This document shows positions 1 to 57,151 of a stretch of DNA of 57,151 nt, piece after piece. The position numbers and the translations under genes were made by a program. Under the pieces are notes generated by a model that was not told the origin of the DNA, ran no database searches, and worked only from the letters and a program-made list of their open reading frames with translations. Positions within the stretch are counted from its first letter, which is position 1. Each line of letters opens with the position of its first letter. Source of the stretch: a virus; IMG/VR virus record IMGVR_UViG_3300035211_000082, positions 1-57,151 of that record; one strand, written 5' to 3'.

Positions 1-127
1 TTTTTTTCATAGTCTCTTACGTCTTGAAATTTTATTGTTTCATTAATTCTTACAGTACCATCAATTGACATTAATAATTCTAATGTATTTTTATCCTTCA
101 ATTCTGCGTATATAAAATATATAAGTT
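1..127. repeat. Terminal direct repeat identical to 57025..57151 (circular-closure overlap; unit genome 57,024 bp)
   Basis: Compared base by base: both copies run tttttttcatagtctcttacg...gcgtatataaaatatataagtt; exactly 127 nt. Confidence 0.92.
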
Positions 128-148
128 TGCTCATGCTTTTAATCCTCC

Positions 149-340
149 CTATTGTTTAATTCCTGTTATGTAATCATCAATAATTTTAATTACAAAATTT
201 TCAACATTAACCATTGATTTTTCAATTGTCTTCTTCATGGACTTATCATCATAAGTTCCTCCAAGATAAAAATAATCGCTTTTTCTGTAAATATATGTTG
301 TATAATTGTCTTTGTTAATGCTTGTGTATTTTATAAACAT
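149..340 (-). CDS. hypothetical small protein (63 aa)
   Basis: ORF in the minus-strand gene string, abuts next gene; no recognisable motif. Confidence 0.45.
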   Translation of the reverse strand: MFIKYTSINKDNYTTYIYRKSDYFYLGGTYDDKSMKKTIEKSMVNVENFVIKIIDDYITGIKQ

Positions 341-346
341 TATGTT

Positions 347-697
347 TCATCCTCCGTTTATTTCATTATAAAGTTCTGATAATTCGCTAACCATATTTAA
401 TAACATACTGTTGCCATAATATTTGTAATAACATTCCGAAACAATATTTACTTGTTCGTATATTTCTTCATCGCAATATCTATCTCCTATATATAAAATA
501 TACGACTCATAAAATGCTTCCATAGCTTCAGAGCACGCATTGCGTTTTATATATTTTTCTAATGTCTCAAATTGGCTAAAATCATCAGGAAATTTATTAT
601 CATCATTTAAGTCTTTTGCTAAATCTCCATATATGTTGTCTTTGTTTAAATAAGTTTTTAACATATATTGCTTGTATGTCATCATTTCAGTAATCAT
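347..697 (-). CDS. hypothetical protein (116 aa)
   Basis: ORF with ggagga-type SD upstream (aggaggataacac ATG); no recognisable motif. Confidence 0.55.
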   Translation of the reverse strand: MITEMMTYKQYMLKTYLNKDNIYGDLAKDLNDDNKFPDDFSQFETLEKYIKRNACSEAMEAFYESYILYIGDRYCDEEIYEQVNIVSECYYKYYGNSMLLNMVSELSELYNEINGG

Positions 698-735
698 TGT
701 GTTATCCTCCTATTTGTAATTATTAGCTCTTTATG

Positions 736-2760
736 TTAACATTTAGCTGAAGTATTATTTTTTTGTTCCTTTTTATCTTTATATTCTTTAGATTGATCAT
801 ATATGTTTTTGCGTTCAACAATATCAAGATTGAACGCTTTCATATTCTGAAGACAGACACGCCTTATTAATTCATCTACAAACTCTGGATAATAAGGGCA
901 ATCATTTTTATCTAAAAATATTTTTCCTTTTATATGTTCGGAGTCATCAGTATTTAAATCAAATAACCCTTTAACTCTATCAAATACTTTGAAGTGTCTA
1001 TTAACTTTTACATAAGTCAGCGAAACCATGTTTTTAGTTGCGCTATGAGTATCCAGCAAAGGAAGGTTAGTATCATTATATTGCTCTTCATCATCATTAT
1101 TTCTTAAAAATCCCATATCTAATTTTGACAACTCTTTTATTGAAAATAAATGGCATCTTTTCACCGAATTTATTCCATTCCATTCATTTCTTACATTTTT
1201 ATCTGTAACAAAATAATCTGTTTTTTCAATTTGTTTTTTAAATGGTGAAACTTTTTCGTAGCATTCAGATTTTATGTTAAATTCTCTTAAATATTTCGTA
1301 ACTTTATCATATGTCTTACTTAATCTTAAGCAAAACATATCATCCTTAATGCAATAATCATCATTTTCAATAAGATTGCCGTTATCTATCATTCTGCCTA
1401 TTAGTTCTAATGTGCTTTCCGAAACTGATTTATTTTTTGTTTCACCGTCAAGATTAAACATTTTTTGAGATCTTTTAATAATTTCAAATACGCCGTCTAC
1501 GTCTTTTGTAATAACGCCATTTTTCTTAAAAACATTAAATAATAATTTATATGATAGTGCAGACATTATAATGGTATTTTTTACTCTATCAGGCATTCTT
1601 TCATTTGATAATTTTTCTTCCAAATAGTTATATGTTTCTACAATTTCTTCATCAGTTATCAATAATGTTTCATTTAATAAAGATCTGCCAAGCCTCGTAA
1701 TGCTATCTTCTAACTTTTTTATTTTTTTCATATTAGCTTCATATTTTTTATCAAAATATTGCCTTGAAAACTCAACTAATAAGACTCGGTCTTTTGCTGC
1801 AACTTCATCTATCTGCGTTTCTCCTACTATTAAAAGAGGTGCTATAATTTGATAATTTTTATATGTTAGGTCTGGCTTACCTCTATGAAGCGCATGATTA
1901 TCATATAAACTTCTTATTATGCTAGATATTAAATCTATTCTGTATTTTGTCATTTTATGTTCCTTGTATTCTTCAATTATTATTGGAAATATATTGGTTT
2001 CCGTAAACTGCTTTAATATCGCAAACTCTTTAATTGCTGAAGCTATTGAGGCTTTTATACAAGAATATCCACCAAAAAATGGTACAAATACATTTTCAGT
2101 TGTTTCAGTTTTGCCGCTCCCAGACTCGCCACAAAAAAATACAAGTGGAGTTTTCTTTTTTAGGCATTTTATCCGTCTTATTCTGTAGTTAATGAAGCAA
2201 TTTGTTACTCCAGATAATACGCTATAAACAATTTCTTCAATGTTAAAATTAAATAAACATTCATTTAAAAGCTTTATATCTTCATAAGAAGCTGGATCTT
2301 CATTAAATGCATTATCGTTTAATACTTTTTTAGATACAGAAACATGCTTATTATTGTTAGTATTATCTACATAACTCCATTTGCCATCATGTTTAACAAT
2401 CCCAACATAATCAACACCATATTTGCATATATTTGATTCGTCCTCAGTAACAAAACATTTTATAGTTTCTAAATCATTATCATTCCCTATAAACTTTAAT
2501 GTTGCATCTATTTTATTTATTGATTTTTTAAAATCTTTAACTGATGTAAAATCCTGAATATCAAGAAGCATTTCTATGCATTTTGTTTCTTTTTGAAACA
2601 TAACCCTAATTTCTATAGTATCTTTATATTTAATAATTTCTTTGGGAATTATTACAAAGTTGCTTATTGTTATTGTTTCAGAATATTCATTGCCTTTTGA
2701 GTCTGTTTTTATAATATCTTTCATATAGCTATATCCGCTAGGCTTTATTGTGAAATTCAT
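736..2760 (-). CDS. replicative NTPase/helicase of the phage-plasmid primase-helicase type (P4/D5/DUF927-like)
   Basis: 674 aa; Walker A FFCGESGSGKT, Walker B-like LLIVGETQ; lies next to the iteron field; start abuts stop of AbrB-like ORF. Confidence 0.6.
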   Translation of the reverse strand: MNFTIKPSGYSYMKDIIKTDSKGNEYSETITISNFVIIPKEIIKYKDTIEIRVMFQKETKCIEMLLDIQDFTSVKDFKKSINKIDATLKFIGNDNDLETIKCFVTEDESNICKYGVDYVGIVKHDGKWSYVDNTNNNKHVSVSKKVLNDNAFNEDPASYEDIKLLNECLFNFNIEEIVYSVLSGVTNCFINYRIRRIKCLKKKTPLVFFCGESGSGKTETTENVFVPFFGGYSCIKASIASAIKEFAILKQFTETNIFPIIIEEYKEHKMTKYRIDLISSIIRSLYDNHALHRGKPDLTYKNYQIIAPLLIVGETQIDEVAAKDRVLLVEFSRQYFDKKYEANMKKIKKLEDSITRLGRSLLNETLLITDEEIVETYNYLEEKLSNERMPDRVKNTIIMSALSYKLLFNVFKKNGVITKDVDGVFEIIKRSQKMFNLDGETKNKSVSESTLELIGRMIDNGNLIENDDYCIKDDMFCLRLSKTYDKVTKYLREFNIKSECYEKVSPFKKQIEKTDYFVTDKNVRNEWNGINSVKRCHLFSIKELSKLDMGFLRNNDDEEQYNDTNLPLLDTHSATKNMVSLTYVKVNRHFKVFDRVKGLFDLNTDDSEHIKGKIFLDKNDCPYYPEFVDELIRRVCLQNMKAFNLDIVERKNIYDQSKEYKDKKEQKNNTSAKC

Positions 2761-2925
2761 TTAACCAGCTCCAATTTCTAATTTTTCAATAATCATTTTT
2801 TTACCTTCTATTTTCATAGTTACATATTCATCAAGCTTAAGATCTTCTTTTATTTTTTTAGGAACTAGCAAATATTCAGAATTGCCTATTTTCATTAACT
2901 GCCTTACTATTTTTTTATTTTTCAT
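2761..2925 (-). CDS. AbrB/MazE/SpoVT-type small DNA-binding protein (54 aa; not in ORF track)
   Basis: ATG at 2925 preceded by ggaggtg; MKNKKIVRQLMKIGNSEYLLVPKKIKEDLKL... fits the looped-hinge-helix pattern (IGNS..L.VPK.I); TAA immediately followed by helicase ATG. Confidence 0.6.
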   Translation of the reverse strand: MKNKKIVRQLMKIGNSEYLLVPKKIKEDLKLDEYVTMKIEGKKMIIEKLEIGAG

Positions 2926-2998
2926 GCCACACCTCCATATAATCTAATTTCTGCAACAATTAAATTATAGCATATAATCAAATCAAGATAAATATTTT

Positions 2999-3805
2999 TG
3001 TTACATTTTTTTTGTTACGTTTTTTTGTAACAGCTATAACTATTTATTTTAGCTGGTTATAGCTGTATTTAAATTTTGCTGTTACATTTTTTAAAAAATG
3101 TTACACCTGCATGTAACACTTGCAAGCTTGTATACTAGTAGAGTACAGCCATTTGTTACATTGTTACGCTTATTTTTTTTCATGTATTTATATATAAATA
3201 TATAAAAACGTAAACATATGTATGCATTTTTGTATTTTTTCTAAGTAGTTATAAAATAATATTATGTAACAATGTAACAAATATCTTATAATATAGTGTT
3301 TTTGCTGAATTGACCCTGTTACATTATTTTTTTTACATATATAACAATGTAACTTTTTATATATAAATCAAGTAATATAAATGGTTATAGCTGTTATAAA
3401 AAATGTAACAAGCAAATATATACCCTATTTTGCTTACATATTAGTAATTATTTTACATATATAATAAATTACAGCTGATTCTAATAAATAATAAGTAAAT
3501 AAGTTTTGTTACTTTGTTACCGCTCACATATATATAAGAAAAATAGCGGTTTTAGCTGGTAACAAAATCGGTAACACGAGGTAACAAAATTATAAGTCGT
3601 GTTACCGTTAAAACAAATCAAAATATATTTTTCTATATGGGGGTATAAATATATATATAAGTTACTTTAATAATAAAATAATATATATATAAGACTATGA
3701 CTAAATTTTTAGGGTAACTTTTAGGGTAACTTTAGGGTAACTTTTTTACATTTGAAAAAGTTACCCTATTACAAACCATTATTATTACTATGTTTATAAG
3801 GTAAC
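2999..3805. repeat. Iteron field / candidate replication origin
   Basis: 25 copies of GTAAC/GTTAC counted (often TGTTAC/TGTAACA, in pairs such as ttgttacattgttac, ggtaacaaaatcggtaacacgaggtaacaaaat), plus TTATAGCTG repeats; non-coding, adjacent to the helicase operon. Confidence 0.6.
3711..3767. repeat. Three tandem AGGGTAACTTT units plus one inverted copy AAAGTTACCCT
   Basis: agggtaacttt at 3711, 3723, 3734; aaagttaccct at 3757-3767. Confidence 0.85.
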
Positions 3806-3913
3806 CTATATTTAAACTGACATACTTATTAAAACAAATCGCATTTCACCTTAAAAAGATGACATATATATGATTTCACTAAAGTGGATTTCACAAAGTT
3901 TGAGTCTTGTAAA

Positions 3914-3939
3914 TTTTGATCCCGGCAAAGGAAAGAAAT
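3914..3939 (+). repeat. Left inverted repeat of the 890-bp non-coding module; contains CCGGCAAA motif
   Basis: ttttgatcccggcaaaggaaagaaat; reverse complement of 4778..4803 is ttttgatccccggcaaaagaaaagat (about 22/26 identical, 1 indel). Confidence 0.85.
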
Positions 3940-3960
3940 ACTCACTTAGTTTGTTAGATC

Positions 3961-3989
3961 TGTTAATTTAGATTTAGAAGTGTTATAAT
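3961..3989 (+). promoter_or_regulatory. candidate extended -10 promoter (TGtTATAAT)
   Basis: aagtgttataat; same RTGTTATAAT box recurs at 17947-57, 27261-70, 5033-42 (plus strand) and 15310-20 (minus strand). Confidence 0.35.
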
Positions 3990-4075
3990 TGTTGTGTGCA
4001 TTTTGATTATAGAACTTAGAATTGAAAAAAGTGGTTAAGAAATTAATCGCTTTTTTCGTGCTTGATTTCTTAGCT

Positions 4076-4099
4076 ATTCTTTCCTTTTGCTGGCTCAAA
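4076..4099 (-). repeat. Degenerate third copy of the module-end repeat
   Basis: attctttccttttgctggctcaaa; rc tttgagCCAGCAAAAGGAAAGAAT. Confidence 0.5.
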
Positions 4100-4302
4100 T
4101 ATTCACAACTATTCGATTGATTTTAAAACATTTGACTTGTTTCAAAATATTAAGATAAAATAAATTTATAAATATTTTTGATAAATATTTAAAATAATAA
4201 AATAACTAAGTATTTTATATTTTTTGTATATTTTGTAAAGAACTTTTGTATTTGTTAACAAGCTGGCAAATACATTTTTTTTGTGCTTATTTTGTCTTTG
4301 CA

Positions 4303-4330
4303 TTGACTTATTTTGAATATTTATTATAAT
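4303..4330 (+). promoter_or_regulatory. sigma70-type promoter TTGACT-N16-TATAAT
   Basis: cattgacttattttgaatatttattataat read directly; no ORF with an RBS follows for 700 nt. Confidence 0.6.
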
Positions 4331-4337
4331 TAACATG

Positions 4338-4645
4338 TTAACACAAAGTCTACTTTAGGCATTTTTCGACTTTACAAAAACGTACAATGTCAGGGCTTGT
4401 TGGAGTCAAGCAATCGAGAAACAGTATATACTTTATCTTGAGAGTTGGCGTAATTAGTGGCGTACGTCAGTCGACAAACTCAAAATCGTCACTGCCGTGT
4501 CTGGTAAACTAATGGTAAAGAAAAGTTATTGACGAATAACTAGTATCTTGGGTTCGATTCCCAAGTCAGGCTTTTATAAAATTCACTGAGGTTTACTATA
4601 TAAGATTAATTTAATGATTGGCGCTTGAAAGAGTGCTTTTTCTTT
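4338..4645 (+). ncRNA. candidate ncRNA (about 240-310 nt) ending in a hairpin series that includes a tRNA-like T-arm
   Basis: Starts after the 4303 promoter; locally higher GC. Hairpins: gcttg/caagc (4395-4411), agttatt-gacg-aataact (4524-4541), TTGGG-TTCGATT-CCCAA (4548-4564, canonical T-loop), then gtcaggctttt. Weak terminator gcgct..agtgc+T-run at 4621-4645. No cloverleaf found. Confidence 0.4.
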
Positions 4646-4687
4646 GCATAAATGATAAAATAGTATTTGTTTATAATTGTTTTTCAT
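4583..4687 (-). CDS. possible 34-aa ORF antisense to the 3' part of the candidate ncRNA
   Basis: agaggactaaaaaa ATG; MKNNYKQILFYHLCKEKALFQAPIIKLILYSKPQ; no similarity recognisable. Confidence 0.2.
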   Translation of the reverse strand: MKNNYKQILFYHLCKEKALFQAPIIKLILYSKPQ

Positions 4688-4777
4688 TTTTTTAGTCCTC
4701 TATAAGTTGATTTGTTGATTTGCTAGAAAGATATGAGTATTTGAAAGTTTTCGATACTTGTATCTTTTAGTTTGATT

Positions 4778-4803
4778 ATCTTTTCTTTTGCCGGGGATCA
4801 AAA
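4778..4803 (-). repeat. Right inverted repeat of the 890-bp non-coding module; contains TTTGCCGG motif
   Basis: atcttttcttttgccggggatcaaaa. Confidence 0.85.
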
Positions 4804-5013
4804 TATACGAATTACTATCTAAAAAACAAATCAACATCTCTTTTCAAAAAATAATATATATTTATCGTTTTTTTACTACTTTTTAAAGCCATTTACACAC
4901 TTAAAATAATTAAAGCTAATTTTATACGGCTAAAATTTAAATTGAGTATTTGGGCAATTAACTAACAAATAAAGGCATGTAAAACTTTTGTTATATATTT
5001 AACACTAAAGTAA

Positions 5014-5042
5014 TTGATTTATAATTAAAGTTGTGTTATTAT
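5014..5042 (+). promoter_or_regulatory. promoter TTGATT-N17-(TGt)TATTAT for the plus-strand block
   Basis: taattgatttataattaaagttgtgttattat; places the TSS after the 5041 ATG, supporting the 5074 start. Confidence 0.5.
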
Positions 5043-5073
5043 GTTAGAAAATAAATTATTGGAGGATAAAAAA

Positions 5074-5280
5074 ATGAGTAACTTTGATAGTCATAAAATA
5101 CCATTAACAAAAGATACGCCTGTAAGATTGCTAATGGATGACGGCACAGAATTATTCTTAGTATTAGACGGGAATAGTGTTGACATTAGAGCAAACCATT
5201 GTAATATTGCAATAAGGCCAAAAGCCGATAACCATATTACAATTATAAGGATTAATAGAACAATACCAAAAAAAGGATAA
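5074..5280 (+). CDS. hypothetical early protein (68 aa)
   Basis: ATG preceded by ggaggataaaaaa; internal Met of track ORF 5041..5280. Confidence 0.6.
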   Translation: MSNFDSHKIPLTKDTPVRLLMDDGTELFLVLDGNSVDIRANHCNIAIRPKADNHITIIRINRTIPKKG

Positions 5281-5285
5281 ATAAA

Positions 5286-5504
5286 ATGTTAGAAATAAAA
5301 GTAAATTACAAAAAGCTTGATGATGACATCAAGCACAAATATAGAATACCAAAAAAAGAAATTTGCAAAAACCTAGAAATAAGCTACACAGGCCTAAGCA
5401 AAAAAATCAAAAAATGCAATTTCAATGTTGCTGAGATGACTATATTATTAGACATATTAAGCATAAGTTTTGATGATTTTGTAAAATTATACTTGGAGGA
5501 TTAA
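5286..5504 (+). CDS. small HTH-type DNA-binding protein; paralog of 28803..29021
   Basis: 72 aa; both end ...(A)E(M/I)xILL(D/K)xLxISFDDF; helix-turn-helix-like centre (ICKNLEISYTGLSKKI). Confidence 0.55.
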   Translation: MLEIKVNYKKLDDDIKHKYRIPKKEICKNLEISYTGLSKKIKKCNFNVAEMTILLDILSISFDDFVKLYLED

Positions 5505-5507
5505 ATT

Positions 5508-5972
5508 ATGAATACAAACTTAGAAATAGAAAAAAAGGTAATAGAATTTAAAAAATACAAAGAAGAAAATGAAAAACTAAAAAATACTTGCGAATTGTTA
5601 ATCAAAGAATACAGAGAAAAAATTGAAGAATATAATAATAATATTCAAAAAGCAGAAGACTCATTAAAAGAACAATTGTTTAGATCAATACCTGACGCAG
5701 ACTTTAAAGAAACAAAGACTCAATTTAATTATAGGTTTCCATCTGGGAGTTTCATAAAGAAAAAACCAAGTAAGTCAATTAAATTAAGATCTGATTATAA
5801 AGAATCAGAGATACCTAAAGATTTTATTAAAATCAAAAAATCCGTTGACTGGATTAACTTCAAGAAAAATTTAATTATAAATGACGATAAAATAATTAAT
5901 AAAAACACTGGAGAAATTATTGAAAGTTGTGAAATAGAAACAAAACCTGAAGAATTTAGAATTAAAATATAA
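5508..5972 (+). CDS. coiled-coil early protein, Gp157/Gam-like; paralog of 49983..50465
   Basis: 154 aa; shares KETKTQ..Y..PS, EIP.(D/E)FIKIKKSVDWINFKK, NK.TGEI(I/V)ESCEI with the 160-aa minus-strand paralog; family name is from memory only. Confidence 0.45.
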   Translation: MNTNLEIEKKVIEFKKYKEENEKLKNTCELLIKEYREKIEEYNNNIQKAEDSLKEQLFRSIPDADFKETKTQFNYRFPSGSFIKKKPSKSIKLRSDYKESEIPKDFIKIKKSVDWINFKKNLIINDDKIINKNTGEIIESCEIETKPEEFRIKI

Positions 5973-5990
5973 ACCTGGAGGATAAAAAAA

Positions 5991-6215
5991 ATGAAATTTA
6001 CAATAAAATTGTCAGAAAAAGCAAATTTGATAGATCTTAAGAAATTAGAAATAATTGTTAAAGATTGGATTATTTCGAAAAGTATTGACTTAAAGAAATT
6101 TACTGTATACTTTACAATGAAAAATACAACACCTATACACTTATATAATGCAATTGCAACGCAAGACTATGTCGATAATACGTTTATTATGTATGATAAA
6201 ATTTGTGCAAAGTAA
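5991..6215 (+). CDS. hypothetical protein (74 aa)
   Basis: ggaggataaaaaaa ATG. Confidence 0.55.
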   Translation: MKFTIKLSEKANLIDLKKLEIIVKDWIISKSIDLKKFTVYFTMKNTTPIHLYNAIATQDYVDNTFIMYDKICAK

Positions 6216-6293
6216 ACTGTAAAGTATACAGTAAAGTATACAGTAAATTTACACAAATATTTTGCAATAAACAACAAATATTTGGAGGTTAAT

Positions 6294-6458
6294 ATGAACA
6301 TGTATTTAGATTATTTTTCATTCTGCGATGCTTGGCAAGAAAAAATTACTAGTGACATTTTTGATAAAATAATTACAGAAAAAGACAAGATAGAACAAGA
6401 AAAACGTAGCGAAATAATTGAAAGGCTAAAAAAGGATAAGAATGACAAAAATAAGTAA
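6294..6458 (+). CDS. hypothetical small protein (54 aa; not in ORF track)
   Basis: ggaggttaat ATG; MNMYLDYFSFCDAWQEKITSD...; overlaps next start. Confidence 0.45.
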   Translation: MNMYLDYFSFCDAWQEKITSDIFDKIITEKDKIEQEKRSEIIERLKKDKNDKNK

Positions 6459-6705
6459 ATTAAAGGACTTGAAAGAAATGACAGTTATAGCAATTATAGC
6501 AATGTGTATTTTGTTTTTTACAATTTGCAGTATTGCAGGATTAATTGGCAAAACAATAATTGAGTGCTTAAAATGGATATTTAAGCGTAATAAAGCTTCT
6601 AATTGTAATCTTACTTGCATTAAGTTTAATGAATGTATTAATCATGAGGACTGCATTAATTGTGTTGATTATGATAAATATATTGGTAAGGGAGATATTA
6701 AGTAA
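6442..6705 (+). CDS. small membrane protein with Cys-rich tail; paralog of 7013..7159
   Basis: hydrophobic IAIIAMCILFFTICSIAGLIG, then C..C..C..C and ...CINCVDYDKYIGKGDIK. Confidence 0.55.
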   Translation: MTKISKLKDLKEMTVIAIIAMCILFFTICSIAGLIGKTIIECLKWIFKRNKASNCNLTCIKFNECINHEDCINCVDYDKYIGKGDIK

Positions 6706-6968
6706 TGTTTAATTTATTTAAAAATATAGATGATAAAGTAAAAGATCTTGGATTTACAAAAGTTCATAGTTCAAAACTTGTAGAATGTTATGAAAGAAAA
6801 AATGAGCAATTTAATTATACTCATTGTGTAGATATAATTAGAAAAACAAAAAGGATTCCTATAGTACAAAGTTACCAAAAAGATACAGATAACATGGTAG
6901 GATTAAATATAATAGAGGCAAATATATTTATAAATAAAATAAAAAAACTTGGATGGTTTAAAAGATAA
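6705..6968 (+). CDS. hypothetical protein (87 aa)
   Basis: start overlaps previous stop (TAATG). Confidence 0.5.
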   Translation: MFNLFKNIDDKVKDLGFTKVHSSKLVECYERKNEQFNYTHCVDIIRKTKRIPIVQSYQKDTDNMVGLNIIEANIFINKIKKLGWFKR

Positions 6969-7012
6969 GATATGATGTTAAATTTGTTTAAAATATTTTG
7001 TAGTATTTAATT

Positions 7013-7159
7013 ATGAAAATTATAGTTGATGTGGAAATAGCTATCATCATGATATTTGTTTGTAATACAGATTGCGGTAAATATACTTGCATAAATAAAG
7101 AGAACTGTATTGATTGCATTGACTATGACAAGTATATTGGAGGTGAGGATTTGAAATGA
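7013..7159 (+). CDS. short paralog of 6442..6705 (48 aa; not in ORF track)
   Basis: MKIIVDVEIAIIMIFVCNTDCGKYTCINKENCIDCIDYDKYIGGEDLK; same C-terminal CI.C.DYDKYIG.(G/E)D.K; no clear SD. Confidence 0.4.
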   Translation: MKIIVDVEIAIIMIFVCNTDCGKYTCINKENCIDCIDYDKYIGGEDLK

Positions 7160-7521
7160 TATTCAATAATTTAGCAGACTTTATAATGACAATATTTTTT
7201 TCAAATAGAATAACATTTTTTAAAGATAAAATAAACAACAATACAGAAATTAAAAATAAAAAAATAGATATACAAAATACTACTTTTAAAATAGAAAAAC
7301 CTATAATTAAAGAAAATAGGCATACAACATCAGGCAGCGTTAATTATGTTAAGCCACAATTATATCCACTTTCAACCTCGTCATTAGAGCATAATAAAAT
7401 GAAATTTGAAAAGAAATATAATGTAAAACTAATTGAAAATCAAGATAATTTTACTTATTTTTTTATAAAAAATGGTAAAAAGCACGAAATATGTCAAGAA
7501 TATTTGTTAGATATGGATTAA
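7156..7521 (+). CDS. hypothetical protein (121 aa)
   Basis: ggaggtgaggatttgaa ATG, overlapping previous stop. Confidence 0.55.
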   Translation: MIFNNLADFIMTIFFSNRITFFKDKINNNTEIKNKKIDIQNTTFKIEKPIIKENRHTTSGSVNYVKPQLYPLSTSSLEHNKMKFEKKYNVKLIENQDNFTYFFIKNGKKHEICQEYLLDMD

Positions 7522-7545
7522 ATAATAATATTGGAGGATTAAAAT

Positions 7546-8100
7546 ATGAAAAAAATAAAAAGCTTATTTAAAAGAGATTATGACGGCAACAGAAAAGTTT
7601 ATAATGAAATTGTGCCAGGTTGCGAATGGGTAGCACATGGTGAGGGCGTAGCCACTAGAAAATTTAATGGTACGCCTTGCGCTATAATCAATGGCAAATT
7701 TTACAAAAGATATGATGTCAAAGATAAGGCTGTGCCAGTCGGGGCAATACCTTGTCAAAAAGAACCCGACATTGAAACCGGACATTTTCCACATTGGATA
7801 GAAATTGTTGATAATAAAGAAAATAAGTGGTTTATGGAAGGATATTATAATTTAGTAAATGCTGGACTTGCGATCAGTGGCACTTATGAACTATGCGGGC
7901 CTAAAATTAATGGCAATCCTGAAAAGTTTGAAAATCATTTTTTAGTGCATCATGGTTGCGAACAATTAGTAGATTGTCCTAGAACATTCTGGGGTATAAA
8001 AGAATATCTTGAGGATAAAGATATAGAGGGCATAGTATGGCATAGGGAAAATGGCGATATGGTTAAAATTAAAAAGAAAGATTTTGATTATAATATTTAA
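7546..8100 (+). CDS. conserved phage protein, possibly ligase-like nucleotidyltransferase fold
   Basis: 184 aa; ggaggattaaaat ATG; GEGVATRKFNGTPC resembles a KxDG-type lysine motif with N for D; weak call. Confidence 0.35.
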   Translation: MKKIKSLFKRDYDGNRKVYNEIVPGCEWVAHGEGVATRKFNGTPCAIINGKFYKRYDVKDKAVPVGAIPCQKEPDIETGHFPHWIEIVDNKENKWFMEGYYNLVNAGLAISGTYELCGPKINGNPEKFENHFLVHHGCEQLVDCPRTFWGIKEYLEDKDIEGIVWHRENGDMVKIKKKDFDYNI

Positions 8101-8122
8101 TTAAGTAATTGTAAAACTTGAT

Positions 8123-8138
8123 CCGGCAAACAAAGAAC
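8123..8138 (+). repeat. CCGGCAAA motif copy
   Basis: ccggcaaacaaagaac, 23 nt after the stop of 7546..8100. Confidence 0.8.
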
Positions 8139-8151
8139 TAACTATTAATTA

Positions 8152-8185
8152 AAAGACTAGGCAATCTATAACCTAGTCTTTTCTT
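8152..8185. terminator. Bidirectional hairpin terminator; copy 1 of a 34-bp direct repeat
   Basis: aaagactaggcaatctataacctagtcttttctt; stem gactagg/cctagtc with A-run before and T-run after; identical to 9225..9258. Confidence 0.75.
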
Positions 8186-8187
8186 AC

Positions 8188-9060
8188 TTACTTTGATTTT
8201 AATATTCCAATTCTTACAGCCTCATTTAATGGCAATATATCAGCTAATAAAGCTATATTTTCATGCATCTTATCACGCTTTAATAATGTATCGGCATCAG
8301 CCTTTTGCCAATCGTCCCAATATTCTATACCGCAGGCAGATTTTATATCTTTTGATACAGATTTTATATAATTCTGAAACTCTCTTTTGTTTGGACACTT
8401 ATCCCATAATGCTCCAGACATTTTTTTGAAAGAATCTCCACTTTTATTTCTATATTTTATTAAATAATCATATAGCCATTCATATGTTTCTATCTTTAAT
8501 TTAGGGCTAATTGCCAAGGCGATATCAATAAATAAATATGGATGCACCCAAGTATGTGCACTTCTGCCGCGACCTTTAATTATTGGATTACCATATTTAA
8601 ATGTTAATTCGTCAATGAATTCTTTCGTAGATTTTTGAGTTAACCATAATGATAAATTAAAATCTGATAATTCATTATTTCTACGCCATTTATTTCCAGC
8701 CTTAACTAAATCTGTAGCACTAAAAAATTCGCTTTTAGATTTAGTAATTGAATTTATTTTTACATTAAATATCATATATTTACTATTTAATGGAATATCA
8801 TTTAAAACATTATTTATTGTTTTTTTTATTTTATTAATGTCTATTTTAAACCATTCACCTTTTGTATTATATTCCATCAATCTGTTATGTATTATTGATT
8901 CGTTTTCAAAACAATTATTTATTGAATCTACACAATAAACAAGACTTAAGCTTTGTCCGATAGCAGCCTCTATCGATCGTTTTCTTTTTTCTATATTGTT
9001 TGTGGCTCCTATTTTGTATAATCCATTTTTTTCGTTAAATAAAACATATATTTTATTCAT
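8188..9060 (-). CDS. T5orf172 (GIY-YIG-like) domain fused to KilA-N DNA-binding domain
   Basis: N-term IYVLFNEKNGLYKIGATNNIEKRKRSIE...GEWF; C-half SAHTWVHPYLFIDIALAISPKLKIETYEWLYD is KilA-N-like. Confidence 0.6.
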   Translation of the reverse strand: MNKIYVLFNEKNGLYKIGATNNIEKRKRSIEAAIGQSLSLVYCVDSINNCFENESIIHNRLMEYNTKGEWFKIDINKIKKTINNVLNDIPLNSKYMIFNVKINSITKSKSEFFSATDLVKAGNKWRRNNELSDFNLSLWLTQKSTKEFIDELTFKYGNPIIKGRGRSAHTWVHPYLFIDIALAISPKLKIETYEWLYDYLIKYRNKSGDSFKKMSGALWDKCPNKREFQNYIKSVSKDIKSACGIEYWDDWQKADADTLLKRDKMHENIALLADILPLNEAVRIGILKSK

Positions 9061-9122
9061 GTCAATCTCCTTAAAACATTTATTTTATGCACAATTTAAA
9101 AATATAGTACTTATTAATATAT

Positions 9123-9151
9123 ATTATATAAAATATATTGATAAGTGTCAA
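9123..9151 (-). promoter_or_regulatory. consensus promoter TTGACA-N17-TATAAT for 8188..9060
   Basis: minus strand: ttgacacttatcaatatattttatataat; the -35 lies in the second of two agtgtcaagatat direct repeats. Confidence 0.55.
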
Positions 9152-9224
9152 GATATTAAATAGTGTCAAGATATAAATATTTTTAAAAAAGGTCAATAGC
9201 TTTTCCATTATAAATACATGTTAT

Positions 9225-9258
9225 AAAGACTAGGCAATCTATAACCTAGTCTTTTCTT
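9225..9258. terminator. Copy 2 of the 34-bp terminator repeat
   Basis: identical to 8152..8185; lies after the LPXTG gene. Confidence 0.75.
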
Positions 9259-9328
9259 GAATTAACTTTCATATAATATTTTTAATAGGGAGAAGCTTTA
9301 AAACAGAACCTCTATTTATATTATATCA

Positions 9329-10426
9329 TTATTTCATATATTTATTGATAACTTTTTTTCTCAAAAGTATTCCACCGCCAACAAATACAATCAAAGCACC
9401 AATTGCGAAAAAAACATAATCTAATGTTGAGTCTTCGCCAGTTTTAGGCAAGCCGCCAGAGTAAACAGTTTTGTCATCTTTGGATGAATTACTTGTGTTA
9501 CTCGATTCGCTTAAATCACTTGACTCATTAGAACCTGAATTATAAGAATAATCATAATTGCTTGTTGAATTGTAAGTATTCTCTTCTTTGCTGGAGTCGT
9601 TATTGACCGTAACAACTTCTTCTTTCTTAATTTTTACATATTTTCCTTTGTGCTGCCACTTATTATATTTGAATAAATAACCGCTATGCCATTTACAAGA
9701 TTTCTTTACATAAATACCAAATTTCATACATTTTAGCTTATGCCAATCCTTGGTATCTTCTGTTTTAATAATTTCTTCTTTGCCATCAACAATTTTGAAC
9801 TGAATAGTACATTTCAAAACTTTTTCTGCAAACATTACCGAATATCCAGCATATTTACCGCTAGTAATTTTATATCCAGTTATATATATTTCTTTTACTC
9901 CAACAATTTCATCAACAGCTTCCACACCTTCAACGGCTTCAGTGATCGTAACCTTAGTTACTTTAACATTAACTGTAAAACTTGCTCCACCATTAAATTC
10001 ATTGTCAGCTTGATTTGTAGATTCATCAAGCACGATAACATTGTTGCCTTCTACTAAATCGTTCTTTGCAACATGAATAGTATAACTTGGACTAGTTCTA
10101 GTTGCCTCTACATAAATATCAGGTATTTCATTTTCAAAAGGATCTGATTCTGTATTTTCTGTAACTTCTTTATCGTTAAATTTAACATCATATATCCAGC
10201 TATTATCAATGGCTGTTTGATTTGGCGTTATAGAATAATTTATAGTATATCCAATAACTTCATCGACAGCTTCTACACCTTCAACACCAGCAACATATTC
10301 CTGAGTTATATTTTCTTCCTCAATAAATTCACCATTACTCCCCTTATGTCCCGAAGCAAAGACTCCAGCAAAAGAAACAAATAAGAATAACATTATAATT
10401 GTTGAACTAATTATCTTTTTTAACAT
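9329..10426 (-). CDS. secreted LPXTG cell-wall-anchored surface protein
   Basis: signal peptide MLKKIISSTIIMLFLFVSFAGVFA; C-term LPKTGEDS + hydrophobic stretch + RKK; internal repeat VEGVEAVDE(V/I) twice. Confidence 0.75.
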   Translation of the reverse strand: MLKKIISSTIIMLFLFVSFAGVFASGHKGSNGEFIEEENITQEYVAGVEGVEAVDEVIGYTINYSITPNQTAIDNSWIYDVKFNDKEVTENTESDPFENEIPDIYVEATRTSPSYTIHVAKNDLVEGNNVIVLDESTNQADNEFNGGASFTVNVKVTKVTITEAVEGVEAVDEIVGVKEIYITGYKITSGKYAGYSVMFAEKVLKCTIQFKIVDGKEEIIKTEDTKDWHKLKCMKFGIYVKKSCKWHSGYLFKYNKWQHKGKYVKIKKEEVVTVNNDSSKEENTYNSTSNYDYSYNSGSNESSDLSESSNTSNSSKDDKTVYSGGLPKTGEDSTLDYVFFAIGALIVFVGGGILLRKKVINKYMK

Positions 10427-10448
10427 TTATAAATCTCCTCCATTTTTT

Positions 10449-10814
10449 TTATTTTATATATTTGCCTTGAACATTTCTTTTTTGCTTGTTCAAAGTTCTT
10501 TTTCTTAACCACATTAAAGATTCTTCTAATTTTGTTATAGCTACAGCATTTTCTCTACATCTAAAATCAGAATTCTGAAAATTTTCAAGACGATTAATGC
10601 AGATCGCAATTAAATCTTCCATAAAAATACCATTTAGTCCAGCTTCTTTAACTCCGCCTTGTTGAAAATGTACTTTGCAAAGCATATTATTATTATCATT
10701 TTGCAAAATCTCATAATCATGAGGTGCATTAAATTGAATACTGTCATTGTCTATGACTATATGAGTATTATCAGTTGTTATTAAATCATGTTCTAATTTT
10801 GAATATTTATCCAT
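10449..10814 (-). CDS. conserved phage protein of unknown function
   Basis: 121 aa; ggaggattaaa ATG; C-terminal FQNSDFRCRENAVAITKLEESLMWL, a motif I recall from many phage hypotheticals. Confidence 0.55.
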   Translation of the reverse strand: MDKYSKLEHDLITTDNTHIVIDNDSIQFNAPHDYEILQNDNNNMLCKVHFQQGGVKEAGLNGIFMEDLIAICINRLENFQNSDFRCRENAVAITKLEESLMWLRKRTLNKQKRNVQGKYIK

Positions 10815-10870
10815 TTTAATCCTCCAATAAATTTACTTATTTTAAAAATTTAGATTATATTATATCATGT

Positions 10871-11113
10871 TCATAATCTATTAACAATGTCAAATTTTAA
10901 CTTAACAACGTTGTCTTTATTTTTAAGTAGCATAACAAGAAAATCGACTTGTCTATCATTTAAGTACACAGCCTCAAAAGGCCTACCAGGAGTTGAAACC
11001 TTTTGAGACTTAATTTTACCTAATTTTTTAAAATATTTTAAATATAATTCTATTGCTCTTATTACAGTGCAATGTCTTATATTTAGTTTTTTTGATAGTT
11101 CTATTGAATTCAT
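10871..11113 (-). CDS. small HTH DNA-binding protein
   Basis: 80 aa; ELSKKLNIRHCTVIRAIE helix-turn-helix-like. Confidence 0.5.
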   Translation of the reverse strand: MNSIELSKKLNIRHCTVIRAIELYLKYFKKLGKIKSQKVSTPGRPFEAVYLNDRQVDFLVMLLKNKDNVVKLKFDIVNRL

Positions 11114-11508
11114 CTAAATCTAAATCCTTTTAGTTTTAATTGTGCTATTATTTCATTTGCTATCATATCTGAAGAATTTTTTATAATAATATCTTTTATT
11201 TCATTTTGTAATATTTTAATAGTTGATTGATCTTTATTTTCAATTTCAACATTTACAGGCATAACAATGCCATTATTAGGCATATCATTCAATGCATTTA
11301 CTAGATGCTTTTCAAAATCTTCTTGTTTAGCATCCATTATATTAATATCAATATCGTCATGCCATTCAAACTCTTTGCTTTCAACAACTTTTAGACAATT
11401 TATATTTAAATACTTATCATTGTCAAACAAGTCTTCTATTTGATTTTTGTCAAATCCCTCATCATCATGATCTATTATATATCCACTTATCTTTAATATT
11501 TTTGCCAT
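11110..11508 (-). CDS. hypothetical protein (132 aa from internal ATG)
   Basis: aaggtggataattaaa ATG GCA (MAKILKISGY...); the track start is further upstream. Confidence 0.5.
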   Translation of the reverse strand: MAKILKISGYIIDHDDEGFDKNQIEDLFDNDKYLNINCLKVVESKEFEWHDDIDINIMDAKQEDFEKHLVNALNDMPNNGIVMPVNVEIENKDQSTIKILQNEIKDIIIKNSSDMIANEIIAQLKLKGFRFR

Positions 11509-11544
11509 TTTAATTATCCACCTTATCCACAAAGTTATTAACAA

Positions 11545-11727
11545 CTACAATCTATCAGTCAAACTTACAAATGCTTGCAAATAACCTATTAAATTAATAA
11601 TCTCATGATTGCTTAAAATATTCAAGCCATTATGATTATTGTAATTGTCCTTGGAATAATTCTTTAAAAATTCTATTGCTTTACCAACATCATTAAATCT
11701 TTCTGTTTCAAATGTTATATTATCCAT
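11545..11727 (-). CDS. hypothetical protein (60 aa)
   Basis: ORF in gene string. Confidence 0.45.
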   Translation of the reverse strand: MDNITFETERFNDVGKAIEFLKNYSKDNYNNHNGLNILSNHEIINLIGYLQAFVSLTDRL

Positions 11728-11813
11728 AATTCCCCTTCCTCTATTTTGCTAATTTCGAATTCTTCATCTTTATTTTTAGCATCTTTAATTTTGTCTTTTT
11801 GATATTTGTTCAT
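11715..11813 (-). CDS. possible 32-aa Lys/Glu-rich ORF
   Basis: MNKYQKDKIKDAKNKDEEFEISKIEEGELWII; ATGA overlaps on both sides. Confidence 0.3.
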   Translation of the reverse strand: MNKYQKDKIKDAKNKDEEFEISKIEEGELWII

Positions 11814-11962
11814 TTAAATCTTCCATTATCTTTCTTATTTGCATTATCTGATTTTATGTCATCTTTAATTTTATTATTTAAATTCTTAACATATTTTTCA
11901 TTATCATCTTTTTTATATTTATAAACACTATCTTCTTTATCTGATTTTCTAAAAAAACTCAT
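11810..11962 (-). CDS. possible 50-aa Lys-rich ORF
   Basis: ggaggattaaaa ATG; MSFFRKSDKEDSVYKYKKDD... Confidence 0.4.
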   Translation of the reverse strand: MSFFRKSDKEDSVYKYKKDDNEKYVKNLNNKIKDDIKSDNANKKDNGRFK

Positions 11963-12155
11963 TTTTAATCCTCCAAATCATTTTGTATTTTATTTTGATA
12001 GTAACAAAATTTAACAAAATCTTGCTAATTACATTTTTTTTAAGTTGATTTTATCCTAACAATCACATGCCAGTTACATTTGCTAGATATGATTATAACT
12101 AGTTAGCAGCTAGTTTCTTTAAGTTGCTAAGTTAAAATAATCACATTAATTTAAA

Positions 12156-12542
12156 TCATGCAAAATCATCCTGGCCATCAAATTTTTTGTCCTTAGCAAT
12201 ATTTTCATTTTTGCTAACTACATTTTTGTCTTTAGCAATCTTATCGCCTTCATTCCAGTTTAATAACTTTTTCTTAAGTTCTATTTCTTTCTCAATATCT
12301 TCTTCCGAAATATTAAATACAATTTTTAAACTTTCAAATGTCATAAGCACGTGAGACATTTCGGTAACAACTTTTTCCTTAAGCTTTTCAATTGATAATT
12401 CTCCAGGCTTAGTCTGGCTCTTGATCAATACATCTAAAAGCTCGACAAGTTCTTCAGTACATTTATTTATTTGTACCCTTGATCCATTTTTCCTCACTAG
12501 CTTACTGTAAAAATCAATATTGCTATTTTCATTATTATCCAT
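12156..12542 (-). CDS. MazG-like nucleotide pyrophosphohydrolase (tentative)
   Basis: 128 aa, all-helical; INKCTEELVELLDVL...VTEMSHVL resembles the MazG EExxE/helix pattern. Confidence 0.4.
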   Translation of the reverse strand: MDNNENSNIDFYSKLVRKNGSRVQINKCTEELVELLDVLIKSQTKPGELSIEKLKEKVVTEMSHVLMTFESLKIVFNISEEDIEKEIELKKKLLNWNEGDKIAKDKNVVSKNENIAKDKKFDGQDDFA

Positions 12543-12596
12543 TATTTTATACCATGCTTTCTTTTATACATATCAACAATGTTAGAATCTAGAAAT

Positions 12597-12818
12597 TTAG
12601 AAATCATTTTTAATACTTAGCTCCGGCAAAAGAGAACAAGCTATTGTAGTAGTAGGTTCATTGCAATATGGCTGAACTGGAGTAATTGGATATACTGGTG
12701 TAACAGCAACATCATCAACTCCAACACATTTCTTAAAAATTTGATCTAATTCCATATCGTTACATTGTTTTATGTATTGTATTATATATTCTTTCTTTAA
12801 TTCATTTAATTTATTCAT
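12597..12818 (-). CDS. hypothetical protein (73 aa)
   Basis: ORF; contains a motif copy at 12623. Confidence 0.45.
   Translation of the reverse strand: MNKLNELKKEYIIQYIKQCNDMELDQIFKKCVGVDDVAVTPVYPITPVQPYCNEPTTTIACSLLPELSIKNDF
12623..12638 (+). repeat. CCGGCAAA motif copy (inside CDS)
   Basis: ccggcaaaagagaaca. Confidence 0.8.
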
Positions 12819-12884
12819 TTAATTCACCCCATCTTAATCATCCTTATTTTAATTATTTTAATTATATGATACAATTATATAGAA

Positions 12885-13064
12885 TAGTGAATTTATTTGC
12901 AAACTAGAAAAAGTAAGCAGAATTTCACTATTTAGATAATGAGTAGGTTCGACTCCTACCAGGAACATTATCGAAAAATCGTGACACGACTCGAGAGTGG
13001 ATCATGTGATCAGGTTAAGTCGCCAGGTTTCTTAACCATAAAAGATCAAAACCTGGCTTTATTT
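12885..13064 (+). ncRNA. candidate plus-strand ncRNA with a second tRNA-like T-arm, in a gap between minus-strand genes
   Basis: hairpin agtgaa..ttcact (12887-12929); GTAGG-TTCGACT-CCTAC (12943-12959) then caggaac; palindrome gatcaTGtgatc; plus-oriented terminator at the end. Promoter unclear. Confidence 0.35.
13022..13064 (+). terminator. plus-strand intrinsic terminator
   Basis: gccaggttt-N18-aaacctggc followed by tttattt; the T-run is present only on the plus strand. Confidence 0.55.
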
Positions 13065-13151
13065 ATATATAAACAAAGCTTAATAATCTTATATATAAAT
13101 ATCTATATATAAGAAAATCGCCAAAAACTTATATAAGAAAATTAGATCTAC

Positions 13152-13748
13152 CTATTTCTTTTCTTTGTCGGTATCGTCAGAGCTATCAACCTTATCTTTT
13201 ACATTTTTCTTGCTATCATTACCCTTGCTAGCGTTATCCGTAGCAGCTTTCAAAAACTTCTTATTATTAAATCCTTTTGCAATTTTATCCAATTCTTTCT
13301 TAAGATCATCAATAGCATCCTTGTCAACTCTCTTAAAAAACTCTGGATTAAGATTACACAAAGCAAATATAAGCAACGTAGCTTGCGGTCTAGCATACTT
13401 TTTATACTTAGTTTCTCTTCGCTTACTTATAATAAACTCTTTTTCTCCATTATTGGTAGAACTATCATATTTAGGATTTCTGACCTCTTCTTTATATTCG
13501 ACAATTTCTTCATACTCATATCCTTTAGCCTCTTGCCATAAACTTTTTTTCAAGTTAGACACTAATTTCTCTTTGGACGCAGCTAGGACTCTTACCAAGT
13601 CTGGGTTAGAGCGTTTATGGCTTTGTAATGTACTATAACCAACGTTTAACTTATCAGCTATTTGCCTCTCTGTAAACCCTTGTTGCCTCCAGTCTTTTAT
13701 TAAATGTAATTTATCAGCTATATGAGTATCATACTTGCTTTTCCCCAT
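13152..13748 (-). CDS. HTH-domain protein, terminase-small-subunit-like or regulator
   Basis: 198 aa; QGFTERQIADKLNVGYSTLQSHKR HTH, then KKSLWQEAKGYEYEE as in many small terminase subunits; not adjacent to terL. Confidence 0.35.
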   Translation of the reverse strand: MGKSKYDTHIADKLHLIKDWRQQGFTERQIADKLNVGYSTLQSHKRSNPDLVRVLAASKEKLVSNLKKSLWQEAKGYEYEEIVEYKEEVRNPKYDSSTNNGEKEFIISKRRETKYKKYARPQATLLIFALCNLNPEFFKRVDKDAIDDLKKELDKIAKGFNNKKFLKAATDNASKGNDSKKNVKDKVDSSDDTDKEKK

Positions 13749-13862
13749 GCAGTCTCAATCCTCCGTATTATGGTATTATTACACTATTATATCACACTTA
13801 AAAAATTACAAAAATGTAAAATTATTATAAGCACATATTAATATGTTATGGTATAATGATAT

Positions 13863-13962
13863 TGATATTTCATGCATGATAATTCATGTTTTTAATTCTC
13901 CAATAATGCTTGGGCGATAAAGCATTACATAAAAAATAGGTACTTGATAGGTACCTATTTTT
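13863..13962 (+). ncRNA. possible ~100-nt plus-strand sRNA
   Basis: extended -10 tgGTATAAT at 13848-13856; hairpin aatgctt-gggcgat-aagcatt; ends at the 13936 terminator. Confidence 0.25.
13936..13962. terminator. bidirectional intrinsic terminator
   Basis: aaaaa-ataggtac-ttgatag-gtacctat-tttt; 8-bp perfect stem. Confidence 0.65.
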
Positions 13963-14080
13963 GTTCTATTACTGTTTCTGTATTTCCGCATTTATTGCAT
14001 TTATATATAATTATATAATAACCATCTTTGTAATCTATATCTGATACTTCCATGTCTTCACCGCAACATTTATTTTCCAT
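13955..14080 (-). CDS. zinc-ribbon mini-protein (41 aa; not in ORF track)
   Basis: MENKCCGEDMEVSDIDYKDGYYIIIYKCNKCGNTETVIEQK; start abuts the stop of 14081..14296. Confidence 0.45.
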   Translation of the reverse strand: MENKCCGEDMEVSDIDYKDGYYIIIYKCNKCGNTETVIEQK

Positions 14081-14296
14081 TTAAAACGGTTCTACAAAGT
14101 TATCAATTGCCTCTTGTCTTAATATTTCTAACTCAATCATTCTTGCTAGTCTTGAGTCCTTAAGATCGATTGTGTGCCATTCTCCATCAATTTGGCTATA
14201 AATTTCTTCTGGCTCAGTATCAAATATTTCTTGATTGTTGATTTCTAAATTTTCTAAATTTTCTAAATTTTCTTTATTTGGATCAGCGCTTAGCAT
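14081..14296 (-). CDS. hypothetical acidic protein (71 aa)
   Basis: gggaggatattatt ATG. Confidence 0.5.
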   Translation of the reverse strand: MLSADPNKENLENLENLEINNQEIFDTEPEEIYSQIDGEWHTIDLKDSRLARMIELEILRQEAIDNFVEPF

Positions 14297-14334
14297 AATA
14301 ATATCCTCCCGATAAAATAATTTACTATAAATAT

Positions 14335-14363
14335 ATTATATAGCATTGTATTTTAAAAGTCAA
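14335..14363 (-). promoter_or_regulatory. member of the conserved promoter family TTGACT-N17-TATAAT
   Basis: minus strand: ttgacttttaaaatacaatgctatataat. Confidence 0.6.
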
Positions 14364-14425
14364 CTATATAGATTAATTAAATTATAAATTATTAAAAAAA
14401 ATTAGATTAGATAATTAATTGCATG

Positions 14426-14453
14426 TTCTTTCTTTTGCCGGCAAAGGAGTTCA
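14426..14453. repeat. Dyad motif TTTGCCGGCAAA
   Basis: ttctttcttttgccggcaaaggagttca; 32 nt after the stop of 14477..15211. Confidence 0.85.
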
Positions 14454-14476
14454 CATGTACAAAATAGAGGTGAATA

Positions 14477-15211
14477 TTATTTCAATTGTGTAAGTTCTAA
14501 ATTAGGAATAATTTCCTTAACTCCTAAACTATTGCTTAAGTCAATAACTCTTTTTTTAGCTAATTGAAAAATGTCTTTATAAAACATTTCTTTGTCCATA
14601 CCTTCAATAAGAGCTTGCCTTACAATCATATCAGCTACTGTAATTTTATTTAGTTGCTGAATATTTAATATTTCTCTAACATTTGTGAACTTTTCTTTTA
14701 TTATAAAAAATGCTTGATTCTCCATTTTACTTATTGCCATATAATATTTGTTGGCTGATTTACTACCTTGTTTTGTGGCATATTCTACAAATATTTTTAT
14801 TACATCCGTTTCTTGTATTCTACCTATTTTTGATTGATTCCTAGTTTCTAAGTAATGTCGATTTGCTTTTTGCGTTTTTTGTTCAAGTATCCATTTGCGC
14901 ATTTGAACAAATTGTTTAGATATTTCCATTTTGGCCTTCATGACAGTGTCAATTTCGTTTGCCTTTGTTCTCATATTAGTTATTAAAAAAATATATTGTT
15001 CTTCGTTAAGATAAAAAACTTTTGAAGTCCCACCACCAATATTATCCTTTTTTGGAACACTTTGAAATGACAGGACCCCCAAAATTTCTAATTCTTTTTT
15101 GTATTTATTTACCAAATTATATATTACTCTATGTTGCCTATTTAATTTTTCTGCTAAAATTTTTGTTGACACATAAATAGTTTCATTTTTTACATTTAAT
15201 AAATTACTCAC
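14477..15211 (-). CDS. Rha-family phage regulatory protein / antirepressor
   Basis: 244 aa; VSTKILAEKLNRQHRVIYNLVNKY...KVFYLNEEQYIFLITNMR, typical Rha N-domain. Confidence 0.65.
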   Translation of the reverse strand: MSNLLNVKNETIYVSTKILAEKLNRQHRVIYNLVNKYKKELEILGVLSFQSVPKKDNIGGGTSKVFYLNEEQYIFLITNMRTKANEIDTVMKAKMEISKQFVQMRKWILEQKTQKANRHYLETRNQSKIGRIQETDVIKIFVEYATKQGSKSANKYYMAISKMENQAFFIIKEKFTNVREILNIQQLNKITVADMIVRQALIEGMDKEMFYKDIFQLAKKRVIDLSNSLGVKEIIPNLELTQLK

Positions 15212-15319
15212 AAAATCACCTCGACTATATTATAAAGTAATTACTTTATAATGTCAATGTTCGCAAAAAATAGCACGCCACCAACGACGCACTATCTAAG
15301 CTACTTACTATTATAACAC

Positions 15320-15610
15320 TTAACTTGCATTTTTAATTTCCTCATCAACCAACAATCTGCCTGACTCAAGACCATCAGTAGCATATTCAACTTTCTCATA
15401 AAAGCTCATGCCCCAAGTCTTTTTACTAACCCATCGTTGCCAAAAAGTTTGCATACTTTTTTGAGTAGCTATATTTGTTTCACCAACTAGAACATATTGC
15501 TTTATAGATTCACAATAATAGCAATATGGTATATTTCTATTGCTAGGCTGTAATTTCTTGTAATGCAATGGTTGGCCTTTTCTTAACCTCTTTTTGTTTC
15601 CTCTAGTCAT
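15320..15610 (-). CDS. hypothetical protein (96 aa from internal ATG)
   Basis: ggaggataaaaca ATG ACT (MTRGNKKRL...). Confidence 0.5.
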   Translation of the reverse strand: MTRGNKKRLRKGQPLHYKKLQPSNRNIPYCYYCESIKQYVLVGETNIATQKSMQTFWQRWVSKKTWGMSFYEKVEYATDGLESGRLLVDEEIKNAS

Positions 15611-15614
15611 TGTT

Positions 15615-15719
15615 TTATCCTCCAATCAATGATTCAATTATAAAATATGCTAAAAGTGAATATATAAATATTAACAAAATAATACATAATATTCGCATTT
15701 TTTTATCATTTAATTTCAT
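15615..15719 (-). CDS. 34-aa membrane peptide (not in ORF track)
   Basis: taggaggattaaaat ATG; MKLNDKKMRILCIILLIFIYSLLAYFIIESLIGG. Confidence 0.4.
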   Translation of the reverse strand: MKLNDKKMRILCIILLIFIYSLLAYFIIESLIGG

Positions 15720-15737
15720 ATTTTAATCCTCCTAAAT

Positions 15738-16325
15738 TTACAAATGCGTTAACATAAAATTTCTTAAGAAATATTTAATATTTCCTAATATAAATTGTCC
15801 TGACAGCCATTTGTTTTCTATAAAATTGAACTGTAAATTATATTCTGTCATCCTAGAATACATCATAGTCCTAATACATTGCTTTGTATCTTTTATTTTT
15901 TTGTTGACATCTTTGTATCTATCTGGATTAGGTTTTATGCGATAATTGCCTACAAGTAAATCATTAAGGCTGCCATCCTCAATAAATATACTAAATTGTA
16001 GCAATTCTTGACCTCTTAGTATTTCGCGCTCAAACCTTCCGGCAAAAAGAGAACTAATCAATTCTTGTATACCGTTTTTTCTTTCAAGTGCGAAATAATC
16101 AGAGAAATTGGTTTTATCATAAATAAAACTATAATCTCCAGTATTCAAATGCGTTATTTCATAGTTGACACATATCTTTTTAAAATAATCTAATATATGA
16201 CTATTTTCTTTTTCTTGCTGATCAACTAATACAATGACATCATTAACAAAACTTTCTAATATTTTGTTAATCCTTCTTTTGTGTTTATCGATCTTTTTTT
16301 GCTCATCTTTATCTTTAGAGATCAT
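15738..16325 (-). CDS. ERCC4/XPF-type nuclease (junction resolvase-like)
   Basis: HLNTGDYSF ... FALERKNGIQELISSLFAGRF = GDY...ERK...S..GR pattern; ATG at 16325 overlaps the upstream stop. Confidence 0.55.
   Translation of the reverse strand: MISKDKDEQKKIDKHKRRINKILESFVNDVIVLVDQQEKENSHILDYFKKICVNYEITHLNTGDYSFIYDKTNFSDYFALERKNGIQELISSLFAGRFEREILRGQELLQFSIFIEDGSLNDLLVGNYRIKPNPDRYKDVNKKIKDTKQCIRTMMYSRMTEYNLQFNFIENKWLSGQFILGNIKYFLRNFMLTHL
16039..16054 (+). repeat. CCGGCAAA motif copy (inside CDS)
   Basis: ccggcaaaaagagaac. Confidence 0.8.
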
Positions 16326-16608
16326 AAAGAAGAATCCTTTCCCATCCTTCCTTATTGTTAAATTTGTCACTTTTCCAAATCTCGAATGACTTCTTATTAT
16401 TTTTATAAAAAATCACATGATTGCCTTTATGTTCGACAGTTATAACATGTTGCCACATGTCAAATATTTTATATTTTCCAGCTATTGCTTGAAAATCTCT
16501 ATTATAAATAAGTTTATGAACATTAGTTTGATATTGATATCTGTTCATAAACTTTTCTTTATCATCTTTTTTGAATATATTAAATATCTTTGTTAAAAGT
16601 TTCATCAA
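16315..16608 (-). CDS. hypothetical protein (97 aa)
   Basis: ORF in gene string. Confidence 0.5.
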   Translation of the reverse strand: MMKLLTKIFNIFKKDDKEKFMNRYQYQTNVHKLIYNRDFQAIAGKYKIFDMWQHVITVEHKGNHVIFYKNNKKSFEIWKSDKFNNKEGWERILLYDL

Positions 16609-16609
16609 A

Positions 16610-16906
16610 TTATATCCTTTCTATTACCAAATATTTTTGGTTTTCTATATATAATTTTACTAATCCTTCGATAAATAATTCAGAAGGTATAAGTATCTTA
16701 TAAATACCTTTGCCATTTAAAGTTACAGTAGAAGTATAATTTGATTTATCGCATTTACTTACTATTATTTTACATTTATCTCTCCTTAGGTATAAAACAT
16801 CATTGTATTTTATACCTAACTTACCACATATTTTAGCCGGAAGAGGAATCTTTGAAGATACCCCTGAATATTTAGTCAGCCTTCTTATATACACTTTACT
16901 TGCCAT
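16610..16906 (-). CDS. AbrB/SpoVT-like DNA-binding protein
   Basis: 98 aa; SSKIPLPAKICGKLGIKYNDVLYL resembles the SpoVT-AbrB swapped hairpin. Confidence 0.45.
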   Translation of the reverse strand: MASKVYIRRLTKYSGVSSKIPLPAKICGKLGIKYNDVLYLRRDKCKIIVSKCDKSNYTSTVTLNGKGIYKILIPSELFIEGLVKLYIENQKYLVIERI

Positions 16907-17885
16907 TAGATTTTTGCTCCTCTTCTATCTCTATAAGTTTTGCATATACTTCATTGACTTGAGCTTCGTTTAATTCATCTATTTCATCTTTATTTGTAAC
17001 TTCTTTAATTATTTTATTTAATTTGTTATCAGTTATTTTTAATTTTTTTTGATAAACTCTTAAAGATTTAACATAATCAGTATTATCTTTCTCTGCTGGA
17101 GTTTCTTGATTATCTTTCCTTTTGCCGGCCTCTCTTTTAGCCGACATCGTATCATCTTTTTTAGTTTTATCATTAATTACAAATTGCTTGAAATCGTTAA
17201 ATGTCTTAATTCCTTCTATAATTCCATCTGATTTGCTCAATCTAGTTTTAACAATATTTATATTTCTATCCTCTGTGATTTCTATAACAACATCAACTAA
17301 GCTTTCTAGTATTTCTAAGGCATCAACTTGAGTACCCACTGGCTGAGTCTTTCCATCACTTCCAGTTCCCCATACAATTTTTGACCTGGCAGTAAATATT
17401 ATATTGACATCTAATGCAATTATCTTGTCAAGTAATCTTCTTGTATTATCCCTTCTAAACGCATACCACTTAGATTTTTGTAATTGGTTTAACTGCATTA
17501 AGTTTTTACCAATTTTCTTCTCATATTGATTAAGCAATATTGATTCAATGTTATCTAATAGATCCGTAGCTGAATCTATTATTAACGTATTAACAATATT
17601 GTTATATACACCATCAGATATTTCTTTTATTATTTCTGTAGTCAATAAAGTTGCATTTGATATATCTTTAACATTTGAATCCTTTTTGCTTTTAGCAGCA
17701 GTCGAATGATCGACTGCTGCCCTATAAAAATCAAACTCATTAGAATACAGTGTAGTAGAATTTTCAAAATCTATTACAAGCGGTTTATCACTGTTCAATG
17801 CCCAACGACTTTTGCCTACGCCAGGCTTTCCCCAGATTAACACCTTTAATTTATAATCTTTTATCTCTGCTTTTTTAGCAATCAT
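16896..17885 (-). CDS. AAA_24/Sak4-like RecA-fold ATPase (recombination)
   Basis: 329 aa; Walker A KVLIWGKPGVGKS near the N-terminus, LIIDSATDL Walker B. Confidence 0.6.
   Translation of the reverse strand: MIAKKAEIKDYKLKVLIWGKPGVGKSRWALNSDKPLVIDFENSTTLYSNEFDFYRAAVDHSTAAKSKKDSNVKDISNATLLTTEIIKEISDGVYNNIVNTLIIDSATDLLDNIESILLNQYEKKIGKNLMQLNQLQKSKWYAFRRDNTRRLLDKIIALDVNIIFTARSKIVWGTGSDGKTQPVGTQVDALEILESLVDVVIEITEDRNINIVKTRLSKSDGIIEGIKTFNDFKQFVINDKTKKDDTMSAKREAGKRKDNQETPAEKDNTDYVKSLRVYQKKLKITDNKLNKIIKEVTNKDEIDELNEAQVNEVYAKLIEIEEEQKSNGK
17113..17128 (-). repeat. CCGGCAAA motif copy (inside CDS)
   Basis: rc ccggcaaaaggaaaga. Confidence 0.8.
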
Positions 17886-17917
17886 ATTCTCAATCCTCCA
17901 AAATATTTAATAATATA

Positions 17918-17946
17918 ATTATATATCATTGTAAAATAAAAGTCAA
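17918..17946 (-). promoter_or_regulatory. member of the conserved promoter family TTGACT-N17-TATAAT
   Basis: minus strand: ttgacttttattttacaatgatatataat. Confidence 0.6.
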
Positions 17947-17948
17947 TG

Positions 17949-17957
17949 TGTTATAAT
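17949..17957 (+). promoter_or_regulatory. divergent extended -10 box TGtTATAAT for 18000..18182
   Basis: aatgtgttataatt directly abutting the minus-strand -35. Confidence 0.4.
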
Positions 17958-17999
17958 TAATTTCACCAATAACTATTTGTTAGAAAGGAATTAAGTAAT

Positions 18000-18182
18000 A
18001 TGGATGAACACAATATAAACGTAAAAATAAGCCAAAAAAGTTATATAAAATTACAAGAGATTTTTTATGATTTGAAACAAATCAATAAAGGCATCAAAAT
18101 TAATGAGGTACTTGAACAGATAATTGAGTTTTCATATTCAAATTTAGATAAGTTAAAAGACTTGCCGGCAAAAGAAAAGTAA
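18000..18182 (+). CDS. hypothetical protein (60 aa)
   Basis: aaaggaattaagtaat ATG; the only plus-strand ORF here; motif copy at its 3' end. Confidence 0.45.
   Translation: MDEHNINVKISQKSYIKLQEIFYDLKQINKGIKINEVLEQIIEFSYSNLDKLKDLPAKEK
18165..18180 (+). repeat. CCGGCAAA motif copy (inside CDS)
   Basis: ccggcaaaagaaaagt. Confidence 0.8.
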
Positions 18183-18277
18183 GTTAAAATATAATTGAGA
18201 GTTATTAATTAACTCTCCCTTATGTGAATAAAAAAATAATAAACAAAATATATTAATCACCACAACGGTGATTTTTT

Positions 18278-18925
18278 TTACATTTTTTTTATTATTGCTT
18301 CAAAGCCTAATTCTTTTAGTTTGTCGGCTATATCTTGGGCGTTTTTTTTATCTTTAAAAGCCCCTACTTGAACCCTATACAATTTCTTATTATTGTCAAC
18401 ATTTATTATTTTTTTATCAAATATAGCCTTTCTAAAATAAGTATATGCACTATTATAACCAGCAATATTTAAATCAACATACATGGCTGGACATAGTTTT
18501 CTACTTGCATCATAATGACGTATTAAATTTTTAGTAAAATTATTTTCATGCAAATACTTGATATAGGCAATAGCATTTTCTTGAGTCTTTGCAAAGTCGC
18601 CATCTGCATTTACGCACATTTCTATAGATATTGTATTTTGATTCGAATAACCATACTTATTATGACCATCACCAATTGCCCAAGTATAATACTTATACCA
18701 GTTATTTACGCGCCAAATTGATTTGTCATCGATAAATACATCTGCTGAGGCATTTCGATTACCATTATTGAAATAATTAAAGTGTGCTTCTGCATCAGCG
18801 CCTTTTGAGCTATTGCCTGTATAATGGATAACTATTGCCTTGAAATTTGATTTCGATCTTGTTAACGCAGTGCGATTGTAGCTTATTTGCTTAATGTAAT
18901 ATGGTATTTTGTTTATTGTCTGCAT
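18278..18925 (-). CDS. endolysin: N-acetylmuramoyl-L-alanine amidase (Amidase_2/PGRP type) + SPOR domain
   Basis: AIVIHYTGN...ADAEAHFNYF...SIEMC...RHYD..RKLCP; C-term YRVQVGAFKDKKNAQDIADKLKELGFEAII = SPOR. Confidence 0.8.
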   Translation of the reverse strand: MQTINKIPYYIKQISYNRTALTRSKSNFKAIVIHYTGNSSKGADAEAHFNYFNNGNRNASADVFIDDKSIWRVNNWYKYYTWAIGDGHNKYGYSNQNTISIEMCVNADGDFAKTQENAIAYIKYLHENNFTKNLIRHYDASRKLCPAMYVDLNIAGYNSAYTYFRKAIFDKKIINVDNNKKLYRVQVGAFKDKKNAQDIADKLKELGFEAIIKKM

Positions 18926-19599
18926 GTTGTCACTCCTTTTAATTGTAATATTTCACCTAATTTCTTCTTTCTAGTTTCATAATCCATATCTAATTCTATC
19001 ATAATAGCATTTTTGCGCTGCATATCTTCGATTAAATTTATCTGCTCAATAGATAGATAATCTCTAATAGTCCTAACGTTTTCATCTATATTATGTTTTT
19101 GTTTAAATTGTTTTGCATTCATACCTAGAACAATTTTGTTGATCATGTTATACTCATTAGAGTAATGAAATGGCTTTATTTCTTTACCTTGAAGTTCTCT
19201 GTGACTTTTAATGGAATCTGTTAAATGGGTAGATTCCATTTTTAATTTCTGTCTTGATTTATAATATTCTTCGTATTGATTAAATTTGTTGATATAAGCT
19301 ATCTTGTATTTTAATGCTGTTTTTCCAGTAAAACCCATAGTTAATAAAACAAATCCGTCTCTATTCATTATATACATTTTGTCACTTCTACCTGACTTAT
19401 TTTTCTTAAAGGTCAGCGCAAAATTTCCTACATTTTCTCCCATTTCAGATAAGTTTTCAATCAAATTATCTATAGCTTTTAAAACATCTTTATGGCTTTT
19501 TGTAAAATTTTTAGCTATAGATTTAGAGTCGACAAGAAATTTATTTCCTTTATCAAATATTCCATATTCTTTTTTAATTATTTTTAATTCTTTATCCAT
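18913..19599 (-). CDS. Rha-family phage regulatory protein / antirepressor
   Basis: ggaggatatt ATG (MDKELKII...); SKSIAKNFTKSHKDVLKAIDNL...MYIMNRDGFVLLTMGFTGKTALKYKIAYI. Confidence 0.65.
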   Translation of the reverse strand: MDKELKIIKKEYGIFDKGNKFLVDSKSIAKNFTKSHKDVLKAIDNLIENLSEMGENVGNFALTFKKNKSGRSDKMYIMNRDGFVLLTMGFTGKTALKYKIAYINKFNQYEEYYKSRQKLKMESTHLTDSIKSHRELQGKEIKPFHYSNEYNMINKIVLGMNAKQFKQKHNIDENVRTIRDYLSIEQINLIEDMQRKNAIMIELDMDYETRKKKLGEILQLKGVTTCRQ

Positions 19600-19611
19600 A
19601 ATATCCTCCAA

Positions 19612-19735
19612 AATTAAAAGACTTTATAAATCCAAATTTCCCCACTCGAATTTATAAAGTCTTATACTATTTTTAAATAGTTTGTACTGGTGGGGAATCA
19701 ATGCAAACTATTTAACTCCCACCATTATATCATTT
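19612..19735 (-). promoter_or_regulatory. structured 5' leader, copy A (two hairpins with complementary loops)
   Basis: own promoter ttgatt-N17-tataat (rc of 19722-19750). Hairpins 19675-19713 and 19619-19662; loop gtggggaa (19690-97) complements loop ttccccac (19638-45). The proximal hairpin is followed by a U-run and the SD. Confidence 0.6.
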
Positions 19736-19753
19736 GAAATAAAAATAATCAAA

Positions 19754-20053
19754 CTACCCTTTTAACTGCTTAACCAACTCAATCAACCCATAAATGCACC
19801 CACTAACCCCACTAATCATTAATGCCAATTTCTTGTAAGACAAATTCTTATTATCATTTTCTCTCTTTTCAATTTTTTCAACATTGTGGTTACAGTCTTT
19901 TTTAGTAACATAATCTTTTTTAATTTCATTTATTATTTTGTTATTTTCTTTGACATCTGCTTGCAATATTTTCATATCATCTTTTATATCTTCTCTTAAA
20001 TTTTTTACATTATCATTTATGCTTTCTAGTAGTATTCTAGTTGATTCATCCAC
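19754..20053 (-). CDS. XhlA-like / holin-associated membrane protein (tentative)
   Basis: 99 aa; N-terminal coiled coil, single C-terminal TM LALMISGVSGCIYGLIELV; between tail fibre and lysin. Confidence 0.4.
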   Translation of the reverse strand: MDESTRILLESINDNVKNLREDIKDDMKILQADVKENNKIINEIKKDYVTKKDCNHNVEKIEKRENDNKNLSYKKLALMISGVSGCIYGLIELVKQLKG

Positions 20054-20082
20054 TGATACAACCTCCTATATGCCTTATTATA

Positions 20083-21807
20083 TTACCAAGTAACCGCTTT
20101 AGACCCATCTAGCTTCGTAACTTTCATATACGTCTCTTTTCTTACATAGACAGGATTTGACCCATCCGTATTGCGCTGATGAAATCTTGGCTGAAATGTT
20201 GCTCCAATATCTTCAACTCTAACGACCATTTTTATTACAGCATAGGCAACATTTATATCTGTTCCAAAATAAATTTCATCATCCAAAGCATCATACCCTG
20301 CAAACTTGCCTTCTTCTGCTGCACCAGGGTTTGTCGAATCAACCGCTGGTCCAATTGCACCGATGCCGCCATTTTGATTAAGTAGTTCAACTTTACTTGT
20401 ATTAAACGATACAGTAATATCTGGTGTTTCGGCTGCGCAATTGAAAAATAAATTAAGTTCAATTTCATACAATCCATGGCTTAAACCTAACTGACAATCA
20501 CTAATATTCACCCAGCTACTGTTATTAGACGATGATTCAACTGTTTCATTTTTTAACAATTTTGGAGTAGTCCACTCTTCTGTCAATAAATTTGTAGGCA
20601 AATGAGAAACTACAAAATCACTAACAAAAGAAAAATTAGAAGTATTCATACTTCCACAAATATATATACAACCTTCACTTCCTAAAACCGTTTCATAATC
20701 TAACGCAATTGTATAATTTAAGGTTTTTAAAATAACTCTTATGTATGTTCCATTTTTTTCTATTATAAGTCTTGCTTTACTAAATTTTTCAAGAGTATAT
20801 CCAAGCGCAAATGAATCGACATGACCACCTGACGCAAATATATATTCATCAATATACAACGTACCAGAAGTAACATAAACATCAATATAATTATTTGCAT
20901 CAACGCCCCATCTAAAATTTGAAAGTTCGTCCTCGACTGTTACATAATGCTCTATTTCACACACAAAGTCAGTAACATCACAATATACATGTAGTCCATA
21001 TTCCCATGTTCCTCCTCCTTTTTGTAATCCTATTTTGCCAAAAAACGGATCAAAATACTGATATATTTCAGCTTGCGGCTGAAATATTTCAATGTCCCAA
21101 TTGCCGTTTCCGTCATCTAATAGCCAGGGATGAGGAGCACCCCCACTAGCACGTACCATTGATAAAATGTCAAATATTACATAATCTCCTGATGCACCTG
21201 AAGTACTATTCCAGCCAACACTTATATATGTCATTGTGTCAGACCATGCAACAGTTCCGGATGTGTTAAACCCAGATTTTGTTAAATATGCAGATTGATA
21301 ACCTGTTGAAATTCCGCTTGAAAATGTAAAATAAAAATAATTACTTGTGTCTTTTCCTACCCTAACGGTTATACTAGATACCTTGCTAGAATCATTGCAA
21401 TAAAATAACAAATAAAAATAATCGCTTGTAGATGATGAGTCATCTGAATTTAGAAAATCATTAACACTCAAACTAAAATCTGCCCTATATATTCTGAGCC
21501 ATCCAGATGCTGCATCGTCATCCGCTATTTTTACACTGCTTTTGCCAACTCGATTATATGTGCTATCGTCTGTAGCTGTACCATCTGTAAGAGTCCAATC
21601 GTCTTTATTTTCAAAGGTGCTAATCAACTGAGTACTTCTAGTTGTAAAATAATCTTTATATTCAGAAAAGCTAATAGCTTGACTTCGCCTACACTCTTCA
21701 TCAAGCTGACCTATTTTTGTTTCTCTTGCATTTAGAGTAGTAGCATTTATACTCTCTCCACTGCCATTTGTCCATGTTTTTTCTGTAAAATTTCCAAATT
21801 CAGCCAT
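20083..21807 (-). CDS. tail fibre / receptor-binding protein
   Basis: 574 aa; N-term TWTNGSGESINATTLNARETKIGQL, typical of Firmicute phage fibre N-termini; last large gene of the tail module. Confidence 0.55.
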   Translation of the reverse strand: MAEFGNFTEKTWTNGSGESINATTLNARETKIGQLDEECRRSQAISFSEYKDYFTTRSTQLISTFENKDDWTLTDGTATDDSTYNRVGKSSVKIADDDAASGWLRIYRADFSLSVNDFLNSDDSSSTSDYFYLLFYCNDSSKVSSITVRVGKDTSNYFYFTFSSGISTGYQSAYLTKSGFNTSGTVAWSDTMTYISVGWNSTSGASGDYVIFDILSMVRASGGAPHPWLLDDGNGNWDIEIFQPQAEIYQYFDPFFGKIGLQKGGGTWEYGLHVYCDVTDFVCEIEHYVTVEDELSNFRWGVDANNYIDVYVTSGTLYIDEYIFASGGHVDSFALGYTLEKFSKARLIIEKNGTYIRVILKTLNYTIALDYETVLGSEGCIYICGSMNTSNFSFVSDFVVSHLPTNLLTEEWTTPKLLKNETVESSSNNSSWVNISDCQLGLSHGLYEIELNLFFNCAAETPDITVSFNTSKVELLNQNGGIGAIGPAVDSTNPGAAEEGKFAGYDALDDEIYFGTDINVAYAVIKMVVRVEDIGATFQPRFHQRNTDGSNPVYVRKETYMKVTKLDGSKAVTW

Positions 21808-21818
21808 TAAATCACATC

Positions 21819-22175
21819 CTATCCCTTAGGGTTAAAAGTTTTTCTTGCTCCAGCATTAAATGGATTAGTGCAAGAACTATTTTTTTTTATAGCTTTTTTA
21901 GGTACTTTTGTCATACTTATTATTAATCTATATACTTTCTTTTTACCTTTTTCTTTAAGTGTTTTCTTGTTTCCTTCTTCGTCTTCAACTTGCACATCAA
22001 TTAAATCTTCAACCTCTACTTCTTTTCCTTCTGCACTTTCGATTTTAATAAAATTACCTTCTTTAACCATTTCAAGTATTGAAAGGCCCACCGTTCCTAA
22101 AGCATTTTTTTTAAAATTTTCATCTAAAGTTTTATCTTTCAAATCAAATTCTTGCACATATTTATCAAAATACAT
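21819..22175 (-). CDS. hypothetical tail-module protein (118 aa)
   Basis: position only. Confidence 0.45.
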   Translation of the reverse strand: MYFDKYVQEFDLKDKTLDENFKKNALGTVGLSILEMVKEGNFIKIESAEGKEVEVEDLIDVQVEDEEGNKKTLKEKGKKKVYRLIISMTKVPKKAIKKNSSCTNPFNAGARKTFNPKG

Positions 22176-22183
22176 TTATATCA

Positions 22184-22199
22184 TCCTTTCGTTTGCCGG
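22184..22199 (-). repeat. CCGGCAAA motif copy
   Basis: rc ccggcaaacgaaagga; between 22175 start and 22218 stop. Confidence 0.8.
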
Positions 22200-22217
22200 C
22201 ATAAGTTTAATCTATGC

Positions 22218-22664
22218 CTATTGACTTATTGTTATTGTATATTGTATCAAAAGTTCCTCTGATGCAGATTTGTCATAATCCCATAATACATGTGATATTA
22301 AGACACCAGTGTCTGCGTATTGACTAGCTGTATTTCCGCCAAATATACCGACTTCTTCGATAGTAGTTACACCAGCGTCTGTAATATAAAAATCTATAGT
22401 AACAACACCGCTTGAAGGATTTGCTCTTGCAACATACGGACTCCTATGTACTTCAGTGCCTAATGTTTTATCCGTTGCTGCTACCGCTGTATTATCTGTC
22501 CCAACCGCACAATATTTTATAATATTGCTTACTGAATAAGTCCCAATAAATGACAATGCCGTATTGTTTAAACATGCATTAGTTATTATATTTTTTCTAA
22601 ACCCTACTATTTTTTTGTGTCTAGTTTTTTTGTCTATGCTAAAGAATTTATATGTCCCTAGCAC
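22218..22664 (-). CDS. tail-module structural protein (148 aa)
   Basis: position only. Confidence 0.45.
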   Translation of the reverse strand: MLGTYKFFSIDKKTRHKKIVGFRKNIITNACLNNTALSFIGTYSVSNIIKYCAVGTDNTAVAATDKTLGTEVHRSPYVARANPSSGVVTIDFYITDAGVTTIEEVGIFGGNTASQYADTGVLISHVLWDYDKSASEELLIQYTITISQ

Positions 22665-22701
22665 TTTGGGATTGCTATTAATATTTATTTTAAATCACCT
22701 C

Positions 22702-24159
22702 TCAATCGCTTACGCTGTCGGTATCATTTACGGCGCCTGGATATAATGAAGTACTCGGATATAAATCAGTATCTGGAAATAGAGGGTCCAGCAAAGTAAA
22801 AGCATACTCGCCATCCTGGTCGAATGTTTCGCTTACGTCTTTCAAATATATCAATATCTCAGTTTCTTCTACATCAATGCGATCAGGCTTTAATAAGTTC
22901 TTAAAAAATTCTTCCCATCCACCGAGTGCAGCCCCATCTAATACAGTATAATTATAATTTATATCATCAAGTCCGCGCGGTGTCCATGTGCAGCCTTCAA
23001 CTAAGACTTGCTCATCATAATTCCAAGGATTACTTTTTGTCAATTGAAACAATTCTCCAACATTGTAATCTTTTTGTTGCAATGTAAATGTAAATTTATC
23101 AGCATCATTTGCATATTTACTAAGTAACTGTACTCCGTATTGCAAGGCATCTACAGCACTAAATAATTTAGAATTTTCTATATAATTTGAATGTGTAAAC
23201 CCTCTGTTTGCAATTTCTGCCTGATTTGCAACAACTACAAATAGAGGTATTAATCCGTAATAAGTGGCTCTTATGTATCCACCTGTGTTTAGTGCCGCCA
23301 AAGTATCACCGTCTTGCGTAATTTGTGTCGATCCATAACTCCAGTAGAATTGCTTACCTTCATGTAGTCCCTTAACTCCAACTGCAGCTTCTGTCCAGTT
23401 TCCTGCAGCTGGCTTGTATTCAATAAATGGATCTTTAGCTATTGGAAATTGTGTAAAAAACTCCAATGTTTCGCCATCGCATGATGGAGACAATATTTTT
23501 TCACTTTGTTCTACTGTAATTTTTTTATTGCCTTTAAGATACAATTTATTATAATAGTTTTCTCCAGACTTTTGTCTTTTTAGGCCTTTCTCGTTCGCTA
23601 AACTTGTACTACTTATTGTTCTACCAGTCCCACTTAAATCTATAAAATGTAATTGCTTGTCTTTGTCAACCCACCAAATAATATTGCCAAAACTTTTCAA
23701 ATGATCTAAAGCTTCGGACCCTTTCATATAATTTATTATTACAACATTAATTTCTATATCTGCATCAATTGTTCCAGCTGTTATTCCAGAATCTGTAAAA
23801 TCATTAGTTATTAATTCATTTACAATATTTTCTAAAGTATAATCATCGTAAGCACCTTTTATTATATGTCTGTCTAGCAATGCGGCATAATCCTCGCACT
23901 TTATAGTATGCCATAATGATCCTTTTTCGACTTCTTCTGAATCTGAATTTATTATAACACCGCCCCACAGAAGAGCAGTATCTTCATATAAACCAATTTC
24001 GACACCGTACTCTATCGTAGTACTATTGTCATCTACAATTACGCAATCCAGCGTTCCTCTCGCGTTAAGCCTTTCATTAATACTCCAACTGTCTTTTTGT
24101 ATCTTTATTTCTGTATCTAAAATTCCGTCTCCATTAGTATCAACCTTAAAATATCTCAA
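22702..24159 (-). CDS. distal tail / baseplate-hub-like protein
   Basis: 485 aa, immediately downstream of the tape measure. Confidence 0.5.
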   Translation of the reverse strand: MRYFKVDTNGDGILDTEIKIQKDSWSINERLNARGTLDCVIVDDNSTTIEYGVEIGLYEDTALLWGGVIINSDSEEVEKGSLWHTIKCEDYAALLDRHIIKGAYDDYTLENIVNELITNDFTDSGITAGTIDADIEINVVIINYMKGSEALDHLKSFGNIIWWVDKDKQLHFIDLSGTGRTISSTSLANEKGLKRQKSGENYYNKLYLKGNKKITVEQSEKILSPSCDGETLEFFTQFPIAKDPFIEYKPAAGNWTEAAVGVKGLHEGKQFYWSYGSTQITQDGDTLAALNTGGYIRATYYGLIPLFVVVANQAEIANRGFTHSNYIENSKLFSAVDALQYGVQLLSKYANDADKFTFTLQQKDYNVGELFQLTKSNPWNYDEQVLVEGCTWTPRGLDDINYNYTVLDGAALGGWEEFFKNLLKPDRIDVEETEILIYLKDVSETFDQDGEYAFTLLDPLFPDTDLYPSTSLYPGAVNDTDSVSD

Positions 24160-24163
24160 CTTA

Positions 24164-27100
24164 TCACCCCTTTTGAGGCCTTATACCATATGTTTGCAAT
24201 GCCCCAACAACGGCGCGGCCTATTTCATCCGTAGACATTCTAGCACCATTTATATTAATTATAGCATTATTATTATTTACTGTACCACCGCCTCCAGGAT
24301 ATATATTTCCTTTTGCGGGCACGAAATTTATCTCTGTTGCCAATTTTGCGGTAATGTTATTTAAATTAGTAGATAAGTCTGCTATTATTTCTTGCAATTT
24401 TGGTTTCCTCTCTTTTAGTCCTTTTACAATTGTATTTATAAAAGCTGGACCAGTTCTATCTAAATCTTTTAAAGGCCCTTCTTTAGCTGGACTAAAAGGA
24501 AGTAAATTTCTAATAGATGCTATTATTTTTTTTACTTCTTTTATTGGCACGTTAGCAACAGCCTTTATACCATCTACTAATGACTGAATCGCATTCTTTC
24601 CAGCAGAATAAAGCTTAGAACCTATACCTCTAACCTTACTAACTATTCCAGACATTGCTTTTCCTACAGCTGACCTAGCAGAATTTAATTTACTTCTAAT
24701 TATACTTACAACTTTACTAAAGATAGATGACACCTTTGAATAAATACTACTTGCAACTGATGATATTTTAGATTTAATAGCATTCCAGATTGACGAGGCT
24801 GCTGATTTTATTGCATTAAAACGTGCTTTAGCTTTGCTATATAAATTTACAAAATAATTAACAACTTTTGAAATTAAACTTTTTACTACTGATGTTACCG
24901 CAGACCTAATTGCATTAAATATTGCTTTCGCTTTATCATAAAGAAATTTTACATAGCTCACTGGTTTACTTATCAATTTTTTAAACCAATTTATAACACC
25001 ATTTATTAAATCTGGAATTATACTACCACCAACAACAGCCATATACACACTCTTAAAAAAATCTATAATTGATGTTACAAAACTTGAGACAAAATCAATA
25101 ATTGCTGTAATACCATTTACAAAAAATCCTTTTACATTTTCCCAAAGCGCCTTTGCACTATCTTGTAGCATAGTCCAATTTCCTGTAAATAATCCAATAA
25201 TTAACCCAATAGCTATTCCAATTATACTTTGTATTATGCCAAACACATTTGCAATCATAGCAACAATATTATCTATTGCTGCTATAAAACCATTTAGTCC
25301 ACCAATCGCTATTCCTACTGCAACCGTTATAACAGTTATTAATATTGTTCCTAACAATTTTAGAATTGGCATTAATGGTTGCACAGCTGTTTTTAAATTA
25401 CTAAAAGCTGAAACTATTGCACTAAAATCAAATTTTGATAAGCTTTTTCCTATGCTATCTTTTACTGTTCCTAAAATATTCATAACTTTAGAACCAAATT
25501 TTATCAATGCATCGCGAATATTTATAACCTTTTGTCTAAATGTTACAAATTTTAAAATAATATCATCGATAGTTTTAGCGTGATTAGGGAACATATTTTT
25601 TAATGCATTTTTCATTGATTCAAAGCTGCTATCAAAATTACCACTTGTCAGAAAATTAAAAAACCCTTGAAACACAGTCTTAATGTCGTCTATATGTGTT
25701 TTAATAAATGATATTGCTCCGCCAACTTTTTCTTTAATTGAATTGAACACATTGCCTATCCCGTTTCTAACATCTTTACTTGATAATAATAATGCCGCTA
25801 ATGCTGGTATTAATAGAGCTAAAGCGCCAACAACTGCAATAACCGGAGCGCCAATTGCAGATATTACTGGCGCTAATGCCGCCCATAATATAATAATATT
25901 TGAAACTAAACTACCAAGTCCAGCAAAGACCAAAAGTAGCGGGCCTATAGCCGCTGCAATCGCCGCAATAATTCCAACCATAATTTTACCGCCATTACCC
26001 ATGCCATTAAATCCTTCAGCCAGTTTCATGAGCCAGCTCAATCCTTGTTTTAAATATGGCAAAAATGCTGTGCCTATGCTAATTGCTATGCCTTCAATAG
26101 CAGATTTAAATTTAGTCCATTGACCTAACAAGTTATCCTGCATAGTCTTTGCCATGCCAGATAAAGCGCCTTCTGAGTCATATAATTTTTTAGTAACATC
26201 TGATAATTCTTTGCTCTGCCCATTTAACAAAGCATTTAGCTCCTTAGTCCTTGTTTTACCGCCAATCATCTGTATGTATGTATTTCTTTGAGCATCAGTC
26301 ATGCCGTCAAACTTTTGGTTCATTTCTCCTAATATTTTTGTCATTCCTCTAAACTTGCCATTACCGTCATATATTTCAATTCCTAGTTCACCCATTGCTT
26401 CTCCTGCGCGGCCTGTTCCAGTCGTTAAATTATTCATGATTGAAATCAAGGCGTTGCCAGCCTCACTACCCTTATATCCTCTATTTGCCAGTACAGATAA
26501 CAATCCGCCAGCCTCTTCAAGCGGAACATTAAACATTTTAAAGCTCCCACCAGCTGTAACCATTGCTTCTAAAAATTGTTGCATACTTTGATTACTGCTG
26601 TTTTGAGCTTTTGCTCCGATATCAAGATATCTATTTAAATCTTTAGTTTCTATCCCAAGCGCTGACATACTATCAGTTACTAAATCTGAGGTTAAACCAA
26701 GATCCATCATGCCTGCCTCAGAAGCTCTTAGCACAGGTTCAAGCCCCTCCTGTATTTGGCGGGTTGTCCATCCCGCAAGGCCCATGTATTCTATTGCCTG
26801 AGCTGACTCAGTTGCTGTTTTAGTTGTCTTGCTGCCCATCTCTAAAGCTAAGTTTTTCAATGTTGTAAAATCTTTGCCTGTAGCTCCTGTAACAGCTCTT
26901 ACCCTAGACATGCCTTGTTCAAACGTGGCAGCTGTTGCAATAGAACCCGTTGCAACTTTAACTAAATTTTTAGTAACATAATTTGTAAGATTACGTCCAA
27001 CATTGCCTAATGACTGACTTACTTGTTGCAGTCCCTGTCCTAGTGCTAATGATTTAGTCGCACTGTTGCTAGCTTGTCTTGCATAATCCCTAATTACGTC

Positions 27101-27181
27101 ACGTATTGACCTAAGTTGTTGCTCTGTATTTCGTCCACCTTGTTGGCTAATCCTTAAAATTAGTTCTTCTACTGATGCCAT
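24164..27181 (-). CDS. tail tape measure protein
   Basis: 1005 aa; N-terminal helical TP901-type core (GSKTTKTATESAQAIEYMGLAGW), central Gly/Ala/Ile-rich TM-like block, long helical repeats. Confidence 0.85.
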   Translation of the reverse strand: MASVEELILRISQQGGRNTEQQLRSIRDVIRDYARQASNSATKSLALGQGLQQVSQSLGNVGRNLTNYVTKNLVKVATGSIATAATFEQGMSRVRAVTGATGKDFTTLKNLALEMGSKTTKTATESAQAIEYMGLAGWTTRQIQEGLEPVLRASEAGMMDLGLTSDLVTDSMSALGIETKDLNRYLDIGAKAQNSSNQSMQQFLEAMVTAGGSFKMFNVPLEEAGGLLSVLANRGYKGSEAGNALISIMNNLTTGTGRAGEAMGELGIEIYDGNGKFRGMTKILGEMNQKFDGMTDAQRNTYIQMIGGKTRTKELNALLNGQSKELSDVTKKLYDSEGALSGMAKTMQDNLLGQWTKFKSAIEGIAISIGTAFLPYLKQGLSWLMKLAEGFNGMGNGGKIMVGIIAAIAAAIGPLLLVFAGLGSLVSNIIILWAALAPVISAIGAPVIAVVGALALLIPALAALLLSSKDVRNGIGNVFNSIKEKVGGAISFIKTHIDDIKTVFQGFFNFLTSGNFDSSFESMKNALKNMFPNHAKTIDDIILKFVTFRQKVINIRDALIKFGSKVMNILGTVKDSIGKSLSKFDFSAIVSAFSNLKTAVQPLMPILKLLGTILITVITVAVGIAIGGLNGFIAAIDNIVAMIANVFGIIQSIIGIAIGLIIGLFTGNWTMLQDSAKALWENVKGFFVNGITAIIDFVSSFVTSIIDFFKSVYMAVVGGSIIPDLINGVINWFKKLISKPVSYVKFLYDKAKAIFNAIRSAVTSVVKSLISKVVNYFVNLYSKAKARFNAIKSAASSIWNAIKSKISSVASSIYSKVSSIFSKVVSIIRSKLNSARSAVGKAMSGIVSKVRGIGSKLYSAGKNAIQSLVDGIKAVANVPIKEVKKIIASIRNLLPFSPAKEGPLKDLDRTGPAFINTIVKGLKERKPKLQEIIADLSTNLNNITAKLATEINFVPAKGNIYPGGGGTVNNNNAIININGARMSTDEIGRAVVGALQTYGIRPQKG

Positions 27182-27466
27182 ATTAAAATATTAAACCCCC
27201 TTTCAGAAGTTGTCTTACTTAGATTATGACATATTTTTATGTTTTTTTATAGTGCGCTGAGTGTTATAATAGAGATGCAAAAAGTCGAAGTGGTCAGCTC
27301 CGACTCAAAAATTTTTTTCAACGGGTAAATATGCCCGATTGAGAAAAGTCATTATAATAATAAAAAGAAACTTTAGAAGCTCTTTTGCTTATAATTATAT
27401 AGCAAAAAATGATTAAAGTAAATAGAATTAATACGAATATTGATCAATCGAAATTTATATATTGTT

Positions 27467-28054
27467 TTATTGAATTTTATATTTTAATCCTAATATATAC
27501 ATTAATCTTTTATTATCAATTCTTTTTCTTAATGATTTTAAATTATAACTTTTTTTAAGTGTTGAAATAAATTTATTTTCAGGCATTTTACTTCCACCAA
27601 AACTCCAATCACTATAATAATTATAAAGTCCACGACTGCTAATCATGCTATTATCATTAATTTCACAACATTCTTCAACAAATTGTATTGCTGAATTATT
27701 AGTTTTATCTTGGCCATCAATATTCATTTCATCAGTCTTAATTTTTTCTATAACTTTATTGGGCTTTCTATGTTTATTATTAATGCCATTTATATTATAA
27801 TCATTAATATCTAATTGGTTTATGTATTCAGATTCTAGTTTATTTAGGTCTTCAAAATCGCAAATATCTAGAATCTCATATGTAAATCCATTGTAACCAT
27901 TCTTTATAAAATCTTTTTGTAAATAATAATTATGATGCTTATTACTTAATAAATATTCAATATGACTATCCAATCTTTTAAAAATATTTTTGCTTTTACC
28001 TATGTATCTTTTGTTATTAAATTTATTTTTAATTTGATATATTCCTATCATCAT
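27467..28054 (-). CDS. GIY-YIG homing endonuclease
   Basis: GIYQIKNKFNNKRYIGKSKNIFKRLDSH = GIY...YIG..R motifs; free-standing between tape measure and chaperone genes. Confidence 0.75.
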   Translation of the reverse strand: MMIGIYQIKNKFNNKRYIGKSKNIFKRLDSHIEYLLSNKHHNYYLQKDFIKNGYNGFTYEILDICDFEDLNKLESEYINQLDINDYNINGINNKHRKPNKVIEKIKTDEMNIDGQDKTNNSAIQFVEECCEINDNSMISSRGLYNYYSDWSFGGSKMPENKFISTLKKSYNLKSLRKRIDNKRLMYILGLKYKIQ

Positions 28055-28184
28055 ATCCCTCCATATATTCTTTTATTAACCTTATAATGACCTTAGACAT
28101 ATTTTTGTCATTATCATTACAAAAATTCTTAAATTTAATTTTTAAATCTTTTTCAATTAAGATTCTAATTTGTGAATCTTTCAT
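28029..28184 (-). CDS. ribbon-helix-helix (CopG/Arc-like) protein overlapping the GIY-YIG start (51 aa; not in ORF track)
   Basis: gaggtgattattatg; MKDSQIRILIEKDLKIKFKNFCNDNDKNMSKVIIRLIKEYMEGYDDRNISN: beta strand, then two helices. Confidence 0.5.
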   Translation of the reverse strand: MKDSQIRILIEKDLKIKFKNFCNDNDKNMSKVIIRLIKEYMEGYDDRNISN

Positions 28185-28257
28185 AATAATCACCTCTTTA
28201 TATATATTATCATATATTATAATATATTACAATGCTTATATATCCATCTCTCCCCAT

Positions 28258-28273
28258 GCCGGCAAAAGGAAAA
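28258..28273 (+). repeat. CCGGCAAA motif copy
   Basis: ccggcaaaaggaaaag, intergenic. Confidence 0.8.
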
Positions 28274-28355
28274 GCGGTCATTCGATAATCCCGAACAACT
28301 ACTTAACCAAATATTAAGCTACAAAAAAAAAGTTTATAAAAATAATAAAAAGTTG

Positions 28356-28384
28356 TTGACAATAATAAAAAGTTATGGTATTAT
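28356..28384 (+). promoter_or_regulatory. promoter TTGACA-N17-(TGg)TATTAT
   Basis: ttgacaataataaaaagttatggtattat, 34 nt before the 28418 gene. Confidence 0.6.
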
Positions 28385-28417
28385 ATATACATACTAAAAA
28401 ACAAGGAGGAGCATACA

Positions 28418-28798
28418 ATGACTAAATCATTATTATTCAAAACAGCTCATAAAAATACTAAAGAAATGAAAAGAAATTATCCAGAGGTAAATTACAGAGT
28501 TCAATTTGGATTAGAATTAAAGACATTGTATGCAAATATGAATATGACAATGAATGAACATACACAAAAATGGATTAAAAGAGCAAAAAGAAATGAAAAA
28601 TTGATGAATATGGATTTAAATGATTATTCAGCAGCCAGATATTTTATTGAATCAAAATTCATCACAGAAATTACTAAAGAAAGCGAAATGGGAATACATA
28701 ATCATGACATATTTAGCGAAAAATTATCTAGCGAAAAACACAGAGATTTGGTTATAAAAGAAGCAAAACAAATAAAAAAAATATTTCTAGAAAGGTAA
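28418..28798 (+). CDS. hypothetical protein (126 aa), plus-strand moron
   Basis: aaggaggagcataca ATG. Confidence 0.6.
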   Translation: MTKSLLFKTAHKNTKEMKRNYPEVNYRVQFGLELKTLYANMNMTMNEHTQKWIKRAKRNEKLMNMDLNDYSAARYFIESKFITEITKESEMGIHNHDIFSEKLSSEKHRDLVIKEAKQIKKIFLER

Positions 28799-28802
28799 AA
28801 AA

Positions 28803-29021
28803 ATGATTAAAATTAATTTAAACTCAAAACTATTAATTAAAGACATAATCTACAATATAAACTTTAAAGATCTAGCTAAACAGTTAGATCTTTCTGAGTA
28901 TGGATTGCGCAAAAAAATAGAAAATAGTAGTTTGCGGCTTGCTGAAATAATAATATTATTAAAAGTTTTGGCCATTAGCTTTGATGATTTTTGCAGTATA
29001 TATATTAAAGCACCTGAGTGA
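28803..29021 (+). CDS. small HTH-type protein; paralog of 5286..5504
   Basis: 72 aa; LAKQLDLSEYGLRKKI...LAEIIILLKVLAISFDDF. Confidence 0.55.
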   Translation: MIKINLNSKLLIKDIIYNINFKDLAKQLDLSEYGLRKKIENSSLRLAEIIILLKVLAISFDDFCSIYIKAPE

Positions 29022-29028
29022 AGGTGCT

Positions 29029-29334
29029 TTAACTTTTATCATAATTTCTTTTAACTGGTATAATCCCTTTATCAATCGCGGTCTCGATCGGTATTGCTCC
29101 ATCAGTGTCAAGTCCATTAGTCTTCATTTCTCCGCCATGTAGCTTAGCTTGAAATTTTCTTTCTTGTATCAATCTACTTTCAATTTTATCTTTCATTAAA
29201 AATATTTGTTCTCTAGTCAATTCTTGTATATCTAAAAATGAGATATTATATTCAGACATAATCATGTCAAATACACCACCCCAACCAAATTCTTGGCCTA
29301 TTTCAATCCCTTGGTTAGGGTCATTAAGTTTTTT
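29029..29334 (-). CDS. C-terminal extension of the tail assembly chaperone (G-T product) reached by -1 frameshift
   Basis: The -1 frame stays open from the slippery site: KKLNDPNQGIEIGQEFGWGGVFDMIMSEYNISF... into track ORF 29029..29265. Confidence 0.65.
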   Translation of the reverse strand, partial: KKLNDPNQGIEIGQEFGWGGVFDMIMSEYNISFLDIQELTREQIFLMKDKIESRLIQERKFQAKLHGGEMKTNGLDTDGAIPIETAIDKGIIPVKRNYDKS

Positions 29335-29735
29335 ACATAGCCGTAGTTACATGTCAAACATGTTGCAATAGCTTTCAATACATCGTCCCTTGTTGCCCCC
29401 ATGTCAATAATTGTATCCATTGTAACATGTCCATTAGTTCCTCTTTCGAGAATCTTTGGCAAATCGTCTCTTATTAAGCCTGATATTTGTTTTAAAATAT
29501 CAGCTAGTGAAAATTCAGATCCTTCTTTCATGAAATCAGATTTTATCAAAGGATCTAATTGTGTTAATGCTTCAACAAGTGCATCGTCAAAATCATTGCA
29601 AGCCTTCCAGGACAATGCTTTTATCGTAATAGCGTCGTTACCAAATGGGACAACTTCTCCTTTATTTACTAATTTATCTCTTTCTTTTCTTTGTTCAACT
29701 TTTTTAAATACTTTTTCTTTTTCTTCTCTTGTCAT
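29298..29735 (-). CDS. tail assembly chaperone (gpG-like)
   Basis: 145 aa, between tail tube and tape measure; ends ...GYVKNLMTLTKGLK. Confidence 0.65.
   Translation of the reverse strand: MTREEKEKVFKKVEQRKERDKLVNKGEVVPFGNDAITIKALSWKACNDFDDALVEALTQLDPLIKSDFMKEGSEFSLADILKQISGLIRDDLPKILERGTNGHVTMDTIIDMGATRDDVLKAIATCLTCNYGYVKNLMTLTKGLK
29328..29334 (-). promoter_or_regulatory. -1 programmed frameshift slippery heptamer A_AAA_AAC
   Basis: G frame reads GTA AAA AAC; plus strand gttttttac at 29328-29336. Confidence 0.65.
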
Positions 29736-29783
29736 TTTTTGTTAAAATCCTTTCCATTCATTATATCTATTTATTGTTTTATA

Positions 29784-29811
29784 TATTTTCTTTTGCCGGC
29801 AAAGGAATCAT
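29784..29811. repeat. Dyad motif TTTGCCGGCAAA
   Basis: tattttcttttgccggcaaaggaatcat; 20 nt after the tail tube stop. Confidence 0.85.
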
Positions 29812-29822
29812 ATAACTACTAA

Positions 29823-30698
29823 CTAGGCTACTGTTGTAAAGTCAAAGATTTCTGTTACAGCCATCTTGGAGTAATCATCCAATGCACGACAATTCTCAGA
29901 TACTGATACTAGATAAGTTGTAGTACTTGCTGACAAATCAGAGCTTGGTGTAATAGTAACTTCGTCAGTATCTGTTTGAGAAACAGTAGTAGTTACTATT
30001 GTACCGTCATCTTCAGTCAAAACAAAATTACCATCATTAACGCTATCAGGATGAATATCTCTATTAAACGTAACGACAATAGTTGTATCAACCGCAATTC
30101 CAGATGCCCCATCACCTGGTACAATACTACTAGTTTCCAATGTAGCAGGACTACCATCTGTAGCTGCGGCAGTTTCTTCCATCCAGTATCCTAGTTGCTC
30201 ACCAGCACTTTGAGTGGTGTCGCATACAGCCATAGCGGTAAATTTAAATCCCATTGAGCCATCTTTTAGGAATTGTGGTTCTAAATTAGGACTTATATTT
30301 ACTTTTAACAATCTTAATCTTAAATATAAGCTTCTATTAGTACGTTTTGGCGCTCTATATTCTAATACATAATCTGTAAGCACGGTTTGACCGCCAAAAG
30401 GGATTTTATCATATCCGACTTGACCTGCATCTGGTGCTTGAGTTGTTATTGTTCCACCGCCAATTGCATATTTAAAAGCAGTAGCTCCACTTTCGCTTAA
30501 AATTGTTTCAAAAGAACACTCTTCGCCAGGAATATAGTATCCGACCGGTGCTAAATATTGATCAGTTTTAATTGGTTCTAGTTCGCCATTATATTTAAAA
30601 GTAGCTCCTTCTGATGTTAATCCTAAATCAATAGGGACTGAATCTGGATTTAAAACTACGTTTCCAGCTCCTACATGTATTTTACTAGGTGTTGCCAT
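29823..30698 (-). CDS. major tail (tube) protein with C-terminal Ig-like domain
   Basis: 291 aa; directly upstream of the chaperones; C-term IVPGDGASGIAVDTTIVVTFNRDIHPDSVNDGNFVLT is Big-like. Confidence 0.7.
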   Translation of the reverse strand: MATPSKIHVGAGNVVLNPDSVPIDLGLTSEGATFKYNGELEPIKTDQYLAPVGYYIPGEECSFETILSESGATAFKYAIGGGTITTQAPDAGQVGYDKIPFGGQTVLTDYVLEYRAPKRTNRSLYLRLRLLKVNISPNLEPQFLKDGSMGFKFTAMAVCDTTQSAGEQLGYWMEETAAATDGSPATLETSSIVPGDGASGIAVDTTIVVTFNRDIHPDSVNDGNFVLTEDDGTIVTTTVSQTDTDEVTITPSSDLSASTTTYLVSVSENCRALDDYSKMAVTEIFDFTTVA

Positions 30699-30715
30699 AA
30701 AATCAACTCCTCTCT

Positions 30716-31186
30716 TTAATAATTCGAAATTATATAATCTATTGAACCTAAAATTTGAGAACCTTGCGCTAATCCATGATCTACTTCAAATAAATCACTT
30801 ATTGTCGCATCTCCAATTTTAGGAGAATGTAAACTATTTTTCCAATTGTTTTCATTTCTTAATACTCTTACTACTGCTTCTGTATATCTACAAATAAATC
30901 TTTGCAGCTCATCAGCATCTATGTTAACGCACCAAACCTGTATTTCAAAGTTTAAGCGCCTTTCTTGATGTTCGTAGTCGTCTTGCTTATCAGACGTTTT
31001 CTGAGCTTTAATTAGCACGGCTGGAAATTCGTCTAACTCAGTTGGCAAGTAGCTTCCTATTTTAAAACTTTCAATTGTCGGAGCGTTAGTTGAGGCACTA
31101 GCCTCCGTTTCAACCGTATCAACAACACTATTTATATTAGCAATAAGATAATATTTAATTGAATTTAAGGCATATTCAGGATTCAT
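30716..31186 (-). CDS. tail completion / terminator-type protein
   Basis: position between gp10-like and tube genes. Confidence 0.4.
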   Translation of the reverse strand: MNPEYALNSIKYYLIANINSVVDTVETEASASTNAPTIESFKIGSYLPTELDEFPAVLIKAQKTSDKQDDYEHQERRLNFEIQVWCVNIDADELQRFICRYTEAVVRVLRNENNWKNSLHSPKIGDATISDLFEVDHGLAQGSQILGSIDYIISNY

Positions 31187-31653
31187 GTACTACCTCCATG
31201 CTCAAAAATATATTCAAATGCAAGTCTGGTCCATCTACGCTTTTGTGCTGCTGTTAAGCTTACAACTTTTCTTTGAGGCATTTTGCTAGTGCCTCGCTGA
31301 TGAAATACCGCCTTTGGATCTTTTGTACCAATTTCCAAACTATTAGATGACACATGGTTAACATGATTACCTCCTATACTTGTCAATGACTGCATTAAAT
31401 CACCACGTCGTTGCAATATTGGCTTGCCTGGGAATTGTTTGTCCTTAATAGCTTTATATGCTGGTGATAATGGCTTCCACCTAGAATTGCCTTCAAAAGC
31501 ACCTTCAGAGCTAAATATACCTTTTTCAGTTTCTCTGAAATCATCTGCTATATCTTCAAATAAAGGCCTAAAATCTTGTAAATGATCTGCCATAATATCC
31601 AAATATCTTGATAATTGAACATCACCATCAACATCAAATCTTAATCTAAACAT
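31183..31653 (-). CDS. HK97 gp10-like / virion morphogenesis (head-tail joining) protein
   Basis: GKPILQRRGDLMQSLT and overall pattern typical of this family. Confidence 0.55.
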   Translation of the reverse strand: MFRLRFDVDGDVQLSRYLDIMADHLQDFRPLFEDIADDFRETEKGIFSSEGAFEGNSRWKPLSPAYKAIKDKQFPGKPILQRRGDLMQSLTSIGGNHVNHVSSNSLEIGTKDPKAVFHQRGTSKMPQRKVVSLTAAQKRRWTRLAFEYIFEHGGST

Positions 31654-31654
31654 A

Positions 31655-32101
31655 TTACCATTGCTCCGTTTCTAACTTCCAAACCGGCTCAGTATCTTCA
31701 TAATCATTATCAGAATTTCCATGGCTTGTAAAAGAATATAATCCATTTGTGCTATCTTTTTCAGTCGAATTAGGCAATATAAGATCACGAGATATAATTT
31801 GCATTATTCTTTTGTCGGCACTATTTTTCCAACTATAAGCAATTTCTGGCATTTTGCCAGCGGTTTGCATAACTAAAACTTTAGCAACCTCATAAGCTGC
31901 TAGCCTTGTAGATATAAATTTTAATATTTCTACATCATCAACATTGGTTATTGGAGTATTGTAAATTAAAGCAATTCTCCCATTTATTAAAGCATCAGCC
32001 TCTAGTATAAAATCTGCAACATCATTAGTATTAACTTTGCTTGTAGTTGTAAAAGTAGTCCATTTAATTAAACTTTGAACATCGCTTATACTACAATACA
32101 T
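31655..32101 (-). CDS. head-tail connector protein (Mu gp36/DUF1320-like)
   Basis: 148 aa; N-term YCSISDVQSLI...; position. Confidence 0.45.
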   Translation of the reverse strand: MYCSISDVQSLIKWTTFTTTSKVNTNDVADFILEADALINGRIALIYNTPITNVDDVEILKFISTRLAAYEVAKVLVMQTAGKMPEIAYSWKNSADKRIMQIISRDLILPNSTEKDSTNGLYSFTSHGNSDNDYEDTEPVWKLETEQW

Positions 32102-32390
32102 TATCTTCTCTCACTTTCATTAATATATCTTCTTCAAAAATATTAGAATCAGAAGTAGTTATTTTAACAGTAATTTTATGATTTTCTCCATCAAGTCCTG
32201 CTTTTACTTTTATAGAAACTGTATTTGTTGTATTTGAATCTGAATCAATTATTACAGAAGAAGAGTCAGAATCGTCACTCAAATCAGTACAAGTAATAAT
32301 ATATGAACTAATAGTTTCATCTGTCAATACACTAGCAAAATTCACAGTTATTGTAAACTTTTCACTTGGTTGTTTCAAAAACCTATCCAT
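32091..32390 (-). CDS. hypothetical structural-module protein (99 aa)
   Basis: position. Confidence 0.45.
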   Translation of the reverse strand: MDRFLKQPSEKFTITVNFASVLTDETISSYIITCTDLSDDSDSSSVIIDSDSNTTNTVSIKVKAGLDGENHKITVKITTSDSNIFEEDILMKVREDNVL

Positions 32391-32391
32391 T

Positions 32392-35208
32392 TCATACTCC
32401 TTTTTTCACAAAATTCATTTTCCTATAAAAGGTAAAATAATGTTTGCTATATTTAATGTAACATTCCGCATTTGATTGATTAATATCAACATTAGTTTTA
32501 GTTAACACATTTATTATGTTTAAGACTAAATAGGCATTTTTTGTATTAATATCAATATTAGTTTTATCAATACGTATATTAACCCATCCAGATGTATTAG
32601 TGCTTACACTAATATTGCTTGCACTAATAGCAATGTTACTCTTTGTTAATAATAAAGTTTTACTAATATTAATATCAACTACTTTGCTATTTATGTTAAT
32701 GTTACTTTTTATAATATTTATACTTTTACTAATACTTATTATAACAACTTTTGCATTGACACTAACATTTGATAAATTAATAATATTATTATAACTTACA
32801 TTATTGTTTACATTTTTTGTATTTATTAATATATTAGTTAAATCTAATAAAATATTTTTATTAATACCAATTGTAACATCTTTTGTATTAATATTAACAT
32901 TTGTTTTACTTACATTGTTATTAATATATAATTTTAAAGAAACATTTTTTGTATTAACATTTATATTTGCTTTTTCAATATTGATATTTTTTTCAATATT
33001 AGTTATTGCATTTTTTGCATTTAAAGAAATATTAGTTTTGGTTAATAAAATATTTTTGTCAACACAAATTGTAACATCTTTTGCATTGGTACTTATGTTA
33101 GTTTTAGTAGTAACAATATTAGCATACACTTGAATATTAATATCTTTTGCATCAATAGAAATATTGCTTTTAATTAATGATAAAATTTTATCTATACTCA
33201 AACTAACTGTTTCATTACTTATATTTATATTACTTTTAGTAATGTCCAAAACTTCATCAAGTCCAGTACTTACTAAAATATCCTTAGTATTTATGTTAAT
33301 ATTTGATAAATTAGTTATTATGCCATAGCCAATATTAACTCCAACATCTTTTGTGCTAATGTCAATGCCGCTTTTGGTTAACAAAATATTTTTATCAATA
33401 TTAATTCCAACATCTTTTATGTTGATATCAATATTTGTTTTATTGACATTGTTATTAATATATGTTTGTAAAGAAACATCTTTGATATCAATGCCTATAT
33501 TTGTTTTTGTTGTTTCAATATTTCTTCCAACACCAATTACTACGTCCTGTACATATAAAGGAATATTAGTTTTGATTAATAAAATATTTTTATTAATATT
33601 AAGTGTAACATTTTTTGTATCAATACTTACATTGGTTTTAGTGGTATTAATATTAGCATACACCTGAATATTAACATCTTTAGTATTTACTAATATGTTT
33701 GTTTTGTCTATACTCAAATTTTTAGCAAAACTAATTATAATGTCCTTTGTATTAATACTAATACCTGTTTTATCAACATCAATATTAGCATTTTTAATAG
33801 CTTCTATACCTACGCTATTTGTATCAATAGAAATATTGCTTTTAGTTAATGAAACAACATTACCTACATTGATATTAACATTTTTTGTGTTAATAGATAC
33901 ATTTGTTTTTTCAACGTTTATTGACACATTTTTAGTAACATCAATATTTGCATTTTGTGTATTTAAAGTAACATTATTTTTTGTTATTACAATATTTGTT
34001 GCAGTACCTATATTGACATTTTTAGTATTGATTAAAATATTAGTTTTAGTTAAATTTATATTTTTTGCAATCAATGTAACAACATCTTGAGCATCTATCG
34101 TTATACCAGTTTTAACTAAATTTTCTAAAAAGCCAAAAATAATATTAATATCTTGCGAATCAATACTTACATTACTTTTTATGACAGATTCATTAATGTT
34201 TTTAATAGCTATTATACTTACATTTTCTGCACTAATAGCAATATTAGTTTTTGTAACTAATACATTTTTATCGATTACAATACCAACTGTTTTTGTGTTA
34301 ACTGATACATTAGTCTTTATAATTGATTCACTAATATTCTTTGTAACTGATATGCTAACATCTTGCGTATTAATTTGTATATCACTTTTTGTTACAAGAT
34401 TATTTGTACTTTTAACAGTAGCTATCTCTACTATCTTTGTGTTTATTGATATATTAGTTTTTGTTAAAGAGTTACTCACATTTTTAATTGTAGAGATAGT
34501 TACATCTTTACTATTTATAGAAATATTAGTTTTTGTTGTACTAACACCAATATCAGTAGACATTGTAACTGTTTGAATATCTAAAGAAATATTAGTTTTT
34601 GTTGTCGGCACTGAAACATCAGCACTTCCAGCATCTACAATTACATTTTGTGTGTCAATACTAATATTTGTTTTTGTTATTGATATTGATTCATTTAAGT
34701 TAAAACTTCCAGTTATGGTTAGCAACGTATCTGTTTCGCTATAATCGTACGAATCAAGTTGAACTTTGTCACCAATACCACCACTAGAATTATCAGTGAA
34801 GACCAACAAAGCATTCCCAGCAACCCAAGAACCTCTATTAATGATTTCTTGGATTATACTTGTTACATCAACAGAAAATGACGTCCATGTTTTTGCTGTT
34901 GTTGCTGTAGTTTTTGATAAAGCTGCAAACTCACTATAATTTGTTGGCGCAGCTTGATTGTCAGCATCAGCACCATAAAAATCTGAACTAACATCTTCTG
35001 GATCAGTAGATGAGTATTCTGTAAAAGTTATAGTAGCACTAGAGATCGTTGAACCTTGATCTATTCCAATGCTTTGAAATCTCCAAAATCCTTCGTAATT
35101 AAAATATGGAGATATATGAACAAAATTATAATTATTATTAAACGAACTTGTGCCATTACTATACCCATCATCTGCTCCAATAGAAATATACCTTTGTAAT
35201 GTTGCCAT
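32392..35208 (-). CDS. giant repeat protein (about 938 aa): ~170-aa N-terminal domain, then >30 degenerate ~21-23-aa repeats
   Basis: aggtgattcaa ATG GCA (MATLQRY...); repeats such as (L/V)TKTNISI(N/D)TK(N/D)V.I....KN; lies in the head module between connector and capsid-side genes. Confidence 0.7.
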   Translation of the reverse strand: MATLQRYISIGADDGYSNGTSSFNNNYNFVHISPYFNYEGFWRFQSIGIDQGSTISSATITFTEYSSTDPEDVSSDFYGADADNQAAPTNYSEFAALSKTTATTAKTWTSFSVDVTSIIQEIINRGSWVAGNALLVFTDNSSGGIGDKVQLDSYDYSETDTLLTITGSFNLNESISITKTNISIDTQNVIVDAGSADVSVPTTKTNISLDIQTVTMSTDIGVSTTKTNISINSKDVTISTIKNVSNSLTKTNISINTKIVEIATVKSTNNLVTKSDIQINTQDVSISVTKNISESIIKTNVSVNTKTVGIVIDKNVLVTKTNIAISAENVSIIAIKNINESVIKSNVSIDSQDINIIFGFLENLVKTGITIDAQDVVTLIAKNINLTKTNILINTKNVNIGTATNIVITKNNVTLNTQNANIDVTKNVSINVEKTNVSINTKNVNINVGNVVSLTKSNISIDTNSVGIEAIKNANIDVDKTGISINTKDIIISFAKNLSIDKTNILVNTKDVNIQVYANINTTKTNVSIDTKNVTLNINKNILLIKTNIPLYVQDVVIGVGRNIETTKTNIGIDIKDVSLQTYINNNVNKTNIDINIKDVGINIDKNILLTKSGIDISTKDVGVNIGYGIITNLSNININTKDILVSTGLDEVLDITKSNINISNETVSLSIDKILSLIKSNISIDAKDINIQVYANIVTTKTNISTNAKDVTICVDKNILLTKTNISLNAKNAITNIEKNINIEKANINVNTKNVSLKLYINNNVSKTNVNINTKDVTIGINKNILLDLTNILINTKNVNNNVSYNNIINLSNVSVNAKVVIISISKSINIIKSNININSKVVDINISKTLLLTKSNIAISASNISVSTNTSGWVNIRIDKTNIDINTKNAYLVLNIINVLTKTNVDINQSNAECYIKYSKHYFTFYRKMNFVKKGV
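32450..34700 (-). repeat. coding tandem-repeat tract of the giant protein
   Basis: recurring ...aatattagttttngt.../...atcttttgt... on the plus strand; period about 63-69 nt, degenerate. Confidence 0.7.
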
Positions 35209-35217
35209 TTGAATCAC

Positions 35218-35652
35218 CTACCCAGCGGTAGTTGTAAATATCCCGTCACCATCCCAGGTTAATGTAAAGTTTCCGTTTTCAGAAGATTTGTCTTCACCAA
35301 AATCTGTATATCCTATCAGTACGCTTGTTGACGGCGTTCCAGTGTCAACATACACAATAGCATACCTTGCAGTTATTGTCGATGAACTCCATGTTACATC
35401 AGCCGCATCAAACTTTGTTACATTTGTTCCTGCTGTATAACCAATAGTTTTTGATGCTAAAGTAGCGCCACCTGCCGTATAACCAGTTCCTGACACTTCA
35501 TTATCATCTAAATCATCTACGTAATCATGAGTATCTTGATCTGGAGCTAATGTGTCATCTAACAACATAACTTTTATAGTATCTGCTTCCCAATCAATTT
35601 CTTTATTGAAAGCTTTTATGATTAAATTTCCAAATGTATAAAAAGTAGACAT
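35218..35652 (-). CDS. structural-module protein (144 aa)
   Basis: position; EVSGTGYTAGGATLASKTIGYT. Confidence 0.45.
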   Translation of the reverse strand: MSTFYTFGNLIIKAFNKEIDWEADTIKVMLLDDTLAPDQDTHDYVDDLDDNEVSGTGYTAGGATLASKTIGYTAGTNVTKFDAADVTWSSSTITARYAIVYVDTGTPSTSVLIGYTDFGEDKSSENGNFTLTWDGDGIFTTTAG

Positions 35653-35677
35653 ATACTCACCCCTTTTTTATTTTTTA

Positions 35678-37093
35678 TTATGCTGTTGCAGTAATAGCTC
35701 CATCAGTTGATAGCTTTTTATATTTACAATAAAAAGTAACTTCACCTGTAATAGCTGCGCTTGCAACTCCTCTTATTTTGCCATTACCTGTGCCACCGCC
35801 ATCAGATAATTCAATTTTTCTACTTTGACCCTGACTAACATTTCCTGCTGTAACAGCAAGAGCATTAGCAAAAGTTCCATCAATAGCTAAATTAGTTCCA
35901 ATAACTTTATCTTGTATAGATGTTGTAGTACATAAGTCTGTTGCCGTAGTTCCATCATAAAAATCAAATTTATATGTACAAGCTGCATCTTCTGTAGCTG
36001 TCGTAACTACACCATAAATACTTTCTATTTCTACTTCACCTACTAGGTCAAACAAGTTGGTATTACCATTTGCAACGCTTGAAACAGATTTTGTTACAAC
36101 ATCTGGAATCTTAGAAGTTATTTGTGCAGGTATTGTTGTACCTGTATCTACTAAAATATCATCTACTATCCCATCAACTGTTGACAAAGCTGTCGCTATT
36201 GCTCCAACATCATCGCCTGCAACAGAAAACCCAGATCCAGCATTTCCACCAGAAAAACTACTCATTGCTTCAAGGTCGTAACAATTTCTTACTATAACAG
36301 TTGAATCACCATCTGTATCTACTACATTCAATGATAAATCAGATGTACCTGCAACTCGGAATAAACAATTGTCTATAATTCCATTTATTCCAGTAGAAGC
36401 AATTTCTATTACACCAGTTCCGCATAATGTTATAAATGCACATTTTCTAATTTCAAAATCACTAACATCTGTAAGATTAAAAATTGATTTGCTTGCATCG
36501 CCGGTTGATACATCGCCTATATGTTTGTGGCCATATGCTTTAAATCTGCTTGCTGTAGTTGTAACAGTAAATGCATCAATAACTTCTTTAGCTGCCGCAT
36601 CTCTAGTCTCGCAATTTATGAGTTTGCAGTCAGCACCACTGATTGTGCCGTACGTAACTACTGAATCAATCCCAGTTACGAATAAAACATTATATATTGT
36701 TACATTTGCAGCACTTATTGTTGTTGTGGCTCCTGTATGCGAAAATGTAAGCGTAGCTCTGTCACTACCTTCTCCCAAGCCAATGATAGTAATACCAGCA
36801 ACATCAGCAACAAATTTAGCGCCTGTAGTTGTATAAGTTTCAGAATGAGATTCAGCAAGTATAATTGTATCACCTTGATTTGCAGTACATTTATTTATAG
36901 CTCCATCTATTGAAGCTAAAGGCTTAGACCATGATCTACCGCTATTTGTATCAGCAGCGTTACTGGCGTCTGAGTCAACATAATATGTTGTGCCTGTCCC
37001 TGCAAATATAGCTTTATTTCCAATTTCAAGTTGATTGTTTACTTTAAGTTTGTTTGTAGTTACTTTTCTAAAATAACCTATAAAATTATCCAT
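35678..37093 (-). CDS. structural protein, probably beta-helix rich (head- or virion-associated)
   Basis: 471 aa, Gly/Thr/Ala/Val-rich with recurrent short beta-like segments; directly downstream of the capsid gene. Confidence 0.4.
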   Translation of the reverse strand: MDNFIGYFRKVTTNKLKVNNQLEIGNKAIFAGTGTTYYVDSDASNAADTNSGRSWSKPLASIDGAINKCTANQGDTIILAESHSETYTTTGAKFVADVAGITIIGLGEGSDRATLTFSHTGATTTISAANVTIYNVLFVTGIDSVVTYGTISGADCKLINCETRDAAAKEVIDAFTVTTTASRFKAYGHKHIGDVSTGDASKSIFNLTDVSDFEIRKCAFITLCGTGVIEIASTGINGIIDNCLFRVAGTSDLSLNVVDTDGDSTVIVRNCYDLEAMSSFSGGNAGSGFSVAGDDVGAIATALSTVDGIVDDILVDTGTTIPAQITSKIPDVVTKSVSSVANGNTNLFDLVGEVEIESIYGVVTTATEDAACTYKFDFYDGTTATDLCTTTSIQDKVIGTNLAIDGTFANALAVTAGNVSQGQSRKIELSDGGGTGNGKIRGVASAAITGEVTFYCKYKKLSTDGAITATA

Positions 37094-37166
37094 AATTTGT
37101 ATTACACTCCTTTATGGAAAAGTCTCGTAATATTTAAAATATTACGGAATTTAGTTAATATTATAT

Positions 37167-37194
37167 ATAGTTCGTTTGCCGGCAAAAGGATTAA
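37167..37194. repeat. Dyad motif TTTGCCGGCAAA
   Basis: atagttcgtttgccggcaaaaggattaa; its purine arm abuts the capsid stop codon. Confidence 0.85.
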
Positions 37195-38123
37195 GATATA
37201 CAATCTTCTAACAAGTAACCTAAATCTGATCCTGTGATTTTTACATCATATCGCATAAAAGCTTCGTAAACATCACTATGTATATCTTCATCTCTCCATG
37301 TCCTAATACCACGCATTTGTCCTTGATCAGGCCATACAAAAGTATAAAGAGCTGTTGGTACTTCAATTCCTGGTGTAGGAGCAACATGACCTAGCCATAC
37401 ATCACCACTCCAAACATTTGAATAGCTCGCTGTTTGACCTAAATTTGCAGTGTTAATAGTTGTATTGCCGATCGAAATGTCTTGTATTTCAAAAATAGAC
37501 TTTAATAAATCTAAAGTTGCAGATTTGACATCATTCGAACTCATCCTTTCAAGAAGCTGTGGATGATGTTTTAATTTTTTCCAAACATTTTTTGAAATGA
37601 TCATTTTATTTACTTTTTGCCCTGTGTTGTCCTCAACTGTAGAAATAGCTGTTTCTATATCATCGATCGGATCCGAATTTTCGTAGTCATCCCATAGTAC
37701 AGTTGGAGTTGTATAATTTGATCCCCAGTTCGAGTTTGTAGTTACAGCACTCGCAACGTCTTGCTCAAATTTCAGCAAAATTTTATCAGTTACAAAATTC
37801 ACCTTATTTGTTTCCATTCTTAAAATAGCATCAGCATTTTGCCTTGTTTCATCTGCAAGAATTGTAGAATCTGCTACTTCTTCACAAAAGTACGTGCTAG
37901 TACTTAAAGCAAATCCATGCCTTTTAGAGGCCGAGCCTGGCGCTCTTTTTTGTGCTGTACTCCTAAATTGATCTGCTTTATTAAACACATAATATTTGTT
38001 CGACTCATTCATTACCTCTACCATCGGAGCCACTGAATCCCCAATGTAATTCATGTTTCTATACATAATCGAAATATTGCTTAAGGGTATGTCAACATGT
38101 GCATCAGACGCTGTTGGTCTCAT
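37191..38123 (-). CDS. major capsid protein (Mu gpT / gpE-like HK97 fold)
   Basis: 310 aa; follows the protease-scaffold and DUF2190-like genes; N-term ...LSNISIMYRNMNYIGDSVAPMVEV.NESNKYYVF typical of this family. Confidence 0.7.
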   Translation of the reverse strand: MRPTASDAHVDIPLSNISIMYRNMNYIGDSVAPMVEVMNESNKYYVFNKADQFRSTAQKRAPGSASKRHGFALSTSTYFCEEVADSTILADETRQNADAILRMETNKVNFVTDKILLKFEQDVASAVTTNSNWGSNYTTPTVLWDDYENSDPIDDIETAISTVEDNTGQKVNKMIISKNVWKKLKHHPQLLERMSSNDVKSATLDLLKSIFEIQDISIGNTTINTANLGQTASYSNVWSGDVWLGHVAPTPGIEVPTALYTFVWPDQGQMRGIRTWRDEDIHSDVYEAFMRYDVKITGSDLGYLLEDCIS

Positions 38124-38152
38124 AGTCTCACTTCCTTTTATTTAAAAATTAA

Positions 38153-38548
38153 TTAGCCATTGTCACCTGATCCAGATAGTGATCCACCAATACATAATAG
38201 TGCTGAAAATACATCATTATCAACAGCCGCTTCTAATGCAATTGCAGAATATTCAGCATCATCGCTTGTAGTAGCAACCGCATCACCACTAGCGTCAGGA
38301 GTTAGTTTTGCAAGTCTTGTAATGGTTCCGCCTGCTACCAAATTGGTAACCCCCATTACCATAACATTTGCAGGTCTTCCGCTTTCGGGATTATTTTGTA
38401 ATACTCCTACTGCTGCTTCAGCTGAATCGCATAACTCACAAGTTGTATCACTAGCTAAATTTACAAATCTGTATTGTCCAGCAGTTGACAGATCTTCAGC
38501 TGCTTCAAATGTTAAGTTTAAAACACTTTTTTCGCCATGTACTGCCAT
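38153..38548 (-). CDS. head decoration/cement protein (DUF2190-like)
   Basis: 131 aa; GVLQNNPESGRPANVMVMGVTNLVAGG pattern. Confidence 0.55.
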   Translation of the reverse strand: MAVHGEKSVLNLTFEAAEDLSTAGQYRFVNLASDTTCELCDSAEAAVGVLQNNPESGRPANVMVMGVTNLVAGGTITRLAKLTPDASGDAVATTSDDAEYSAIALEAAVDNDVFSALLCIGGSLSGSGDNG

Positions 38549-39864
38549 TATAATCCTCTCCTTTCGTTTCTGTATGCTTCGAATAACTCTGGAGTTTCTC
38601 TTGTTACTTTTTCCATAGCCTTGTCATATTCAAGCTTATTAGTTTCCATGCATTTTATTACAGCTGCATTAAACTTATCTCCTGCTCCAGTTCCGGATAC
38701 TTCATTATCGCCCCTGCTTGAACCATTTTCACCCATGTTTACTACAGGTTGCAATGTTTCCATAAGAGCTATAGTGCCTTCTTTGTCTTTCAAATAAGCT
38801 GCTTTAAATTTTTCAGCCATTGCTGGAGTCATAACCCCTTCACTTAATTTTCTTTCGGCTAATATTTCCCAATCTTTTTCATTTAATTTGTTTTCAACTT
38901 TTAGAATTCTTTCAGATAATTTTATATTTGTTTGATCTAAGTCATTTTTTTTATTTTCAGATTCGCTTAATTTTTTTGTTAATTCATCATTTTCTTTTTT
39001 TATTTTTTTTGAATTTTCAATTAAATCTTCGTTGTCTTCTGACAATTTTTTCAAATCTACAAGTTGCTTATTAATAGCCTCGTTTACCTGATCTTCTGTA
39101 GCATTTTCGTCAAGTTTCAATGCCTTTAAGATATTTTCATTAAATTTCATTACGCTTTCCTCCTTGTCGGATTTAAACGGCGCAATACCTGTAAGTGTCT
39201 CCTTGTACACTTCTTCCGATAATAGCACTGGTGCCATATTTTTTATAAATGGTTTGTTCGTAAGGCTTCCGCCCATCAGAACGTTATTAAACTTTTTGTT
39301 AGACTCTAGGTCTGTATATTGAAATACAAACTCAGGACTAAAATATTTATACTGTTTAGATTGTACCATATCTTTGCCAAAATTTGTCCATTCAATTTCG
39401 GCTAACAATCTTTTATTATCTTTTTTTAAGCTTTTAATCCATCCAATTGCAGCCCCTTTGTGGCTAGTTTCGCCATGTTCAAGATCGATCGCAATTTGGA
39501 TACCTCGAACATTTTCATCAAAACTTTTTATAAATCCATTTAGATTGTCTTCTGTAATTTGAAAATCTCCATATTTTGGATGGCTCCAAGAGCCTGTCCT
39601 CATGATTTCGATATCTGAATTAGTTTCAGACAAAGATAATTTAGTAAAATAATGTATTAATTCTAATTCGTCGGCTTTAATCCATTGGTCATTTTCTTTT
39701 TTATAGCCAGCATTGCCAACCGCCGACCATGCTATTTTAATAGCAGATTCTTCATTTTTATTTTTTGAATAATCTGAATTAAAGGCAGCTAACCATATTT
39801 CTTTTGCTTTTGCTGGCAGTCTTTTTGTATTTTCTGACAAATCTTTTATTGAGTTGTAAGGCAT
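38548..39864 (-). CDS. prohead protease / scaffold fusion (Mu gpI-like) with ChaB-like N-terminus
   Basis: 438 aa; RTGSWSHPKYGDFQITEDNLNGFIKSF...IDLEHGE; C-terminal long coiled coil. Confidence 0.6.
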   Translation of the reverse strand: MPYNSIKDLSENTKRLPAKAKEIWLAAFNSDYSKNKNEESAIKIAWSAVGNAGYKKENDQWIKADELELIHYFTKLSLSETNSDIEIMRTGSWSHPKYGDFQITEDNLNGFIKSFDENVRGIQIAIDLEHGETSHKGAAIGWIKSLKKDNKRLLAEIEWTNFGKDMVQSKQYKYFSPEFVFQYTDLESNKKFNNVLMGGSLTNKPFIKNMAPVLLSEEVYKETLTGIAPFKSDKEESVMKFNENILKALKLDENATEDQVNEAINKQLVDLKKLSEDNEDLIENSKKIKKENDELTKKLSESENKKNDLDQTNIKLSERILKVENKLNEKDWEILAERKLSEGVMTPAMAEKFKAAYLKDKEGTIALMETLQPVVNMGENGSSRGDNEVSGTGAGDKFNAAVIKCMETNKLEYDKAMEKVTRETPELFEAYRNERRGL

Positions 39865-39925
39865 TTTTAATCACCTTCTTTTATTAATTAATTTTAGCAT
39901 TAAACAAAACTAGACTTTTGTATAA

Positions 39926-40759
39926 TTAAATATTAGCTGCTAATTGATTATAATTACTATACTCATTTGAATTAAATATAAGAATACTTTTAATATGCCC
40001 ATTAAAATAAACACTTCCACCCGCTCTATTTCCTATAACGAAAAATTGTCTATTTGTTAATGTTATGTTTGCAGTTGCACTATCTGAAGCATATCCTATA
40101 TTAGATTTAACTTGATTAGTTCCTTTGCCTTGCCAATTGACAATATGCTTATTTTGCGAATTTATATTTTGATTCGTTGAAGTATATATATTAAATCCAT
40201 TCATAAGAAATTGCATGTTTGCATTATTTGACAAGTTTGAAAATTGAATATCTGAAACTGTACTTAAGTTTTTAGTTAAAACATAACCTATATGTAATAT
40301 TAAAACTTTATAATTAATATAAATCGTCAACGGTGGATTTATTATTTGAATATCTGAATAATCATCAACTAACATATAATCATTACTACCATCAAATTTA
40401 ACACCATTTTCTTGCCAAACTCCAGAAACAACAATCTTTGGAGCTTTATTAACATCTGCTTGATAAGCTTTTTCTCCTGAAGCCGTTTCAGAATAACAAT
40501 CATGTAGTAAAACATCACCACCATTTGCCCAAGCTGCGATTTCAGAAGAATTTATATTTCCATTGCTATCATAATCAGAAGTATGGATATAATCAGTTGC
40601 TGAGTCAGTGGTTCTTTTAATATATAATTTATTTCCTTCATATGTGTTCGTCAATCTCTTATAAGGTAAAAAATCATATTTACAGTTATTGACAATATTT
40701 AACGTGTCTAATATACCTTTATATCCACCCATTAACCTTATTCTTTTAGAACTAATCAT
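39926..40759 (-). CDS. LamG/concanavalin-like domain protein (tentative)
   Basis: 277 aa; ...VKFDGSNDYMLVDD...GGSVYFNGHIKSILIFN resembles LamG jelly-roll signatures. Confidence 0.35.
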   Translation of the reverse strand: MISSKRIRLMGGYKGILDTLNIVNNCKYDFLPYKRLTNTYEGNKLYIKRTTDSATDYIHTSDYDSNGNINSSEIAAWANGGDVLLHDCYSETASGEKAYQADVNKAPKIVVSGVWQENGVKFDGSNDYMLVDDYSDIQIINPPLTIYINYKVLILHIGYVLTKNLSTVSDIQFSNLSNNANMQFLMNGFNIYTSTNQNINSQNKHIVNWQGKGTNQVKSNIGYASDSATANITLTNRQFFVIGNRAGGSVYFNGHIKSILIFNSNEYSNYNQLAANI

Positions 40760-41268
40760 GCAGCGATCACCTCTAAAGAGATATCAATTACATCTTCACT
40801 TGCTGGAGTAAAAGCACCATTTGTCACCAATTGTCCATATATTGAAGTACTATCTGTCGCTAATTTTCTTTTTATATTCACACTATCTACATGCGTAACT
40901 AAAACATCACCCAAATCTGTAGGCAAAGTTATTGTTATGCTACCTAGATATTTATCCTTATCTGCACTTGCCAATGACCATGCCGCATTATCTGCAATTG
41001 CCGTTGGAGCTGCATTAAATAAGTGCAAAGTAAATGTTGACATACTGGCTGGTACTGCATTTGCATTATATACTAACCTACTTCCTGTTATATAAAAATG
41101 TTCACCAGCGGTCGGCAAAACATCTTCGAACTCGATATTTGTTGCTGGACTAGTCCCGAACACGTCGCCAGCTGTATAAGCTGTTGTATTGTCAGGTCTT
41201 GTTATTGTCGCAGATGGGTTGCCGCATGGACTTTTTACATATTTGCCATCTATTCTTCTTGTAGTCAA
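40756..41268 (-). CDS. structural-module protein (170 aa)
   Basis: position. Confidence 0.45.
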   Translation of the reverse strand: MTTRRIDGKYVKSPCGNPSATITRPDNTTAYTAGDVFGTSPATNIEFEDVLPTAGEHFYITGSRLVYNANAVPASMSTFTLHLFNAAPTAIADNAAWSLASADKDKYLGSITITLPTDLGDVLVTHVDSVNIKRKLATDSTSIYGQLVTNGAFTPASEDVIDISLEVIAA

Positions 41269-41272
41269 ATAA

Positions 41273-41680
41273 TCACTCCTTTTCTTTTTGAGTGCTTTCT
41301 ATTATTTCTTTAATAATATTTCCTAATGTTTCATCCTCGGTCGAAATATAATTTTTGCCGACCAAATATCCGTGCTGTAATATCAAATTTTCATCAATAT
41401 CATTCCATTGATAATTTGGTTGATTTGTCTCTTGTTCGTCATAATATACCCAAATACATCTACAACGATTGTGTATAGGTGGCATATGGTTTTGATGTTC
41501 GGAACTGCCTACCTCAACCACACTGCCGTCAAGTTCTCTACACAATGGACATGTTTTTTTGTCTAAAATTGCGTAATATTCAGCCTTTTTACATTTACTT
41601 ATAGCTGTTCTATCTCTACCTAAATTTACCATATTTGCCAATCCTGACATTTGGTCATTAATAATATCATCATAAATCAT
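41273..41680 (-). CDS. Mu F / SPP1 gp7-like minor head protein domain
   Basis: KKTCPLCRELDGSVV...PPIHNRCRCIWVY, conserved C-terminal motif of the family. Confidence 0.6.
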   Translation of the reverse strand: MIYDDIINDQMSGLANMVNLGRDRTAISKCKKAEYYAILDKKTCPLCRELDGSVVEVGSSEHQNHMPPIHNRCRCIWVYYDEQETNQPNYQWNDIDENLILQHGYLVGKNYISTEDETLGNIIKEIIESTQKEKE

Positions 41681-43482
41681 TTTTTAATATTCCTCATGAT
41701 TTTTTTAGTTATTTTTTCTGTATCTCCTAAATCTTTACTAATTAAATACTCATTTAAAAATCTAGTTTTAATTCTTTCTGATAAATTGTTAGCTACTATG
41801 CTAGCCTTCGCTTTTAGTATATCATTGTCTAGCTTTGGCTTGTAATCTGTTTTAATTTCTTTTTGCATTTGCTTAACGCCTCTGTTAAAAGCGTCCTCAA
41901 ATGCATCAATTACAAAGTTTGTCATTGCGCCTTTATATCCGACTTCTATTTTTGCTATTTCGGATAACTTTATATTTTTAGCTTTATTGACTAAATCTTT
42001 TATTTGCTTTTCAACTATTATTCTAGCCGCATTAAAAAACTTAGATTCTATATTGTCAAAATCCTTTTCTATGTTTAGAAAGCTTGCAGGTTCAGACATT
42101 TTTTTAATTTTTTCGTCTTTGTTATTTTCTTGCTTATTTTCACCTATTTCTTTTTCTTTTTCTAGGATTTCTTCATCTTTGTTCTCATCTGTTTTATCTT
42201 GGTTTTTATTATTTTGTATCTCAATCTTATTTTTTTCAAAAGTTTCTGAATCATGATTTTCTCCTTTGCCGGCAAAAGAACTATTATAGCTATTCGACTC
42301 TTTGGATTTCTCTGGTAATTCCATCATGTCCCGTAACCAATCCTCTAAATCTCTGTCAGGAATTATAAGATTTCCATCGACCATATTTTTTAATGTTTCA
42401 AGTATTTTATTATTGCCTAAAGGCTTAAAACAAAGTTTAGGATATAAATCACTATTAAAATTAAACTCAATCAATTGAGGGATAGCTTCAGTATTTATTA
42501 CATTTGCTATATACTTAGCTATTGCACCCAACATCATTAAAAACAATTCAGTTTGGTCTTTAGATAATGCAAAACTACCGGCACTATTTGAACCCAAATT
42601 CATAAATTGAGCTAGAATGCTCCTAGAAATTAACAAGTCTTGATGTTCTATGTATGGTAATACGTCTACCATCGTGCGCTTGCCCTCGAAAAGTTCTAAT
42701 AAAAAACCTTCAGGTAACGTAATCCCGCCATATTGATTGCTCCTAAGATCTGTCACTATTTTTTTTGCTCTTGCATAATCAGCTTCATCATAATTTTGAG
42801 GCAGGGTTATTACTGGAGTCCCTACAAAATTTCTTTCTATTCCAATATTAGTTATCTTATACAAGAAATCTTTTATTGACCAATGCTTATAGGCGGTTCT
42901 TAGCACACTGCGACCTCTATAGTCTCCTTGTTTCATATCATGCGTAAATACAATCAATTTTTGTTTTGGCATTTTAACTCTAGTGTAAGATGGTTGATAT
43001 ATCCATTGTTCTACATCTGTTAAATCGCCAAATTTATTATATAAAAAATCATATAAAGTTGATTGTGGCCTTGGTGCAAACTTTTTCCATTGCAAGAAAT
43101 TGTTTTTAACTTCAAAAACTTTTTCAAATACCGCATGTCCATATGTAAACATCGAACATGACTCTTTTATAAAATCGTCAAAATGATTTTTCATACCCGA
43201 CGGCGGACCCTTAAATAAGTTATCTTCAATAAATTCTTTATTTTTTTTTGCTTGACTTGAATTATCTGCTGATTTCAAATACCAGCTTGTAGACCTTATC
43301 GGCAATTCTAACATTAATAAGGTTGCTTTTACTTGGGCATCTGATCTTTCCATTTTATTGTAAATTTCAATATCGCTAGGCCATTGCAAAGTTGACAGAT
43401 ATTCATCTGTCGGCAATGAATATTGAAATCTAGCTGAATAGCTTCTGCCAGTGCCTCCAAGTTCACCTCTTCTTGTCGCCAT
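41677..43482 (-). CDS. portal protein (Mu gp29/DUF935-like) with acidic/Lys-rich insert
   Basis: 601 aa; position between terminase side and MuF; N-term ...WPSDIEIYNKMERSDAQVKATLLMLELPI. Confidence 0.7.
   Translation of the reverse strand: MATRRGELGGTGRSYSARFQYSLPTDEYLSTLQWPSDIEIYNKMERSDAQVKATLLMLELPIRSTSWYLKSADNSSQAKKNKEFIEDNLFKGPPSGMKNHFDDFIKESCSMFTYGHAVFEKVFEVKNNFLQWKKFAPRPQSTLYDFLYNKFGDLTDVEQWIYQPSYTRVKMPKQKLIVFTHDMKQGDYRGRSVLRTAYKHWSIKDFLYKITNIGIERNFVGTPVITLPQNYDEADYARAKKIVTDLRSNQYGGITLPEGFLLELFEGKRTMVDVLPYIEHQDLLISRSILAQFMNLGSNSAGSFALSKDQTELFLMMLGAIAKYIANVINTEAIPQLIEFNFNSDLYPKLCFKPLGNNKILETLKNMVDGNLIIPDRDLEDWLRDMMELPEKSKESNSYNSSFAGKGENHDSETFEKNKIEIQNNKNQDKTDENKDEEILEKEKEIGENKQENNKDEKIKKMSEPASFLNIEKDFDNIESKFFNAARIIVEKQIKDLVNKAKNIKLSEIAKIEVGYKGAMTNFVIDAFEDAFNRGVKQMQKEIKTDYKPKLDNDILKAKASIVANNLSERIKTRFLNEYLISKDLGDTEKITKKIMRNIKK
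42257..42284. repeat. Dyad motif TTTGCCGGCAAA (inside portal CDS)
   Basis: ttttctcctttgccggcaaaagaactat; encodes ...SSFAGKGEN... Confidence 0.85.
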
Positions 43483-43501
43483 TTAATTACCCCTTTTGTT
43501 G

Positions 43502-44065
43502 TTATTTCCCATAATTTTCTTTCATAAATTTTACAACTTCTATAAATAGACTATTAATATTTTTATCTGCTTTATTTTCTTGTAACATTTTAGCAGTATT
43601 TAGTAATATATCATACTCTTTTTCGTCATATTTATATTTCATTTTACCTATTTCAATGCTTTTAATAATATTCCCGTTTTTATTTCTTTCTGTAGCTGCT
43701 AACCAATCGCACAGCATTTCTATTTTATCCAATGTAGTCATATTATTATATCCGCTATATTCAGGATGATGCCTATTATTGTTATAATGGTGCTTAATTG
43801 CAATTTGCATTTTGTCTAAATACTTTTTGTATTCATCAGAACCATATTCGCATTGTTTAAGCTTAGAAGTAAATATGTCATAGTAACCTTTTTCATATTT
43901 TCCCAATTTGCTTTTATCATGAATATTTGCTCTGTGTATAAAACTTTTCTCCAGCAAAGGAAGCTCAGTAACTACGAAATTTTCTTTTAACAATAATAAA
44001 AATCTTAATATCCAATATTCGACTCTGTTTCTGTGCAGCAATGTATCAAGTTTTGAATCATACAT
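43502..44065 (-). CDS. His/Asp-motif phage protein (HD-like, DUF5662-like; tentative)
   Basis: ggaggatcgaaaa ATG (MYDSKLD...); HRANIHDKSKL...HHYNNNRHHPEY. Confidence 0.35.
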   Translation of the reverse strand: MYDSKLDTLLHRNRVEYWILRFLLLLKENFVVTELPLLEKSFIHRANIHDKSKLGKYEKGYYDIFTSKLKQCEYGSDEYKKYLDKMQIAIKHHYNNNRHHPEYSGYNNMTTLDKIEMLCDWLAATERNKNGNIIKSIEIGKMKYKYDEKEYDILLNTAKMLQENKADKNINSLFIEVVKFMKENYGK

Positions 44066-44504
44066 TTTTCGATCCTCCACTTGATTTCGGTTCATATCTT
44101 TCTTCTTTGCCGGCATGGGCATTCATATTTTTCTTGCCTTCTTCTGAAACAATCCCAAATTTAGGTTTTTTCCTACTTGTTATCCCTTCTTTTTCTGCCA
44201 GTTCACACATTCTCAAAAATGCTTTAGTTTTCATTTGCTTTAAATAAAACAATGGGAAATTTTCTCCATTCGGCGCACTATAACTCATTGTTTTAATATG
44301 ATTCATTCTTGTATCATATTTAACGCAAGCATCTGCAAGTTTCATAAACTCTGCATTTTCATCTAGCACACTGTCATTATTGCCAATATTGGATTTACTA
44401 GTTTTAATTTTATCCATTTTTTTGTTTAATTTTTCAATTTCTTCTTTCAAAATTTCAATTTCAATCTGATTTTCATTTTCTAATTCATCATTTTTCTTTG
44501 TCAT
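44058..44504 (-). CDS. hypothetical protein (148 aa)
   Basis: N-terminal coiled coil; motif copy near the 3' end. Confidence 0.5.
   Translation of the reverse strand: MTKKNDELENENQIEIEILKEEIEKLNKKMDKIKTSKSNIGNNDSVLDENAEFMKLADACVKYDTRMNHIKTMSYSAPNGENFPLFYLKQMKTKAFLRMCELAEKEGITSRKKPKFGIVSEEGKKNMNAHAGKEERYEPKSSGGSKNV
44098..44113 (-). repeat. CCGGCAAA motif copy (inside CDS)
   Basis: rc ccggcaaagaagaaag. Confidence 0.8.
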
Positions 44505-44627
44505 ATTGTTGCTCCTTTATGCTTTTATTTTTATTATAGCATAACTTGTTTTAGAGCATAATAAAACACCTAGTTTTTAGTTAGGTGTTTTTATGTAATG
44601 TAAACTATTTATTTAAATTTATTGTTA

Positions 44628-45329
44628 TTATCTTTTTATTTTCACGCTTCCGCCTGCATCTATATCTCCGGTAACGTTTTCACAACTGCATGATCTTTCC
44701 CTTTTATTTAATAATTTAGGTGTATATTTATTATATAGCAATGTTTTAATCACGCTTGTATCTTGTGTAATTTCAAATAATTTTACATAATCCTCTAATA
44801 CCATTTTACGTAAATCTTTCATGTCTTCACTCATATCATTTTTCTTTACCATTTTTTTAAATCCAAAAGCATTACTAACAGCTTTGTTTGTTACTGAATT
44901 AGCTTTAATATAATTTATTTTTGCTGTTTGTTCTTCGGTTGGCAATAAATCGTGCAATAATGTCATAGCTTGTTTTTGATGTTCTTTATCTTGTTTAACA
45001 TTTTTGTATTTTTGAATTTGATTTGATAATTCTTCAACTTTTTCTATTAATAAATGTCTAATTTTAGCATTATATCTTGAAGCAATTTGTAACATGCCTT
45101 TTTTGGAAAGTTTATAATGCGCATTTGATATTATGCTGTTAACATTAGTATTTTCAACGAGCTCAAAAATGAGCTCCGTCGATATATGATTGCTATTGAG
45201 CTCTATAATTTCTTCTCTAATATCTCTCATTACATTTTTATGATCTTTGTTTGCCCATTTAGCTATATCCAATGATACCCAATTAAACCCATCATGTCTT
45301 AATAAAATTAATCCTAATTCTCTATTCAT
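44628..45329 (-). CDS. Rha/antirepressor-like regulatory protein
   Basis: 233 aa; LDIAKWANKDHKNVMRDIREEI...; carries the same structured leader as 18913..19599. Confidence 0.5.
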   Translation of the reverse strand: MNRELGLILLRHDGFNWVSLDIAKWANKDHKNVMRDIREEIIELNSNHISTELIFELVENTNVNSIISNAHYKLSKKGMLQIASRYNAKIRHLLIEKVEELSNQIQKYKNVKQDKEHQKQAMTLLHDLLPTEEQTAKINYIKANSVTNKAVSNAFGFKKMVKKNDMSEDMKDLRKMVLEDYVKLFEITQDTSVIKTLLYNKYTPKLLNKRERSCSCENVTGDIDAGGSVKIKR

Positions 45330-45455
45330 ATTTCCTCCATATAATAAAAGTATCTTTGTAAATCCAAATTTCCCAGCTCGAATTTACAAAGATACTATAA
45401 CTTATTATATGGATTATATTGGCTGGGAATCAATATAATCCATATAATTTATTAA
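45330..45455 (-). promoter_or_regulatory. structured 5' leader, copy B
   Basis: Hairpins 45406-45446 and 45350-45395; loop gctgggaa (45422-29) complements loop ttcccagc (45370-77). Stems differ from copy A but stay paired. Confidence 0.6.
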
Positions 45456-45477
45456 CTTAATACTATTATACTATATA

Positions 45478-46989
45478 TCACCATACATTACAATCCTTAT
45501 TACTACTAGGCACCAGCTCAACATCCTTCAAACTGCCCCTACCATGTATCATAATCATAGCAACGCAACAAGCGTCTAGAATATTAGGAGACTTACCCCC
45601 AGGCTCAAATTCCAAAAATTCATTTTCAAATAGTTTATGGGTTTTATTTATCCAAAATCTTTTAGTCTCACAATATACACTAAAAGATTCTATCCTAGTA
45701 GCCTTGCTTTGTGTACCGACGTTAACTGGCATAATCGGCGGTAAACTGCCTAATATAAATGCTTGTTGTGCCAATACTCGCTGATACTGAACACTTTCAA
45801 CGCCCATTTTATATGGCTTATACTTTCTATTATATCGGTCAACTAGTTTTAATTGTTCTGGGAATGTTAACCAATCCTCAAATTCTTCTATCAGATATGC
45901 CTTAACTCCATCAAATCCAATAACAGCTAACCCAAACTTATCTTGTCGCTTGCTTTCTGCTGTTGTTTTATCGTCAGCGACCGCGGGATCAATGCCTATA
46001 TATATTTTTAGCCTCGGAGGCATGTTGTCATAATAATTCAACCAATTAGGATCTAGCAATTTTGCTGAAATTGATTTTCTATCATTCTGCATTACTTTGT
46101 TGAACTTAATTGTACCGATAGAGTCTTTTTTTGCCAATACTCTTGACAAGGGCCATTGCTCCGGCCACAAAGTTGTTGTTTGATCTGAGTCGAGAGCCGA
46201 CAAATGCACATAAGCATATTCGTTTTTATCTGAAAGAACACATAATAAATCCTTAGTATGTTGCAATGTCCCTAAAAGAATTTTACGTCCACCATCAATT
46301 ACCCTTGCGTCGATTATTTCAAGCCACCAATCCTCAACTTTTTTTCTAAGTATATCTGTTTGTGAATTAGATAGATCTATAATATCATCAGCGATTACCC
46401 AATCAAGCCTAGCTCCCATTACTGCTCCACCTGTGCCAATTGCGACAATTGTAGGATCTTTTGATTGATATCCCTGATCTCTTTTTATAATTATCTCTTC
46501 TGTTGTCCATTTGCCAGCATCGTCATTTTTGGTTGGCTTATGAGGTATGATATAGTCTCCAAAATCTTCTTTAAATCGTGGATTGTACTCTATATGCCAT
46601 TTTATAAGTCTTAGAAATCCCTTTGCTTGGCGAGAAGTGTTTGATAAGATGCACCCTTGTGTATTTCGATCCCGGCAAAGAAAGAATAGAGGTAATACTA
46701 AACTGAACCAGGTCGACTTTGCATGTTCAACTGGTACATGAATCACCAAATTGTTATTAATCATAGCTTCTTCAAGCATATAATATTGATGATTAGCTGT
46801 ATTACTGTTCCATTTACGAGTATATGGCTTAATATAATATTCGCCAAATAATGCAGGATTTTGCAATACTATTTCTTTTCTAGTTTTTTTATCTAAATTT
46901 TCAAGCTTATTTCTTAATGCTTCTGTAGTTGGCTTTAACAAATATTCACCTGGTAATTTTGAATGTTGTCTAATTTTTTCTTTAATCAT
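45478..46989 (-). CDS. terL: terminase large subunit
   Basis: 503 aa; ATPase half (VPVEHAKST..., WVIADDIID) and nuclease half (YIGIDPAV...); next to the portal side of the head module. Confidence 0.8.
   Translation of the reverse strand: MIKEKIRQHSKLPGEYLLKPTTEALRNKLENLDKKTRKEIVLQNPALFGEYYIKPYTRKWNSNTANHQYYMLEEAMINNNLVIHVPVEHAKSTWFSLVLPLFFLCRDRNTQGCILSNTSRQAKGFLRLIKWHIEYNPRFKEDFGDYIIPHKPTKNDDAGKWTTEEIIIKRDQGYQSKDPTIVAIGTGGAVMGARLDWVIADDIIDLSNSQTDILRKKVEDWWLEIIDARVIDGGRKILLGTLQHTKDLLCVLSDKNEYAYVHLSALDSDQTTTLWPEQWPLSRVLAKKDSIGTIKFNKVMQNDRKSISAKLLDPNWLNYYDNMPPRLKIYIGIDPAVADDKTTAESKRQDKFGLAVIGFDGVKAYLIEEFEDWLTFPEQLKLVDRYNRKYKPYKMGVESVQYQRVLAQQAFILGSLPPIMPVNVGTQSKATRIESFSVYCETKRFWINKTHKLFENEFLEFEPGGKSPNILDACCVAMIMIHGRGSLKDVELVPSSNKDCNVW
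46672..46687 (+). repeat. CCGGCAAA motif copy (inside terL)
   Basis: ccggcaaagaaagaat preceded by gatc; encodes ...LFFLCRDRN... Confidence 0.8.
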
Positions 46990-47572
46990 CTTTTAGCCTT
47001 TTATTCGCCTTTTTTAAAGCATCAATTGTCTTCATAAAATTTTCTTGTGTTAATCCTTGCATATTATTTCCTTTGCCGGGATCACAATTTAAAGACTCAT
47101 CTTTATTTATATCAATAAAATTAATTTCATTTTTATCTATCTTTTTGCTACAAGATACTAACTTGTCAAGTATACTCGTTAAAGTATTAATTGATATTTT
47201 ACCAGACTTAGATGCTTCCACAATTTTATTTAACAACACAGGAATTTCTTCCCATATAATGCTATTGCAAATCAATTGCATTTGTTCAATATTTTTAGAT
47301 AGCTTTGTTTCATTAATGCCATTATTGTTTATATTAAAATTATGATCTTTGATTTTTGCTAATAAACTTTTTTCACTGTAAATTTGCGGTATAAATAATT
47401 TATGCTCTTTCAATATGTCAAAAGTTATATCAAATTTTGCTTTGACTTGAGCATATATTACAAATTCTGATTTACTATTAGTATATAAATCGACATCGTA
47501 ATTTGTTATTTTATTTATGCATAGCTTACATTTAAGCTTATGCTGTAGTAATTTATCGTTATTATTATCCAT
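46982..47572 (-). CDS. possible terminase small subunit (position only)
   Basis: overlaps the terL start; ATG at 47572 (MDNNNDKLL...); the track start is a GTG further upstream. Confidence 0.3.
   Translation of the reverse strand: MDNNNDKLLQHKLKCKLCINKITNYDVDLYTNSKSEFVIYAQVKAKFDITFDILKEHKLFIPQIYSEKSLLAKIKDHNFNINNNGINETKLSKNIEQMQLICNSIIWEEIPVLLNKIVEASKSGKISINTLTSILDKLVSCSKKIDKNEINFIDINKDESLNCDPGKGNNMQGLTQENFMKTIDALKKANKRLKDD
47064..47079 (-). repeat. CCGGCAAA motif copy (inside CDS)
   Basis: rc gatcccggcaaaggaaataa. Confidence 0.8.
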
Positions 47573-47628
47573 AATCTTATTATACAAAAAAAATAACACC
47601 TAGCGATAGGCATTATTTGAATCAATTA

Positions 47629-47757
47629 TCATTTTCTCTGAATACATTCATATCCGCATTCTGGGCACTTGTATTCTGTGCCTCCTGTTATATCATCAGT
47701 GCCAACATTATCCATCGCAACTGATTTTTTCTTTTTCTTGCATTCTGGACAATCCAT
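47629..47757 (-). CDS. zinc-ribbon mini-protein (42 aa; not in ORF track)
   Basis: MDCPECKKKKKSVAMDNVGTDDITGGTEYKCPECGYECIQRK. Confidence 0.45.
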   Translation of the reverse strand: MDCPECKKKKKSVAMDNVGTDDITGGTEYKCPECGYECIQRK

Positions 47758-47922
47758 TTTATCTTTCACCTACCAATAATTTTAAATCAGGACTTAAATC
47801 AATATCGCAATCCTCAGCCTTATTAACTAATACAGCTCCAGCATTATTTAAAACCTCATTTAAGCTAATACTATTACTGTAAAAATTAAGCAAATATTTT
47901 AAATGTTTGCAATAAGTATTTT

Positions 47923-48699
47923 TTATTTCAACAAATTCAACATATCGATTTGATTATTAACTAATATATCTATAATCTTACTCTTGCCCGAAAGCTCAGC
48001 ATAAGTCTTAATTTTTGCCTTAGTTGTCTTAAATATCTCATGATATTCAGTGCCTTTGTCGATCTCCTGCTGTATTATTTTTTGTGTAAGTATTTCAGCA
48101 CTATTAACAATGTCTAATTGATCTTTAGTCATATAATTTCTAGTAGTTCCGGCTTTAGGCTTGAACTCAAAATCGAACAATGACTTGTTTATCATATTGG
48201 TAAATTGAGAATATGCTAATTGCGGCTTCTTTTCGTAGGTTTTAGAACCGTTTTCAATAGCATACTTTAAATAGTTTTCGTACTCTTTTGCTACTTTCTT
48301 TCTTGTTTCTTTACCTTTTTCTCGTGATTCTAGCCATTCTTTGTTTTGTTTGTTAAGCTCTACTTGTAATAAAGCTCTACGCATTCTATAAAATTCTTTA
48401 ACTAAGTATTGTTTAAAATCTAACACTTCTTCGCTATTGTCCATCAAAGAAATTAAAAAACTCGCCTGTACTTCATTCAATAAATAAAATTTAGAAGGTC
48501 GTCCTCGTCGTTCTATTTTCCAATTATTAGTTGATTTTTTTTCTGTTTCAAACGGAAGAATTCCTCTTATTTTTTTTATTCTTTCAAAATGATTTTCGAT
48601 TAATTGAATTACATTTTTATGCTTGTTGTTAACTCCATCAGCAATCATTTTGCTAGTTATTATTAGTTCATTCTTATTTATTTCTATTAAATTTTTCAT
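47923..48699 (-). CDS. Rha-family phage regulatory protein / antirepressor
   Basis: 258 aa; TSKMIADGVNNKHKNVIQLIENH...KFYLLNEVQASFLISLMDNS. Confidence 0.6.
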   Translation of the reverse strand: MKNLIEINKNELIITSKMIADGVNNKHKNVIQLIENHFERIKKIRGILPFETEKKSTNNWKIERRGRPSKFYLLNEVQASFLISLMDNSEEVLDFKQYLVKEFYRMRRALLQVELNKQNKEWLESREKGKETRKKVAKEYENYLKYAIENGSKTYEKKPQLAYSQFTNMINKSLFDFEFKPKAGTTRNYMTKDQLDIVNSAEILTQKIIQQEIDKGTEYHEIFKTTKAKIKTYAELSGKSKIIDILVNNQIDMLNLLK

Positions 48700-49035
48700 T
48701 TATGGTCCCTCGCTTTATTTTTAACGTTTATGTAAATATTATATTATTAATTTACGCTAATGTCAAAAATAAATTAAGGTTTACCACTCATTAACTTGCC
48801 TAGTAACAATAGACAACTATTTTTTTTATAATATATAATCCATAATTTATGGACTATATATTTATTGTCATTTATTACATAACTATGCAAAATATATTTC
48901 GCAATCACAAATTATATTTTAAAATGTTTCTGGTCTTCCTTTTTTTTACCATTATTTGTTTTAGAGTTTTCAAAACCCAAAAAATCAAATCTTTTTTATT
49001 CTTTTAGAAATATTTATATCAAATTGCGAATATAA

Positions 49036-49521
49036 TCACAAATCATATTCGCAAAACAACTGCTTCAAATAAACATATTTTGACTTATCCGGCAAGGAAG
49101 ACAACCTGACAATAATCTTAAAGTAAATATTGTCATCGCCCTCAATCCCTGCATCAATATATCTTCCTGCTTCGCCTTCTAGATATTTAAATGCCTTATC
49201 TATATATCTTTTTCTCTTGAACTTAACAACTTCTTCAATCCTTTTGTCGGCAATTGTCGGTTTCTCAATTTTGCCATCTAATCCATACTCTTTCACCAAA
49301 TCACTAAACGACTTATTGTATTTCTCTCTCATGAAGTCGATTGAGTCTCCGCCATCACAGCAACCATTATAACTGTAATAGCTGTTATTGTCGTTCAGCA
49401 TAAAATGCCATTTATGATTGCAGAAAGGGCAATCTTTTAATAATCGCCCTTTTCTTGTTTTTTTAAAGTCTTTTGTGTTGCAATAATCGGCTATTCTAAT
49501 TTTTGATTTTAGATCAGTCAT
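49036..49521 (-). CDS. CHC2-type zinc-finger protein (primase-finger-like)
   Basis: CPFCNHKWHFML...NGCCDGGDSIDFM resembles the DnaG/P4 primase zinc finger. Confidence 0.4.
   Translation of the reverse strand: MTDLKSKIRIADYCNTKDFKKTRKGRLLKDCPFCNHKWHFMLNDNNSYYSYNGCCDGGDSIDFMREKYNKSFSDLVKEYGLDGKIEKPTIADKRIEEVVKFKRKRYIDKAFKYLEGEAGRYIDAGIEGDDNIYFKIIVRLSSLPDKSKYVYLKQLFCEYDL
49089..49104 (+). repeat. motif variant CCGGCAAG
   Basis: ccggcaaggaagacaa (inside CDS). Confidence 0.5.
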
Positions 49522-49538
49522 TAAATTTACAAACCCCT

Positions 49539-49979
49539 CTACTCACACCGAATATATAACTCATCACACATTTCACAGTATTGCGTAATTATTTTTATTT
49601 TTTTATTTTTTCCATCTTTATCAATGTATAATGTATTGTGATTATTCCAATGCATTATATCTTCACATTTAGGACATTTTCCTAAATCTGTATACTTATA
49701 ACTGCCATATTGTTTACGATCAGATTGATTTACAAATATTCTTTTATGCACTCTCTCAACTAAATCAATCATAATCTCAGTTACCCAGTATTTAGCACAC
49801 ATAAAATCTGACTTATCATCACATGATTTAATTCTAAAATCTTCAGTATCTTCTTCTACTATTTCAAAAGTTTTGTTTCTTTGTTTGTGCATATCTGAGC
49901 TAAAACCAAATCCGTCATAACAATTACCTATTTTTAAACCATTTTTAAACTTAACTTTGTCACCAATTTGAAATTTCAT
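49539..49979 (-). CDS. hypothetical protein with C-terminal Cys cluster (146 aa)
   Basis: ggaggattaaatt ATG; CPKCEDIMHW...YCEMCDELYIRC. Confidence 0.55.
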   Translation of the reverse strand: MKFQIGDKVKFKNGLKIGNCYDGFGFSSDMHKQRNKTFEIVEEDTEDFRIKSCDDKSDFMCAKYWVTEIMIDLVERVHKRIFVNQSDRKQYGSYKYTDLGKCPKCEDIMHWNNHNTLYIDKDGKNKKIKIITQYCEMCDELYIRCE

Positions 49980-49982
49980 AAT

Positions 49983-50465
49983 TTAATCCTCCAATTTGAT
50001 TTTAAAACTTTCTAAATTATTTTTTATTTCGCAGCTTTCTACGATCTCGCCAGTTGTTTTATTTATTACAGATTCGCCTTCTATGACCAGATCTTTTTTA
50101 AAATTAATCCAGTCTACGCTTTTTTTGATTTTTATAAATTCTTCAGGTATTTCTTTTTCAATATAGTCTGTTTTTAAGGCAATTGTTTTAAAAGCTTTCT
50201 TTCTTGTAAGTTTGCATGACGGAGTTTTATAAGTGTATTGTGTTTTCGTTTCTTTATAGTCCTCTTCTGGTATCATGCTAAACAATTTTTGTTTTAAGCT
50301 TTCTTCTGCATTTTCGATATTGCTCTTATATTCTGATATTTTTTCTTGATATTTTGCGATCATGCTTTCACAAGTATTTATAAGCTTTTCATTTTCAAGC
50401 TTAATTTCCTTAAAATCGTTTACAATTAATTCTGCATTAATGTTTTTATCTTGTAAGTTTTTCAT
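49983..50465 (-). CDS. Gp157/Gam-like coiled-coil protein; paralog of 5508..5972
   Basis: see 5508..5972; ggaggattaaaat ATG. Confidence 0.45.
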   Translation of the reverse strand: MKNLQDKNINAELIVNDFKEIKLENEKLINTCESMIAKYQEKISEYKSNIENAEESLKQKLFSMIPEEDYKETKTQYTYKTPSCKLTRKKAFKTIALKTDYIEKEIPEEFIKIKKSVDWINFKKDLVIEGESVINKTTGEIVESCEIKNNLESFKIKLED

Positions 50466-50502
50466 ATTTTAATCCTCCATTTTGTTATTTGTAAAACTTG
50501 TG

Positions 50503-50518
50503 CCGACAAAAGGAAATC
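50503..50518 (+). repeat. motif variant CCGACAAAAGG
   Basis: ccgacaaaaggaaatc; flank aaaggaa(a)tcatataa shared with 29801-29815. Confidence 0.5.
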
Positions 50519-50549
50519 ATATAATTAATTATCTCTTGACGGCATATTC

Positions 50550-50651
50550 TTATTTGCTTGGACAATTAGGATTACTGCATTCATAAGTTTCATTGCCATT
50601 TTTATCTATAATCCTTGTCATAATACATCCGCATTCTGGACATCTAGGCAT
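50550..50651 (-). CDS. zinc-ribbon mini-protein (33 aa; not in ORF track)
   Basis: aaggaggattaagat ATG; MPRCPECGCIMTRIIDKNGNETYECSNPNCPSK. Confidence 0.5.
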   Translation of the reverse strand: MPRCPECGCIMTRIIDKNGNETYECSNPNCPSK

Positions 50652-50681
50652 ATCTTAATCCTCCTTAAAATTAATACTCTT

Positions 50682-50710
50682 ATTATATATCATTGTATTT
50701 TAAAAGTCAA
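50682..50710 (-). promoter_or_regulatory. member of the conserved promoter family TTGACT-N17-TATAAT
   Basis: minus strand: ttgacttttaaaatacaatgatatataat. Confidence 0.6.
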
Positions 50711-50714
50711 TTGT

Positions 50715-50924
50715 CTAATCAAAATAAAACATTTGATCTTGATTTACATTAAAATAGTTACATATTTTTGCTCTAACTTGATATTTAGGGTAAGAGCAAT
50801 TAGCTTCAATTCTTCTAAGTGTGCAAGTTGATACACCTAATATTTCTGCAAGATCTACCTGTCTTAAATTTTTCCATACCCTGTATTTTTTTAAATTGTT
50901 TTTAATGTTTTTATTTTCTTTCAT
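50715..50924 (-). CDS. XRE/Cro-type HTH transcriptional regulator
   Basis: 69 aa; LKKYRVWKNLRQVDLAEILGVSTCTLRRIEAN. Confidence 0.7.
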   Translation of the reverse strand: MKENKNIKNNLKKYRVWKNLRQVDLAEILGVSTCTLRRIEANCSYPKYQVRAKICNYFNVNQDQMFYFD

Positions 50925-50947
50925 TTTTTTATCCTCCTATGTTTATA

Positions 50948-51115
50948 TTATATTTCCACCCCATATTTTCTCATTTCTCTGTGCCTATTTTCTAACTTAA
51001 TCTCATCTGCCCTGCACCATACACATTTTCTTTGCGGCTTAGGGGTTAAATTGCCACACTTGCATGTATTTTTATTTATTTGATTGAACCATTTAATTTG
51101 ATTTTTAGTCGCCAT
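50948..51115 (-). CDS. small Cys-containing protein (55 aa from internal ATG)
   Basis: aggagtgggatt ATG GCG; MATKNQIKWFNQINKNTCKCGN...CVWCRAD. Confidence 0.45.
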   Translation of the reverse strand: MATKNQIKWFNQINKNTCKCGNLTPKPQRKCVWCRADEIKLENRHREMRKYGVEI

Positions 51116-51125
51116 AATCCCACTC

Positions 51126-51260
51126 CTATTCTTCAACATTCCAAGACCACCCACATTTATTACAAGTCAATTTAAATAATTTTATTAATTTACTATCTTG
51201 TATATATGTATGTACAAGTTCTTTATCAATGTCTGTGCTTTTGCATTCACTACATTTCAT
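51126..51260 (-). CDS. zinc-ribbon mini-protein (44 aa; not in ORF track)
   Basis: gaggatgaaaaa ATG; MKCSECKSTDIDKELVHTY...LTCNKCGWSWNVEE. Confidence 0.45.
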   Translation of the reverse strand: MKCSECKSTDIDKELVHTYIQDSKLIKLFKLTCNKCGWSWNVEE

Positions 51261-51276
51261 TTTTTCATCCTCAGTA

Positions 51277-53409
51277 TTATTTTAATATTTTTCTTAACTT
51301 ACTAACAAAATTAGTTTTTCTAGTCCAGTCTAAACTTTTTCTACAAATTTCAAATATTTCTGATTGATTTTTAGCTAATATTATGCAGTTTTGCTTTGCT
51401 CTAGTTATTGCTGTATATAGCAACCTATGATCACTTATGCAATTATTCTGTAACAATATCAATACGCTTTTGCTCTCTGAACCTTGCAGCTTATGCACTG
51501 TACAAGCATAAGCATACACAATTTTCTTAAGCTCACTATTTTTAAATATAATCCTAAGATTTAAAAAATAAAAATATATTGTTGTTTCTTTCTTTGTAAC
51601 ATGTTCAACTATGCCCATGTCTCCATTAGATATGCCTTTTTCACGATCATTTTCTAAGTTAATTACTTTATCATTAACCCTAAATTTACATTTCTTAAGT
51701 TCAGGATTGACATTGTCTTTAACCTTGTATTTCTCATTTATTGTTTCTCTAGTTTTATTTGTTATAGTTGCAATTTGGAAATTTTTATAAAATTCCAAAA
51801 CATTGCTATACTTACTCTTAAATTTAAAGTATATCTTTTCAATTAAGTCCTCTTTCAACTCGCCTATAAAAAATTCAGCAGTTTTTATAATATCAATCTC
51901 TTTTTTGTTCCTTACTTTTTTTGCATTCTTAATTATAAGGCTGTCCTTGGCTTGCCTAAATGTCTCAGGCAAGTGCAAATGTGTAAAACATTTGCTTTCA
52001 ATCAAGTCATTTAATACCTGACCGCAGCCAACGCTTGGAAGCTGGAATGGATCACCAACAAATAATATTTTTTCAAATTTTAATCTGACCTGGTTTAACT
52101 TGTTGATTGTTTTTAATAGCCTGTAAAATAAGTGTTGATCAATCATACTGCTTTCATCTACTACTATTATTTTTTTATTTGTTCTTAGACTAAATCTATC
52201 TAATACTGCACTTGCACTTACTAATGTCTCCATAAACTCTATATAACAAACTAGGCTATGTATTGTAAATGCTTTTTGGTTTGCGCATTCTGACAATCGG
52301 CAGGCTGCTTTGCCCGTCGGCGCTAAAAGCAATGATGAATAATTAAATTTGTTCAAAACATCTAGTAATGCGCTTGTTATAGAACTCTTGCCTGCCCCTG
52401 CCCCGCCAGTAAGAATTGATATATTGTCTCCAAATGTTATTTTTGATAACGCTTCTTTTTGGCTGTCTGCTAATTCAAGATTATTGTAATTTTCAAAATC
52501 TTTGATTGAGTCTTGAAATGTTTCGACATTTATATCATTTTGTTCTATTATTTGATATTTATTAAACTGCGCCAGCAAAGAAGGACTTATAGTCTCAGCT
52601 TCGAATATTTCTTTTAGATAAACTTTTTTATCTTCTGTCTCAAGCAATTCATTCTTGTCTATAAAATCATCTACCGTTTCGTTTGCTGGCAAATACCTAA
52701 CCTCATTTATCAGGTATTCCTTGAACTCGCTGAATTCAACATAATTACTGTTCTTGCTGTTAAATTGTTTAAACTTATGTTCAACCAAATATTTATTTCT
52801 TTCTGTATTATCTAAGCTAATATTTAATTTTGTCCTGGCAATTTCATCAACCGCTAAGAATCCTATGTTTAACTTAGATAAGTACTTGTATGGCTGATCA
52901 TACAACTGTTCTAAGCTCCTAATCGACTTACTTAATTTGCTTGCATAATTATAATTATCAATTATGCAAGCGATCTCGGCTGTTATGTTTTCGGCCTCAG
53001 CTTGTTCCAACTTTTTCAAAACTAACTCTGACTTTTTCGGACCTATTCCTTTTATCTTTTTGCCAGCCTCGACATGATTTATAAAGTCTTGGGCTGATTC
53101 AAACTTATATGTTTCAAACATTTCATCAATTGATTTCCTGGTTATGCCCTTAATCTCCGACAGAATACATTTGAAGTATTCTGTGCTTTTTGTGTCTACT
53201 TTTTGGTATTTAACCCAAATTGTTTTGCCAAAACTATTTTCTGTTTGAGATCCTTCGACTATTATGTTAGGCAATAATTTTAATTCTATGCCCTGTATTG
53301 CTAATGTTATGTCATCAGCTACAAATGCACCTGGTTTATAAAAGTTCCAGTCTGATTTCGCTGGTGCTTTATAGAAATTATATTCGTTGTTGTTGAATTG
53401 ATATTCCAT
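51277..53409 (-). CDS. RecD-like SF1 DNA helicase (AAA_30 + UvrD_C-like) with N-terminal HhH
   Basis: 710 aa; IKGIGPKKSELVLKKL; Walker A ILTGGAGAGKSS; IIVVDESSMID; YACTVHKLQGSE; YTAITRAK. Confidence 0.8.
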   Translation of the reverse strand: MEYQFNNNEYNFYKAPAKSDWNFYKPGAFVADDITLAIQGIELKLLPNIIVEGSQTENSFGKTIWVKYQKVDTKSTEYFKCILSEIKGITRKSIDEMFETYKFESAQDFINHVEAGKKIKGIGPKKSELVLKKLEQAEAENITAEIACIIDNYNYASKLSKSIRSLEQLYDQPYKYLSKLNIGFLAVDEIARTKLNISLDNTERNKYLVEHKFKQFNSKNSNYVEFSEFKEYLINEVRYLPANETVDDFIDKNELLETEDKKVYLKEIFEAETISPSLLAQFNKYQIIEQNDINVETFQDSIKDFENYNNLELADSQKEALSKITFGDNISILTGGAGAGKSSITSALLDVLNKFNYSSLLLAPTGKAACRLSECANQKAFTIHSLVCYIEFMETLVSASAVLDRFSLRTNKKIIVVDESSMIDQHLFYRLLKTINKLNQVRLKFEKILFVGDPFQLPSVGCGQVLNDLIESKCFTHLHLPETFRQAKDSLIIKNAKKVRNKKEIDIIKTAEFFIGELKEDLIEKIYFKFKSKYSNVLEFYKNFQIATITNKTRETINEKYKVKDNVNPELKKCKFRVNDKVINLENDREKGISNGDMGIVEHVTKKETTIYFYFLNLRIIFKNSELKKIVYAYACTVHKLQGSESKSVLILLQNNCISDHRLLYTAITRAKQNCIILAKNQSEIFEICRKSLDWTRKTNFVSKLRKILK

Positions 53410-53417
53410 AGCTTAAT

Positions 53418-53700
53418 CCGTTAAACAAAACTTATAAAAACTTTATAAAAGTTATTCATCTTGTCTTATAAAGGTAATAGTAAAAGACAGGGTTTAACCG
53501 TTAAACAAAACTTATAAAAGTTAATAAAGCTTATTCCTCATTCATTACGTCCCATTTGGTATAATCTTTAAAGATTATAGCTACTTTGGTTTGATATAAC
53601 GCTCCAAAGGCTTAAATTCCCGTATAACGCACGGTACACATTAACATTATCTTTCAAATGATACTATGCTAATTTTGATAAATTTATTGCAGCATTTAAA
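53418..53700 (-). ncRNA. candidate TnpB omega-RNA scaffold region (overlaps the tnpB 3' end and runs to the right end)
   Basis: Minus-strand stems ccgt..acgg, ctttgg..ccaaag, ataatcttt/aaagattat downstream of the tnpB stop; the position matches known omega-RNAs; exact ends unknown. Confidence 0.45.
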
Positions 53701-54791
53701 TCTCTATCAATCATCAAACCACAATCACATTTATAAATCCGGTCTGATAATTTTAAATCTTTCTTTATTTGCCCGCATGAGCTACACATTTTAGAGCTCG
53801 GAAACCACCTATCAGCCTTGACTAAATTAATTCCATAAAATTTAGTTTTATATTCCAATATATTTGCAAATGTATATAAACATTGTTCTTGTATAGCTTT
53901 TGATAAATGTCTATTTTTCATCATTCCTGATATATTTAAATCTTCAATTACTATATTTTGTGGTTTGGTTTTCACCAAAGATGTAGTAATTTGATGAATA
54001 TTATTCAATCTAATATTAGTCAATCTTCTATAAATAAGCTTTATTTTCTTTTTAGTTTTCATAATATTTTTAGTCTTGTTATAACGGACTTCACCACCTT
54101 TCATTTTAATTTTATTCTTTTCATATTTACGACTTACTTTTCTTTGTAATCTCTTAAGCTTCTTTTTAATCTTTTTAACAGAGCTAGTTTTATTAATATT
54201 TTTATACTTTTCACCTGTATTAATAATTGCTAAATCTTTTATTCCTAAATCAATTCCAATAGTTTTATCTGTCAATTCTTGATATTCTGTTTCTACTTCA
54301 ATTCCAACTGATAAATACCAATACTTGCTATCATGTGTTATTCTAGGATTTTTATATTTTGTATCTACAGGTATTCGTTTTGGTTCTGATAATTCAATCC
54401 ATCCTATTTTTTCAATCAATACAGATTTTTCTTTGACCTTTAATTTCTCACAGTCATTGTAAAAACTTGTTTTACATTTATTCTTTTTCTTAAATTTGGG
54501 CTGTTTAGCTTGCCCTTTAAAAAATCTCTTATATGCTAAACATAAATCTTTAACAGCTTGTTTTGGTACATTATTAGATATTTCATTTAACCAGGCTAAC
54601 TCAGTTTTCTTTAATTGTGTTATTTCTTTTCTTAAGTCGTTGTCAGATATAAATTTCCCGCCATTTTTGTAATTAACTAATTGTTTATCTAAGGCCCAAT
54701 TGTAAATATATCTTGCTGTTCCTGAAGCTTTCCAAAATAATTTTTCTTGTTCTTCTGTAGGTTTTAACCTAACTTTTATTGCTTTTATCAT
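53664..54791 (-). CDS. tnpB: TnpB RNA-guided nuclease, catalytic residues intact
   Basis: MIKAIKVRLKPTEEQ...; RuvC-I IGIDLGIKD, RuvC-II IVIEDLN, zinc finger CSSCG...CDCG, RuvC-III IDRDLNAAINL. Confidence 0.85.
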   Translation of the reverse strand: MIKAIKVRLKPTEEQEKLFWKASGTARYIYNWALDKQLVNYKNGGKFISDNDLRKEITQLKKTELAWLNEISNNVPKQAVKDLCLAYKRFFKGQAKQPKFKKKNKCKTSFYNDCEKLKVKEKSVLIEKIGWIELSEPKRIPVDTKYKNPRITHDSKYWYLSVGIEVETEYQELTDKTIGIDLGIKDLAIINTGEKYKNINKTSSVKKIKKKLKRLQRKVSRKYEKNKIKMKGGEVRYNKTKNIMKTKKKIKLIYRRLTNIRLNNIHQITTSLVKTKPQNIVIEDLNISGMMKNRHLSKAIQEQCLYTFANILEYKTKFYGINLVKADRWFPSSKMCSSCGQIKKDLKLSDRIYKCDCGLMIDRDLNAAINLSKLA

Positions 54792-54921
54792 TCCCCACCT
54801 GCTCAATTTTCTCATCTAAAATACGTCTAATCAATTCAGCGAGTGGAATCCCCTTCTCTTTTGCCATTTTTTCAAGAATATTATGCTGTATTTCAGATAA
54901 ATAAATCTGAAATCTTCTCAT
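54769..54921 (-). CDS. ribbon-helix-helix (CopG-like) protein overlapping the tnpB start (50 aa; not in ORF track)
   Basis: gaggtgttaat ATG; MRRFQIYLSEIQHNILEKMAKEKGIPLAELIRRILDEKIEQVGNDKSNKS. Confidence 0.6.
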   Translation of the reverse strand: MRRFQIYLSEIQHNILEKMAKEKGIPLAELIRRILDEKIEQVGNDKSNKS

Positions 54922-54952
54922 ATTAACACCTCATTTCTTTAAATATATGTTT

Positions 54953-54981
54953 ATTATACATTTAATAAGCGTATATGTAAA
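54953..54981 (-). promoter_or_regulatory. promoter TTTACA-N17-(TGt)ATAAT for RHH-tnpB, inside the element left end
   Basis: minus strand: tttacatatacgcttattaaatgtataat. Confidence 0.5.
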
Positions 54982-55152
54982 TACTATAAAAGTATTAATA
55001 TTTATAACTTTTATAAAGTTTTCTTTAACAGTTAGCTGCCTCCAAAATTTTAATCTATATTAAGATAACTAACTTGTCGAAACAGTCTCAAAATCTGTTA
55101 AGATATCAAAATTTCGAGTACAATTTCGACCAGTTATTTTTTTGAAATTCCA

Positions 55153-55605
55153 TTATACTAAATCTAAATCAACATATCCTGTATCAGCTTTCCCAAGCCA
55201 AGAATCAAATCCATCTTCGTTTATTTCTTCCAAGATAGACTCTATATCTTCTATTTTTAAATTCCATTCTTTTTTATTTATATATTCATCTAGATTCTCA
55301 TTTACTTTTTCATCTAACGCATATTGCTCTAATTCCTCAGGTATTTCTTCGTCTTCACTATTCAACCTTTTTATTTCTTCAAATTTTTCCCAATCCTTTG
55401 GTCTTTCTACTTCTGACGTATTTGCATTATAATTTACAAAAACTTCTATTCCTTCAAAGTGATATGCTACTTCAAATGAATCTTCGCAATCTGGTCCTGA
55501 CCAACTTGTCCCAGCTTGAAATTTAAATATTTTGCTTTTAAGCATTTCTAACAATTCACATTTATCAATTCTCATAATTCTTGTAAGTCTTATTTTATCT
55601 CCCAT
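55153..55605 (-). CDS. highly acidic protein (150 aa)
   Basis: ggaggattaaac ATG; C-half very rich in D/E (EDEEIPEELEQYALDEKVNENLDEY...). Confidence 0.55.
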   Translation of the reverse strand: MGDKIRLTRIMRIDKCELLEMLKSKIFKFQAGTSWSGPDCEDSFEVAYHFEGIEVFVNYNANTSEVERPKDWEKFEEIKRLNSEDEEIPEELEQYALDEKVNENLDEYINKKEWNLKIEDIESILEEINEDGFDSWLGKADTGYVDLDLV

Positions 55606-55636
55606 GTTTAATCCTCCAAAATTTTAATATACATAT

Positions 55637-55665
55637 ATTATATACCATTGTAAATTAAAAGTCAA
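55637..55665 (-). promoter_or_regulatory. member of the conserved promoter family TTGACT-N17-TATAAT
   Basis: minus strand: ttgacttttaatttacaatggtatataat. Confidence 0.6.
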
Positions 55666-55703
55666 TTGTATGTTGTGAGTAATATTAATTTAATTGTTGC
55701 ATT

Positions 55704-56087
55704 CTAATCATTTCGACCCTCCCAGCATGGTAAATCTGAAACATGAGCATTCCACCTTTTGATAAAAGTAACGTTTTCCTTAGAACATGTTACAATATAC
55801 TCTAATATTTCGGGTAATCTTAATGTATCTTTTGAAATATGCTTACAATGATCACATGTCATGCATTTAAGCATTTTATCGTTTTCTGAATTATGATATG
55901 ACATTTTCATTTGTTTTTTATGATTTTCATTTAAAAAAGAACTGTATTTTAATATTTCTTCTTTTGTACAATCTTCAGATGATTTTATATTTACTATTTT
56001 TGTCACATTGTAAAGATTGCACCAATCAATATATTCTAATATTGTTAATCCTCTATTTATGTCGTTTTCTTTTAATAAATTGATCAT
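55704..56087 (-). CDS. hypothetical Cys-containing protein (start uncertain)
   Basis: The track start at 56111 is TTG; first ATG at 56087 (MINLLKEND...); CMTCDHCKH motif. Confidence 0.45.
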   Translation of the reverse strand: MINLLKENDINRGLTILEYIDWCNLYNVTKIVNIKSSEDCTKEEILKYSSFLNENHKKQMKMSYHNSENDKMLKCMTCDHCKHISKDTLRLPEILEYIVTCSKENVTFIKRWNAHVSDLPCWEGRND

Positions 56088-56092
56088 ATTTT

Positions 56093-56278
56093 TCAATAAT
56101 CCTCCCTGCAATCTTTACAATAATCTTCCCATCCATCATCAACTTTTCTTGTCAACCAATCATCGCTATTAACCTTAAAATCTACTGCATCCATAAAGCT
56201 ATTAAACTCTTCAAACTCTGTTTCTCCGCAGCAATCACATATTAATTTGTAATATTTGCCTTGTTTTTCAATTGCCAT
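56093..56278 (-). CDS. small zinc-binding protein (61 aa)
   Basis: ggaggattaacaa ATG; CDCCGE...CKDC. Confidence 0.5.
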   Translation of the reverse strand: MAIEKQGKYYKLICDCCGETEFEEFNSFMDAVDFKVNSDDWLTRKVDDGWEDYCKDCREDY

Positions 56279-56316
56279 TTGTTAATCCTCCCTCTAATTT
56301 TTTTCTGTTAAAATTA

Positions 56317-56508
56317 CTAGTCTGGAAATTTCATACTTACATATAATTCTTCTAATTCTTTCAATGTTTTATCAGCATATCTGTCATGGCTATAGATAAA
56401 ACTTACAAATTGTTCGCCCAGGCTTGCTATTTGATTATTGCGAAAAGTAATTCTAACTTGTTTATCTTCTAATACTTCTATACTATAAAAATCATATTTT
56501 AGGTACAT
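56317..56508 (-). CDS. hypothetical protein (63 aa)
   Basis: ggaggattaacaaaa ATG. Confidence 0.5.
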   Translation of the reverse strand: MYLKYDFYSIEVLEDKQVRITFRNNQIASLGEQFVSFIYSHDRYADKTLKELEELYVSMKFPD

Positions 56509-56522
56509 TTTTGTTAATCCTC

Positions 56523-56864
56523 CTATTTAATTACAATATTTTGTGTTTCAGACTTATAATAATTCTTGTATAATGTCTCAAATGTTTGTCCAATTTTTAT
56601 AGATTCTTTATCAATCAACCTAATAAAATATCCATGACTAGTCACCAACAATAAATTTTCATATTCGTCTTTGTTGTCTATTTTGTAGACGATGTCTCCA
56701 GCATGTATCTCTTGTACTTTGTCTTTCCATTGTAAAAATTTATCAATAAATTCGCTTGCTGTTTCATTTGAGTTTCGCTTTAAGTAGTCGTAAATTTCTT
56801 TAAATATTTCTTCTTGTTCGTAATCTATGCCTATTGTTACTTTAAAAGCTTTAAAATTGTTCAT
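56523..56864 (-). CDS. hypothetical protein (113 aa)
   Basis: ORF in gene string. Confidence 0.5.
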   Translation of the reverse strand: MNNFKAFKVTIGIDYEQEEIFKEIYDYLKRNSNETASEFIDKFLQWKDKVQEIHAGDIVYKIDNKDEYENLLLVTSHGYFIRLIDKESIKIGQTFETLYKNYYKSETQNIVIK

Positions 56865-56867
56865 TTG

Positions 56868-57151
56868 TTAATCCTTCAAGTTATTTTCAACTTTATTAAA
56901 ACTCTTGATAATCAACAAAACTTCATCATGTTTTTTAATATTAGATTTTTTAATATTGCATTGAATCAAGTTGTCATTTTTTTCAGTTTCTTTAATTGAT
57001 TTATTATATTTATCTAATAAATAATTTTTTTCATAGTCTCTTACGTCTTGAAATTTTATTGTTTCATTAATTCTTACAGTACCATCAATTGACATTAATA
57101 ATTCTAATGTATTTTTATCCTTCAATTCTGCGTATATAAAATATATAAGTT
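56868..57151 (-). CDS. hypothetical protein that crosses the circular junction (96 aa in total)
   Basis: The true ATG lies at position 134 of the repeated copy (gggaggattaaaagc ATG; MSKLIYFIYAELKDKNTLEL...); 134 nt + 157 nt = 291 nt in frame. Confidence 0.5.
   Translation of the reverse strand, partial: LIYFIYAELKDKNTLELLMSIDGTVRINETIKFQDVRDYEKNYLLDKYNKSIKETEKNDNLIQCNIKKSNIKKHDEVLLIIKSFNKVENNLKD
57025..57151. repeat. Second copy of the 127-nt terminal repeat
   Basis: identical to 1..127. Confidence 0.92.

What the first reader, a model, noticed from the sequence alone, without database searches (positions are those of the whole stretch)
3914..50518. Dispersed GC-rich word CCGGCAAA(R)G(R)AA: 20 exact core copies at 16 loci, single or as TTTGCCGGCAAA dyads, inside and outside genes
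The 8-mer CCGGCAAA/TTTGCCGG occurs at 3922, 4787, 8123, 12623, 14434-45 (dyad), 16039, 17121, 18165, 22192, 28258, 29792-803 (dyad), 37175-86 (dyad), 42265-76 (dyad), 44106, 46672 and 47072. Near-copies lie at 4076-99 (CCAGCAAAAGG), 49089 (CCGGCAAGG), 50503 (CCGACAAAAGG), 41354 and 16837. At the visibly low GC of this genome (roughly 27-30% by eye) I estimate well under one chance hit on both strands. Conservation continues 3' into a purine tract, and four loci are perfect dyads sharing the central GCCGGC. Eight loci are inside ORFs, in different frames and on both strands (terL, portal, ERCC4-like nuclease, Sak4-like ATPase and others), so the nucleotide word is under selection rather than a peptide. 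Most intergenic copies (five of eight) sit 5-35 nt after stop codons (capsid, tail tube, 22218, 14477, 8100). Two copies form the inverted ends of the non-coding module at 3914-4803. Single copies in genes with inverted pairs just after genes is the pattern of host-wide functional words (Chi sites, DNA-uptake sequences). It also fits half-sites for a dimeric DNA-binding, nicking or modifying protein. I cannot tell which applies, and I know of no described motif like this.
Basis: partly seen in the sequence, partly recalled or inferred. Interest (0 to 1): 0.8.

Follow-up and report, generated by a model that had tools for sequence, protein, structure and literature searches.

The report
Lineage-specific dispersed recognition word in phage
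A 13-base GC-rich word is scattered about 40 times, singly or as back-to-back pairs, through an AT-rich phage genome; related phages carry different words at some of the same places, so it is probably a recognition site for an unidentified phage-specific DNA-binding factor.

Summary
CCGGCAAA occurs 20 times at 16 loci, against 0.45 expected. A weight matrix finds about 20 more decayed copies. The unit is an asymmetric 13-mer, (TG)CCGGCAAA[A/G/C]G[A/G][A/G]A. Four loci are two units overlapping back-to-back on CCGG.

Copies are about five times denser outside genes, often 4-31 nt after stop codons. They are still enriched inside genes against synonymous-codon shuffles.

The word acts at the nucleotide level:
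- In terL it was made by derived changes, including loss of a Trp invariant in ten relatives.
- In close relatives the core is kept while flanks diverge, and one dyad is inverted.
- Some copies share 23-37 nt of flank, which indicates patch copying.

The key new result is that more distant relatives lack this word. Each has its own dispersed word instead (GTTCCCTAGYGGA, TTCCCCTAGTGGAA, TTCCACTAGTGGAA), re-using some of the same sites: terS codon ~174, the portal linker and the capsid-gene 3' end.

It is not a promoter, an intrinsic terminator, a MITE or a polar Chi-type word. No enrichment was found outside this phage family.

Best reading (about 40%): dispersed single and paired binding sites for a lineage-specific dsDNA-binding protein, resembling mycobacteriophage stoperators, P1 C1 operators or DUS dialects. 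The binding factor and the function remain unidentified.

The parts
3907..3937 (+). Single unit of the long 'GATC-type' form, TTGTAAATTTTGATC-CCGGCAAAGGAAAGAA. It is the left inverted end of the non-coding module.
   Evidence: (I2)
4081..4095 (-). Decayed copy, AGCCAGCAAAAGGAA (15.6 bits)
   Evidence: (I15)
4773..4810 (-). Single unit, GATC-type, forming the right inverted end of the module. It shares CCGGCAAAAGRAAAGATAATCAA with the copy at 17121.
8109..8135 (+). Single unit, GATC-type, lying 22 nt after the stop of the + strand operon, between convergent genes
12621..12635 (+). Single unit, antisense, in the last codons of a 73-aa ORF
14429..14450 (.). Overlapping dyad lying 31 nt after the stop of the Rha-like gene 14477-15211 and about 70 nt upstream of the next consensus promoter
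16037..16051 (+). Single unit, antisense, inside the ERCC4-like nuclease gene
17116..17130 (-). Single unit, sense, in the linker of the Sak4-like gene (E-A-G-K-R-K)
18163..18177 (+). Single unit in the gap between two hairpins (18197-18273) and the promoter of the Sak4 operon
22187..22201 (-). Single unit, sense, in a 42-nt gap: 18 nt after a stop codon and abutting the next gene's ribosome-binding site
24307..24321 (-). Decayed copy, TGCCCGCAAAAGGAA (19.2 bits)
28257..28271 (+). Single unit in the divergent control region between the RHH/GIY-YIG operon and the + strand genes
29787..29808 (.). Overlapping dyad 19 nt after the stop of the major tail (Big_5) gene. L217 has a decayed copy at the same place.
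31806..31820 (-). Decayed copy, TGCCGACAAAAGAAT (18.1 bits), in a coding region
37170..37191 (.). Overlapping dyad 4 nt after the major capsid stop codon. It is kept in L214 (inverted), L217 and L219. L218 has its own word here.
42260..42281 (.). Overlapping dyad in the variable linker of the portal gene (S-F-A-G-K-G). It is kept in L214 and L217. L218 and the L125 phage have their own words here.
44101..44115 (-). Single unit, sense, at the junction of the 148-aa ORF and the DUF5662 gene. L217 has a decayed copy.
46657..46684 (+). Single unit, GATC-type, antisense in terL at codon 104, created by derived substitutions
47067..47094 (-). Single unit, GATC-type, sense, in the terS-like gene at codon 174/205. 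It shares about 37 nt with the copy at 3922. The core is kept in L120.
49238..49252 (-). Decayed copy, TGCCGACAAAAGGAT (17.3 bits)
50501..50515 (+). Decayed copy, TGCCGACAAAAGGAA (19.2 bits), in the gap upstream of the Gam-like gene
52677..52691 (-). Decayed copy, TGCCAGCAAACGAAA (19.5 bits), in the helicase gene

Best explanation
The word is a sequence-specific recognition site on double-stranded DNA for a lineage-specific factor, most likely a protein encoded by this phage family. One protein subunit reads one asymmetric 13-bp unit, CCGGCAAARGRAA. Two units overlapping on CCGG make a bivalent site. The sites are spread over the whole genome at one per 1.5-3 kb, preferentially in the short gaps at gene and operon ends and in tolerant protein linkers.

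Shown: the word is statistically real. It is maintained at the nucleotide level. It is kept at fixed positions in close relatives. In more distant relatives different words occupy some of the same positions. Some copies were spread by copying short patches.

Inferred: a protein binds it, and occupancy acts as a distributed operator or roadblock network at transcription-unit boundaries, as with mycobacteriophage stoperators or P1 C1 operators. A genome-wide 'self' mark for packaging or recombination is a less likely version of the same idea.
For: 1. Enrichment is extreme: 20 copies against 0.45 expected, 41 weight-matrix hits against about 2.6, 8 coding copies against a mean of 1.2 in synonymous-codon shuffles, and 12 non-coding copies against 0.02.

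2. The conserved block is short and asymmetric, with no conserved flanks and no -10 element at a fixed distance.

3. Single and overlapping inverted forms coexist.

4. Eleven of 16 loci are intergenic or at gene junctions, lying between stop codons or hairpins and the next promoter or ribosome-binding site.

5. Close relatives keep the core while intergenic flanks diverge. Either arm alone can persist (L217, L219).

6. The terL site arose by TGG->TTC at a Trp invariant in 10 relatives, plus AGA->CGG, AGA->CGA and ATK->CTT, all moving toward the consensus.

7. Relatives with capsid or terL proteins at 70% identity or less have their own words: 15 CCCTAGYGGA in 21 kb against 0 expected, 32 in 40.8 kb, 11 CCCCTAGTGG-like against 0.23, and 4 CCACTAGTGG against 0. 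These sit at terS codon ~174, portal codon ~400 and the capsid-gene 3' end, like the window's copies. Site and reader co-evolving in this way is the pattern reported for stoperators and their repressors (PMC6550527).

8. Both kinds of word were found enriched only in members of this phage family.

9. A same-GC Clostridium phage-plasmid has no such word.
Against: - No binding protein was identified. The window has an Xre-type HTH (50715-50924), RHH proteins, five Rha paralogues and two terS-like proteins, but none could be linked to the word.
- The units show no preferred orientation relative to transcription: about 4 sense and 5 antisense in the window, and about 18:14 in the L125 phage. Stoperators are co-oriented with transcription.
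- The sites do not overlap the best promoter-like sequences. They lie 70-220 nt upstream of them.
- A regulatory site has no obvious reason to be built inside terL at the cost of a conserved Trp.
- Shared flanks of 23-37 nt and the inverted dyad in L214 point to copying processes that need no binding protein.
- A temperate lifestyle is not shown, and no integrase was found.
Confidence: 0.4

Rival explanations
1. Self-propagating micro-palindrome. The word and its short flanks spread and are homogenised by short-patch gene conversion or template switching. This might be triggered by a phage endonuclease such as GIY-YIG, T5orf172, HNH or ERCC4-like cutting or nicking at the CCGG/CTAG core. The word persists because of this drive, not because it helps the phage.
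For: - Pairs of copies share long flanks: 3922 and 47072 share about 37 nt, and 4787 and 17121 share 23 nt, including copies inside genes.
- The 22-bp dyad after the capsid gene is inverted between the window and L214.
- The terL site looks like a converted patch.
- Coding copies sit in variable linkers, as expected for tolerated insertions.
- Many decayed copies exist.
- The genome holds several free-standing nuclease-type genes.
Against: - The core is strictly conserved at orthologous sites while flanks drift. That needs continuing homogenisation or selection.
- There are no target-site duplications and no element body.
- Different words at the same positions in different lineages are hard to produce by random insertion.
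- No sharp recombination boundary lies at the terS site.
- No nuclease could be tied to the word.
Confidence: 0.2
2. Host-imposed word. The phage mirrors a word that its bacterial host uses genome-wide, such as an uptake-sequence dialect, a recombination hotspot, a highly iterated palindrome, or a Noc/ParB-type site. Related phages on other hosts carry those hosts' words.
For: - The overall pattern matches DUS dialects: single copies in both orientations in genes, inverted and even overlapping dyads, preference for intergenic DNA after genes, and lineage 'dialects' (PMC3630211).
- The dyad core TTTGCCGGCAAA differs from the B. subtilis Noc-binding core TTTCCCGGGAAA at one base pair per half-site (PMC7383237).
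- The L125-type word contains AGCGG. I recall from my own knowledge that this is the B. subtilis Chi sequence.
Against: - No unrelated viral contig with the 14- or 16-mers shows enrichment.
- No cultured phage carries it.
- The 13 metagenome contigs with the 19-mer are chance hits. This is a weak negative, because the phage itself was not recovered there.
- 80 Bacillota genome loci (1.2 Mb) show none, apart from one cluster of gene paralogues.
- A C. sporogenes phage-plasmid has none.
- There is no orientation polarity.
- The host looks Gram-positive (LPXTG protein). No uptake sequences are known in that group (own knowledge).
- The C/T polymorphism in CCCTAG[C/T]GGA breaks AGCGG.
Confidence: 0.15
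3. Packaging recognition. The words are small-terminase (TerS) binding sites, that is pac-like elements. The pair at 47072/46672 brackets the terS-terL junction, and further copies help to mark or engage phage DNA.
For: - A copy lies in the terS-like gene at codon ~174 in the window, L120, L218, L124, L125 and L126, whatever the word.
- The window has an inverted pair 400 bp apart around the terS/terL junction. The second member was created by substitution.
- The terS-like protein is the fastest-diverging one: 59% identity against 92% for terL in L120.
Against: - To my knowledge, known pac phages use one pac region. About 40 dispersed sites in both orientations are unexplained.
- L121 has no copy in terS.
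- The terS position is also simply a flexible linker.
- The protein 46982-47599 has no family match and is assigned as terS by position only.
Confidence: 0.1
4. RNA-level element. The dyads are hairpins in mRNA that act as terminators, stabilisers or processing sites after highly expressed genes.
For: - Three dyads follow stop codons of the capsid, tail tube and Rha-like genes.
- In L218 a conventional 10-bp GC hairpin occupies the tail-tube 3' position.
- In L121 the word sits inside a longer stem after the capsid gene.
Against: - On the mRNA strand the dyads fold weakly: -5.4, -4.0 and -0.7 kcal/mol, all with z > -1. The better G-U version lies on the antisense strand at two of three sites.
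- No U-tract follows.
- A separate covarying hairpin already follows the capsid dyad.
- Single units cannot fold.
- Units occur equally in sense and antisense and inside genes.
- The sequence, not the pairing, is what is conserved.
Confidence: 0.05

Closest known systems
Stoperators of Cluster A mycobacteriophages (L5, Bxb1), bound by a monomeric immunity repressor
   Same: Asymmetric 13-bp unit; 20-30 or more sites spread through a genome of about 50 kb; mostly in short gaps between genes and not tied to promoters; each lineage has its own consensus, at syntenic sites (PMC6550527, PMC9283540).
   Different: Stoperators predominantly point with transcription. Here orientation is mixed, four loci are overlapping dyads and about a third to a half of copies lie inside genes. 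No repressor gene or temperate lifestyle has been shown. The hosts and phages are unrelated.
C1 repressor operators of phage-plasmid P1
   Same: Asymmetric operator (17 bp) with 22 copies dispersed over the genome (PMC8546580). From my own knowledge, some P1 operators are 'bivalent', meaning two overlapping inverted units, like the dyads here. The window's replication protein has relatives on Clostridium phage-plasmids.
   Different: As I recall, P1 operators overlap promoters. Here the words lie 70-220 nt from the best promoter-like sites, and many are in coding DNA.
DNA uptake sequence (DUS) dialects of Neisseriaceae, and USS of Pasteurellaceae
   Same: Words of 10-12 nt at about one per kb; both orientations; inside genes in permitted frames; inverted pairs after genes; overlapping dyads in Simonsiella and Kingella; lineage-specific dialects (PMC3630211).
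   Different: DUS are properties of the genomes of competent Gram-negative bacteria and are read by ComP. Here the words are seen only in one family of phages, of a probable Gram-positive host, and no enrichment was found outside that family.
Noc-binding site (NBS) and parS of the ParB/Noc family
   Same: 16-bp palindromes with T-rich and A-rich arms around a CCGG or CG core. NBS is TATTTCCCGGGAAATA; the dyads are CTTTTGCCGGCAAAGG. NBS sites are also dispersed (PMC7383237).
   Different: Most copies here are single asymmetric units with a purine tail, which a ParB/Noc dimer site does not have. No ParB-like domain appeared in the Pfam hits for the window's genes.
PeSL cassettes of T4-type phages and HIP1 palindromes of cyanobacteria (both recalled from my own knowledge, not checked here)
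   Same: Short repeated sequences dispersed through a genome, and thought to promote shuffling (PeSL) or to be maintained genome-wide with unknown function (HIP1).
   Different: PeSLs are 50-60 nt promoter-plus-hairpin units, strictly intergenic and oriented. HIP1 is a host-wide 8-mer.

Membership tests
Stoperator network (Cluster A mycobacteriophage type) | Asymmetric binding unit of about 13 bp | tested here: met
   The information content is confined to positions -2..+12 and is asymmetric.
Stoperator network (Cluster A mycobacteriophage type) | Twenty to thirty or more sites dispersed over the whole genome, mostly between genes | tested here: met
   There are 20 exact copies and about 20 decayed ones in 57 kb. 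Eleven of 16 loci are intergenic or at gene junctions.
Stoperator network (Cluster A mycobacteriophage type) | [quoted passage not shown] | tested here: not met
   Single units are about 4 sense and 5 antisense. Three of four asymmetric dyads are antisense. The L125 phage has about 18:14.
Stoperator network (Cluster A mycobacteriophage type) | Lineage-specific consensus that co-varies with a cognate repressor | tested here: inconclusive
   Lineage-specific words are shown. No repressor was identified, so co-variation could not be tested.
P1 C1-type dispersed operators | Sites overlap the promoters they control | tested here: not met
   The best promoter-like sites (15257, 17946, 14363, 28356) do not overlap words. 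The nearest words lie 70-220 nt away.
Uptake sequences (DUS/USS) | The word is over-represented throughout the host chromosome | not testable with these tools
Indirect scans found no enrichment outside the phage family.
Uptake sequences (DUS/USS) | Single copies in both orientations plus inverted or overlapping pairs, and dialects between lineages | tested here: met
   compared with PMC3630211
Chi-type recombination hotspot | A short word (5-8 nt) with strong orientation polarity | tested here: not met
   The unit is 13 nt. Orientation is 11 on + and 9 on -, with no switch point along the genome.
Intrinsic (Rho-independent) terminator | A stable GC-rich stem followed by a U-tract on the transcribed strand | tested here: not met
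   Fold energies on the mRNA strand are -0.7 to -5.4 kcal/mol, no better than shuffles. T-rich sequence precedes the stem and A-rich sequence follows it. The terminator scan does not call the dyads.
Sigma-70-type or phage-specific promoter | A second conserved element at fixed spacing, and orientation matching the downstream genes | tested here: not met
   Nothing is conserved beyond +12. TTGCCG-17-TAnnnT occurs at only 3-4 of 9 dyad arms. Orientation is mixed.
MITE or other small transposable element | Terminal inverted repeats enclosing a conserved body, with target-site duplications | tested here: not met
   Flanks are unrelated among most copies. The inverted pair 46672/47072 encloses the conserved terS/terL junction, which is also present in relatives lacking one arm.
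ParB/Noc-type site (parS/NBS) | A 16-bp palindrome bound by a ParB-family dimer encoded nearby or by the host | tested here: inconclusive
   Only 4 of 16 loci are palindromic. The core is one bp per half-site away from NBS (PMC7383237). No ParB domain appears among the window's Pfam hits. Host Noc is untestable.

The most novel reading that the evidence does not exclude
This family of uncultured, Mu-like-head siphophages, probably of Clostridia-like hosts, uses 'genomic dialects'. Each lineage marks its own DNA every 1-3 kb with a private 13-19-bp word. A co-evolving phage factor reads the word to tell self DNA from host or rival-phage DNA during packaging, recombination-dependent replication or exclusion. 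The words are kept uniform by short-patch conversion. That would be a phage counterpart of bacterial uptake-sequence dialects and a new type of phage self-recognition system.
Probability: 0.2. Interest if true: 0.85.

Novelty: new variant of a known kind. Interest (0 to 1): 0.68.

Why it matters
Very few phage groups are known to carry tens of copies of a private recognition word across the whole genome. The known cases are stoperators in Cluster A mycobacteriophages and C1 operators in P1. In those cases the words explain immunity specificity and how it evolves.

Here the same kind of architecture appears in an unrelated, uncultured phage family. It has a clear evolutionary signature: the word is replaced between lineages while site positions are re-used, and it overrides protein conservation in terL.

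The words themselves are also practical markers for sorting metagenomic contigs of this family into lineages.

Tried and rejected
- **Chance or composition:** rejected.
- **Peptide-driven repeat:** rejected. Copies occur in non-coding DNA, in antisense, and beat the synonymous-codon shuffle.
- **Assembly artefact:** rejected. The word is present at orthologous sites in independent assemblies from IMG/VR and three Logan runs.
- **Promoter:** no fixed -10 element and mixed orientation.
- **Terminator or RNA hairpin:** weak folds on the mRNA strand, and a separate covarying hairpin is already present.
- **MITE:** no common body or flanks.
- **TnpB guide or TAM relation:** the IS605 ends and the RAGATH-18 region are unrelated to the word.
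- **Mosaic boundary or recombination breakpoint at the word:** no sharp identity step at 47072. Synteny breaks against L217 are not at words.
- **Host identification through the TnpB gene:** best hits are only 62% identical. One apparent enrichment, in Sporomusa locus L141, came from a cluster of gene paralogues.
- **Rfam and tRNA scans:** nothing overlaps the words.
- **Literature searches for the words:** nothing relevant.
- **Looking for a protein present only in word-bearing relatives:** the loci held are too partial to decide.
- **Alternating orientation of neighbouring units:** 9 of 11 in the window, 10 of 11 in L240, but 9 of 19 in the merged L125 locus. This is suggestive only and was not used in the argument.

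Full report
**1. The observation**

The window is a 57-kb, 29.3% GC phage genome, with genes almost all on the - strand. Dinucleotide shuffles give 0.45. Sixteen of the genome's 30 CCGG belong to the word. Apart from the ribosome-binding site GGAGGATTAA, it is the most over-represented k-mer.

Aligning the copies shows a short asymmetric block, (T)(G)CCGGCAAA[A/G/C]G[A/G][A/G]A, with nothing conserved outside -2..+12. A weight matrix finds 41 hits of at least 10 bits against about 2.6 in shuffles. So there are about 20 further decayed copies (CCAGCAAA, CCGACAAA, CCCGCAAA).

Four loci are two units overlapping back-to-back on CCGG. Three of these share the 19-mer TTCTTTTGCCGGCAAAGGA. Five copies belong to a longer form, TTGTAAATTTTGATC-CCGGCAAAGGAAAGAA, and include two convergent pairs: 3922/4787 and 46672/47072.

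**2. Where the copies sit**

In genes of at least 90 aa there are 8 copies, against a mean of 1.2 and a maximum of 6 in 500 synonymous-codon shuffles. The other 12.8 kb holds 12 copies against 0.02 expected. The density is about five times higher outside genes.

Five intergenic loci lie 4-31 nt after stop codons: the capsid gene, the tail tube gene, the Rha-like gene 14477-15211, the gene ending at 22218 and the gene ending at 8100. Others lie between hairpins and the next consensus promoter, or abut a ribosome-binding site.

Coding copies sit mainly in variable linkers of the portal, Sak4-like and terS-like proteins. The three sense copies in those genes share the frame xCC GGC AAA. Orientation is mixed, 11 on + and 9 on -, and unrelated to transcription.

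**3. What it is not**

- *Promoter:* no second conserved element, and only 3-4 of 9 dyad arms have a -10-like hexamer at 16-17 nt.
- *Intrinsic terminator or RNA hairpin:* on the mRNA strand the dyads fold at -5.4, -4.0 and -0.7 kcal/mol, no better than shuffles. The T-rich arm precedes the stem and the A-rich arm follows it. A separate hairpin with compensatory changes already follows the capsid dyad.
- *MITE:* flanks are unrelated in most copies.
- *IS605 element:* the words are not connected to the IS605/TnpB element or its RAGATH-18 RNA.
- *Known RNA:* no Rfam or tRNA hit overlaps a copy.

**4. Close relatives**

No cultured phage is close. The best terL match is 41% identical, to Bacillus and Weizmannia phages. 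Uncultured relatives were fetched:

| Locus | Relation to the window |
|---|---|
| L120 | terL 92% aa |
| L214 | portal to capsid region, about 80% nt |
| L217 | about 74% nt |
| L219 | about 74% nt |

- *Portal dyad:* a dyad in L214, and one good arm plus a decayed arm in L217.
- *Capsid 3' dyad:* present in L214, L217 and L219 although the surrounding intergenic DNA has diverged. L217 and L219 keep one arm intact. In L214 the whole 22-bp element is in the opposite orientation, with the two arms swapped and 21/22 matches to the reverse complement.
- *Tail-tube dyad:* decayed to TTTGTCGGCAAC in L217.
- *terS copy:* keeps its core in L120, but the terL copy is absent there.

The terL comparison is the clearest evidence of nucleotide-level drive. 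Ten relatives encode P-L-W-[FL]-[MLI]-(C-R/K or I-N)-D-R-N with an invariant Trp. The window has TGG->TTC (W->F), ATK/TTA->CTT, AGA->CGG and AGA->CGA. Every one of these changes moves toward the long form of the word.

Two pairs of copies share far more flank than chance allows. The copies at 3922 and 47072 share about 37 nt, and those at 4787 and 17121 share 23 nt. One member of each pair is inside a gene, so some copies arose by copying a patch rather than by point mutation.

**5. The family-wide pattern (new)**

Relatives whose capsid or terL proteins are 70% identical or less have no CCGGCAAA enrichment. Unbiased k-mer analysis shows that several of them have their own dispersed GC-rich word:

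| Phage / locus | Word | Count vs expectation |
|---|---|---|
| IMGVR 3300000317_000001 (L125) | (CAT)GTTCCCTAG[C/T]GGA(A/T) | 15 in 21 kb vs 0 |
| Same phage, all loci held | same word | 32 in 40.8 kb, both orientations, in and between genes |
| L218, L216 | TTCCCCTAGTGGAA | 11 vs 0.23 |
| L121 | TTCCACTAGTGGAA (perfect palindrome) | 4 vs 0 |
| L123, L124 | CCGCTAGAGG / CCCTAGCGGAA | not tested against shuffles |
| L122, L128, L215 | no such word detected | - |

Some positions are shared across words:
- *terS-like gene:* codon 174/205 in the window, 173/201 in L125 and 178/210 in L218.
- *Portal linker:* codon ~400 in the window, L218 and L125.
- *First 30 nt after the capsid stop codon:* in the window clade, L218 and L121.

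So the feature is old in the family. Its positions are partly retained or re-used, and its sequence is lineage-specific.

**6. Phage-intrinsic or host-imposed?**

- Exact-word scans of IMG/VR with 14- and 16-mers of both word types return only chance single hits. The exception is members of this family, which show homology to the window's structural proteins.
- INPHARED phages show nothing.
- A metagenome scan with the 19-mer dyad gave 13 unrelated, non-enriched contigs. The phage itself was not recovered there, so this negative is weak.
- 80 Bacillota genome loci fetched through the TnpB gene show no enrichment, except one cluster of gene paralogues.
- A circular 40-kb C. sporogenes phage-plasmid of identical GC shares the window's CHC2-primase-like and ERCC4 genes. 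It has no CCGGCAAA and no comparable word.

The host is probably a Gram-positive, Clostridia-like bacterium, on three grounds: an LPXTG protein, a strong Shine-Dalgarno sequence, and relatives of the replication protein on Clostridium plasmids. It was not identified, so a host-wide word cannot be excluded.

**7. Interpretation**

Four properties together fit a site read on double-stranded DNA by a sequence-specific factor that co-evolves with it:
- a short asymmetric unit,
- single and overlapping inverted forms,
- preference for gene junctions,
- lineage-specific sequence at syntenic sites.

The nearest described systems are these:
- *Cluster A mycobacteriophage stoperators:* 13 bp, asymmetric, 20-30 per genome, lineage-specific consensus matched to the repressor (PMC6550527, PMC9283540).
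- *P1 C1 operators:* 22 dispersed asymmetric operators (PMC8546580).
- *DUS dialects:* these match the genomic pattern closely, including overlapping dyads (PMC3630211), but they belong to bacterial chromosomes.

The defining stoperator property of co-orientation with transcription is not met. Overlap with promoters, as in P1, is not met either. I therefore file this as working like a dispersed operator or roadblock network, not as a member of either family.

The patch copying, the inverted dyad and the costly terL site leave real room for a drive-based explanation: a self-propagating micro-palindrome, possibly dependent on a nuclease. They also leave room for a genome-marking role in packaging or recombination. 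The constant copy in terS and the fast-evolving terS-like protein (59% against 92% for terL) hint at packaging. No reader protein could be named.

**8. Verdict**

The 'host-wide word' reading has no support so far but is not excluded. Function and reader remain unknown.

My estimates are:
- about 0.4 for dispersed binding sites of a phage factor,
- 0.2 for a self-propagating palindrome,
- 0.15 for a host-imposed word,
- 0.1 for terminase recognition,
- 0.05 for an RNA element.

Noticed in passing
window 53534-54815 (- strand): An IS200/IS605-type TnpB gene (383 aa; OrfB_IS605, Cas12f1-like_TNB) is followed by a RAGATH-18 RNA match (59 bits). Near-duplicate 23-nt sequences, CTTTTATAAGTTTTGTTTAACGG, lie about 80 nt apart just downstream. 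The element is inserted beside the helicase gene.
   Followed up: partly
window 4300-4590 (+ strand): A consensus-like promoter (TTGACT...TATAAT, about 4306-4333) precedes a roughly 240-nt, GC-richer non-coding segment. The segment ends in a tRNA-like T-arm, CTTGGGTTCGATTCCCAAG, plus a T-run. It has no Rfam or ARAGORN match and may be a new phage ncRNA. It lies between the inverted word copies at 3922 and 4787.
   Followed up: partly
window 2926-3800: This part of a 2.1-kb gene-free region is packed with TGTTAC/GTAACA repeats and three tandem TTTAGGGTAAC(TTT) units (3708-3745). It looks like an origin or operator cluster at the divergence point of the two transcription directions.
   Followed up: no
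window 10871-11113, 14477-15211, 18913-19611, 44628-45329, 47923-48699: Five genes carry the Phage_pRha domain. There are also a GIY-YIG gene (27467-28051, with an upstream RHH gene) and a T5orf172/KilA-N gene (8188-9060). This is an unusually high load of free-standing DNA-binding or nuclease-type genes between modules.
   Followed up: partly
window 736-2760 (- strand): This 674-aa ORF has no Pfam or PDB sequence match. It is about 25% identical to 'CHC2 zinc finger' primase-like proteins on 21-59 kb, non-mobilizable Clostridium and Terrisporobacter plasmids. At least one of these (C. sporogenes CM007813.1) is a complete phage-plasmid. This hints at a Clostridia-like host and perhaps a plasmid-prophage lifestyle.
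   Followed up: partly
window 9329-10426 and 10449-10814 (- strand): The phage encodes a 365-aa protein with an LPXTG cell-wall anchor, next to an Acb2/Tad1-hairpin-like (anti-CBASS/Thoeris sponge) gene.
   Followed up: no
window about 37126-37147; L214, L217, L219 orthologous positions: A hairpin about 30 nt downstream of the capsid dyad keeps its pairing through compensatory changes in four relatives (CGTAATATT.../CAGGAT.../CAGGGCAT...). It is followed by AGACTTTTCC and is probably the real terminator or processing hairpin after the capsid gene.
   Followed up: partly
window 46982-47599 vs L120: The terS-like protein is only 59% identical between the window and L120, whereas the adjacent terL is 92% identical. 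Divergence is greatest around the word copy near the C-terminus.
   Followed up: partly
L217 7822-10098: In this relative, a NUMOD4/HNH_3 homing-endonuclease gene sits between two ORFs. The first ORF aligns with the N-terminal part of the window's single 471-aa gene (35678-37093), which suggests a gene split by an endonuclease insertion.
   Followed up: no
window singles; L240: Neighbouring single units tend to alternate in orientation: 9 of 11 transitions in the window and 10 of 11 in L240, but 9 of 19 in the merged L125 locus. This could mean that units arise as inverted pairs. Statistically it is only suggestive.
   Followed up: partly
L128 1-620: The end of this relative's contig carries tandem 27-nt repeats (CCCATGCTATATAGGGTACTATATACA) and CATAGTTTA/CAAACCATAG iterons. 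These may mark a genome end or an origin. They are not a dispersed word.
   Followed up: no

Follow-up and report, generated by a model that had tools for sequence, protein, structure and literature searches.

Among the systems described so far, the closest precedent for the RNA reported here is the species 1 RNA of phage T4 (rnaC), which was not named in the preliminary description of the locus. It is an annotated small stable RNA with acceptor-like paired ends and a T-arm (CCGGG-UUCGAAU-CCCGG), is encoded by the phage in a tRNA gene slot, carries non-tRNA hairpins in place of the D and anticodon arms, and is processed like a tRNA. It measures 139 nt, contains large inserts and lies inside the tRNA array of a Gram-negative myovirus. 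We know of no function for the species 1 and species 2 RNAs of T4; the latter (rnaD) is likewise an annotated small stable RNA of the T4 tRNA gene cluster. An anticodon-less tRNA-shaped module joined to another non-coding RNA, as proposed below, is also known from MALAT1-mascRNA and from the tRNA-like/pre-miRNA units of murid herpesvirus 68 (MHV68), in which tRNA-processing enzymes split the module from the joined RNA. These units are eukaryotic or from a eukaryotic virus and have no common ancestry with the phage element, whose processing is a prediction; the MHV68 units carry their tRNA-like piece on the 5' side.

In bacteria, the tRNA-like domain of tmRNA consists of an acceptor and a T-arm; its D region is reduced, and an anticodon is lacking. 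Bacterial Y RNAs possess a tRNA-mimicking domain with a T-arm and a GG-bearing D-loop: YrlA shows a permuted order (T arm, then a closed acceptor, then the D arm) and a Ro-binding motif, GNCGAA(N)G, and is encoded less than 4 kb from rsr; in M. smegmatis, YrlA is a substrate of RNase P to which CCA is added; and Yrn1 of D. radiodurans is an unpermuted tRNA mimic with a shortened "anticodon" loop (PMC4201824). Phages are known to carry tRNA-Tyr as anti-defence cargo, that of T6 countering Septu (PMC13096335).

The locus analysed here is part of a 57,151-nucleotide stretch of viral DNA (the window), a complete virus genome with terminal repeats. The phage is non-integrating, matches to tyrosine (PF00589) or serine recombinases (PF00239) being absent from the complete genome, and its host is probably Gram-positive. 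In the preliminary description it was suggested that a promoter-driven non-coding RNA ends in a tRNA-like module, to which RNase P, RNase Z or the CCA-adding enzyme could be drawn. This core idea is upheld by the folding models, which predict a full acceptor/T-arm frame, and is backed by a leader conserved within the clade and by a tRNA-Tyr which abuts the same leader end in a related phage. The following features were recognised:

4303-4330, plus strand: sigma-70-type promoter, TTGACT-16-TATAAT (11/12 matches)
4337-4498, plus strand: non-coding leader of about 160 nt, kept within the clade
4499-4505, plus strand: acceptor 5' strand, GUCUGGU (Infernal alignment, MFE folds)
4506-4523, plus strand: D region, mostly unpaired, with GG at 4514-4515 (UAAUGGUAAA; Infernal, relaxed-threshold ARAGORN)
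4524-4541, plus strand: sealed "anticodon" arm, AGTTATT-GACG-AATAACT (7 Watson-Crick pairs, GACG tetraloop)
4548-4564, plus strand: T-arm, UUGGG-UUCGAUU-CCCAA (sixth pair C4547-G4565 possible)
4565-4572, plus strand: acceptor 3' strand, GUCAGGC, and discriminator U4572 (no encoded CCA; UUU next)
4573-4645, plus strand: 3' trailer with a terminator-like hairpin (4620-4637) and a T-run
4583-4687, minus strand: antisense ORF of 34 aa

The unit is placed between iteron arrays (2925-3900) with an AT-rich stretch (4100-4300, 17% GC) on one side and early plus-strand genes on the other, and the raised GC content noticed earlier was found again (0.355-0.38 over 4301-4600, versus 0.17-0.25 in the flanks). 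The same phage encodes an RLIG1-type RNA ligase (7546-8100), which fits an RNA-repair or tRNA-conflict setting. The promoter is the best-scoring one in 2800-5200, and transcription should start near 4337; a supposed copy of the promoter at 10831-10871 was discarded as an AT-rich resemblance. In alignments with two related phages, L004 and L049, the matching site reads TTGACA-16-TATAAT. The antisense ORF, which is indeed present, had contributed to doubts about the strand. These can be settled in favour of the plus strand, since the promoter is conserved in the relatives, the T-loop consensus occurs on the plus strand only, and the T-run of the terminator is also on the plus strand. The absence of an ORF preceded by a ribosome binding site was confirmed: the only plus-strand ORF of at least 40 aa in the unit (4387-4512) is without a Shine-Dalgarno sequence. 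A coding reading of this ORF was dropped for that reason and because all six differences from L004 alter a residue or create an early stop, while the stop codon moves between relatives and the frame of L049 extends into its tRNA.

Conservation in relatives, which had been named as a check, was found for promoter and leader, which are about 89% identical in both phages: 89.6% for 4287-4496 against L004:1126-922(-) and 88.7% for 4297-4497 against L049:1550-1348(-). Contigs of two sediment metagenomes were 90-100% identical over 4297-4497. The flanking non-coding DNA of L004 and L049 is only about 70% alike; their helicase genes have 80-82% DNA identity and 83-86% amino-acid identity to those of the phage, so that the three full leader sequences all come from close relatives.

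In L004 and L049, as in two sediment metagenome runs (X2, X3), the likeness breaks off at 4496/4497; L049, X2 and X3 may share sediment samples and are hence not fully independent. In L049 a bona fide tRNA-Tyr(GTA) starts at the next base after the leader (ARAGORN; Rfam 52.9 bits), to which the X2 contig is identical at its loose end except for 1 base. In L004 the leader is followed by an 11-nt spacer and then by a tRNA-framed RNA of about 150 nt, composed of an acceptor stem, a D-arm, a long arm with UAUAU-GACG-AUAUA at its tip, an extra arm and a T-loop. This RNA is matched by the loose end of X3. An interpretation of the L004 element as an intron-containing tRNA was rejected; ARAGORN called it only at relaxed thresholds, amid many false calls. 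The trailer (4573-4645) was not alignable to L004 or L049, and in the sediment relatives the likeness resumes only from about 4640-4690; thus the exchanged cassette spans roughly 4498-4690. Judged from these alignments, the locus is a swappable slot for tRNA-type RNAs and not a stray T-arm, and the unit can be regarded as a constant promoter-leader platform whose tRNA-type cargo is exchanged, since sister phages fill the same spot with a tRNA-Tyr or with a larger tRNA-framed RNA. L049 also has two permuted elements of YrlA-like topology, which are without the Ro motif.

In the window, the slot is occupied by a 74-nt element (4499-4572), which folds as a complete tRNA outer frame and can be aligned end to end with the Rfam tRNA model. 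It had been stated that no acceptor arm could be built, and distant partners at 4393 or 4061 had been considered. Neither is needed, because GTCTGGT at 4499-4505 pairs locally with GTCAGGC at 4565-4571 over 7 bp (4 Watson-Crick, 3 G-U). The hairpins described earlier (4524-4541 and 4548-4564, with GTCAGGC and TTTT thereafter) are all in place. The statement that D and anticodon arms could not be built holds for the latter, as there is no 7-nt anticodon loop and the middle is a sealed hairpin; a weak D-arm (at most 2 bp) with the GG at 4514-4515 can be drawn. The sealed arm is 18-20 nt long, versus 17 in tRNA, and may alternatively fold as a 5-bp stem with an 8-nt loop (UUGACGAA). With its 7 bp and GACG cap it would prevent any decoding.

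MFE and centroid folds both contain the acceptor, the sealed hairpin and the T-arm (z -2.2); 7 of 200 shuffles folded equally well. With the Rfam tRNA model, 15.8 bits were obtained over all 71 model positions, which is the best match in the genome (E 0.054; E 4.8 in a 1.2-kb scan). A loose pattern of a T-arm with a 7-bp closure (G-U allowed) occurred in 69 of 200 dinucleotide shuffles; the acceptor closure by itself is thus not significant. The element is supported above all by its start, which is exactly where homology to the relatives ends and the tRNA of a relative begins. Hairpins of at least 5 bp capped by GACG were found five times in all when nine sequences were scanned on both strands, and three of these top this arm in tRNA-like elements (in the window, at L004:872-859 and at L051:3836-3819).

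The third of these phages, L051, is more distant (helicase 53% identical). Behind its own promoter (TTGACG-17-TATAAT) is an element with a 7-bp acceptor stem, an unpaired region (..ACGGUAAAA..), a closed hairpin, a 6-bp T-arm and a U-run (z -3.2); ..UAACGGUAAAA.. is present where the window element has its GG-bearing D region. The suggested search for covariation was successful in part. Three pairs of the T-stem are compensatory between the two elements; changes of this kind can also be read directly from the sequences of the acceptor stems, and only those of the T-stem were counted, since the automatic alignment misplaced the acceptor strand. In addition, L051 carries a homologue of the 150-nt RNA of L004 (79.5% over 83 nt), and thus has two tRNA-like RNAs in tandem, with an unrelated leader upstream.

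The three leader sequences gave no covariation; RNAalifold proposed 40 pairs without a compensatory change, and the single-sequence fold was no better than shuffles (z -0.2). Complementarity of the leader to other parts of the phage genome was not found. Since compensatory pairs are lacking and the leader lies beside the origin iterons, it could also be conserved as DNA. A possible hairpin (GGCGUA/UACGUC) whose loop pairs downstream is consistent with one-sided changes only. The leader also contains DNA palindromes, e.g., at 4414-4441.

Several known classes were considered for the 74-nt element. As in tRNA, a 7-bp acceptor stem is stacked on a T-stem of 5 bp, whose loop fits UUCRANY; an anticodon stem of 5 bp with a 7-nt loop that displays an anticodon of 3 bases, and a D-stem of 3-4 bp, are absent from 4499-4572. 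The score of 15.8 bits is about half of the gathering cut-off of RF00005 (29 bits), and ARAGORN with default settings reported 0 genes. Only at -ps80 was the element called ("tRNA-?(Val|Arg)(gacg)"); the window then gave 13 calls, which were mostly dubious. The scans of 4300-4700 that had been recommended, with default ARAGORN and with Rfam under its gathering cut-offs, gave no tRNA, tmRNA or other family, and Rfam in E-value mode yielded just the sub-threshold tRNA match plus noise, with no Y-RNA match at E up to 10.

The analogies drawn earlier to tmRNA and to YrlA or Y RNA could not be upheld. For tmRNA, there was no match with ARAGORN (default and relaxed tmRNA mode) or with RF00023. Pair 3-70 is C-G, and there is no G3-U70, since position 70 is G. 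Unlike tmRNA, the element has neither a tag reading frame nor pseudoknots, and only 60 nt separate its acceptor strands, compared with about 300 nt in tmRNA. In contrast to YrlA, it runs unpermuted from the 5' acceptor strand through the D region, the hairpin and the T arm to the 3' acceptor strand, and it differs from the Y RNAs also by open acceptor ends and by the lack of an Rfam match. The GNCGAA(N)G motif was not seen when 4337-4645 was read by eye. No TROVE domain, and hence no Rsr gene, was detected in the complete phage genome at E up to 1; a control search found TROVE in D. radiodurans.

The structural features of the T4 species 1 type are present, namely a gene in a tRNA slot, paired ends with a canonical T-arm, and a non-decoding middle. 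The hairpin tip of rnaC (..UUUGACGGAA..; in Karamvirus ..UUUGACGAAA..) resembles the 8-nt loop on the sealed arm of the window. There is no sequence homology between the two RNAs, and the phage element is tRNA-sized in outline and stands alone behind a conserved 160-nt leader near the origin.

Searches for further relatives added little. A phage database searched by DNA gave no match, and neither did an exact scan of viral contigs for a T-arm/acceptor word or exact scans for three leader words of viral, metagenome and genome collections (185,579 species genomes). The exact 74-nt cargo was found in no other record. One 20-mer matched two unrelated coding sequences by chance. No relatives were obtained among viral contigs via the 674-aa neighbour or the Gam-like protein; a search with the RNA ligase led to L002 and L003, neither of which has the module, and a search with Rha yielded 36 loci, 0 of them from this clade. 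Among the runs listed as containing the stretch there was no RNA run, and the sediment sequences compared above are contigs of DNA.

From these data, a reading of 4303-4645 as one plus-strand transcription unit in an origin-adjacent non-coding island, consisting of an RNase-processed leader and a selected tRNA-mimic cargo, appears somewhat probable to us. Anatomy, conservation and cargo exchange are shown by the sequences; processing and function of the 74-nt RNA we infer as follows. The consensus promoter would produce a primary transcript of about 310 nt, comprising the leader of about 160 nt, the tRNA-framed RNA and a trailer up to the terminator. The 7-bp acceptor, the canonical T-arm stacked on it and the GG of the D region are what RNase P and RNase Z would read; RNase P should cut between 4498 and 4499, and RNase Z after U4572, whereupon CCA could be added. 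This should yield a leader RNA whose 3' end is defined, together with a stable tRNA mimic. We take the mimic to be a selected cargo from the class of phage tRNA-framed stable RNAs that is represented by T4 species 1, which would most likely act as a decoy or sponge by binding a tRNA-recognising factor. We favour such a role as decoy or cargo over that of a mere processing handle.

A handle of that sort is nevertheless a possibility which we take seriously, if at distinctly lower probability. The leader would then be the functional RNA (a trans-acting sRNA or a cis element), and the tRNA-like piece, without a job of its own, would be an RNase P substrate which just sets the 3' end of the leader and stabilises or terminates the transcript, perhaps as mascRNA does for MALAT1. 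It would agree with this that the leader is better conserved than the cargo, that the boundary coincides precisely with the tRNA 5' end in every relative, and that the three cargos (a real tRNA, a 150-nt RNA and a 74-nt RNA) have the acceptor/T frame in common. Left unexplained are the perfectly paired, GACG-capped arm in two element types from three phages and the two tandem RNAs kept by L051 behind an unrelated leader; moreover, the leader of the window is without a supported structure or target, as described above.

It seems rather unlikely that the element is a decaying tRNA pseudogene (Arg-ACG-like or Val-GAC-like) which has lost its anticodon loop and D-arm and is now drifting. The low bit score, the D-stem of at most 2 bp, the three G-U pairs in the acceptor, the ARAGORN call at the 80% threshold only, and the occurrence of the exact cargo in one genome would all suit a relic. 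However, drift should break pairs and not build seven Watson-Crick pairs around a tetraloop; the T-arm is flawless, and L051 has the same design with a different sequence and compensated stems. The exchange of the cassette between near-identical phages suggests live cargo.

A more specific version of the decoy proposal, which we offer as a speculation of similarly low probability, would make the promoter-leader an expression and processing platform for exchangeable RNA counter-defence cargo, with a spare tRNA-Tyr in the sisters and an uncleavable decoy with sealed anticodon arm in the window. L049 has a tRNA-Tyr in exactly this slot, comparable to phage counter-defence tRNA genes such as the tRNA-Tyr of T6, and this could replace a tRNA destroyed by a host nuclease. 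The window cargo, having no anticodon loop, would be unable to replace a cleaved tRNA, and could presumably take part in counter-defence only as a decoy. The tip of its sealed arm might copy an anticodon loop of the tRNA-Arg(ACG) type plus one extra base, and the target would then be an anticodon-loop nuclease or another enzyme reading that loop. If this were true, the UGACG(A/G)A tip on T4 species 1 RNA would point to a function common to phage tRNA-framed RNAs.

Conservation at the level of DNA appears very unlikely as the explanation. The promoter-leader would belong to the replication origin or to another cis site, for instance by being a strong promoter that faces outward and helps to unwind the 17%-GC stretch beside it, and the tRNA-type genes would be highly transcribed passengers. 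The position between the iterons with the AT-rich stretch and the early genes, as well as the palindromes in the leader, would be in keeping with such a site, and the origin-side island has been retained beside different initiator genes (VapE-like in L004, D5_N in L049), each with its own iterons. This leaves the base-exact end of conservation at the tRNA 5' end unexplained and is silent on the sealed tRNA frame; it is compatible with the RNA readings and does not exclude them. Finally, the 3' part of a tRNA is common in phage attachment sites, and a T-arm with closure arose in 69 of 200 shuffles, but both a host tRNA gene fragment of the attP type and a T-arm by chance can be practically dismissed in view of the complete genome without a tyrosine or serine recombinase, the presence of a whole frame beyond the 3' part, the tRNA in the slot of a relative, and the absence of the leader words from the 185,579 species genomes and of the T-arm/acceptor word from viral contigs.

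tRNA-shaped phage RNAs of this kind are missed by gene finders, because they have no anticodon; a count of 0 tRNAs by ARAGORN or Rfam does not therefore equal a phage without tRNA-type genes. The locus is a small and clean case, in which promoter and leader stay the same, the junction is exact to the base, and near-identical phages differ in which of three alternative cargos they carry. This natural "swap experiment" makes it testable whether the tRNA frame serves RNase P and RNase Z as a handle and nothing more, and whether sealed mimics have targets of their own, e.g., tRNA-directed host defences.

The 57,151-bp window is an entire IMG/VR virus record; it carries direct terminal repeats, is rated as complete and has a GC content of about 26%. 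Since it encodes an LPXTG-anchored protein, its host is probably a Gram-positive bacterium. The unit under study comprises a promoter, a leader of about 160 nt (4337-4498), a 74-nt tRNA-framed RNA (4499-4572), called here the mimic, and a terminator; its features are as follows.

2925-5041: ORF-poor stretch of 2.1 kb between a leftward replication-type gene block and rightward early genes; holds the unit 4303-4645
4303-4330, plus strand: promoter TTGACT-16-TATAAT, best of the region, 11 of 12 consensus matches
4499-4505 with 4565-4571, plus strand: acceptor stem, GTCTGGT with GTCAGGC, 7 bp including 3 G-U
4524-4541, plus strand: hairpin AGTTATT-GACG-AATAACT, a closed 7-bp arm
4548-4564, plus strand: T-arm TTGGG-TTCGATT-CCCAA, followed by GTCAGGC and TTTT
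4620-4637, plus strand: terminator-like hairpin with T-run

All elements named in the preliminary description were present, i.e., promoter, raised GC (0.36-0.38, relative to the surroundings), absence of a ribosome-binding site before any ORF of the unit, hairpin, T-arm, GTCAGGC with TTTT, and terminator-like hairpin. Its general idea of a tRNA-like module on another RNA was right; the anatomy needed correction, as no acceptor arm had been thought buildable and GTCTGGT proved to be the partner. Iteron-like repeats (GTTACA and GGTAAC words) occupy the left part of the ORF-poor stretch, followed rightward by a segment of 17% GC (4100-4300) and then the unit.

At the DNA level, searches in phage, viral-contig, metagenome and genome collections yielded no relatives; these were reached through protein anchors (Gam-like and RecD-like helicase proteins). 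Close relatives were the contigs L004 (JGI, 29.7 kb) and L049/L050 (ENA, 57-63 kb), more distant ones L051/L052, L061 and L062/L063; amino-acid identities of the helicase to that of the window were 83% (L004), 86% (L049) and 53% (L051). The promoter in L004 and L049 is TTGACA-16-TATAAT. From the -35 box to 4496/4497 the window is 88.7-89.6% identical to both; the DNA identity of the helicase genes is 80-82% and that of the remaining non-coding island about 70%. Marine-sediment contigs from two DNA runs span 4297-4497 with an identity of 90-100% and likewise end at 4496/4497; the runs may be the source samples of L049/L050 and were not counted as independent. A 41-codon ORF (4387-4512) was rejected as a gene: it has no SD, all 6 differences from L004 change a residue or give an early stop, and in L049 the frame continues into a tRNA (alignment A2 of the window, L004 and L049).

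Inverted repeats on the word CCGGCAAA (3909-3944, 4077-4099, 4773-4808) mark the borders of the non-coding island and of the first small unit in it, and CCGGCAAA-type words also flank the island in L004 and L049. A second short unit (3966-4065, plus strand), with promoter-like TTAGAT..TATAAT and then a 16-bp hairpin and T-run (4023-4058), is conserved in both, with a U-G to U-A change in its stem.

The Rfam tRNA model aligns from first to last position on 4499-4572 with 15.8 bits, the top tRNA-model match of the whole window genome (E 0.054). RNAfold likewise paired the acceptor strands, left the 18 nt of the D region (with GG) unpaired, and formed the closed 7-bp hairpin and the T-arm, with a z-score of -2.2 (7 of 200 shuffles equally good). 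The acceptor closure taken alone is little proof, because a loose pattern (T-arm plus any 7-bp closure, G-U allowed) occurred in 69 of 200 shuffled versions of the AT-rich genome; the comparative data carry the weight. A tRNA proper was rejected: the score is half of the cut-off, the mimic has no 7-nt anticodon loop, its D-stem is at most 2 bp, and ARAGORN was silent at default settings, giving 'tRNA-?(Val|Arg)(gacg)' at an 80% threshold amid about a dozen dubious calls. Elsewhere, a second T-arm, GTAGG-TTCGACT-CCTAC, is nested in a stem GATAATG/CATTATC at 12885-13064 (plus strand), with a plus-strand terminator (GCCAGGTTT..AAACCTGGC and T-run) downstream, between minus-strand genes; the tRNA model matched only locally (11.6 bits), and this is probably another small RNA gene.

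The slot directly after the leader is filled differently in relatives. In L049, a bona fide tRNA-Tyr(GTA) (ARAGORN; 52.9 bits) begins at the base after the leader end, and the loose end of a contig from metagenome run X2 is this tRNA with 1 difference. In L004, the leader is followed by an 11-nt spacer and an RNA of about 150 nt, to which the loose end from run X3 matches. Its parts are an acceptor stem of 6 bp, a D-arm in good shape (GCUU/AAGC), a long arm with UAUAU-GACG-AUAUA at its tip, a separate long extra arm and a GGGUUCGAAUCCC T-loop. The exchanged segment in sediment relatives extends from 4498 to about 4640-4690. Judged from these sequences, the slot is a site of cargo exchange between near-identical phages.

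L051 contains a homologue of the L004 RNA, again with the GACG tip; reading the sequences directly shows that a C-G pair of the acceptor stem has become A-U, a compensatory change. Directly upstream, with a TTGACG-17-TATAAT promoter of its own and an unrelated leader before it, stands an element built like that of the window: 7-bp acceptor stem, unpaired ..UAACGGUAAAA.. region, closed hairpin, 6-bp T-arm, discriminator U and U-run (fold z-score -3.2). Between the two elements, most acceptor pairs differ on both sides and 3 T-stem pairs are compensated; covariation in relatives, which the preliminary description had proposed as a check, was found here in the T-stem and not among the three leader sequences. 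The equivalent gap of L062/L063 holds two T-arms in tandem. Anticodon-less tRNA-framed RNAs beside the origin thus recur as a trait of this phage group.

Several further elements were observed in the relatives. The tandem T-arms of L062 (4290-4420, minus strand; origin-adjacent gap) read GAGGG-TTCGAGT-CCCTY, with AAGGTTA..GAGA before each. In L049 (1660-1900, minus strand), a DUF7873 gene with a duplicated copy of the leader promoter is followed by two tRNA-like elements in circular permutation (T-arm, then an acceptor stem that a UUAUACGU loop closes, then a D-arm with GG); these elements have YrlA topology without the Ro-binding motif, and only a weak rli62 (RF01486) match of 22.4 bits. Rfam detects a tRNA in L004 (150-222, minus strand; 42.3 bits); its anticodon loop has 8 nt, and ARAGORN assigns it the four-base anticodon 'agaa'. 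Two more conserved non-coding blocks downstream of the slot (L049:1050-1260; L004:1-130 and 620-720; minus strands) are 98% and 91% identical between L049 and L004 and do not occur in the window.

On both strands of nine sequences, 5 of the 4,232 tetraloop hairpins were GACG-capped with at least 5 pairs. Three of these form the 'anticodon' arm in the elements of the window, L004 and L051, always in the context U-GACG-A; since those of L004 and L051 are homologous, only two of the occurrences count as independent. Taken as an 8-nt loop (UUGACGAA), the tip is like the tRNA-Arg(ACG) loop U33-A34-C35-G36-A37-A38 with one inserted G; in the predicted fold it is a tetraloop that closes a stem of 7 bp. 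Under either structural model the mimic could not perform normal decoding.

The unit is a real feature: its consensus promoter is conserved, as is its leader, which lacks coding signal; the leader meets a tRNA-type element at a junction exact to the base, a terminator lies on the plus strand, and the cargo is exchangeable. Its expression, processing and function we infer as follows. RNase P recognises the stacked acceptor/T-arm helix and, as in established tRNA maturation, would cut at 4498/4499. RNase Z would cut after the discriminator U4572 and, since CCA is not encoded, the CCA-adding enzyme would finish the end. The products would be a leader RNA of about 162 nt and a tRNA mimic of 74-77 nt. 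The favoured reading is that the mimic is itself the cargo and would act as a decoy or sponge for some factor that recognises tRNA, because the slot holds a working tRNA in sister phages, the sealed arm seems to be under selection, and the more distant phage L051 retains a pair of these RNAs after a different leader. In T-even phages, tRNA-Tyr is documented as a counter-defence cargo (PMC13096335). The window also encodes a 184-aa RNA ligase of RLIG1 type (7546-8100, plus strand; KFNG motif; phrog_14301, E 2e-69; PDB 9c6l, E 6e-12), situated at a local peak of GC. Such a ligase is in keeping with a setting of tRNA damage, although 3 kb separate it from the unit.

In the main rival reading, function resides in the leader RNA and the tRNA frame is no more than a cutting handle; as the three leader sequences are without covariation, they do not separate it from the cargo reading. 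The leader may also be conserved as DNA beside the origin. A decayed tRNA pseudogene ranks low, because the seven Watson-Crick pairs of the arm, longer than a normal anticodon arm, are not expected from random decay. A tmRNA-type end, as once suggested, was dismissed (no match in Rfam or ARAGORN, relaxed tmRNA mode included; 3-70 pair C-G), as was a Y-RNA/YrlA-type end by the criteria of PMC4201824 (no TROVE gene in the window, no Rfam match, arm order not permuted), and so was an attP fragment (no tyrosine or serine recombinase in the complete genome).

The unit thus lies outside the tmRNA and Y-RNA families. In mechanism it resembles the MALAT1-mascRNA and MHV68 tRNA-like units, and the mascRNA likeness drawn earlier is kept in that sense only. 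The closest known kind is a pair of small stable RNAs in the tRNA cluster of phage T4, of which rnaC (species 1) combines ends that pair and a canonical T-arm with hairpins of non-tRNA type mid-molecule; it is conserved in 740 phage records, mostly unannotated. An internal hairpin of rnaC is tipped ..UUUGACGGAA.. in T4 (L066:1109-1247) and ..UUUGACGAAA.. in a Karamvirus (L067), with stem pairing kept. The tip word UGACG(A/G)A is that of the sealed arms in the window, L004 and L051, which is a lead rather than a finding. The kind of phage tRNA-framed RNA is known already; what sets this locus apart is that its leader is conserved, that its slot is swappable with base-exact precision and can hold a true tRNA instead, and that its arm is sealed by GACG. 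The locus is well suited to experiment.

Follow-up and report, generated by a model that had tools for sequence, protein, structure and literature searches.

Two leaders in a viral genome

The analyzed window is a viral DNA stretch of 57,151 nt (IMG/VR record IMGVR_UViG_3300035211_000082) with 29% G+C, in which almost all genes, as well as the two leaders considered here, lie on the minus strand. Copy A starts with a promoter at 19752-19724 (TTGATT, a 17-nt spacer and a TG-extended TATAAT; 10 of 12 matches), of which the -10 ends about 10 nt before a 5'-terminal hairpin, hp1-A (19713-19675). This hairpin has a 15-17-bp stem closed by conserved U-A and G-C pairs, and presents the 9-nt loop AUUCCCCAC at 19698-19690, of which positions 19697-19690 (UUCCCCAC) pair with the second loop. 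An A-rich single-stranded linker (19674-19664, AAAAAUAGUAU), which can also extend the next stem by pairing with the U-tract, leads to hp2-A (19663-19618), a hairpin of the intrinsic-terminator type with a variable lower stem, an invariant UCGA/UUGG top containing two G·U pairs, and the loop GUGGGGAAAU. The target GUGGGGAA within this loop (19645-19638) is complementary to loop 1 over 8 nt, with a calculated duplex energy of about -13 kcal/mol, whereas hp2-A itself has a folding energy of about -22 kcal/mol. A U-rich tract (19617-19610, UUAAUUUU) follows directly, and then the SD GGAGG (19609-19605) and rhaA (ATG at 19599, stop at 18913; Pfam Phage_pRha, E=2.6e-25), the 3' end of which overlaps the start of an endolysin gene (18278-18925) with Amidase_2 and SPOR domains.

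Copy B has the same layout. Its promoter (TTGTAA, a 17-nt spacer and TATAAT; 45493-45465) lies directly after the terL stop, and is followed by hp1-B (45446-45406), an 18-bp stem with the loop AUUCCCAGC at 45430-45422, of which positions 45429-45422 pair with loop 2. The terminator-type hairpin hp2-B (45396-45349; 20 pairs, 4 GC, T-run) carries the target GCUGGGAA at 45377-45370, and is followed by a U-tract (45348-45339), the SD GGAGG (45338-45334) and rhaB (ATG at 45329, ending at 44628; Pfam Phage_pRha, E=8e-10). Both hp2 hairpins were scored as terminator-like sites, with 20 pairs plus a T-run in copy A and with 0.1-0.2 such sites expected in shuffled sequences (0.1 for copy A), and both leaders fold far better than shuffled sequence (z-scores of -4.5 and -6.1). 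The 26-nt loop-2 core occurs only at these two places in the window, with 0 expected, and a filter-free covariance-model scan found no third copy.

These results confirm the preliminary description of this locus, which had reported two hairpins with complementary loops, stems that differ but remain paired, and a change at two adjacent loop positions on both partners. Its reading of a structured RNA leader with a kissing loop or pseudoknot, a terminator-like proximal hairpin and no recognized class is also supported, but three points need correction. The proximal hairpin, which had been considered either a terminator or an SD-sequestering element, is a terminator-type hairpin, as the SD lies 8-12 nt beyond the stem and is unpaired. 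In addition, the leader had been described in front of two Rha paralogs, but it is not a Rha leader as such (see below), and binding by the Rha protein, raised as a possibility, is unlikely to be the general mechanism because the downstream gene varies.

Relatives and covariation

Relatives were collected by scanning IMG/VR and JGI metagenomes for the conserved loop flanks with the pairing letters left free, and by examining contigs that encode RhaA or RhaB homologs, a route that is independent of the DNA motif. In total, 21 complete elements were obtained from viral and metagenome contigs, all relatives being metagenomic. Seven of them were reached through Rha protein homologs, and all seven conform; six of these are new, and as the leader on one contig (L291; contigs are hereafter given by such numbers) is identical to copy A and L125 is the same contig as L169, they add five distinct leader sequences beyond A. 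A covariance model built from 11 elements recovered all of them, and also found a divergent member and an hp2-only copy in L122, but nothing else in 0.94 Mb of control phage loci.

The 21 elements fall into 12 loop-pair types, namely (loop 1 / loop 2) AUUCCCCAC / GUGGGGAA, AUUCCCAGC / GCUGGGAA, AUUCCCGAC / GUCGGGAA, AUUCCCGGC / GUCGGGAA, AUUGCGACC / GGUCGCAA, AUUGCCGCC / GGUGGCAA, AAUGGCCGC / GCGGCCAA, AAUGACCGC / GCGGUCAA, AAUCGCAGC / GCUGCGAA, AAUCGCAUC / GGUGCGAA, AAUCACGGC / GCCGUGAA and AUUGAUGGC / GCCAUCAA. In cognate pairs, 60 of 60 variable positions are Watson-Crick or G·U, whereas non-cognate combinations average 2.58 of 5, and none of 100000 permutations reached the observed value. 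Similarly, none of 120 chance matches to the conserved flanks in bacterial genomes showed 8 of 8 pairing. Notably, the three types that differ from a neighboring type on one side only all give G·U on the sense strand, which on the other strand would be A·C; together with many G·U pairs in the stems, this shows that the sense RNA, not the DNA, is the selected molecule.

Both stems also co-vary. On the model-based alignment of 22 sequences, 96.5% of cells are paired, against 72.8% after shuffling and 31-48% after sliding the partners, and changes on both sides were observed in 11 of 15 hp1 pairs, 5 of 8 kiss pairs and 12 of 12 lower hp2 pairs. RNAalifold predicted hp1 (17 bp) and hp2 independently. 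However, kiss pairs do not evolve clearly faster than stem pairs (0.46 against 0.42 and 0.45), and selection for new specificities, which a trans-acting system predicts, is therefore not demonstrated.

Several parts of the element are conserved beyond pairing. The hp1 stem is always about 17 bp, with a 9-nt loop closed by invariant U-A and G-C pairs. The hp2 stem is 19-25 bp and is followed by a U-rich tail in every element; its top is an invariant UCGA/UUGG helix with two G·U pairs, with the only variant, CCGA/UUGG in L122, keeping the pairing, and its 9-10-nt loop has the form G-N5-AA(A)U. The kiss uses 8 of 9 nucleotides in loop 1 and 8 of 9-10 in loop 2, or 7 in the GAAU variants. The calculated energies are -9 to -14 kcal/mol for the kiss duplex, -11 to -26 for hp1 and -20 to -28 for hp2. 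Most elements have a near-consensus promoter, read directly from the sequences, whose -10 ends 7-10 nt before hp1 (19 nt in B), so hp1 is the 5' end of the RNA, although the promoter matches are weaker in L415 and L409. The SD is never part of a conserved helix, and short ORFs through hp1, which might have encoded a leader peptide, are not conserved.

Genomic context

The cassette is modular. Besides Rha-family proteins, the downstream genes include a Dam-like methyltransferase (assigned only from reading its translation), a ParB-like/N6_N4 methyltransferase fusion, a Bro-N protein, a 71-aa Cys-rich membrane peptide, a Cys-rich small protein and an epimerase-like protein (assigned only from reading its first residues). 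In L121, L123, L124 and L160, the same promoter and hp1 precede different genes, and the junction lies just after the hp2 U-tract. Conversely, the window encodes four Rha paralogs, of which only two carry the leader, and Rha homologs at about 40% identity that sit in integrase/CI/Cro modules lack it.

Preferred sites are the terL-portal junction (copy B, L123 and L164) and the lysis region (copy A, L291, L293 and L442). The SD and start codon lie 10-20 nt after hp2 with no intervening promoter, and in L378, L409 and L413 a canonical terminator lies just upstream of the cassette promoter, so that what lies downstream must be transcribed through hp2. The genes needing read-through include the endolysin (copy A, L291 and L442) and the genes between terL and portal (copy B, L123 and L164). 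No integrase or repressor was found among the 32 of ~83 window ORFs scanned; an LPXTG protein and the SPOR-domain amidase endolysin point to a Gram-positive host.

No other complement to either loop beyond chance was found within 120 nt upstream or 300 nt downstream. In copy A, GGUGGG next to the -10 can pair with loop 1 and dominates the MFE, but this is confined to the A/L291 lineage and is at chance level (48 of 500 shuffles). Extra exact 8-mers at 54798 and 34821 have no conserved flanks and are probably due to chance, and no orphan hp1 was observed among the IMG/VR matches to the hp1 loop of one type (type C).

A proposed kissing-loop attenuator

The data establish a selected three-helix RNA, in which the loop of a 5' hairpin pairs with the loop of a terminator-type hairpin that stands between a strong promoter and the gene. 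We propose, with moderate confidence and in the absence of expression, termination or probing data, that each copy is an autonomous accessory-gene cassette whose leader is a transcription attenuator governed by the RNA kissing loop. In this model, a sigma-70-type promoter starts the RNA at the foot of hp1, which presents a pre-formed 9-nt loop, and about 45 nt later the polymerase transcribes the 5' arm and loop of hp2, the first eight loop nucleotides of which pair with eight (in some types seven) loop nucleotides of hp1. The loop-loop helix would then set the fraction of polymerases that stop at hp2, releasing a ~105-nt two-hairpin RNA, and the fraction that read through to the SD and the gene. 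That terminator loops can form kissing complexes is known from OxyS-fhlA (PMC11979758).

As to the direction of the effect, which remains inferred, it appears most likely that hp1 captures the nascent hp2 loop before the 3' arm of hp2 is made and thus hinders completion of the terminator stem in cis. Indeed, hp2 has all the marks of a competent terminator on its own, an orphan hp2 without hp1 sits directly after a stop codon in L122 as an ordinary operon-end terminator would, and needed genes lie behind hp2. In addition, hp1 is finished and its target is exposed about 25-30 nt before the polymerase reaches the U-tract, and a cis kiss can therefore form before the hp2 stem closes. Released short RNAs of the same address type might then compete for the loops in trans and restore termination, producing a dose-dependent or time-dependent shut-off with the logic of P4 CI RNA and of the IsrK short and long isoforms (PMC4825925). 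However, hp2 stems are A/U-rich and essential late genes lie downstream, so hp2 may be leaky or may mainly serve as a processing or stability element. With 17-bp and 19-25-bp stems and a short linker, an intramolecular 8-bp kiss between two fully folded hairpins also looks sterically strained, although this rests on a geometric estimate from stem and linker lengths rather than on a model; the pairing may therefore be transient, intermolecular, or formed with hp1 opened, and the nested alternative wins the MFE in some truncated transcripts. Moreover, only one genome with two complete cassettes is available.

The opposite polarity, in which the kiss stabilizes or nucleates the terminator, as the L5-L13 kissing loop of cobalamin riboswitches probably does for its regulatory hairpin, is possible but less likely. 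Termination would then be tight by default, and the gene would be turned on by cognate RNA, a protein or temperature disrupting or out-competing the kiss. This reading accounts for the same anatomy and covariation, agrees with P4 CI, in which pairing promotes termination (PMC4825925), and apparently with antisense-driven attenuation of the pT181/pIP501 type, and a delay timer would suit the endolysin behind cassette A; nevertheless, hp2 seems to need no help, given its apparent strength and the orphan copy, and no alternative anti-terminator structure that the kiss could pre-empt is conserved. It is more doubtful whether the unit is primarily a gene for a small RNA whose loops pair between molecules, as an immunity or incompatibility determinant or an RNA scaffold, with incidental read-through. 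The layout of strong promoter, 5' hairpin, A/U-rich linker and terminator hairpin with a U-tail is typical of sRNAs, intramolecular kissing looks strained for short linkers, the two copies in this genome belong to different types among the 12 and their cross-pairing falls to 5 contiguous bp, and the phi29 pRNA would offer a precedent for co-varying intermolecular loop pairs. On the other hand, the downstream genes have no other promoter, no second target and, among the matches examined, no orphan hp1 were found, there is no clear evidence of faster evolution of the address, no Rfam pRNA match was obtained, and the positions in the genome are varied.

A binding platform for a shared protein or small ligand (an antiterminator, RNase III or a riboswitch-like effector), or simply a nuclease-resistant 5' cap stabilizing the mRNA, is also unlikely. 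In its favor, the hp1 stem length is constant, and nucleotides that need not be conserved for pairing are invariant, namely the U-A and G-C closing pairs and first A of loop 1, and UCGA...AA(A)UUUGG with fixed G·U pairs at the top of hp2; however, the downstream genes are functionally unrelated, making product feedback and metabolite sensing unlikely, no riboswitch family matches, and a stabilizer needs neither a U-tract nor loop complementarity. Finally, Rha-family proteins are DNA-binding regulators, and DNA half-sites of a dimeric protein that must match each other would also change together, but this reading is very improbable: the three single-difference types all give G·U on the sense strand, each with a chance of about 1 in 6 if the differences were random, the half-sites sit exactly in the loops of two hairpins whose stems co-vary with many G·U pairs, their flanks are not symmetric, and the downstream protein is often not Rha.

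A further, rather unlikely possibility is that the element forms a natural, programmable RNA-RNA address system. The variable loop letters (five vary across the 12 types; 6 of the 8 pairs show more than one pair type) would define orthogonal types, through which short terminated RNAs recognize only cognate nascent leaders in trans. Each accessory-gene cassette, and each co-infecting phage, would then have a private dose-sensing switch on an intrinsic terminator, a phage equivalent of plasmid incompatibility control built from two hairpins on one strand.

If the attenuator model is confirmed, this would be a very compact regulatory RNA, with its specificity residing in a handful of co-varying loop letters and with at least 12 natural orthogonal versions, directly usable as parts for synthetic terminator switches. 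It would also show how mobile accessory genes ("morons") inserted between terL and portal, or next to the lysis genes, carry their own regulated transcription unit.

Comparison with known regulatory RNAs

No Rfam 15 family matched at gathering score in the whole window or at E<=10 in 19500-19900, blastn against 50,697 GenBank phage records gave only chance matches, and full-text literature searches returned no description of the element. The closest known systems are the processed leader antisense RNAs of phage immunity and anti-immunity operons, namely P4 CI RNA (seqB with seqA and seqC), N15 CA RNA, P1/P7 c4 RNA and Gifsy-1 IsrK (Rfam C4 family). In these, the antisense element and its target lie on the same transcript just downstream of one promoter, such that pairing must be maintained by compensatory change and relatives differ in specificity. 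P4 CI RNA pairs with seqA and seqC of its own leader and causes premature termination, and IsrK forms a terminated sRNA and read-through mRNA pair upstream of an antirepressor (PMC4825925); premature termination in N15 and control of ant in P1 are likely to be comparable outcomes. The present element shares this logic, including complementarity kept by compensatory changes, but is not homologous: the C4 model does not match, and there is one loop and a single target, which is the loop of a terminator-type hairpin rather than two boxes flanking or covering an RBS. Moreover, the hosts are AT-rich and probably Gram-positive, no lysogeny module was seen among the 32 of ~83 window ORFs scanned, and the module also precedes many genes that are not antirepressors. 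It would, if confirmed, add a new structural solution to the small set of same-strand antisense leader controls, and a first example from AT-rich, probably Gram-positive, phages.

In countertranscript-driven attenuation of plasmids pT181, pIP501 and pAMbeta1 and in pCF10 Anti-Q, loop-loop kissing between a small RNA hairpin and a nascent leader appears to decide whether an intrinsic terminator upstream of the gene is used, with specificity types resembling incompatibility groups. There, the antisense RNA would come from the opposite strand, making complementarity automatic, and act through a conserved anti-terminator/terminator alternative. Here, both partners are on one strand, no alternative fold is conserved, no promoter-like site on the plus strand reads across hp2 in A, and the only plus-strand site in B (45419-45448) points away from hp2. 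In the cobalamin riboswitches, an upstream loop likewise seems to kiss, in cis, the loop of the hairpin forming the expression platform, but the present element has no ligand-binding aptamer core and is a minimal two-hairpin unit in front of unrelated phage genes. The phi29-family pRNA is probably similar in being a phage RNA of about 120 nt with two mutually complementary loops that co-vary among relatives, its loops pairing between molecules over 4 nt to build a ring on the portal. The present element, in contrast, has an 8-nt match, occurs twice per genome in front of accessory genes and ends in a terminator-type hairpin, and these phages carry ordinary TerS/TerL packaging genes.

Rha Paralogs and Additional Loop Complements

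Notably, this one genome carries four Rha-family paralogs (14477-15211, 18913-19599, 44628-45329 and 47923-48699, all on the minus strand), along with a T5orf172/KilA-N protein (8188-9060, minus strand). Only two of the Rha genes carry the kissing-loop leader, and the other two have plain consensus promoters. The promoter of the third Rha paralog (TTGACA...TATAAT, at about 15225-15260 on the minus strand) overlaps a perfect palindrome, TTATAAAGTAATTACTTTATAA, which looks like an operator and represents a different control solution for a paralogous gene.

In copy A of the leader, the sequence GGUGGGAG lies between the -10 and the 5' hairpin hp1 (19716-19723, minus strand). It can pair with loop 1 and wins the minimum-free-energy fold when upstream sequence is included. 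It would be present only in read-through transcripts from the upstream operon. This sequence occurs only in the lineage of copy A and L291 (a contig with a leader identical to copy A), and the match is at chance level (48 of 500 shuffles). In addition, one extra exact copy was observed of each loop 2 target, that of A (GUGGGGAA, 54791-54798, minus strand), near the start of tnpB, and that of B (GCUGGGAA, 34814-34821, minus strand), inside a 941-aa ORF, both on the sense strand. As about 0.16 of each would be expected by base composition, and neither has the conserved flanks, these extra copies are probably due to chance.

Among the related contigs, L122 carries an orphan copy of the terminator-type hairpin hp2, of address type C (GUCGGGAA, 7219-7308, plus strand), which has the usual linker and U-tract but no hp1 or promoter and is positioned directly after a stop codon. 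The same contig stretch carries a complete but divergent element of another type at 10401-10528, whereas no cognate type-C hp1 matching the scanned 17-nt loop pattern was found in that contig. In another cassette-bearing contig, L164, an 813-aa ORF (1786-4227, plus strand) immediately upstream of the cassette and upstream of the portal gene carries an intein splicing domain; its position suggested that it is the large terminase, but no terminase domain was detected.

Other Features of the Phage Genome

A full-length RAGATH-18 RNA (53534-53610, minus strand; 59 bits, E=3e-9) lies directly downstream of an IS605-type TnpB gene (53664-54815, minus strand) with OrfB_IS605 plus Cas12f1-like TNB domains, and a 50-aa ORF (54769-54921, minus strand) precedes and overlaps the tnpB start. 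The RAGATH-18 RNA may be the guide/omega-RNA part of a TnpB element that sits inside a phage genome. The phage also encodes a protein with an LPXTG cell-wall anchor motif (9329-10426, minus strand), which suggests a Gram-positive host. In addition, a plus-strand gene cluster (5041-8100, including 7546-8100), which includes a Mu Gam-like protein and an RNA ligase, is the only sizeable block on that strand.

Follow-up and report, generated by a model that had tools for sequence, protein, structure and literature searches.

Organization of the insertion locus

We analysed a 57,151-nt viral sequence (IMG/VR record IMGVR_UViG_3300035211_000082), the whole of which is called the window below; all features described lie on its minus strand. 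An inserted element of 1,621 bp (53418-55038), whose edges can slide by up to 2 nt with GG at each junction, separates a GGAGG motif from the ATTAAGCT-ATG of a RecD-like SF1 helicase. The helicase gene (51277-53409, ATG at 53409) is intact and encodes 710 aa with AAA_30, AAA_19, RecD-like SH3_13 and UvrD_C_2 domains; the homologue P0004, also of 710 aa, is 86% identical.

The element carries a tnpB gene (53664-54791) encoding 375 aa with the Pfam domains HTH_OrfB_IS605, OrfB_IS605 and Cas12f1-like_TNB. In a structure alignment that took in 8iaz_A and ISDra2 TnpB, the RuvC D/E/D motifs (IGIDLG, VIEDL and DRDLNAA) and the CxxC...CxC zinc finger aligned to solved TnpB structures, the best match being 8iaz_A (E = 2e-77). 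By this alignment the catalytic triad and zinc finger are complete, as expected of the nuclease-intact TnpB in the original prediction, and the residues aligned to the ISFba1 TAM contacts K83, N121 and Y117, as read off the alignment, are conserved. A TldR, a nuclease-dead TnpB-like repressor, was ruled out, all three RuvC catalytic residues being present. The protein scored 289.8 bits with the NCBIfam model guided_TnpB (cutoff 100); IS200_TnpB (273.3 bits) scored above IS607_TnpB (195.8 bits), both below their cutoffs, and the protein alone therefore assigns no family. No tnpA of either type (serine or Y1) was found in the window, where the serine recombinase was sought by tblastn, which confirms the predicted lack of a transposase.

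In the place where relatives have tnpA, a 50-aa ribbon-helix-helix (RHH) ORF (54769-54921) lies upstream of tnpB, its 3' end overlapping the tnpB start. It scored 29.4 bits with DUF6290 and 21.9 bits with RHH_1. A type II RelB-like antitoxin was considered and rejected, since only the N-terminal part matched RelB, and weakly (27.8 bits against a cutoff of 50), and the downstream gene is tnpB, with no toxin. Judged from pN/pS = 0.069/0.53 against the homologue in L165, the RHH gene is under purifying selection. In other phage contigs, too, TnpB has an RHH homologue linked to it, in at least two unrelated phage backbones; no homologue was found near TnpB at 160 TnpB loci of 32-62% identity, and only a small subgroup has the pairing. 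The replacement of tnpA by a conserved RHH gene of 44-50 aa is a new feature. In L165 and L167 stop and start codons overlap as ATGA; the present RHH ORF has lost this arrangement through a 1-nt deletion at its 3' end. Upstream of the RHH ORF, whose start is 117 nt from the left end, the element contains a promoter-like site, TTTACA-17-TATAAT (54953-54981), with 11 of 12 consensus matches, and no terminator-like site was found on the minus strand between it and the helicase.

A RAGATH-18 RNA motif (53534-53610), the core of the guide-RNA (omega/reRNA) scaffold, begins 54 nt past the tnpB stop without overlapping the ORF. The covariance-model search proposed in the original prediction returned it at 59.2 bits (gathering score 44.9) as the sole Rfam match in the window, and of 20 relatives scanned, 19 have the motif 3' of tnpB. 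The loop of a 'nexus' hairpin, CCGT-GCGTTAT-ACGG (53620-53634), can pair through CGUUA with UAACG at the scaffold 3' end, a pseudoknot described for IS607 omega-RNAs (bioRxiv 10.1101/2023.11.20.567912). In an anchored parse of relatives, one pair of this pseudoknot covaried, being A-U here and in L099, G-C in most sequences and G.U in L086 and L102; the A-C combination occurred in none of the sequences parsed. Thermodynamic folding of the 3' region by a method without pseudoknots gave z = +0.5 and -0.9 and did not discriminate between two right ends.

The left end (54991-55038) consists of the AT-rich repeat units CTGTTAAAG-AAAACTTTAT-AAAAGTTATAAAT, which form imperfect inverted repeats with both copies of the right end. 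Two AT-rich terminal inverted repeats were measured, I1 (44 nt, 73%) and I2 (26 nt, 88%), and the left end and outer right end share a 19-nt perfect inverted match. Relatives have homologous left ends; flanks were read from motif-anchored extractions, as automated inverted-repeat alignment hits internal left-end-like sites in IStrons.

The element splits the ribosome-binding site of the helicase gene

On the minus strand the left junction reads ...GATTAAAATTTTGGAGG(55039)|CAGCTAACTGTTAAAG... and the right junction ...TTTTATAAGTTTTGTTTAACGG(53418)|ATTAAGCTATGGAATATC. The GGAGG at 55039-55043 is the original Shine-Dalgarno (SD) sequence of the helicase and forms the left-flank target; the GG that closes it is the putative core dinucleotide for recombination. 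The window contains 12 matches to the ribosome-binding site (RBS) consensus GGAGGATTAA, compared with an expectation of 0.18, and 0 of 100 shuffles contained as many; these matches include the sites listed in the original prediction; the 21-mer ATTAAAATTTTGGAGGATTAA, which was said to be rebuilt when the flanks are joined, does stand before the gene at 55605.

The uninterrupted site was present in three related phage contigs, and this comparison was decisive. L168 and L169, with helicases 86% identical, read ...TTACTGGAGGGTTAAATTATGGAATATCAATTTGAC with no element, the empty site being TGGAGG-GTTAAATT-ATG. L170, with a helicase 75% identical, reads GATTAAAATCTTGGAGGATTAAAACCATGGAATAT, an empty site of the form ATTAAAATCTTGGAGG-ATTAAAACC-ATG, and its upstream 17-mer differs from the left flank of the element by 1 mismatch. 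In all three, a homologous unbroken GGAGG stands 8-9 nt 5' of the helicase ATG. Together with the junctions (GGAGG|...AACGG|), these alleles bear out the predicted insertion point, the 2-nt GG ambiguity and the lack of a target duplication. In addition, a left end and RHH gene 95% identical to those described here occupy a different GGGAGG site in the related phage fragment L167, and the empty sites and this second copy, compared at the sequence level, show that the element has been mobile.

The helicase is now preceded only by ...AACGGATTAAGCT, in which CGGA is the sole SD-like residue. No mechanism compensating for the lost SD was found, and the cost to the phage is therefore unexplained. 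A weak promoter-like site, TCGACA-17-TAGATT (55052-55080, 9 of 12 matches), lies upstream of the split SD and is possibly the native promoter of the helicase; its equivalent in L170 is TTGACT...TATTAT.

The element was found in one phage genotype only (two contigs, identical context), and exact-protein look-ups with the helicase, TnpB and the upstream gene returned only this genotype, with the insertion. Among GenBank phages and IMG/VR no close phage relatives were found: only TnpB had matches, to transposases of Staphylococcus Twort-like phages (~73% nucleotide identity), and the best helicase match was at most 28% identical.

Family assignment and targeting of Shine-Dalgarno sequences

The GG ambiguity at the junctions corresponds to the crossover dinucleotide of IS607-family serine recombinases. 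TnpBs 87-88% identical to the present one (L171-L183) directly follow a MerR+Resolvase TnpA of 204-218 aa, and relatives at 51-62% TnpB identity are likewise accompanied by a serine recombinase TnpA; every relative that has a transposase has one of this type. RAGATH-18 RNA has been reported only with IS607 TnpBs (PMC11061315), and imperfect AT-rich inverted-repeat ends have been described for IS607 (PMC4227781). By sequence comparison, the element thus belongs to the IS607 family and not to the IS608/IS605 type; it is a non-autonomous copy, like many IS607/IStron copies described, since these relatives encode a TnpA and the window does not.

Among independent insertions, the last two flank positions were GG in 28 of 29, and GAGG closed the flank in 21 of 29. 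Experimental TAMs of 23 RAGATH-18-type TnpBs are AGGAG or GAGGG (PMC11061315), with which the left flank TTGGAGG, the putative TAM, agrees within a 1-nt register. These flanks and published TAMs support the earlier suggestion that the TAM may overlap the SD. Within the window, 29 of 47 GGAGG sites (62%) precede a start codon and are thus ribosome-binding sites. A start codon lies 3-10 nt past the right end in this copy, in L165, in the L164 mini-element, in L171, L173, L179 and L185, and in at least nine more distant relatives. Given the TAM motif and this proportion, splitting of an RBS is expected and recurs in relatives. The placement had been put forward as new; it is in fact systematic in the clade and predicted by the TAM, but no paper stating this consequence was found, and a literature search on IS607 or TnpB with Shine-Dalgarno or RBS targeting returned nothing relevant.

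Duplicated right end and candidate guides

The right end is duplicated: its last 22 nt are present twice, ending at 53498 and 53418, 80 nt apart. This is a second new feature, all other copies examined having a single right end. The inner right end (53498-53533) is the 36-nt 3' flank of the scaffold, ends in ...TTTTATAAGTTTTGTTTAACGG and lacks one ~12-nt repeat unit relative to the 87-88% identical relatives. The 80-nt module beyond it (53418-53497) consists of a left-end-like start (TTAAACCCTGT), a hairpin (TGTCTT...AAGACA), a piece resembling the RAGATH 3' part (ATGAATAA) and a complete further copy of the right end (AACTTTTATAAAGTT-TTTATAAGTTTTGTTTAACGG). Either a partial duplication or the remnant of an earlier mini-element would account for it. 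For the 42 unique nt that lie between the right ends, no match was found in the window, 200 loci, or viral and JGI metagenome contigs.

Two right ends make the guide ambiguous. Candidate guide 1, TTAAACCCTGTCTTTTACTA (53478-53497), comprises the 20 nt after the inner right end, and candidate guide 2, ATTAAGCTATGGAATATCAA (53398-53417), the 20 nt after the outer right end, covering the helicase start codon. The native guide had been predicted to be ATTAAGCTATGG..., which the outer end does border; the inner end, the one homologous to the right end of relatives, is followed by TTAAACCCTGTCTTTTAC and not by the helicase start. By this positional homology, TTAAACCCTGTC... is more likely to be the loaded guide than ATTAAGCTATGG..., and it would target an allele carrying the 80-nt module alone. 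No match to the guide 1 target was found in the window, the collected loci, viral contigs or metagenome contigs. Guide 2 matches related empty sites imperfectly (GTTAAATTATGG in L168/L169, ATTAAAACCATGG in L170): relative to ATTAAGCT, seed positions 1, 6 and 7 differ in L168/L169 and an indel is present in L170. Mismatches in positions 1-13 are not tolerated in the RAGATH-18-type TnpB family (PMC11061315), and on these alignments no observed relative would be a target of the ATTAAGCTATGG... guide. RNA-guided homing between phages, as originally suggested, is plausible.

It is nearly an even question whether the mobile unit extends only from the left end to the inner right end (55038-53498). 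The same GGAGG would then have received the element in a phage whose helicase was already preceded by the 80-nt module, left over from an earlier mini-element; with TTAAACCCTGTC... as guide it would target relic-only alleles, and pristine helicase sites would be closed to its homing. In favour of this, the inner end stands 166 nt from the tnpB stop, the canonical spacing (164-215 nt in most relatives), and in alignments it coincides with the right ends of all relatives, and the 36-nt linker after RAGATH-18 is also found in the autonomous relative L086. The module begins with a left-end-like TTAAnnnCTGT, comparable to the TTAACGACTGT that opens the left end of L171; insertion leaves the TAM upstream of the copy unbroken, which keeps the site open to targeting; and solo right-end relics exist elsewhere, such as that of ~75 nt in L184. 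Against this, no relic-only allele was found in the window, the collected loci, or viral and metagenome contigs, and the two 22-nt termini are 100% identical, as would be likelier after a recent duplication than in an old relic. All three repeat units, moreover, are present in the outer end, which is also the better of the two as an inverted match to the left end, and 80 nt falls short of the ~40 + 60 bp of end sequence that efficient excision of the IS607 type requires (bioRxiv 10.1101/2023.11.20.567912). The two delimitations differ only in the identity of guide and target, and describe the same kind of element.

Proposed mechanism and alternative explanations

We consider it probable that the element is a non-autonomous IS607-family transposon inserted at the GG of the SD, with a TnpB acting on an SD-like TAM. 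Its transposition would be catalysed by a serine recombinase (TnpA_S) supplied in trans, and current mobility would depend on an unseen helper, as none is encoded in the window. Entry would occur by recombination at the GG closing the helicase GGAGG, which accounts for the GG at both junctions and the lack of a target duplication. The cargo would comprise a sigma-A-type promoter, the small DNA-binding RHH protein, the nuclease-intact TnpB and a guide-RNA scaffold composed of the nexus hairpin, RAGATH-18 and a 3' flank ending in UAACGG. The RHH protein may autoregulate the element's promoter, and the operon would be transcribed from that promoter, probably with read-through from a phage promoter. 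TnpB would bind the scaffold, using as guide the ~16-20 nt past its 3' end, and would cut where the SD-like TAM NGAGG (the published AGGAG/GAGGG within a 1-nt register) is followed by a guide match, that is, at the same site without the element. The occupied site would be spared, as ACGG stands at the TAM position instead of GAGG. If a genome with the element then served as template for repair, the cut site would gain a copy, giving homing or retention in co-infected or recombining phages. For this TnpB, cleavage, TAM, guide loading and homing are inferred from the comparative analysis.

The element could also be a decaying immobile passenger that reached the RBS in a single event, lacks a helper transposase and retains a functionless TnpB and RNA. 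We regard this as unlikely. The missing tnpA, the frameshifting deletion in the RHH ORF, the right end rearranged and duplicated unlike all other copies, and the restriction to a single phage genotype are what decay would leave behind. However, TnpB is full length with every catalytic residue kept, the RHH core is intact and conserved, and the promoter, scaffold and pseudoknot are intact. The 95%-identical copy at the other site in L167 indicates recent movement, and autonomous helpers with 87-88% TnpB identity circulate in phage-like contigs.

Somewhat less probable still is a cassette co-opted by the phage, either to exclude competitors at the helicase RBS or to tune helicase expression. The recurrence of the RHH-TnpB pairing in unrelated backbones, the replacement of the transposase by RHH, a strong internal promoter reading into the helicase with no terminator, and a candidate guide 2 that spans the helicase start codon would all suit such a role. 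Yet the sites differ between phages, as for a mobile element and not a fixed phage function; the nuclease is of the active type, unlike known domesticated TldR regulators; and the searches turned up no competitor allele with a match to either guide.

Removal of the element from the mRNA by a group I intron, as in an IStron, would restore GGAGG-N8-ATG (GGAGG|ATTAAGCT) and solve the lost SD; L111-L133, relatives whose TnpBs are 51-55% identical, are IStrons, and the right end closes in G, like omega-G. This is very improbable here: although the IStron L114 scored 92.9 bits with Intron_gpI as a positive control, no match to this model was found in 52800-55700 at E <= 10, nor in the window at the gathering score, and the 117 nt between left end and RHH start compare with an intron of ~650 nt in IStron relatives.

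The original attribution to an IS608-type element of the IS200/IS605 family, a kind moved as ssDNA by a Y1 TnpA and having subterminal hairpins, can draw on palindromic AACTTTATAAAAGTT-type motifs near both ends and on the higher, though sub-cutoff, IS200_TnpB score, but it is almost certainly wrong in view of the RAGATH-18 scaffold, a guide RNA clear of the tnpB ORF, the GG at both junctions, the G-rich and not T-rich GGAGG target, the absence of a Y1 (HUH) TnpA from the window, and the serine recombinases of all transposase-bearing relatives, including those with the closest TnpBs.

Comparison with known systems

The element resembles the IS607 RAGATH-18 TnpBs (ISFba1, PDB 8IAZ; Ren et al., Cell Res 2024, PMC11061315) in the length of TnpB (~375-390 aa), a RAGATH-18 scaffold wholly downstream of the ORF, a G-rich SD-like TAM (AGGAG/GAGGG; putative here) and a GG target. 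Unlike ISFba1-type elements, it has no TnpA_S, carries RHH at the tnpA position and a duplicated right end, and resides in a phage replicon; its scaffold 3' flank measures 36 nt, against 64 nt in ISFba1. With the autonomous IS607 copies L171-L183 (TnpBs P0125-P0128 and P0131), found in phage-like metagenome contigs, it shares a near-identical right-end terminus (...TTTATAAGTTTTGTTTAACGG), matching nexus and RAGATH-18, the same left-end plan and insertion after AGGAGG/GGAGG, often 6-9 nt 5' of a start codon. In those copies, by contrast, TnpA overlaps the tnpB start, the right end is single with one extra repeat unit, and the RHH gene is lacking.

Group B IStrons, including CboIStron and CbISt3/4 of the C. 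botulinum phages c-st and D-1873 (PMC4227781; bioRxiv 10.1101/2023.11.20.567912), likewise have a GG core dinucleotide, a scaffold ending in ...CGG and the pseudoknot between nexus loop and 3' end; they too are found in phages, and tnpA-less copies are common among them. Self and non-self at the TAM position are TCGG and TGGG there, compared with ACGG and GAGG here. Unlike those IStrons, the present element has a GAGG TAM instead of TGGG and no group I intron, and its interrupted RBS is therefore not repaired at the RNA level.

The proposed logic is that of homing and retention in the IS605 family (ISDra2, IS608; Meers et al. 2023), in which the guide is the right-end flank, the TAM is the transposase target, and recombination after a cut at the empty site restores the element (PMC10055086). 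Those elements differ in their Y1 transposase acting on single-stranded DNA, T-rich targets, an omega-RNA overlapping the tnpB 3' end, and subterminal hairpins in place of the AT-rich inverted repeats seen here. Phages also harbour free-standing homing endonucleases, or intron-less HEGs, such as the T4 seg and mob genes, which are selfish and spread in co-infection by cutting the allele that lacks them. Like these, the present element is a selfish nuclease gene lodged between phage genes; here, however, recognition would be RNA-guided and TAM-dependent, with transposase insertion at a defined dinucleotide.

Biological implications

The TAM of RAGATH-18-type IS607 elements is known biochemically; that the motif is the SD core is a meaning we did not find stated in the literature. 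It would make the family land, by default, between the RBS and start codon in AT-rich, strongly SD-dependent genomes. The self-splicing intron of some relatives would be explained as well, as splicing repairs the RBS, and the question is raised of how intron-less copies are tolerated before a replication helicase.

A bolder and rather doubtful extension is that RHH-TnpB elements are phage-specialised, transposase-less homing elements with an SD-type TAM, RHH control and two guides per scaffold. If so, the ribosome-binding sites of co-infecting phages would be natural landing pads, and RHH would control both the nuclease and the captured downstream gene. The duplicated end would present relic-allele and pristine-allele guides, a minimal repeat-spacer-repeat made from a transposon end. 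The locus offers a compact natural test case for RNA-guided inter-phage homing, for the role of the conserved RHH gene that stands in for a transposase, and for the effect of a duplicated transposon end on the choice of guide, a matter that bears on the origin of CRISPR-like repeat-spacer arrangements from TnpB elements.

The element separates a Shine-Dalgarno sequence from the helicase start

The element occupies 1,621 bp (55038-53418) on the minus strand, which is the coding strand. Its left junction (55039/55038) reads ...ATAGATTAAAATTTTGGAGG/CAGCTAACTGTTAAAG and its right junction (53418/53417) reads ...TTTTATAAGTTTTGTTTAACGG/ATTAAGCTATGGAATATC, upstream of the ATG (53409, minus strand) of a 710-aa helicase ORF with AAA_30, AAA_19, RecD-like SH3_13 and UvrD_C_2 domains. 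Without the element, the helicase leader reads GGAGGATTAAGCTATG. In this genome of 29% G+C, the window contains 12 copies of GGAGGATTAA, where 0.18 would be expected, and ATTAAAATTTTGGAGGATTAAACATG stands in front of the gene at 55605, indicating that the rebuilt ribosome-binding site (RBS) is the genuine house style of the phage.

The original prediction placed the insertion between the Shine-Dalgarno sequence (SD) and the helicase start and suggested a search for relatives with an uninterrupted site. No close relative of this phage was found in GenBank phages or IMG/VR, and exact-protein look-ups returned the same genotype only. A homology search with the helicase yielded proteins 86% and 75% identical, and their contigs carry the empty site, which reads ...TTACTGGAGGGTTAAATTATGGAATATCAATTTGAC in L168 and L169 (86%) and GATTAAAATCTTGGAGGATTAAAACCATGGAATAT in L170 (75%). 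The left flank GATTAAAATTTTGGAGG differs from the L170 leader by one mismatch, and L170 then continues directly with ATTAA...ATG; the element therefore sits exactly between the SD and an 8-nt spacer, as predicted. Another helicase homologue, P0005 (1,032 aa), showed 85% identity over only 53% of the query and may carry an intein or other insertion.

In a related phage, the 714-nt contig L167 holds a left end and a ribbon-helix-helix (RHH) gene 95% identical to the window's copy, placed after another GGGAGG and another small ORF, which shows recent movement of the element within this phage group.

The element is a variant of a known IS607/RAGATH-18 TnpB transposon

On the minus strand, the element begins with AT-rich repeat units forming its left end, followed by a promoter-like site, TTTACA-17-TATAAT (54981-54953; 11/12 matches), a 50-aa RHH ORF (54921-54769; DUF6290, RHH_1), a 375-aa TnpB (54791-53664) and a RAGATH-18 RNA motif (53610-53534). 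TnpB contains all three TnpB Pfam domains and retains every RuvC D/E/D residue and the zinc finger, so that the nuclease is predicted to be intact, as first proposed. The covariance-model search suggested for the guide RNA detected RAGATH-18 downstream of tnpB at 59.2 bits (gathering score 44.9), the only Rfam family found across the whole window.

We assigned the element to the IS607 family on five agreeing lines of sequence evidence. RAGATH-18 has been reported with IS607 TnpBs alone (PMC11061315), and the best solved-structure match of TnpB was 8iaz_A (E = 2e-77), the ISFba1 TnpB-reRNA-DNA structure described in that paper. The 2-nt GG ambiguity without target duplication had been read correctly at the site, but it is the hallmark of serine recombinases of the IS607 type, whose crossover takes place at a GG core dinucleotide that both junctions share (bioRxiv 10.1101/2023.11.20.567912; PMC4227781). 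Both ends consist of AT-rich, imperfect inverted repeats, as PMC4227781 describes for IS607, and lack the guide-plus-hairpin structure of IS608 ends. The closest TnpBs (P0125-P0128 and P0131; 87-88% identity) adjoin an upstream 204-218-aa MerR+Resolvase protein in the phage-like contigs L171-L183, and this gene is likewise present in relatives at 51-62% TnpB identity. Finally, the guide scaffold begins 54 nt past the tnpB stop without overlapping the ORF, a position that distinguishes such elements from IS605 (PMC11061315). Together, these five lines overturn the IS608-type assignment of the original prediction. The NCBIfam models IS200_TnpB (273 bits) and IS607_TnpB (196 bits) both scored below cutoff; they do not discriminate and carry little weight against the context evidence.

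A homology search found no MerR+Resolvase TnpA gene in the window, in line with the reported lack of a transposase, and this copy is therefore non-autonomous. We also considered whether the element is an IStron; no group I intron matched within it even at E <= 10, and the gap from left end to ORF is only 117 nt. Multi-copy Haloimpatiens and Clostridium relatives, with left junctions ...(R)GAGG/TAACTAACAGTTA and right ends ...TTATAACTTTTTATAAGTTTTATGCAACGG, have their left end and tnpB separated by about 650 nt of structured RNA, which in L114 corresponds to a group I intron (RF00028, 92.9 bits), identifying these copies as IStrons. The IStron relatives, L111, L114 and L115 among them, contain an internal left-end-like sequence, TATGCATAAAACTTGTAAGAAGTTATAAAT, about 163 nt upstream of tnpB and complementary to the right end; the intron was seemingly added on the outer side of an older IS left end.

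RBS splitting recurs across the clade

We compared the left flanks of 29 independent insertion sites, comprising the window's copy, L167, L165, the L164 mini-element, L171-L183, L192 and 18 more distant copies. The flank ended in GG in 28 and in GAGG in 21. Experimental TAMs of 23 RAGATH-18-type TnpBs are 5'-AGGAG or 5'-GAGGG (PMC11061315), and because of the GG ambiguity, NGAGG represents the same motif within a 1-nt register. In the structure-match alignment, the residues corresponding to the ISFba1 TAM contacts K83, N121 and Y117 are conserved, and those at K80 and N122 differ. These comparisons support the proposed overlap of the TAM with the SD. At the occupied site, ACGG stands at the TAM position, paralleling the TCGG versus TGGG self/non-self discrimination of CboTnpB (bioRxiv 10.1101/2023.11.20.567912).

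The placement had been considered unusual, which overestimated it. In a second, unrelated phage (L164/L165/L166), an RHH-TnpB element separates ...GATGAGG from TTGAAAAATG, where a WDGH-domain gene starts. A mini-element about 400 nt long in the same phage (L164:990-1400, minus strand), which lacks TnpB and consists of left end, nexus, RAGATH-18 and right end, separates GGAGG from AAGATGATG, where a DUF5131 gene starts. In the autonomous copies L171, L173, L179 and L185, a start codon follows 6-9 nt past the right end, and in at least nine more distant relatives ATG occurs exactly 7-8 nt after AACGG and opens a frame. In the window, 29 of 47 GGAGG sites (62%) have a start codon 3-10 nt downstream and at least 50 open codons. 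With a transposase and a nuclease that both require (G)GAGG, insertions would therefore mostly be expected between an SD and its ATG. As judged from these flanks, RBS splitting is the rule for the clade and is predicted by the published TAM; our literature search on IS607/TnpB and SD/RBS found no paper drawing this consequence.

Several further observations concern these copies. The guide region of the L164 mini-element is 85% identical to the window's, and the ORF upstream of it now ends at a TAA in the element's left end. A TnpB-only element (L192-L201; TnpB 87% identical to the window's) occupies the same site in ten samples from JGI, NCBI and Logan, with only about 38 nt from AGGAGG to the TnpB start codon. 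L171 and L178/L179 share an identical upstream flank, ...GTAACCAAGTGAAAAGGAGG, and differ in their left-end variants (TTAACGACTG versus TGATTGACTG) and downstream flanks; such elements may act as joints for recombination and mosaicism between phages. A second TnpB of 374 aa, without an HTH_OrfB_IS605 match, is encoded at L165:4999-6123, L168:7915-9039 (minus strand) and L169:4232-5356 (minus strand), that is, in the unrelated RHH-TnpB phage and in close relatives of the window phage; several TnpB lineages are present in these phage groups.

A duplicated right end offers two candidate guides

The 22-mer TTTTATAAGTTTTGTTTAACGG is present twice, ending at 53498 (inner) and 53418 (outer); every other copy examined has a single right end. 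In most relatives the right end lies 164-215 nt from the tnpB stop, compared with 166 nt for the inner and 246 nt for the outer copy. Alignment with six relatives showed that the inner copy is orthologous to their right end, lacking one repeat unit of about 12 nt found in the 87-88% relatives. The 80-nt stretch beyond it opens with TTAAACCCTGT, similar to left ends such as that of L171 (TTAACGACTGT), continues with a hairpin and ATGAATAA, which resembles the RAGATH-18 3' end, and closes with a full right end, in which the subterminal 19 nt match the left end perfectly in inverted orientation. L184 (272-346) contains a solitary right-end relic, about 75 nt long, that starts inside the RAGATH-18 3' end, ends in ...GTTTAACGG and is preceded by unrelated coding-like sequence; it resembles this module.

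The scaffold 3' end UAACG is predicted to pair with the nexus hairpin loop CGUUA, and the pair covaries across relatives; in a mutational study, this pseudoknot proved indispensable to a TnpB of the IS607 type (bioRxiv 10.1101/2023.11.20.567912). Both right-end copies can form it, and folding energies did not discriminate between them. Positional homology and the order of RNA transcription favour the inner end as the putative scaffold end. Its use would give guide 1, TTAAACCCTGTCTTTTAC, corresponding to an allele with the 80-nt module only; this guide had no match in the window, the fetched loci, viral contigs or metagenome contigs. The guide originally proposed, ATTAAGCTATGG..., would apply only if the outer end were used. 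The candidate cleavage targets, one per guide, are TTAAACCCTGTCTTTTACTA and ATTAAGCTATGGAATATCAA. Against guide 2 (ATTAAGCTATGG), the empty alleles of L168/L169 (GTTAAATTATGG...) have mismatches at positions 1, 6 and 7, and that of L170 has an indel. Since mismatches in guide positions 1-13 are not tolerated by this TnpB family (PMC11061315), these alleles are predicted to resist cutting.

The RHH gene replaces the transposase gene

At 87% TnpB identity or more, we found three architectures, tnpA_S-tnpB, tnpB alone (P0127) and RHH-tnpB. RHH in place of tnpA and the tandem right end are new. The database search returned three RHH clusters only, of 44 aa each and at 79-93% identity; those with context lie directly upstream of TnpB on phage contigs, and about 160 loci encoding TnpBs of 32-62% identity showed no RHH homologue nearby. 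The stop codon of RHH and the start of tnpB overlap (ATGA) in L165 and L167. In the window (54769-54800, minus strand), a 1-nt deletion (GTGGGGAATGA versus ATGGAAAAATGA in L165/L167) moved the stop 20 nt into tnpB, abolished the ATGA overlap and added six codons. Between the window's copy and L165, pN was 0.069 and pS 0.53, which indicates purifying selection on RHH, despite TnpBs only about 55% identical. The similarity of RHH to RelB/CopG-type proteins is confined to their DNA-binding N-terminal part, and we infer that it regulates transcription from the element's own promoter.

Consequences for the helicase and for homing

The only SD-like residue in the current helicase leader is CGGA, 7 nt before the ATG; by a crude count, about two thirds of window ORFs are preceded by an SD match of 4 nt or more. 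No translational compensation for the helicase's lost SD was found. The internal promoter and absent terminator would raise helicase transcript levels. A 12-codon mini-ORF (ATGAATAAC...GTTTAA; 53421-53459, minus strand) lies in the 80-nt module, and its stop precedes the helicase ATG by 11 nt; because it lacks its own SD, any part in re-initiation is speculative. A promoter-plus-leader cassette ending in ATTAAAATTTTGGAGGATTAA is common to the 55605 gene (55626-55665), the helicase (55052-55080), both on the minus strand, and the L170 helicase leader, and seems to be an early/middle expression signal that recurs in the phage group.

By analogy with studied relatives, the element would have entered GG by way of a circular intermediate, moved by TnpA_S supplied in trans. 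Directed by the guide RNA, TnpB would then cut GAGG-flanked copies of the vacant site, and recombination would restore or spread the element among co-replicating phage genomes, with ACGG at the right end protecting the occupied site. The original prediction, including its homing logic, is sound in outline. The element ties a published TAM to systematic RBS disruption, and the locus is a tidy system in which phage-to-phage RNA-guided homing could be tested.
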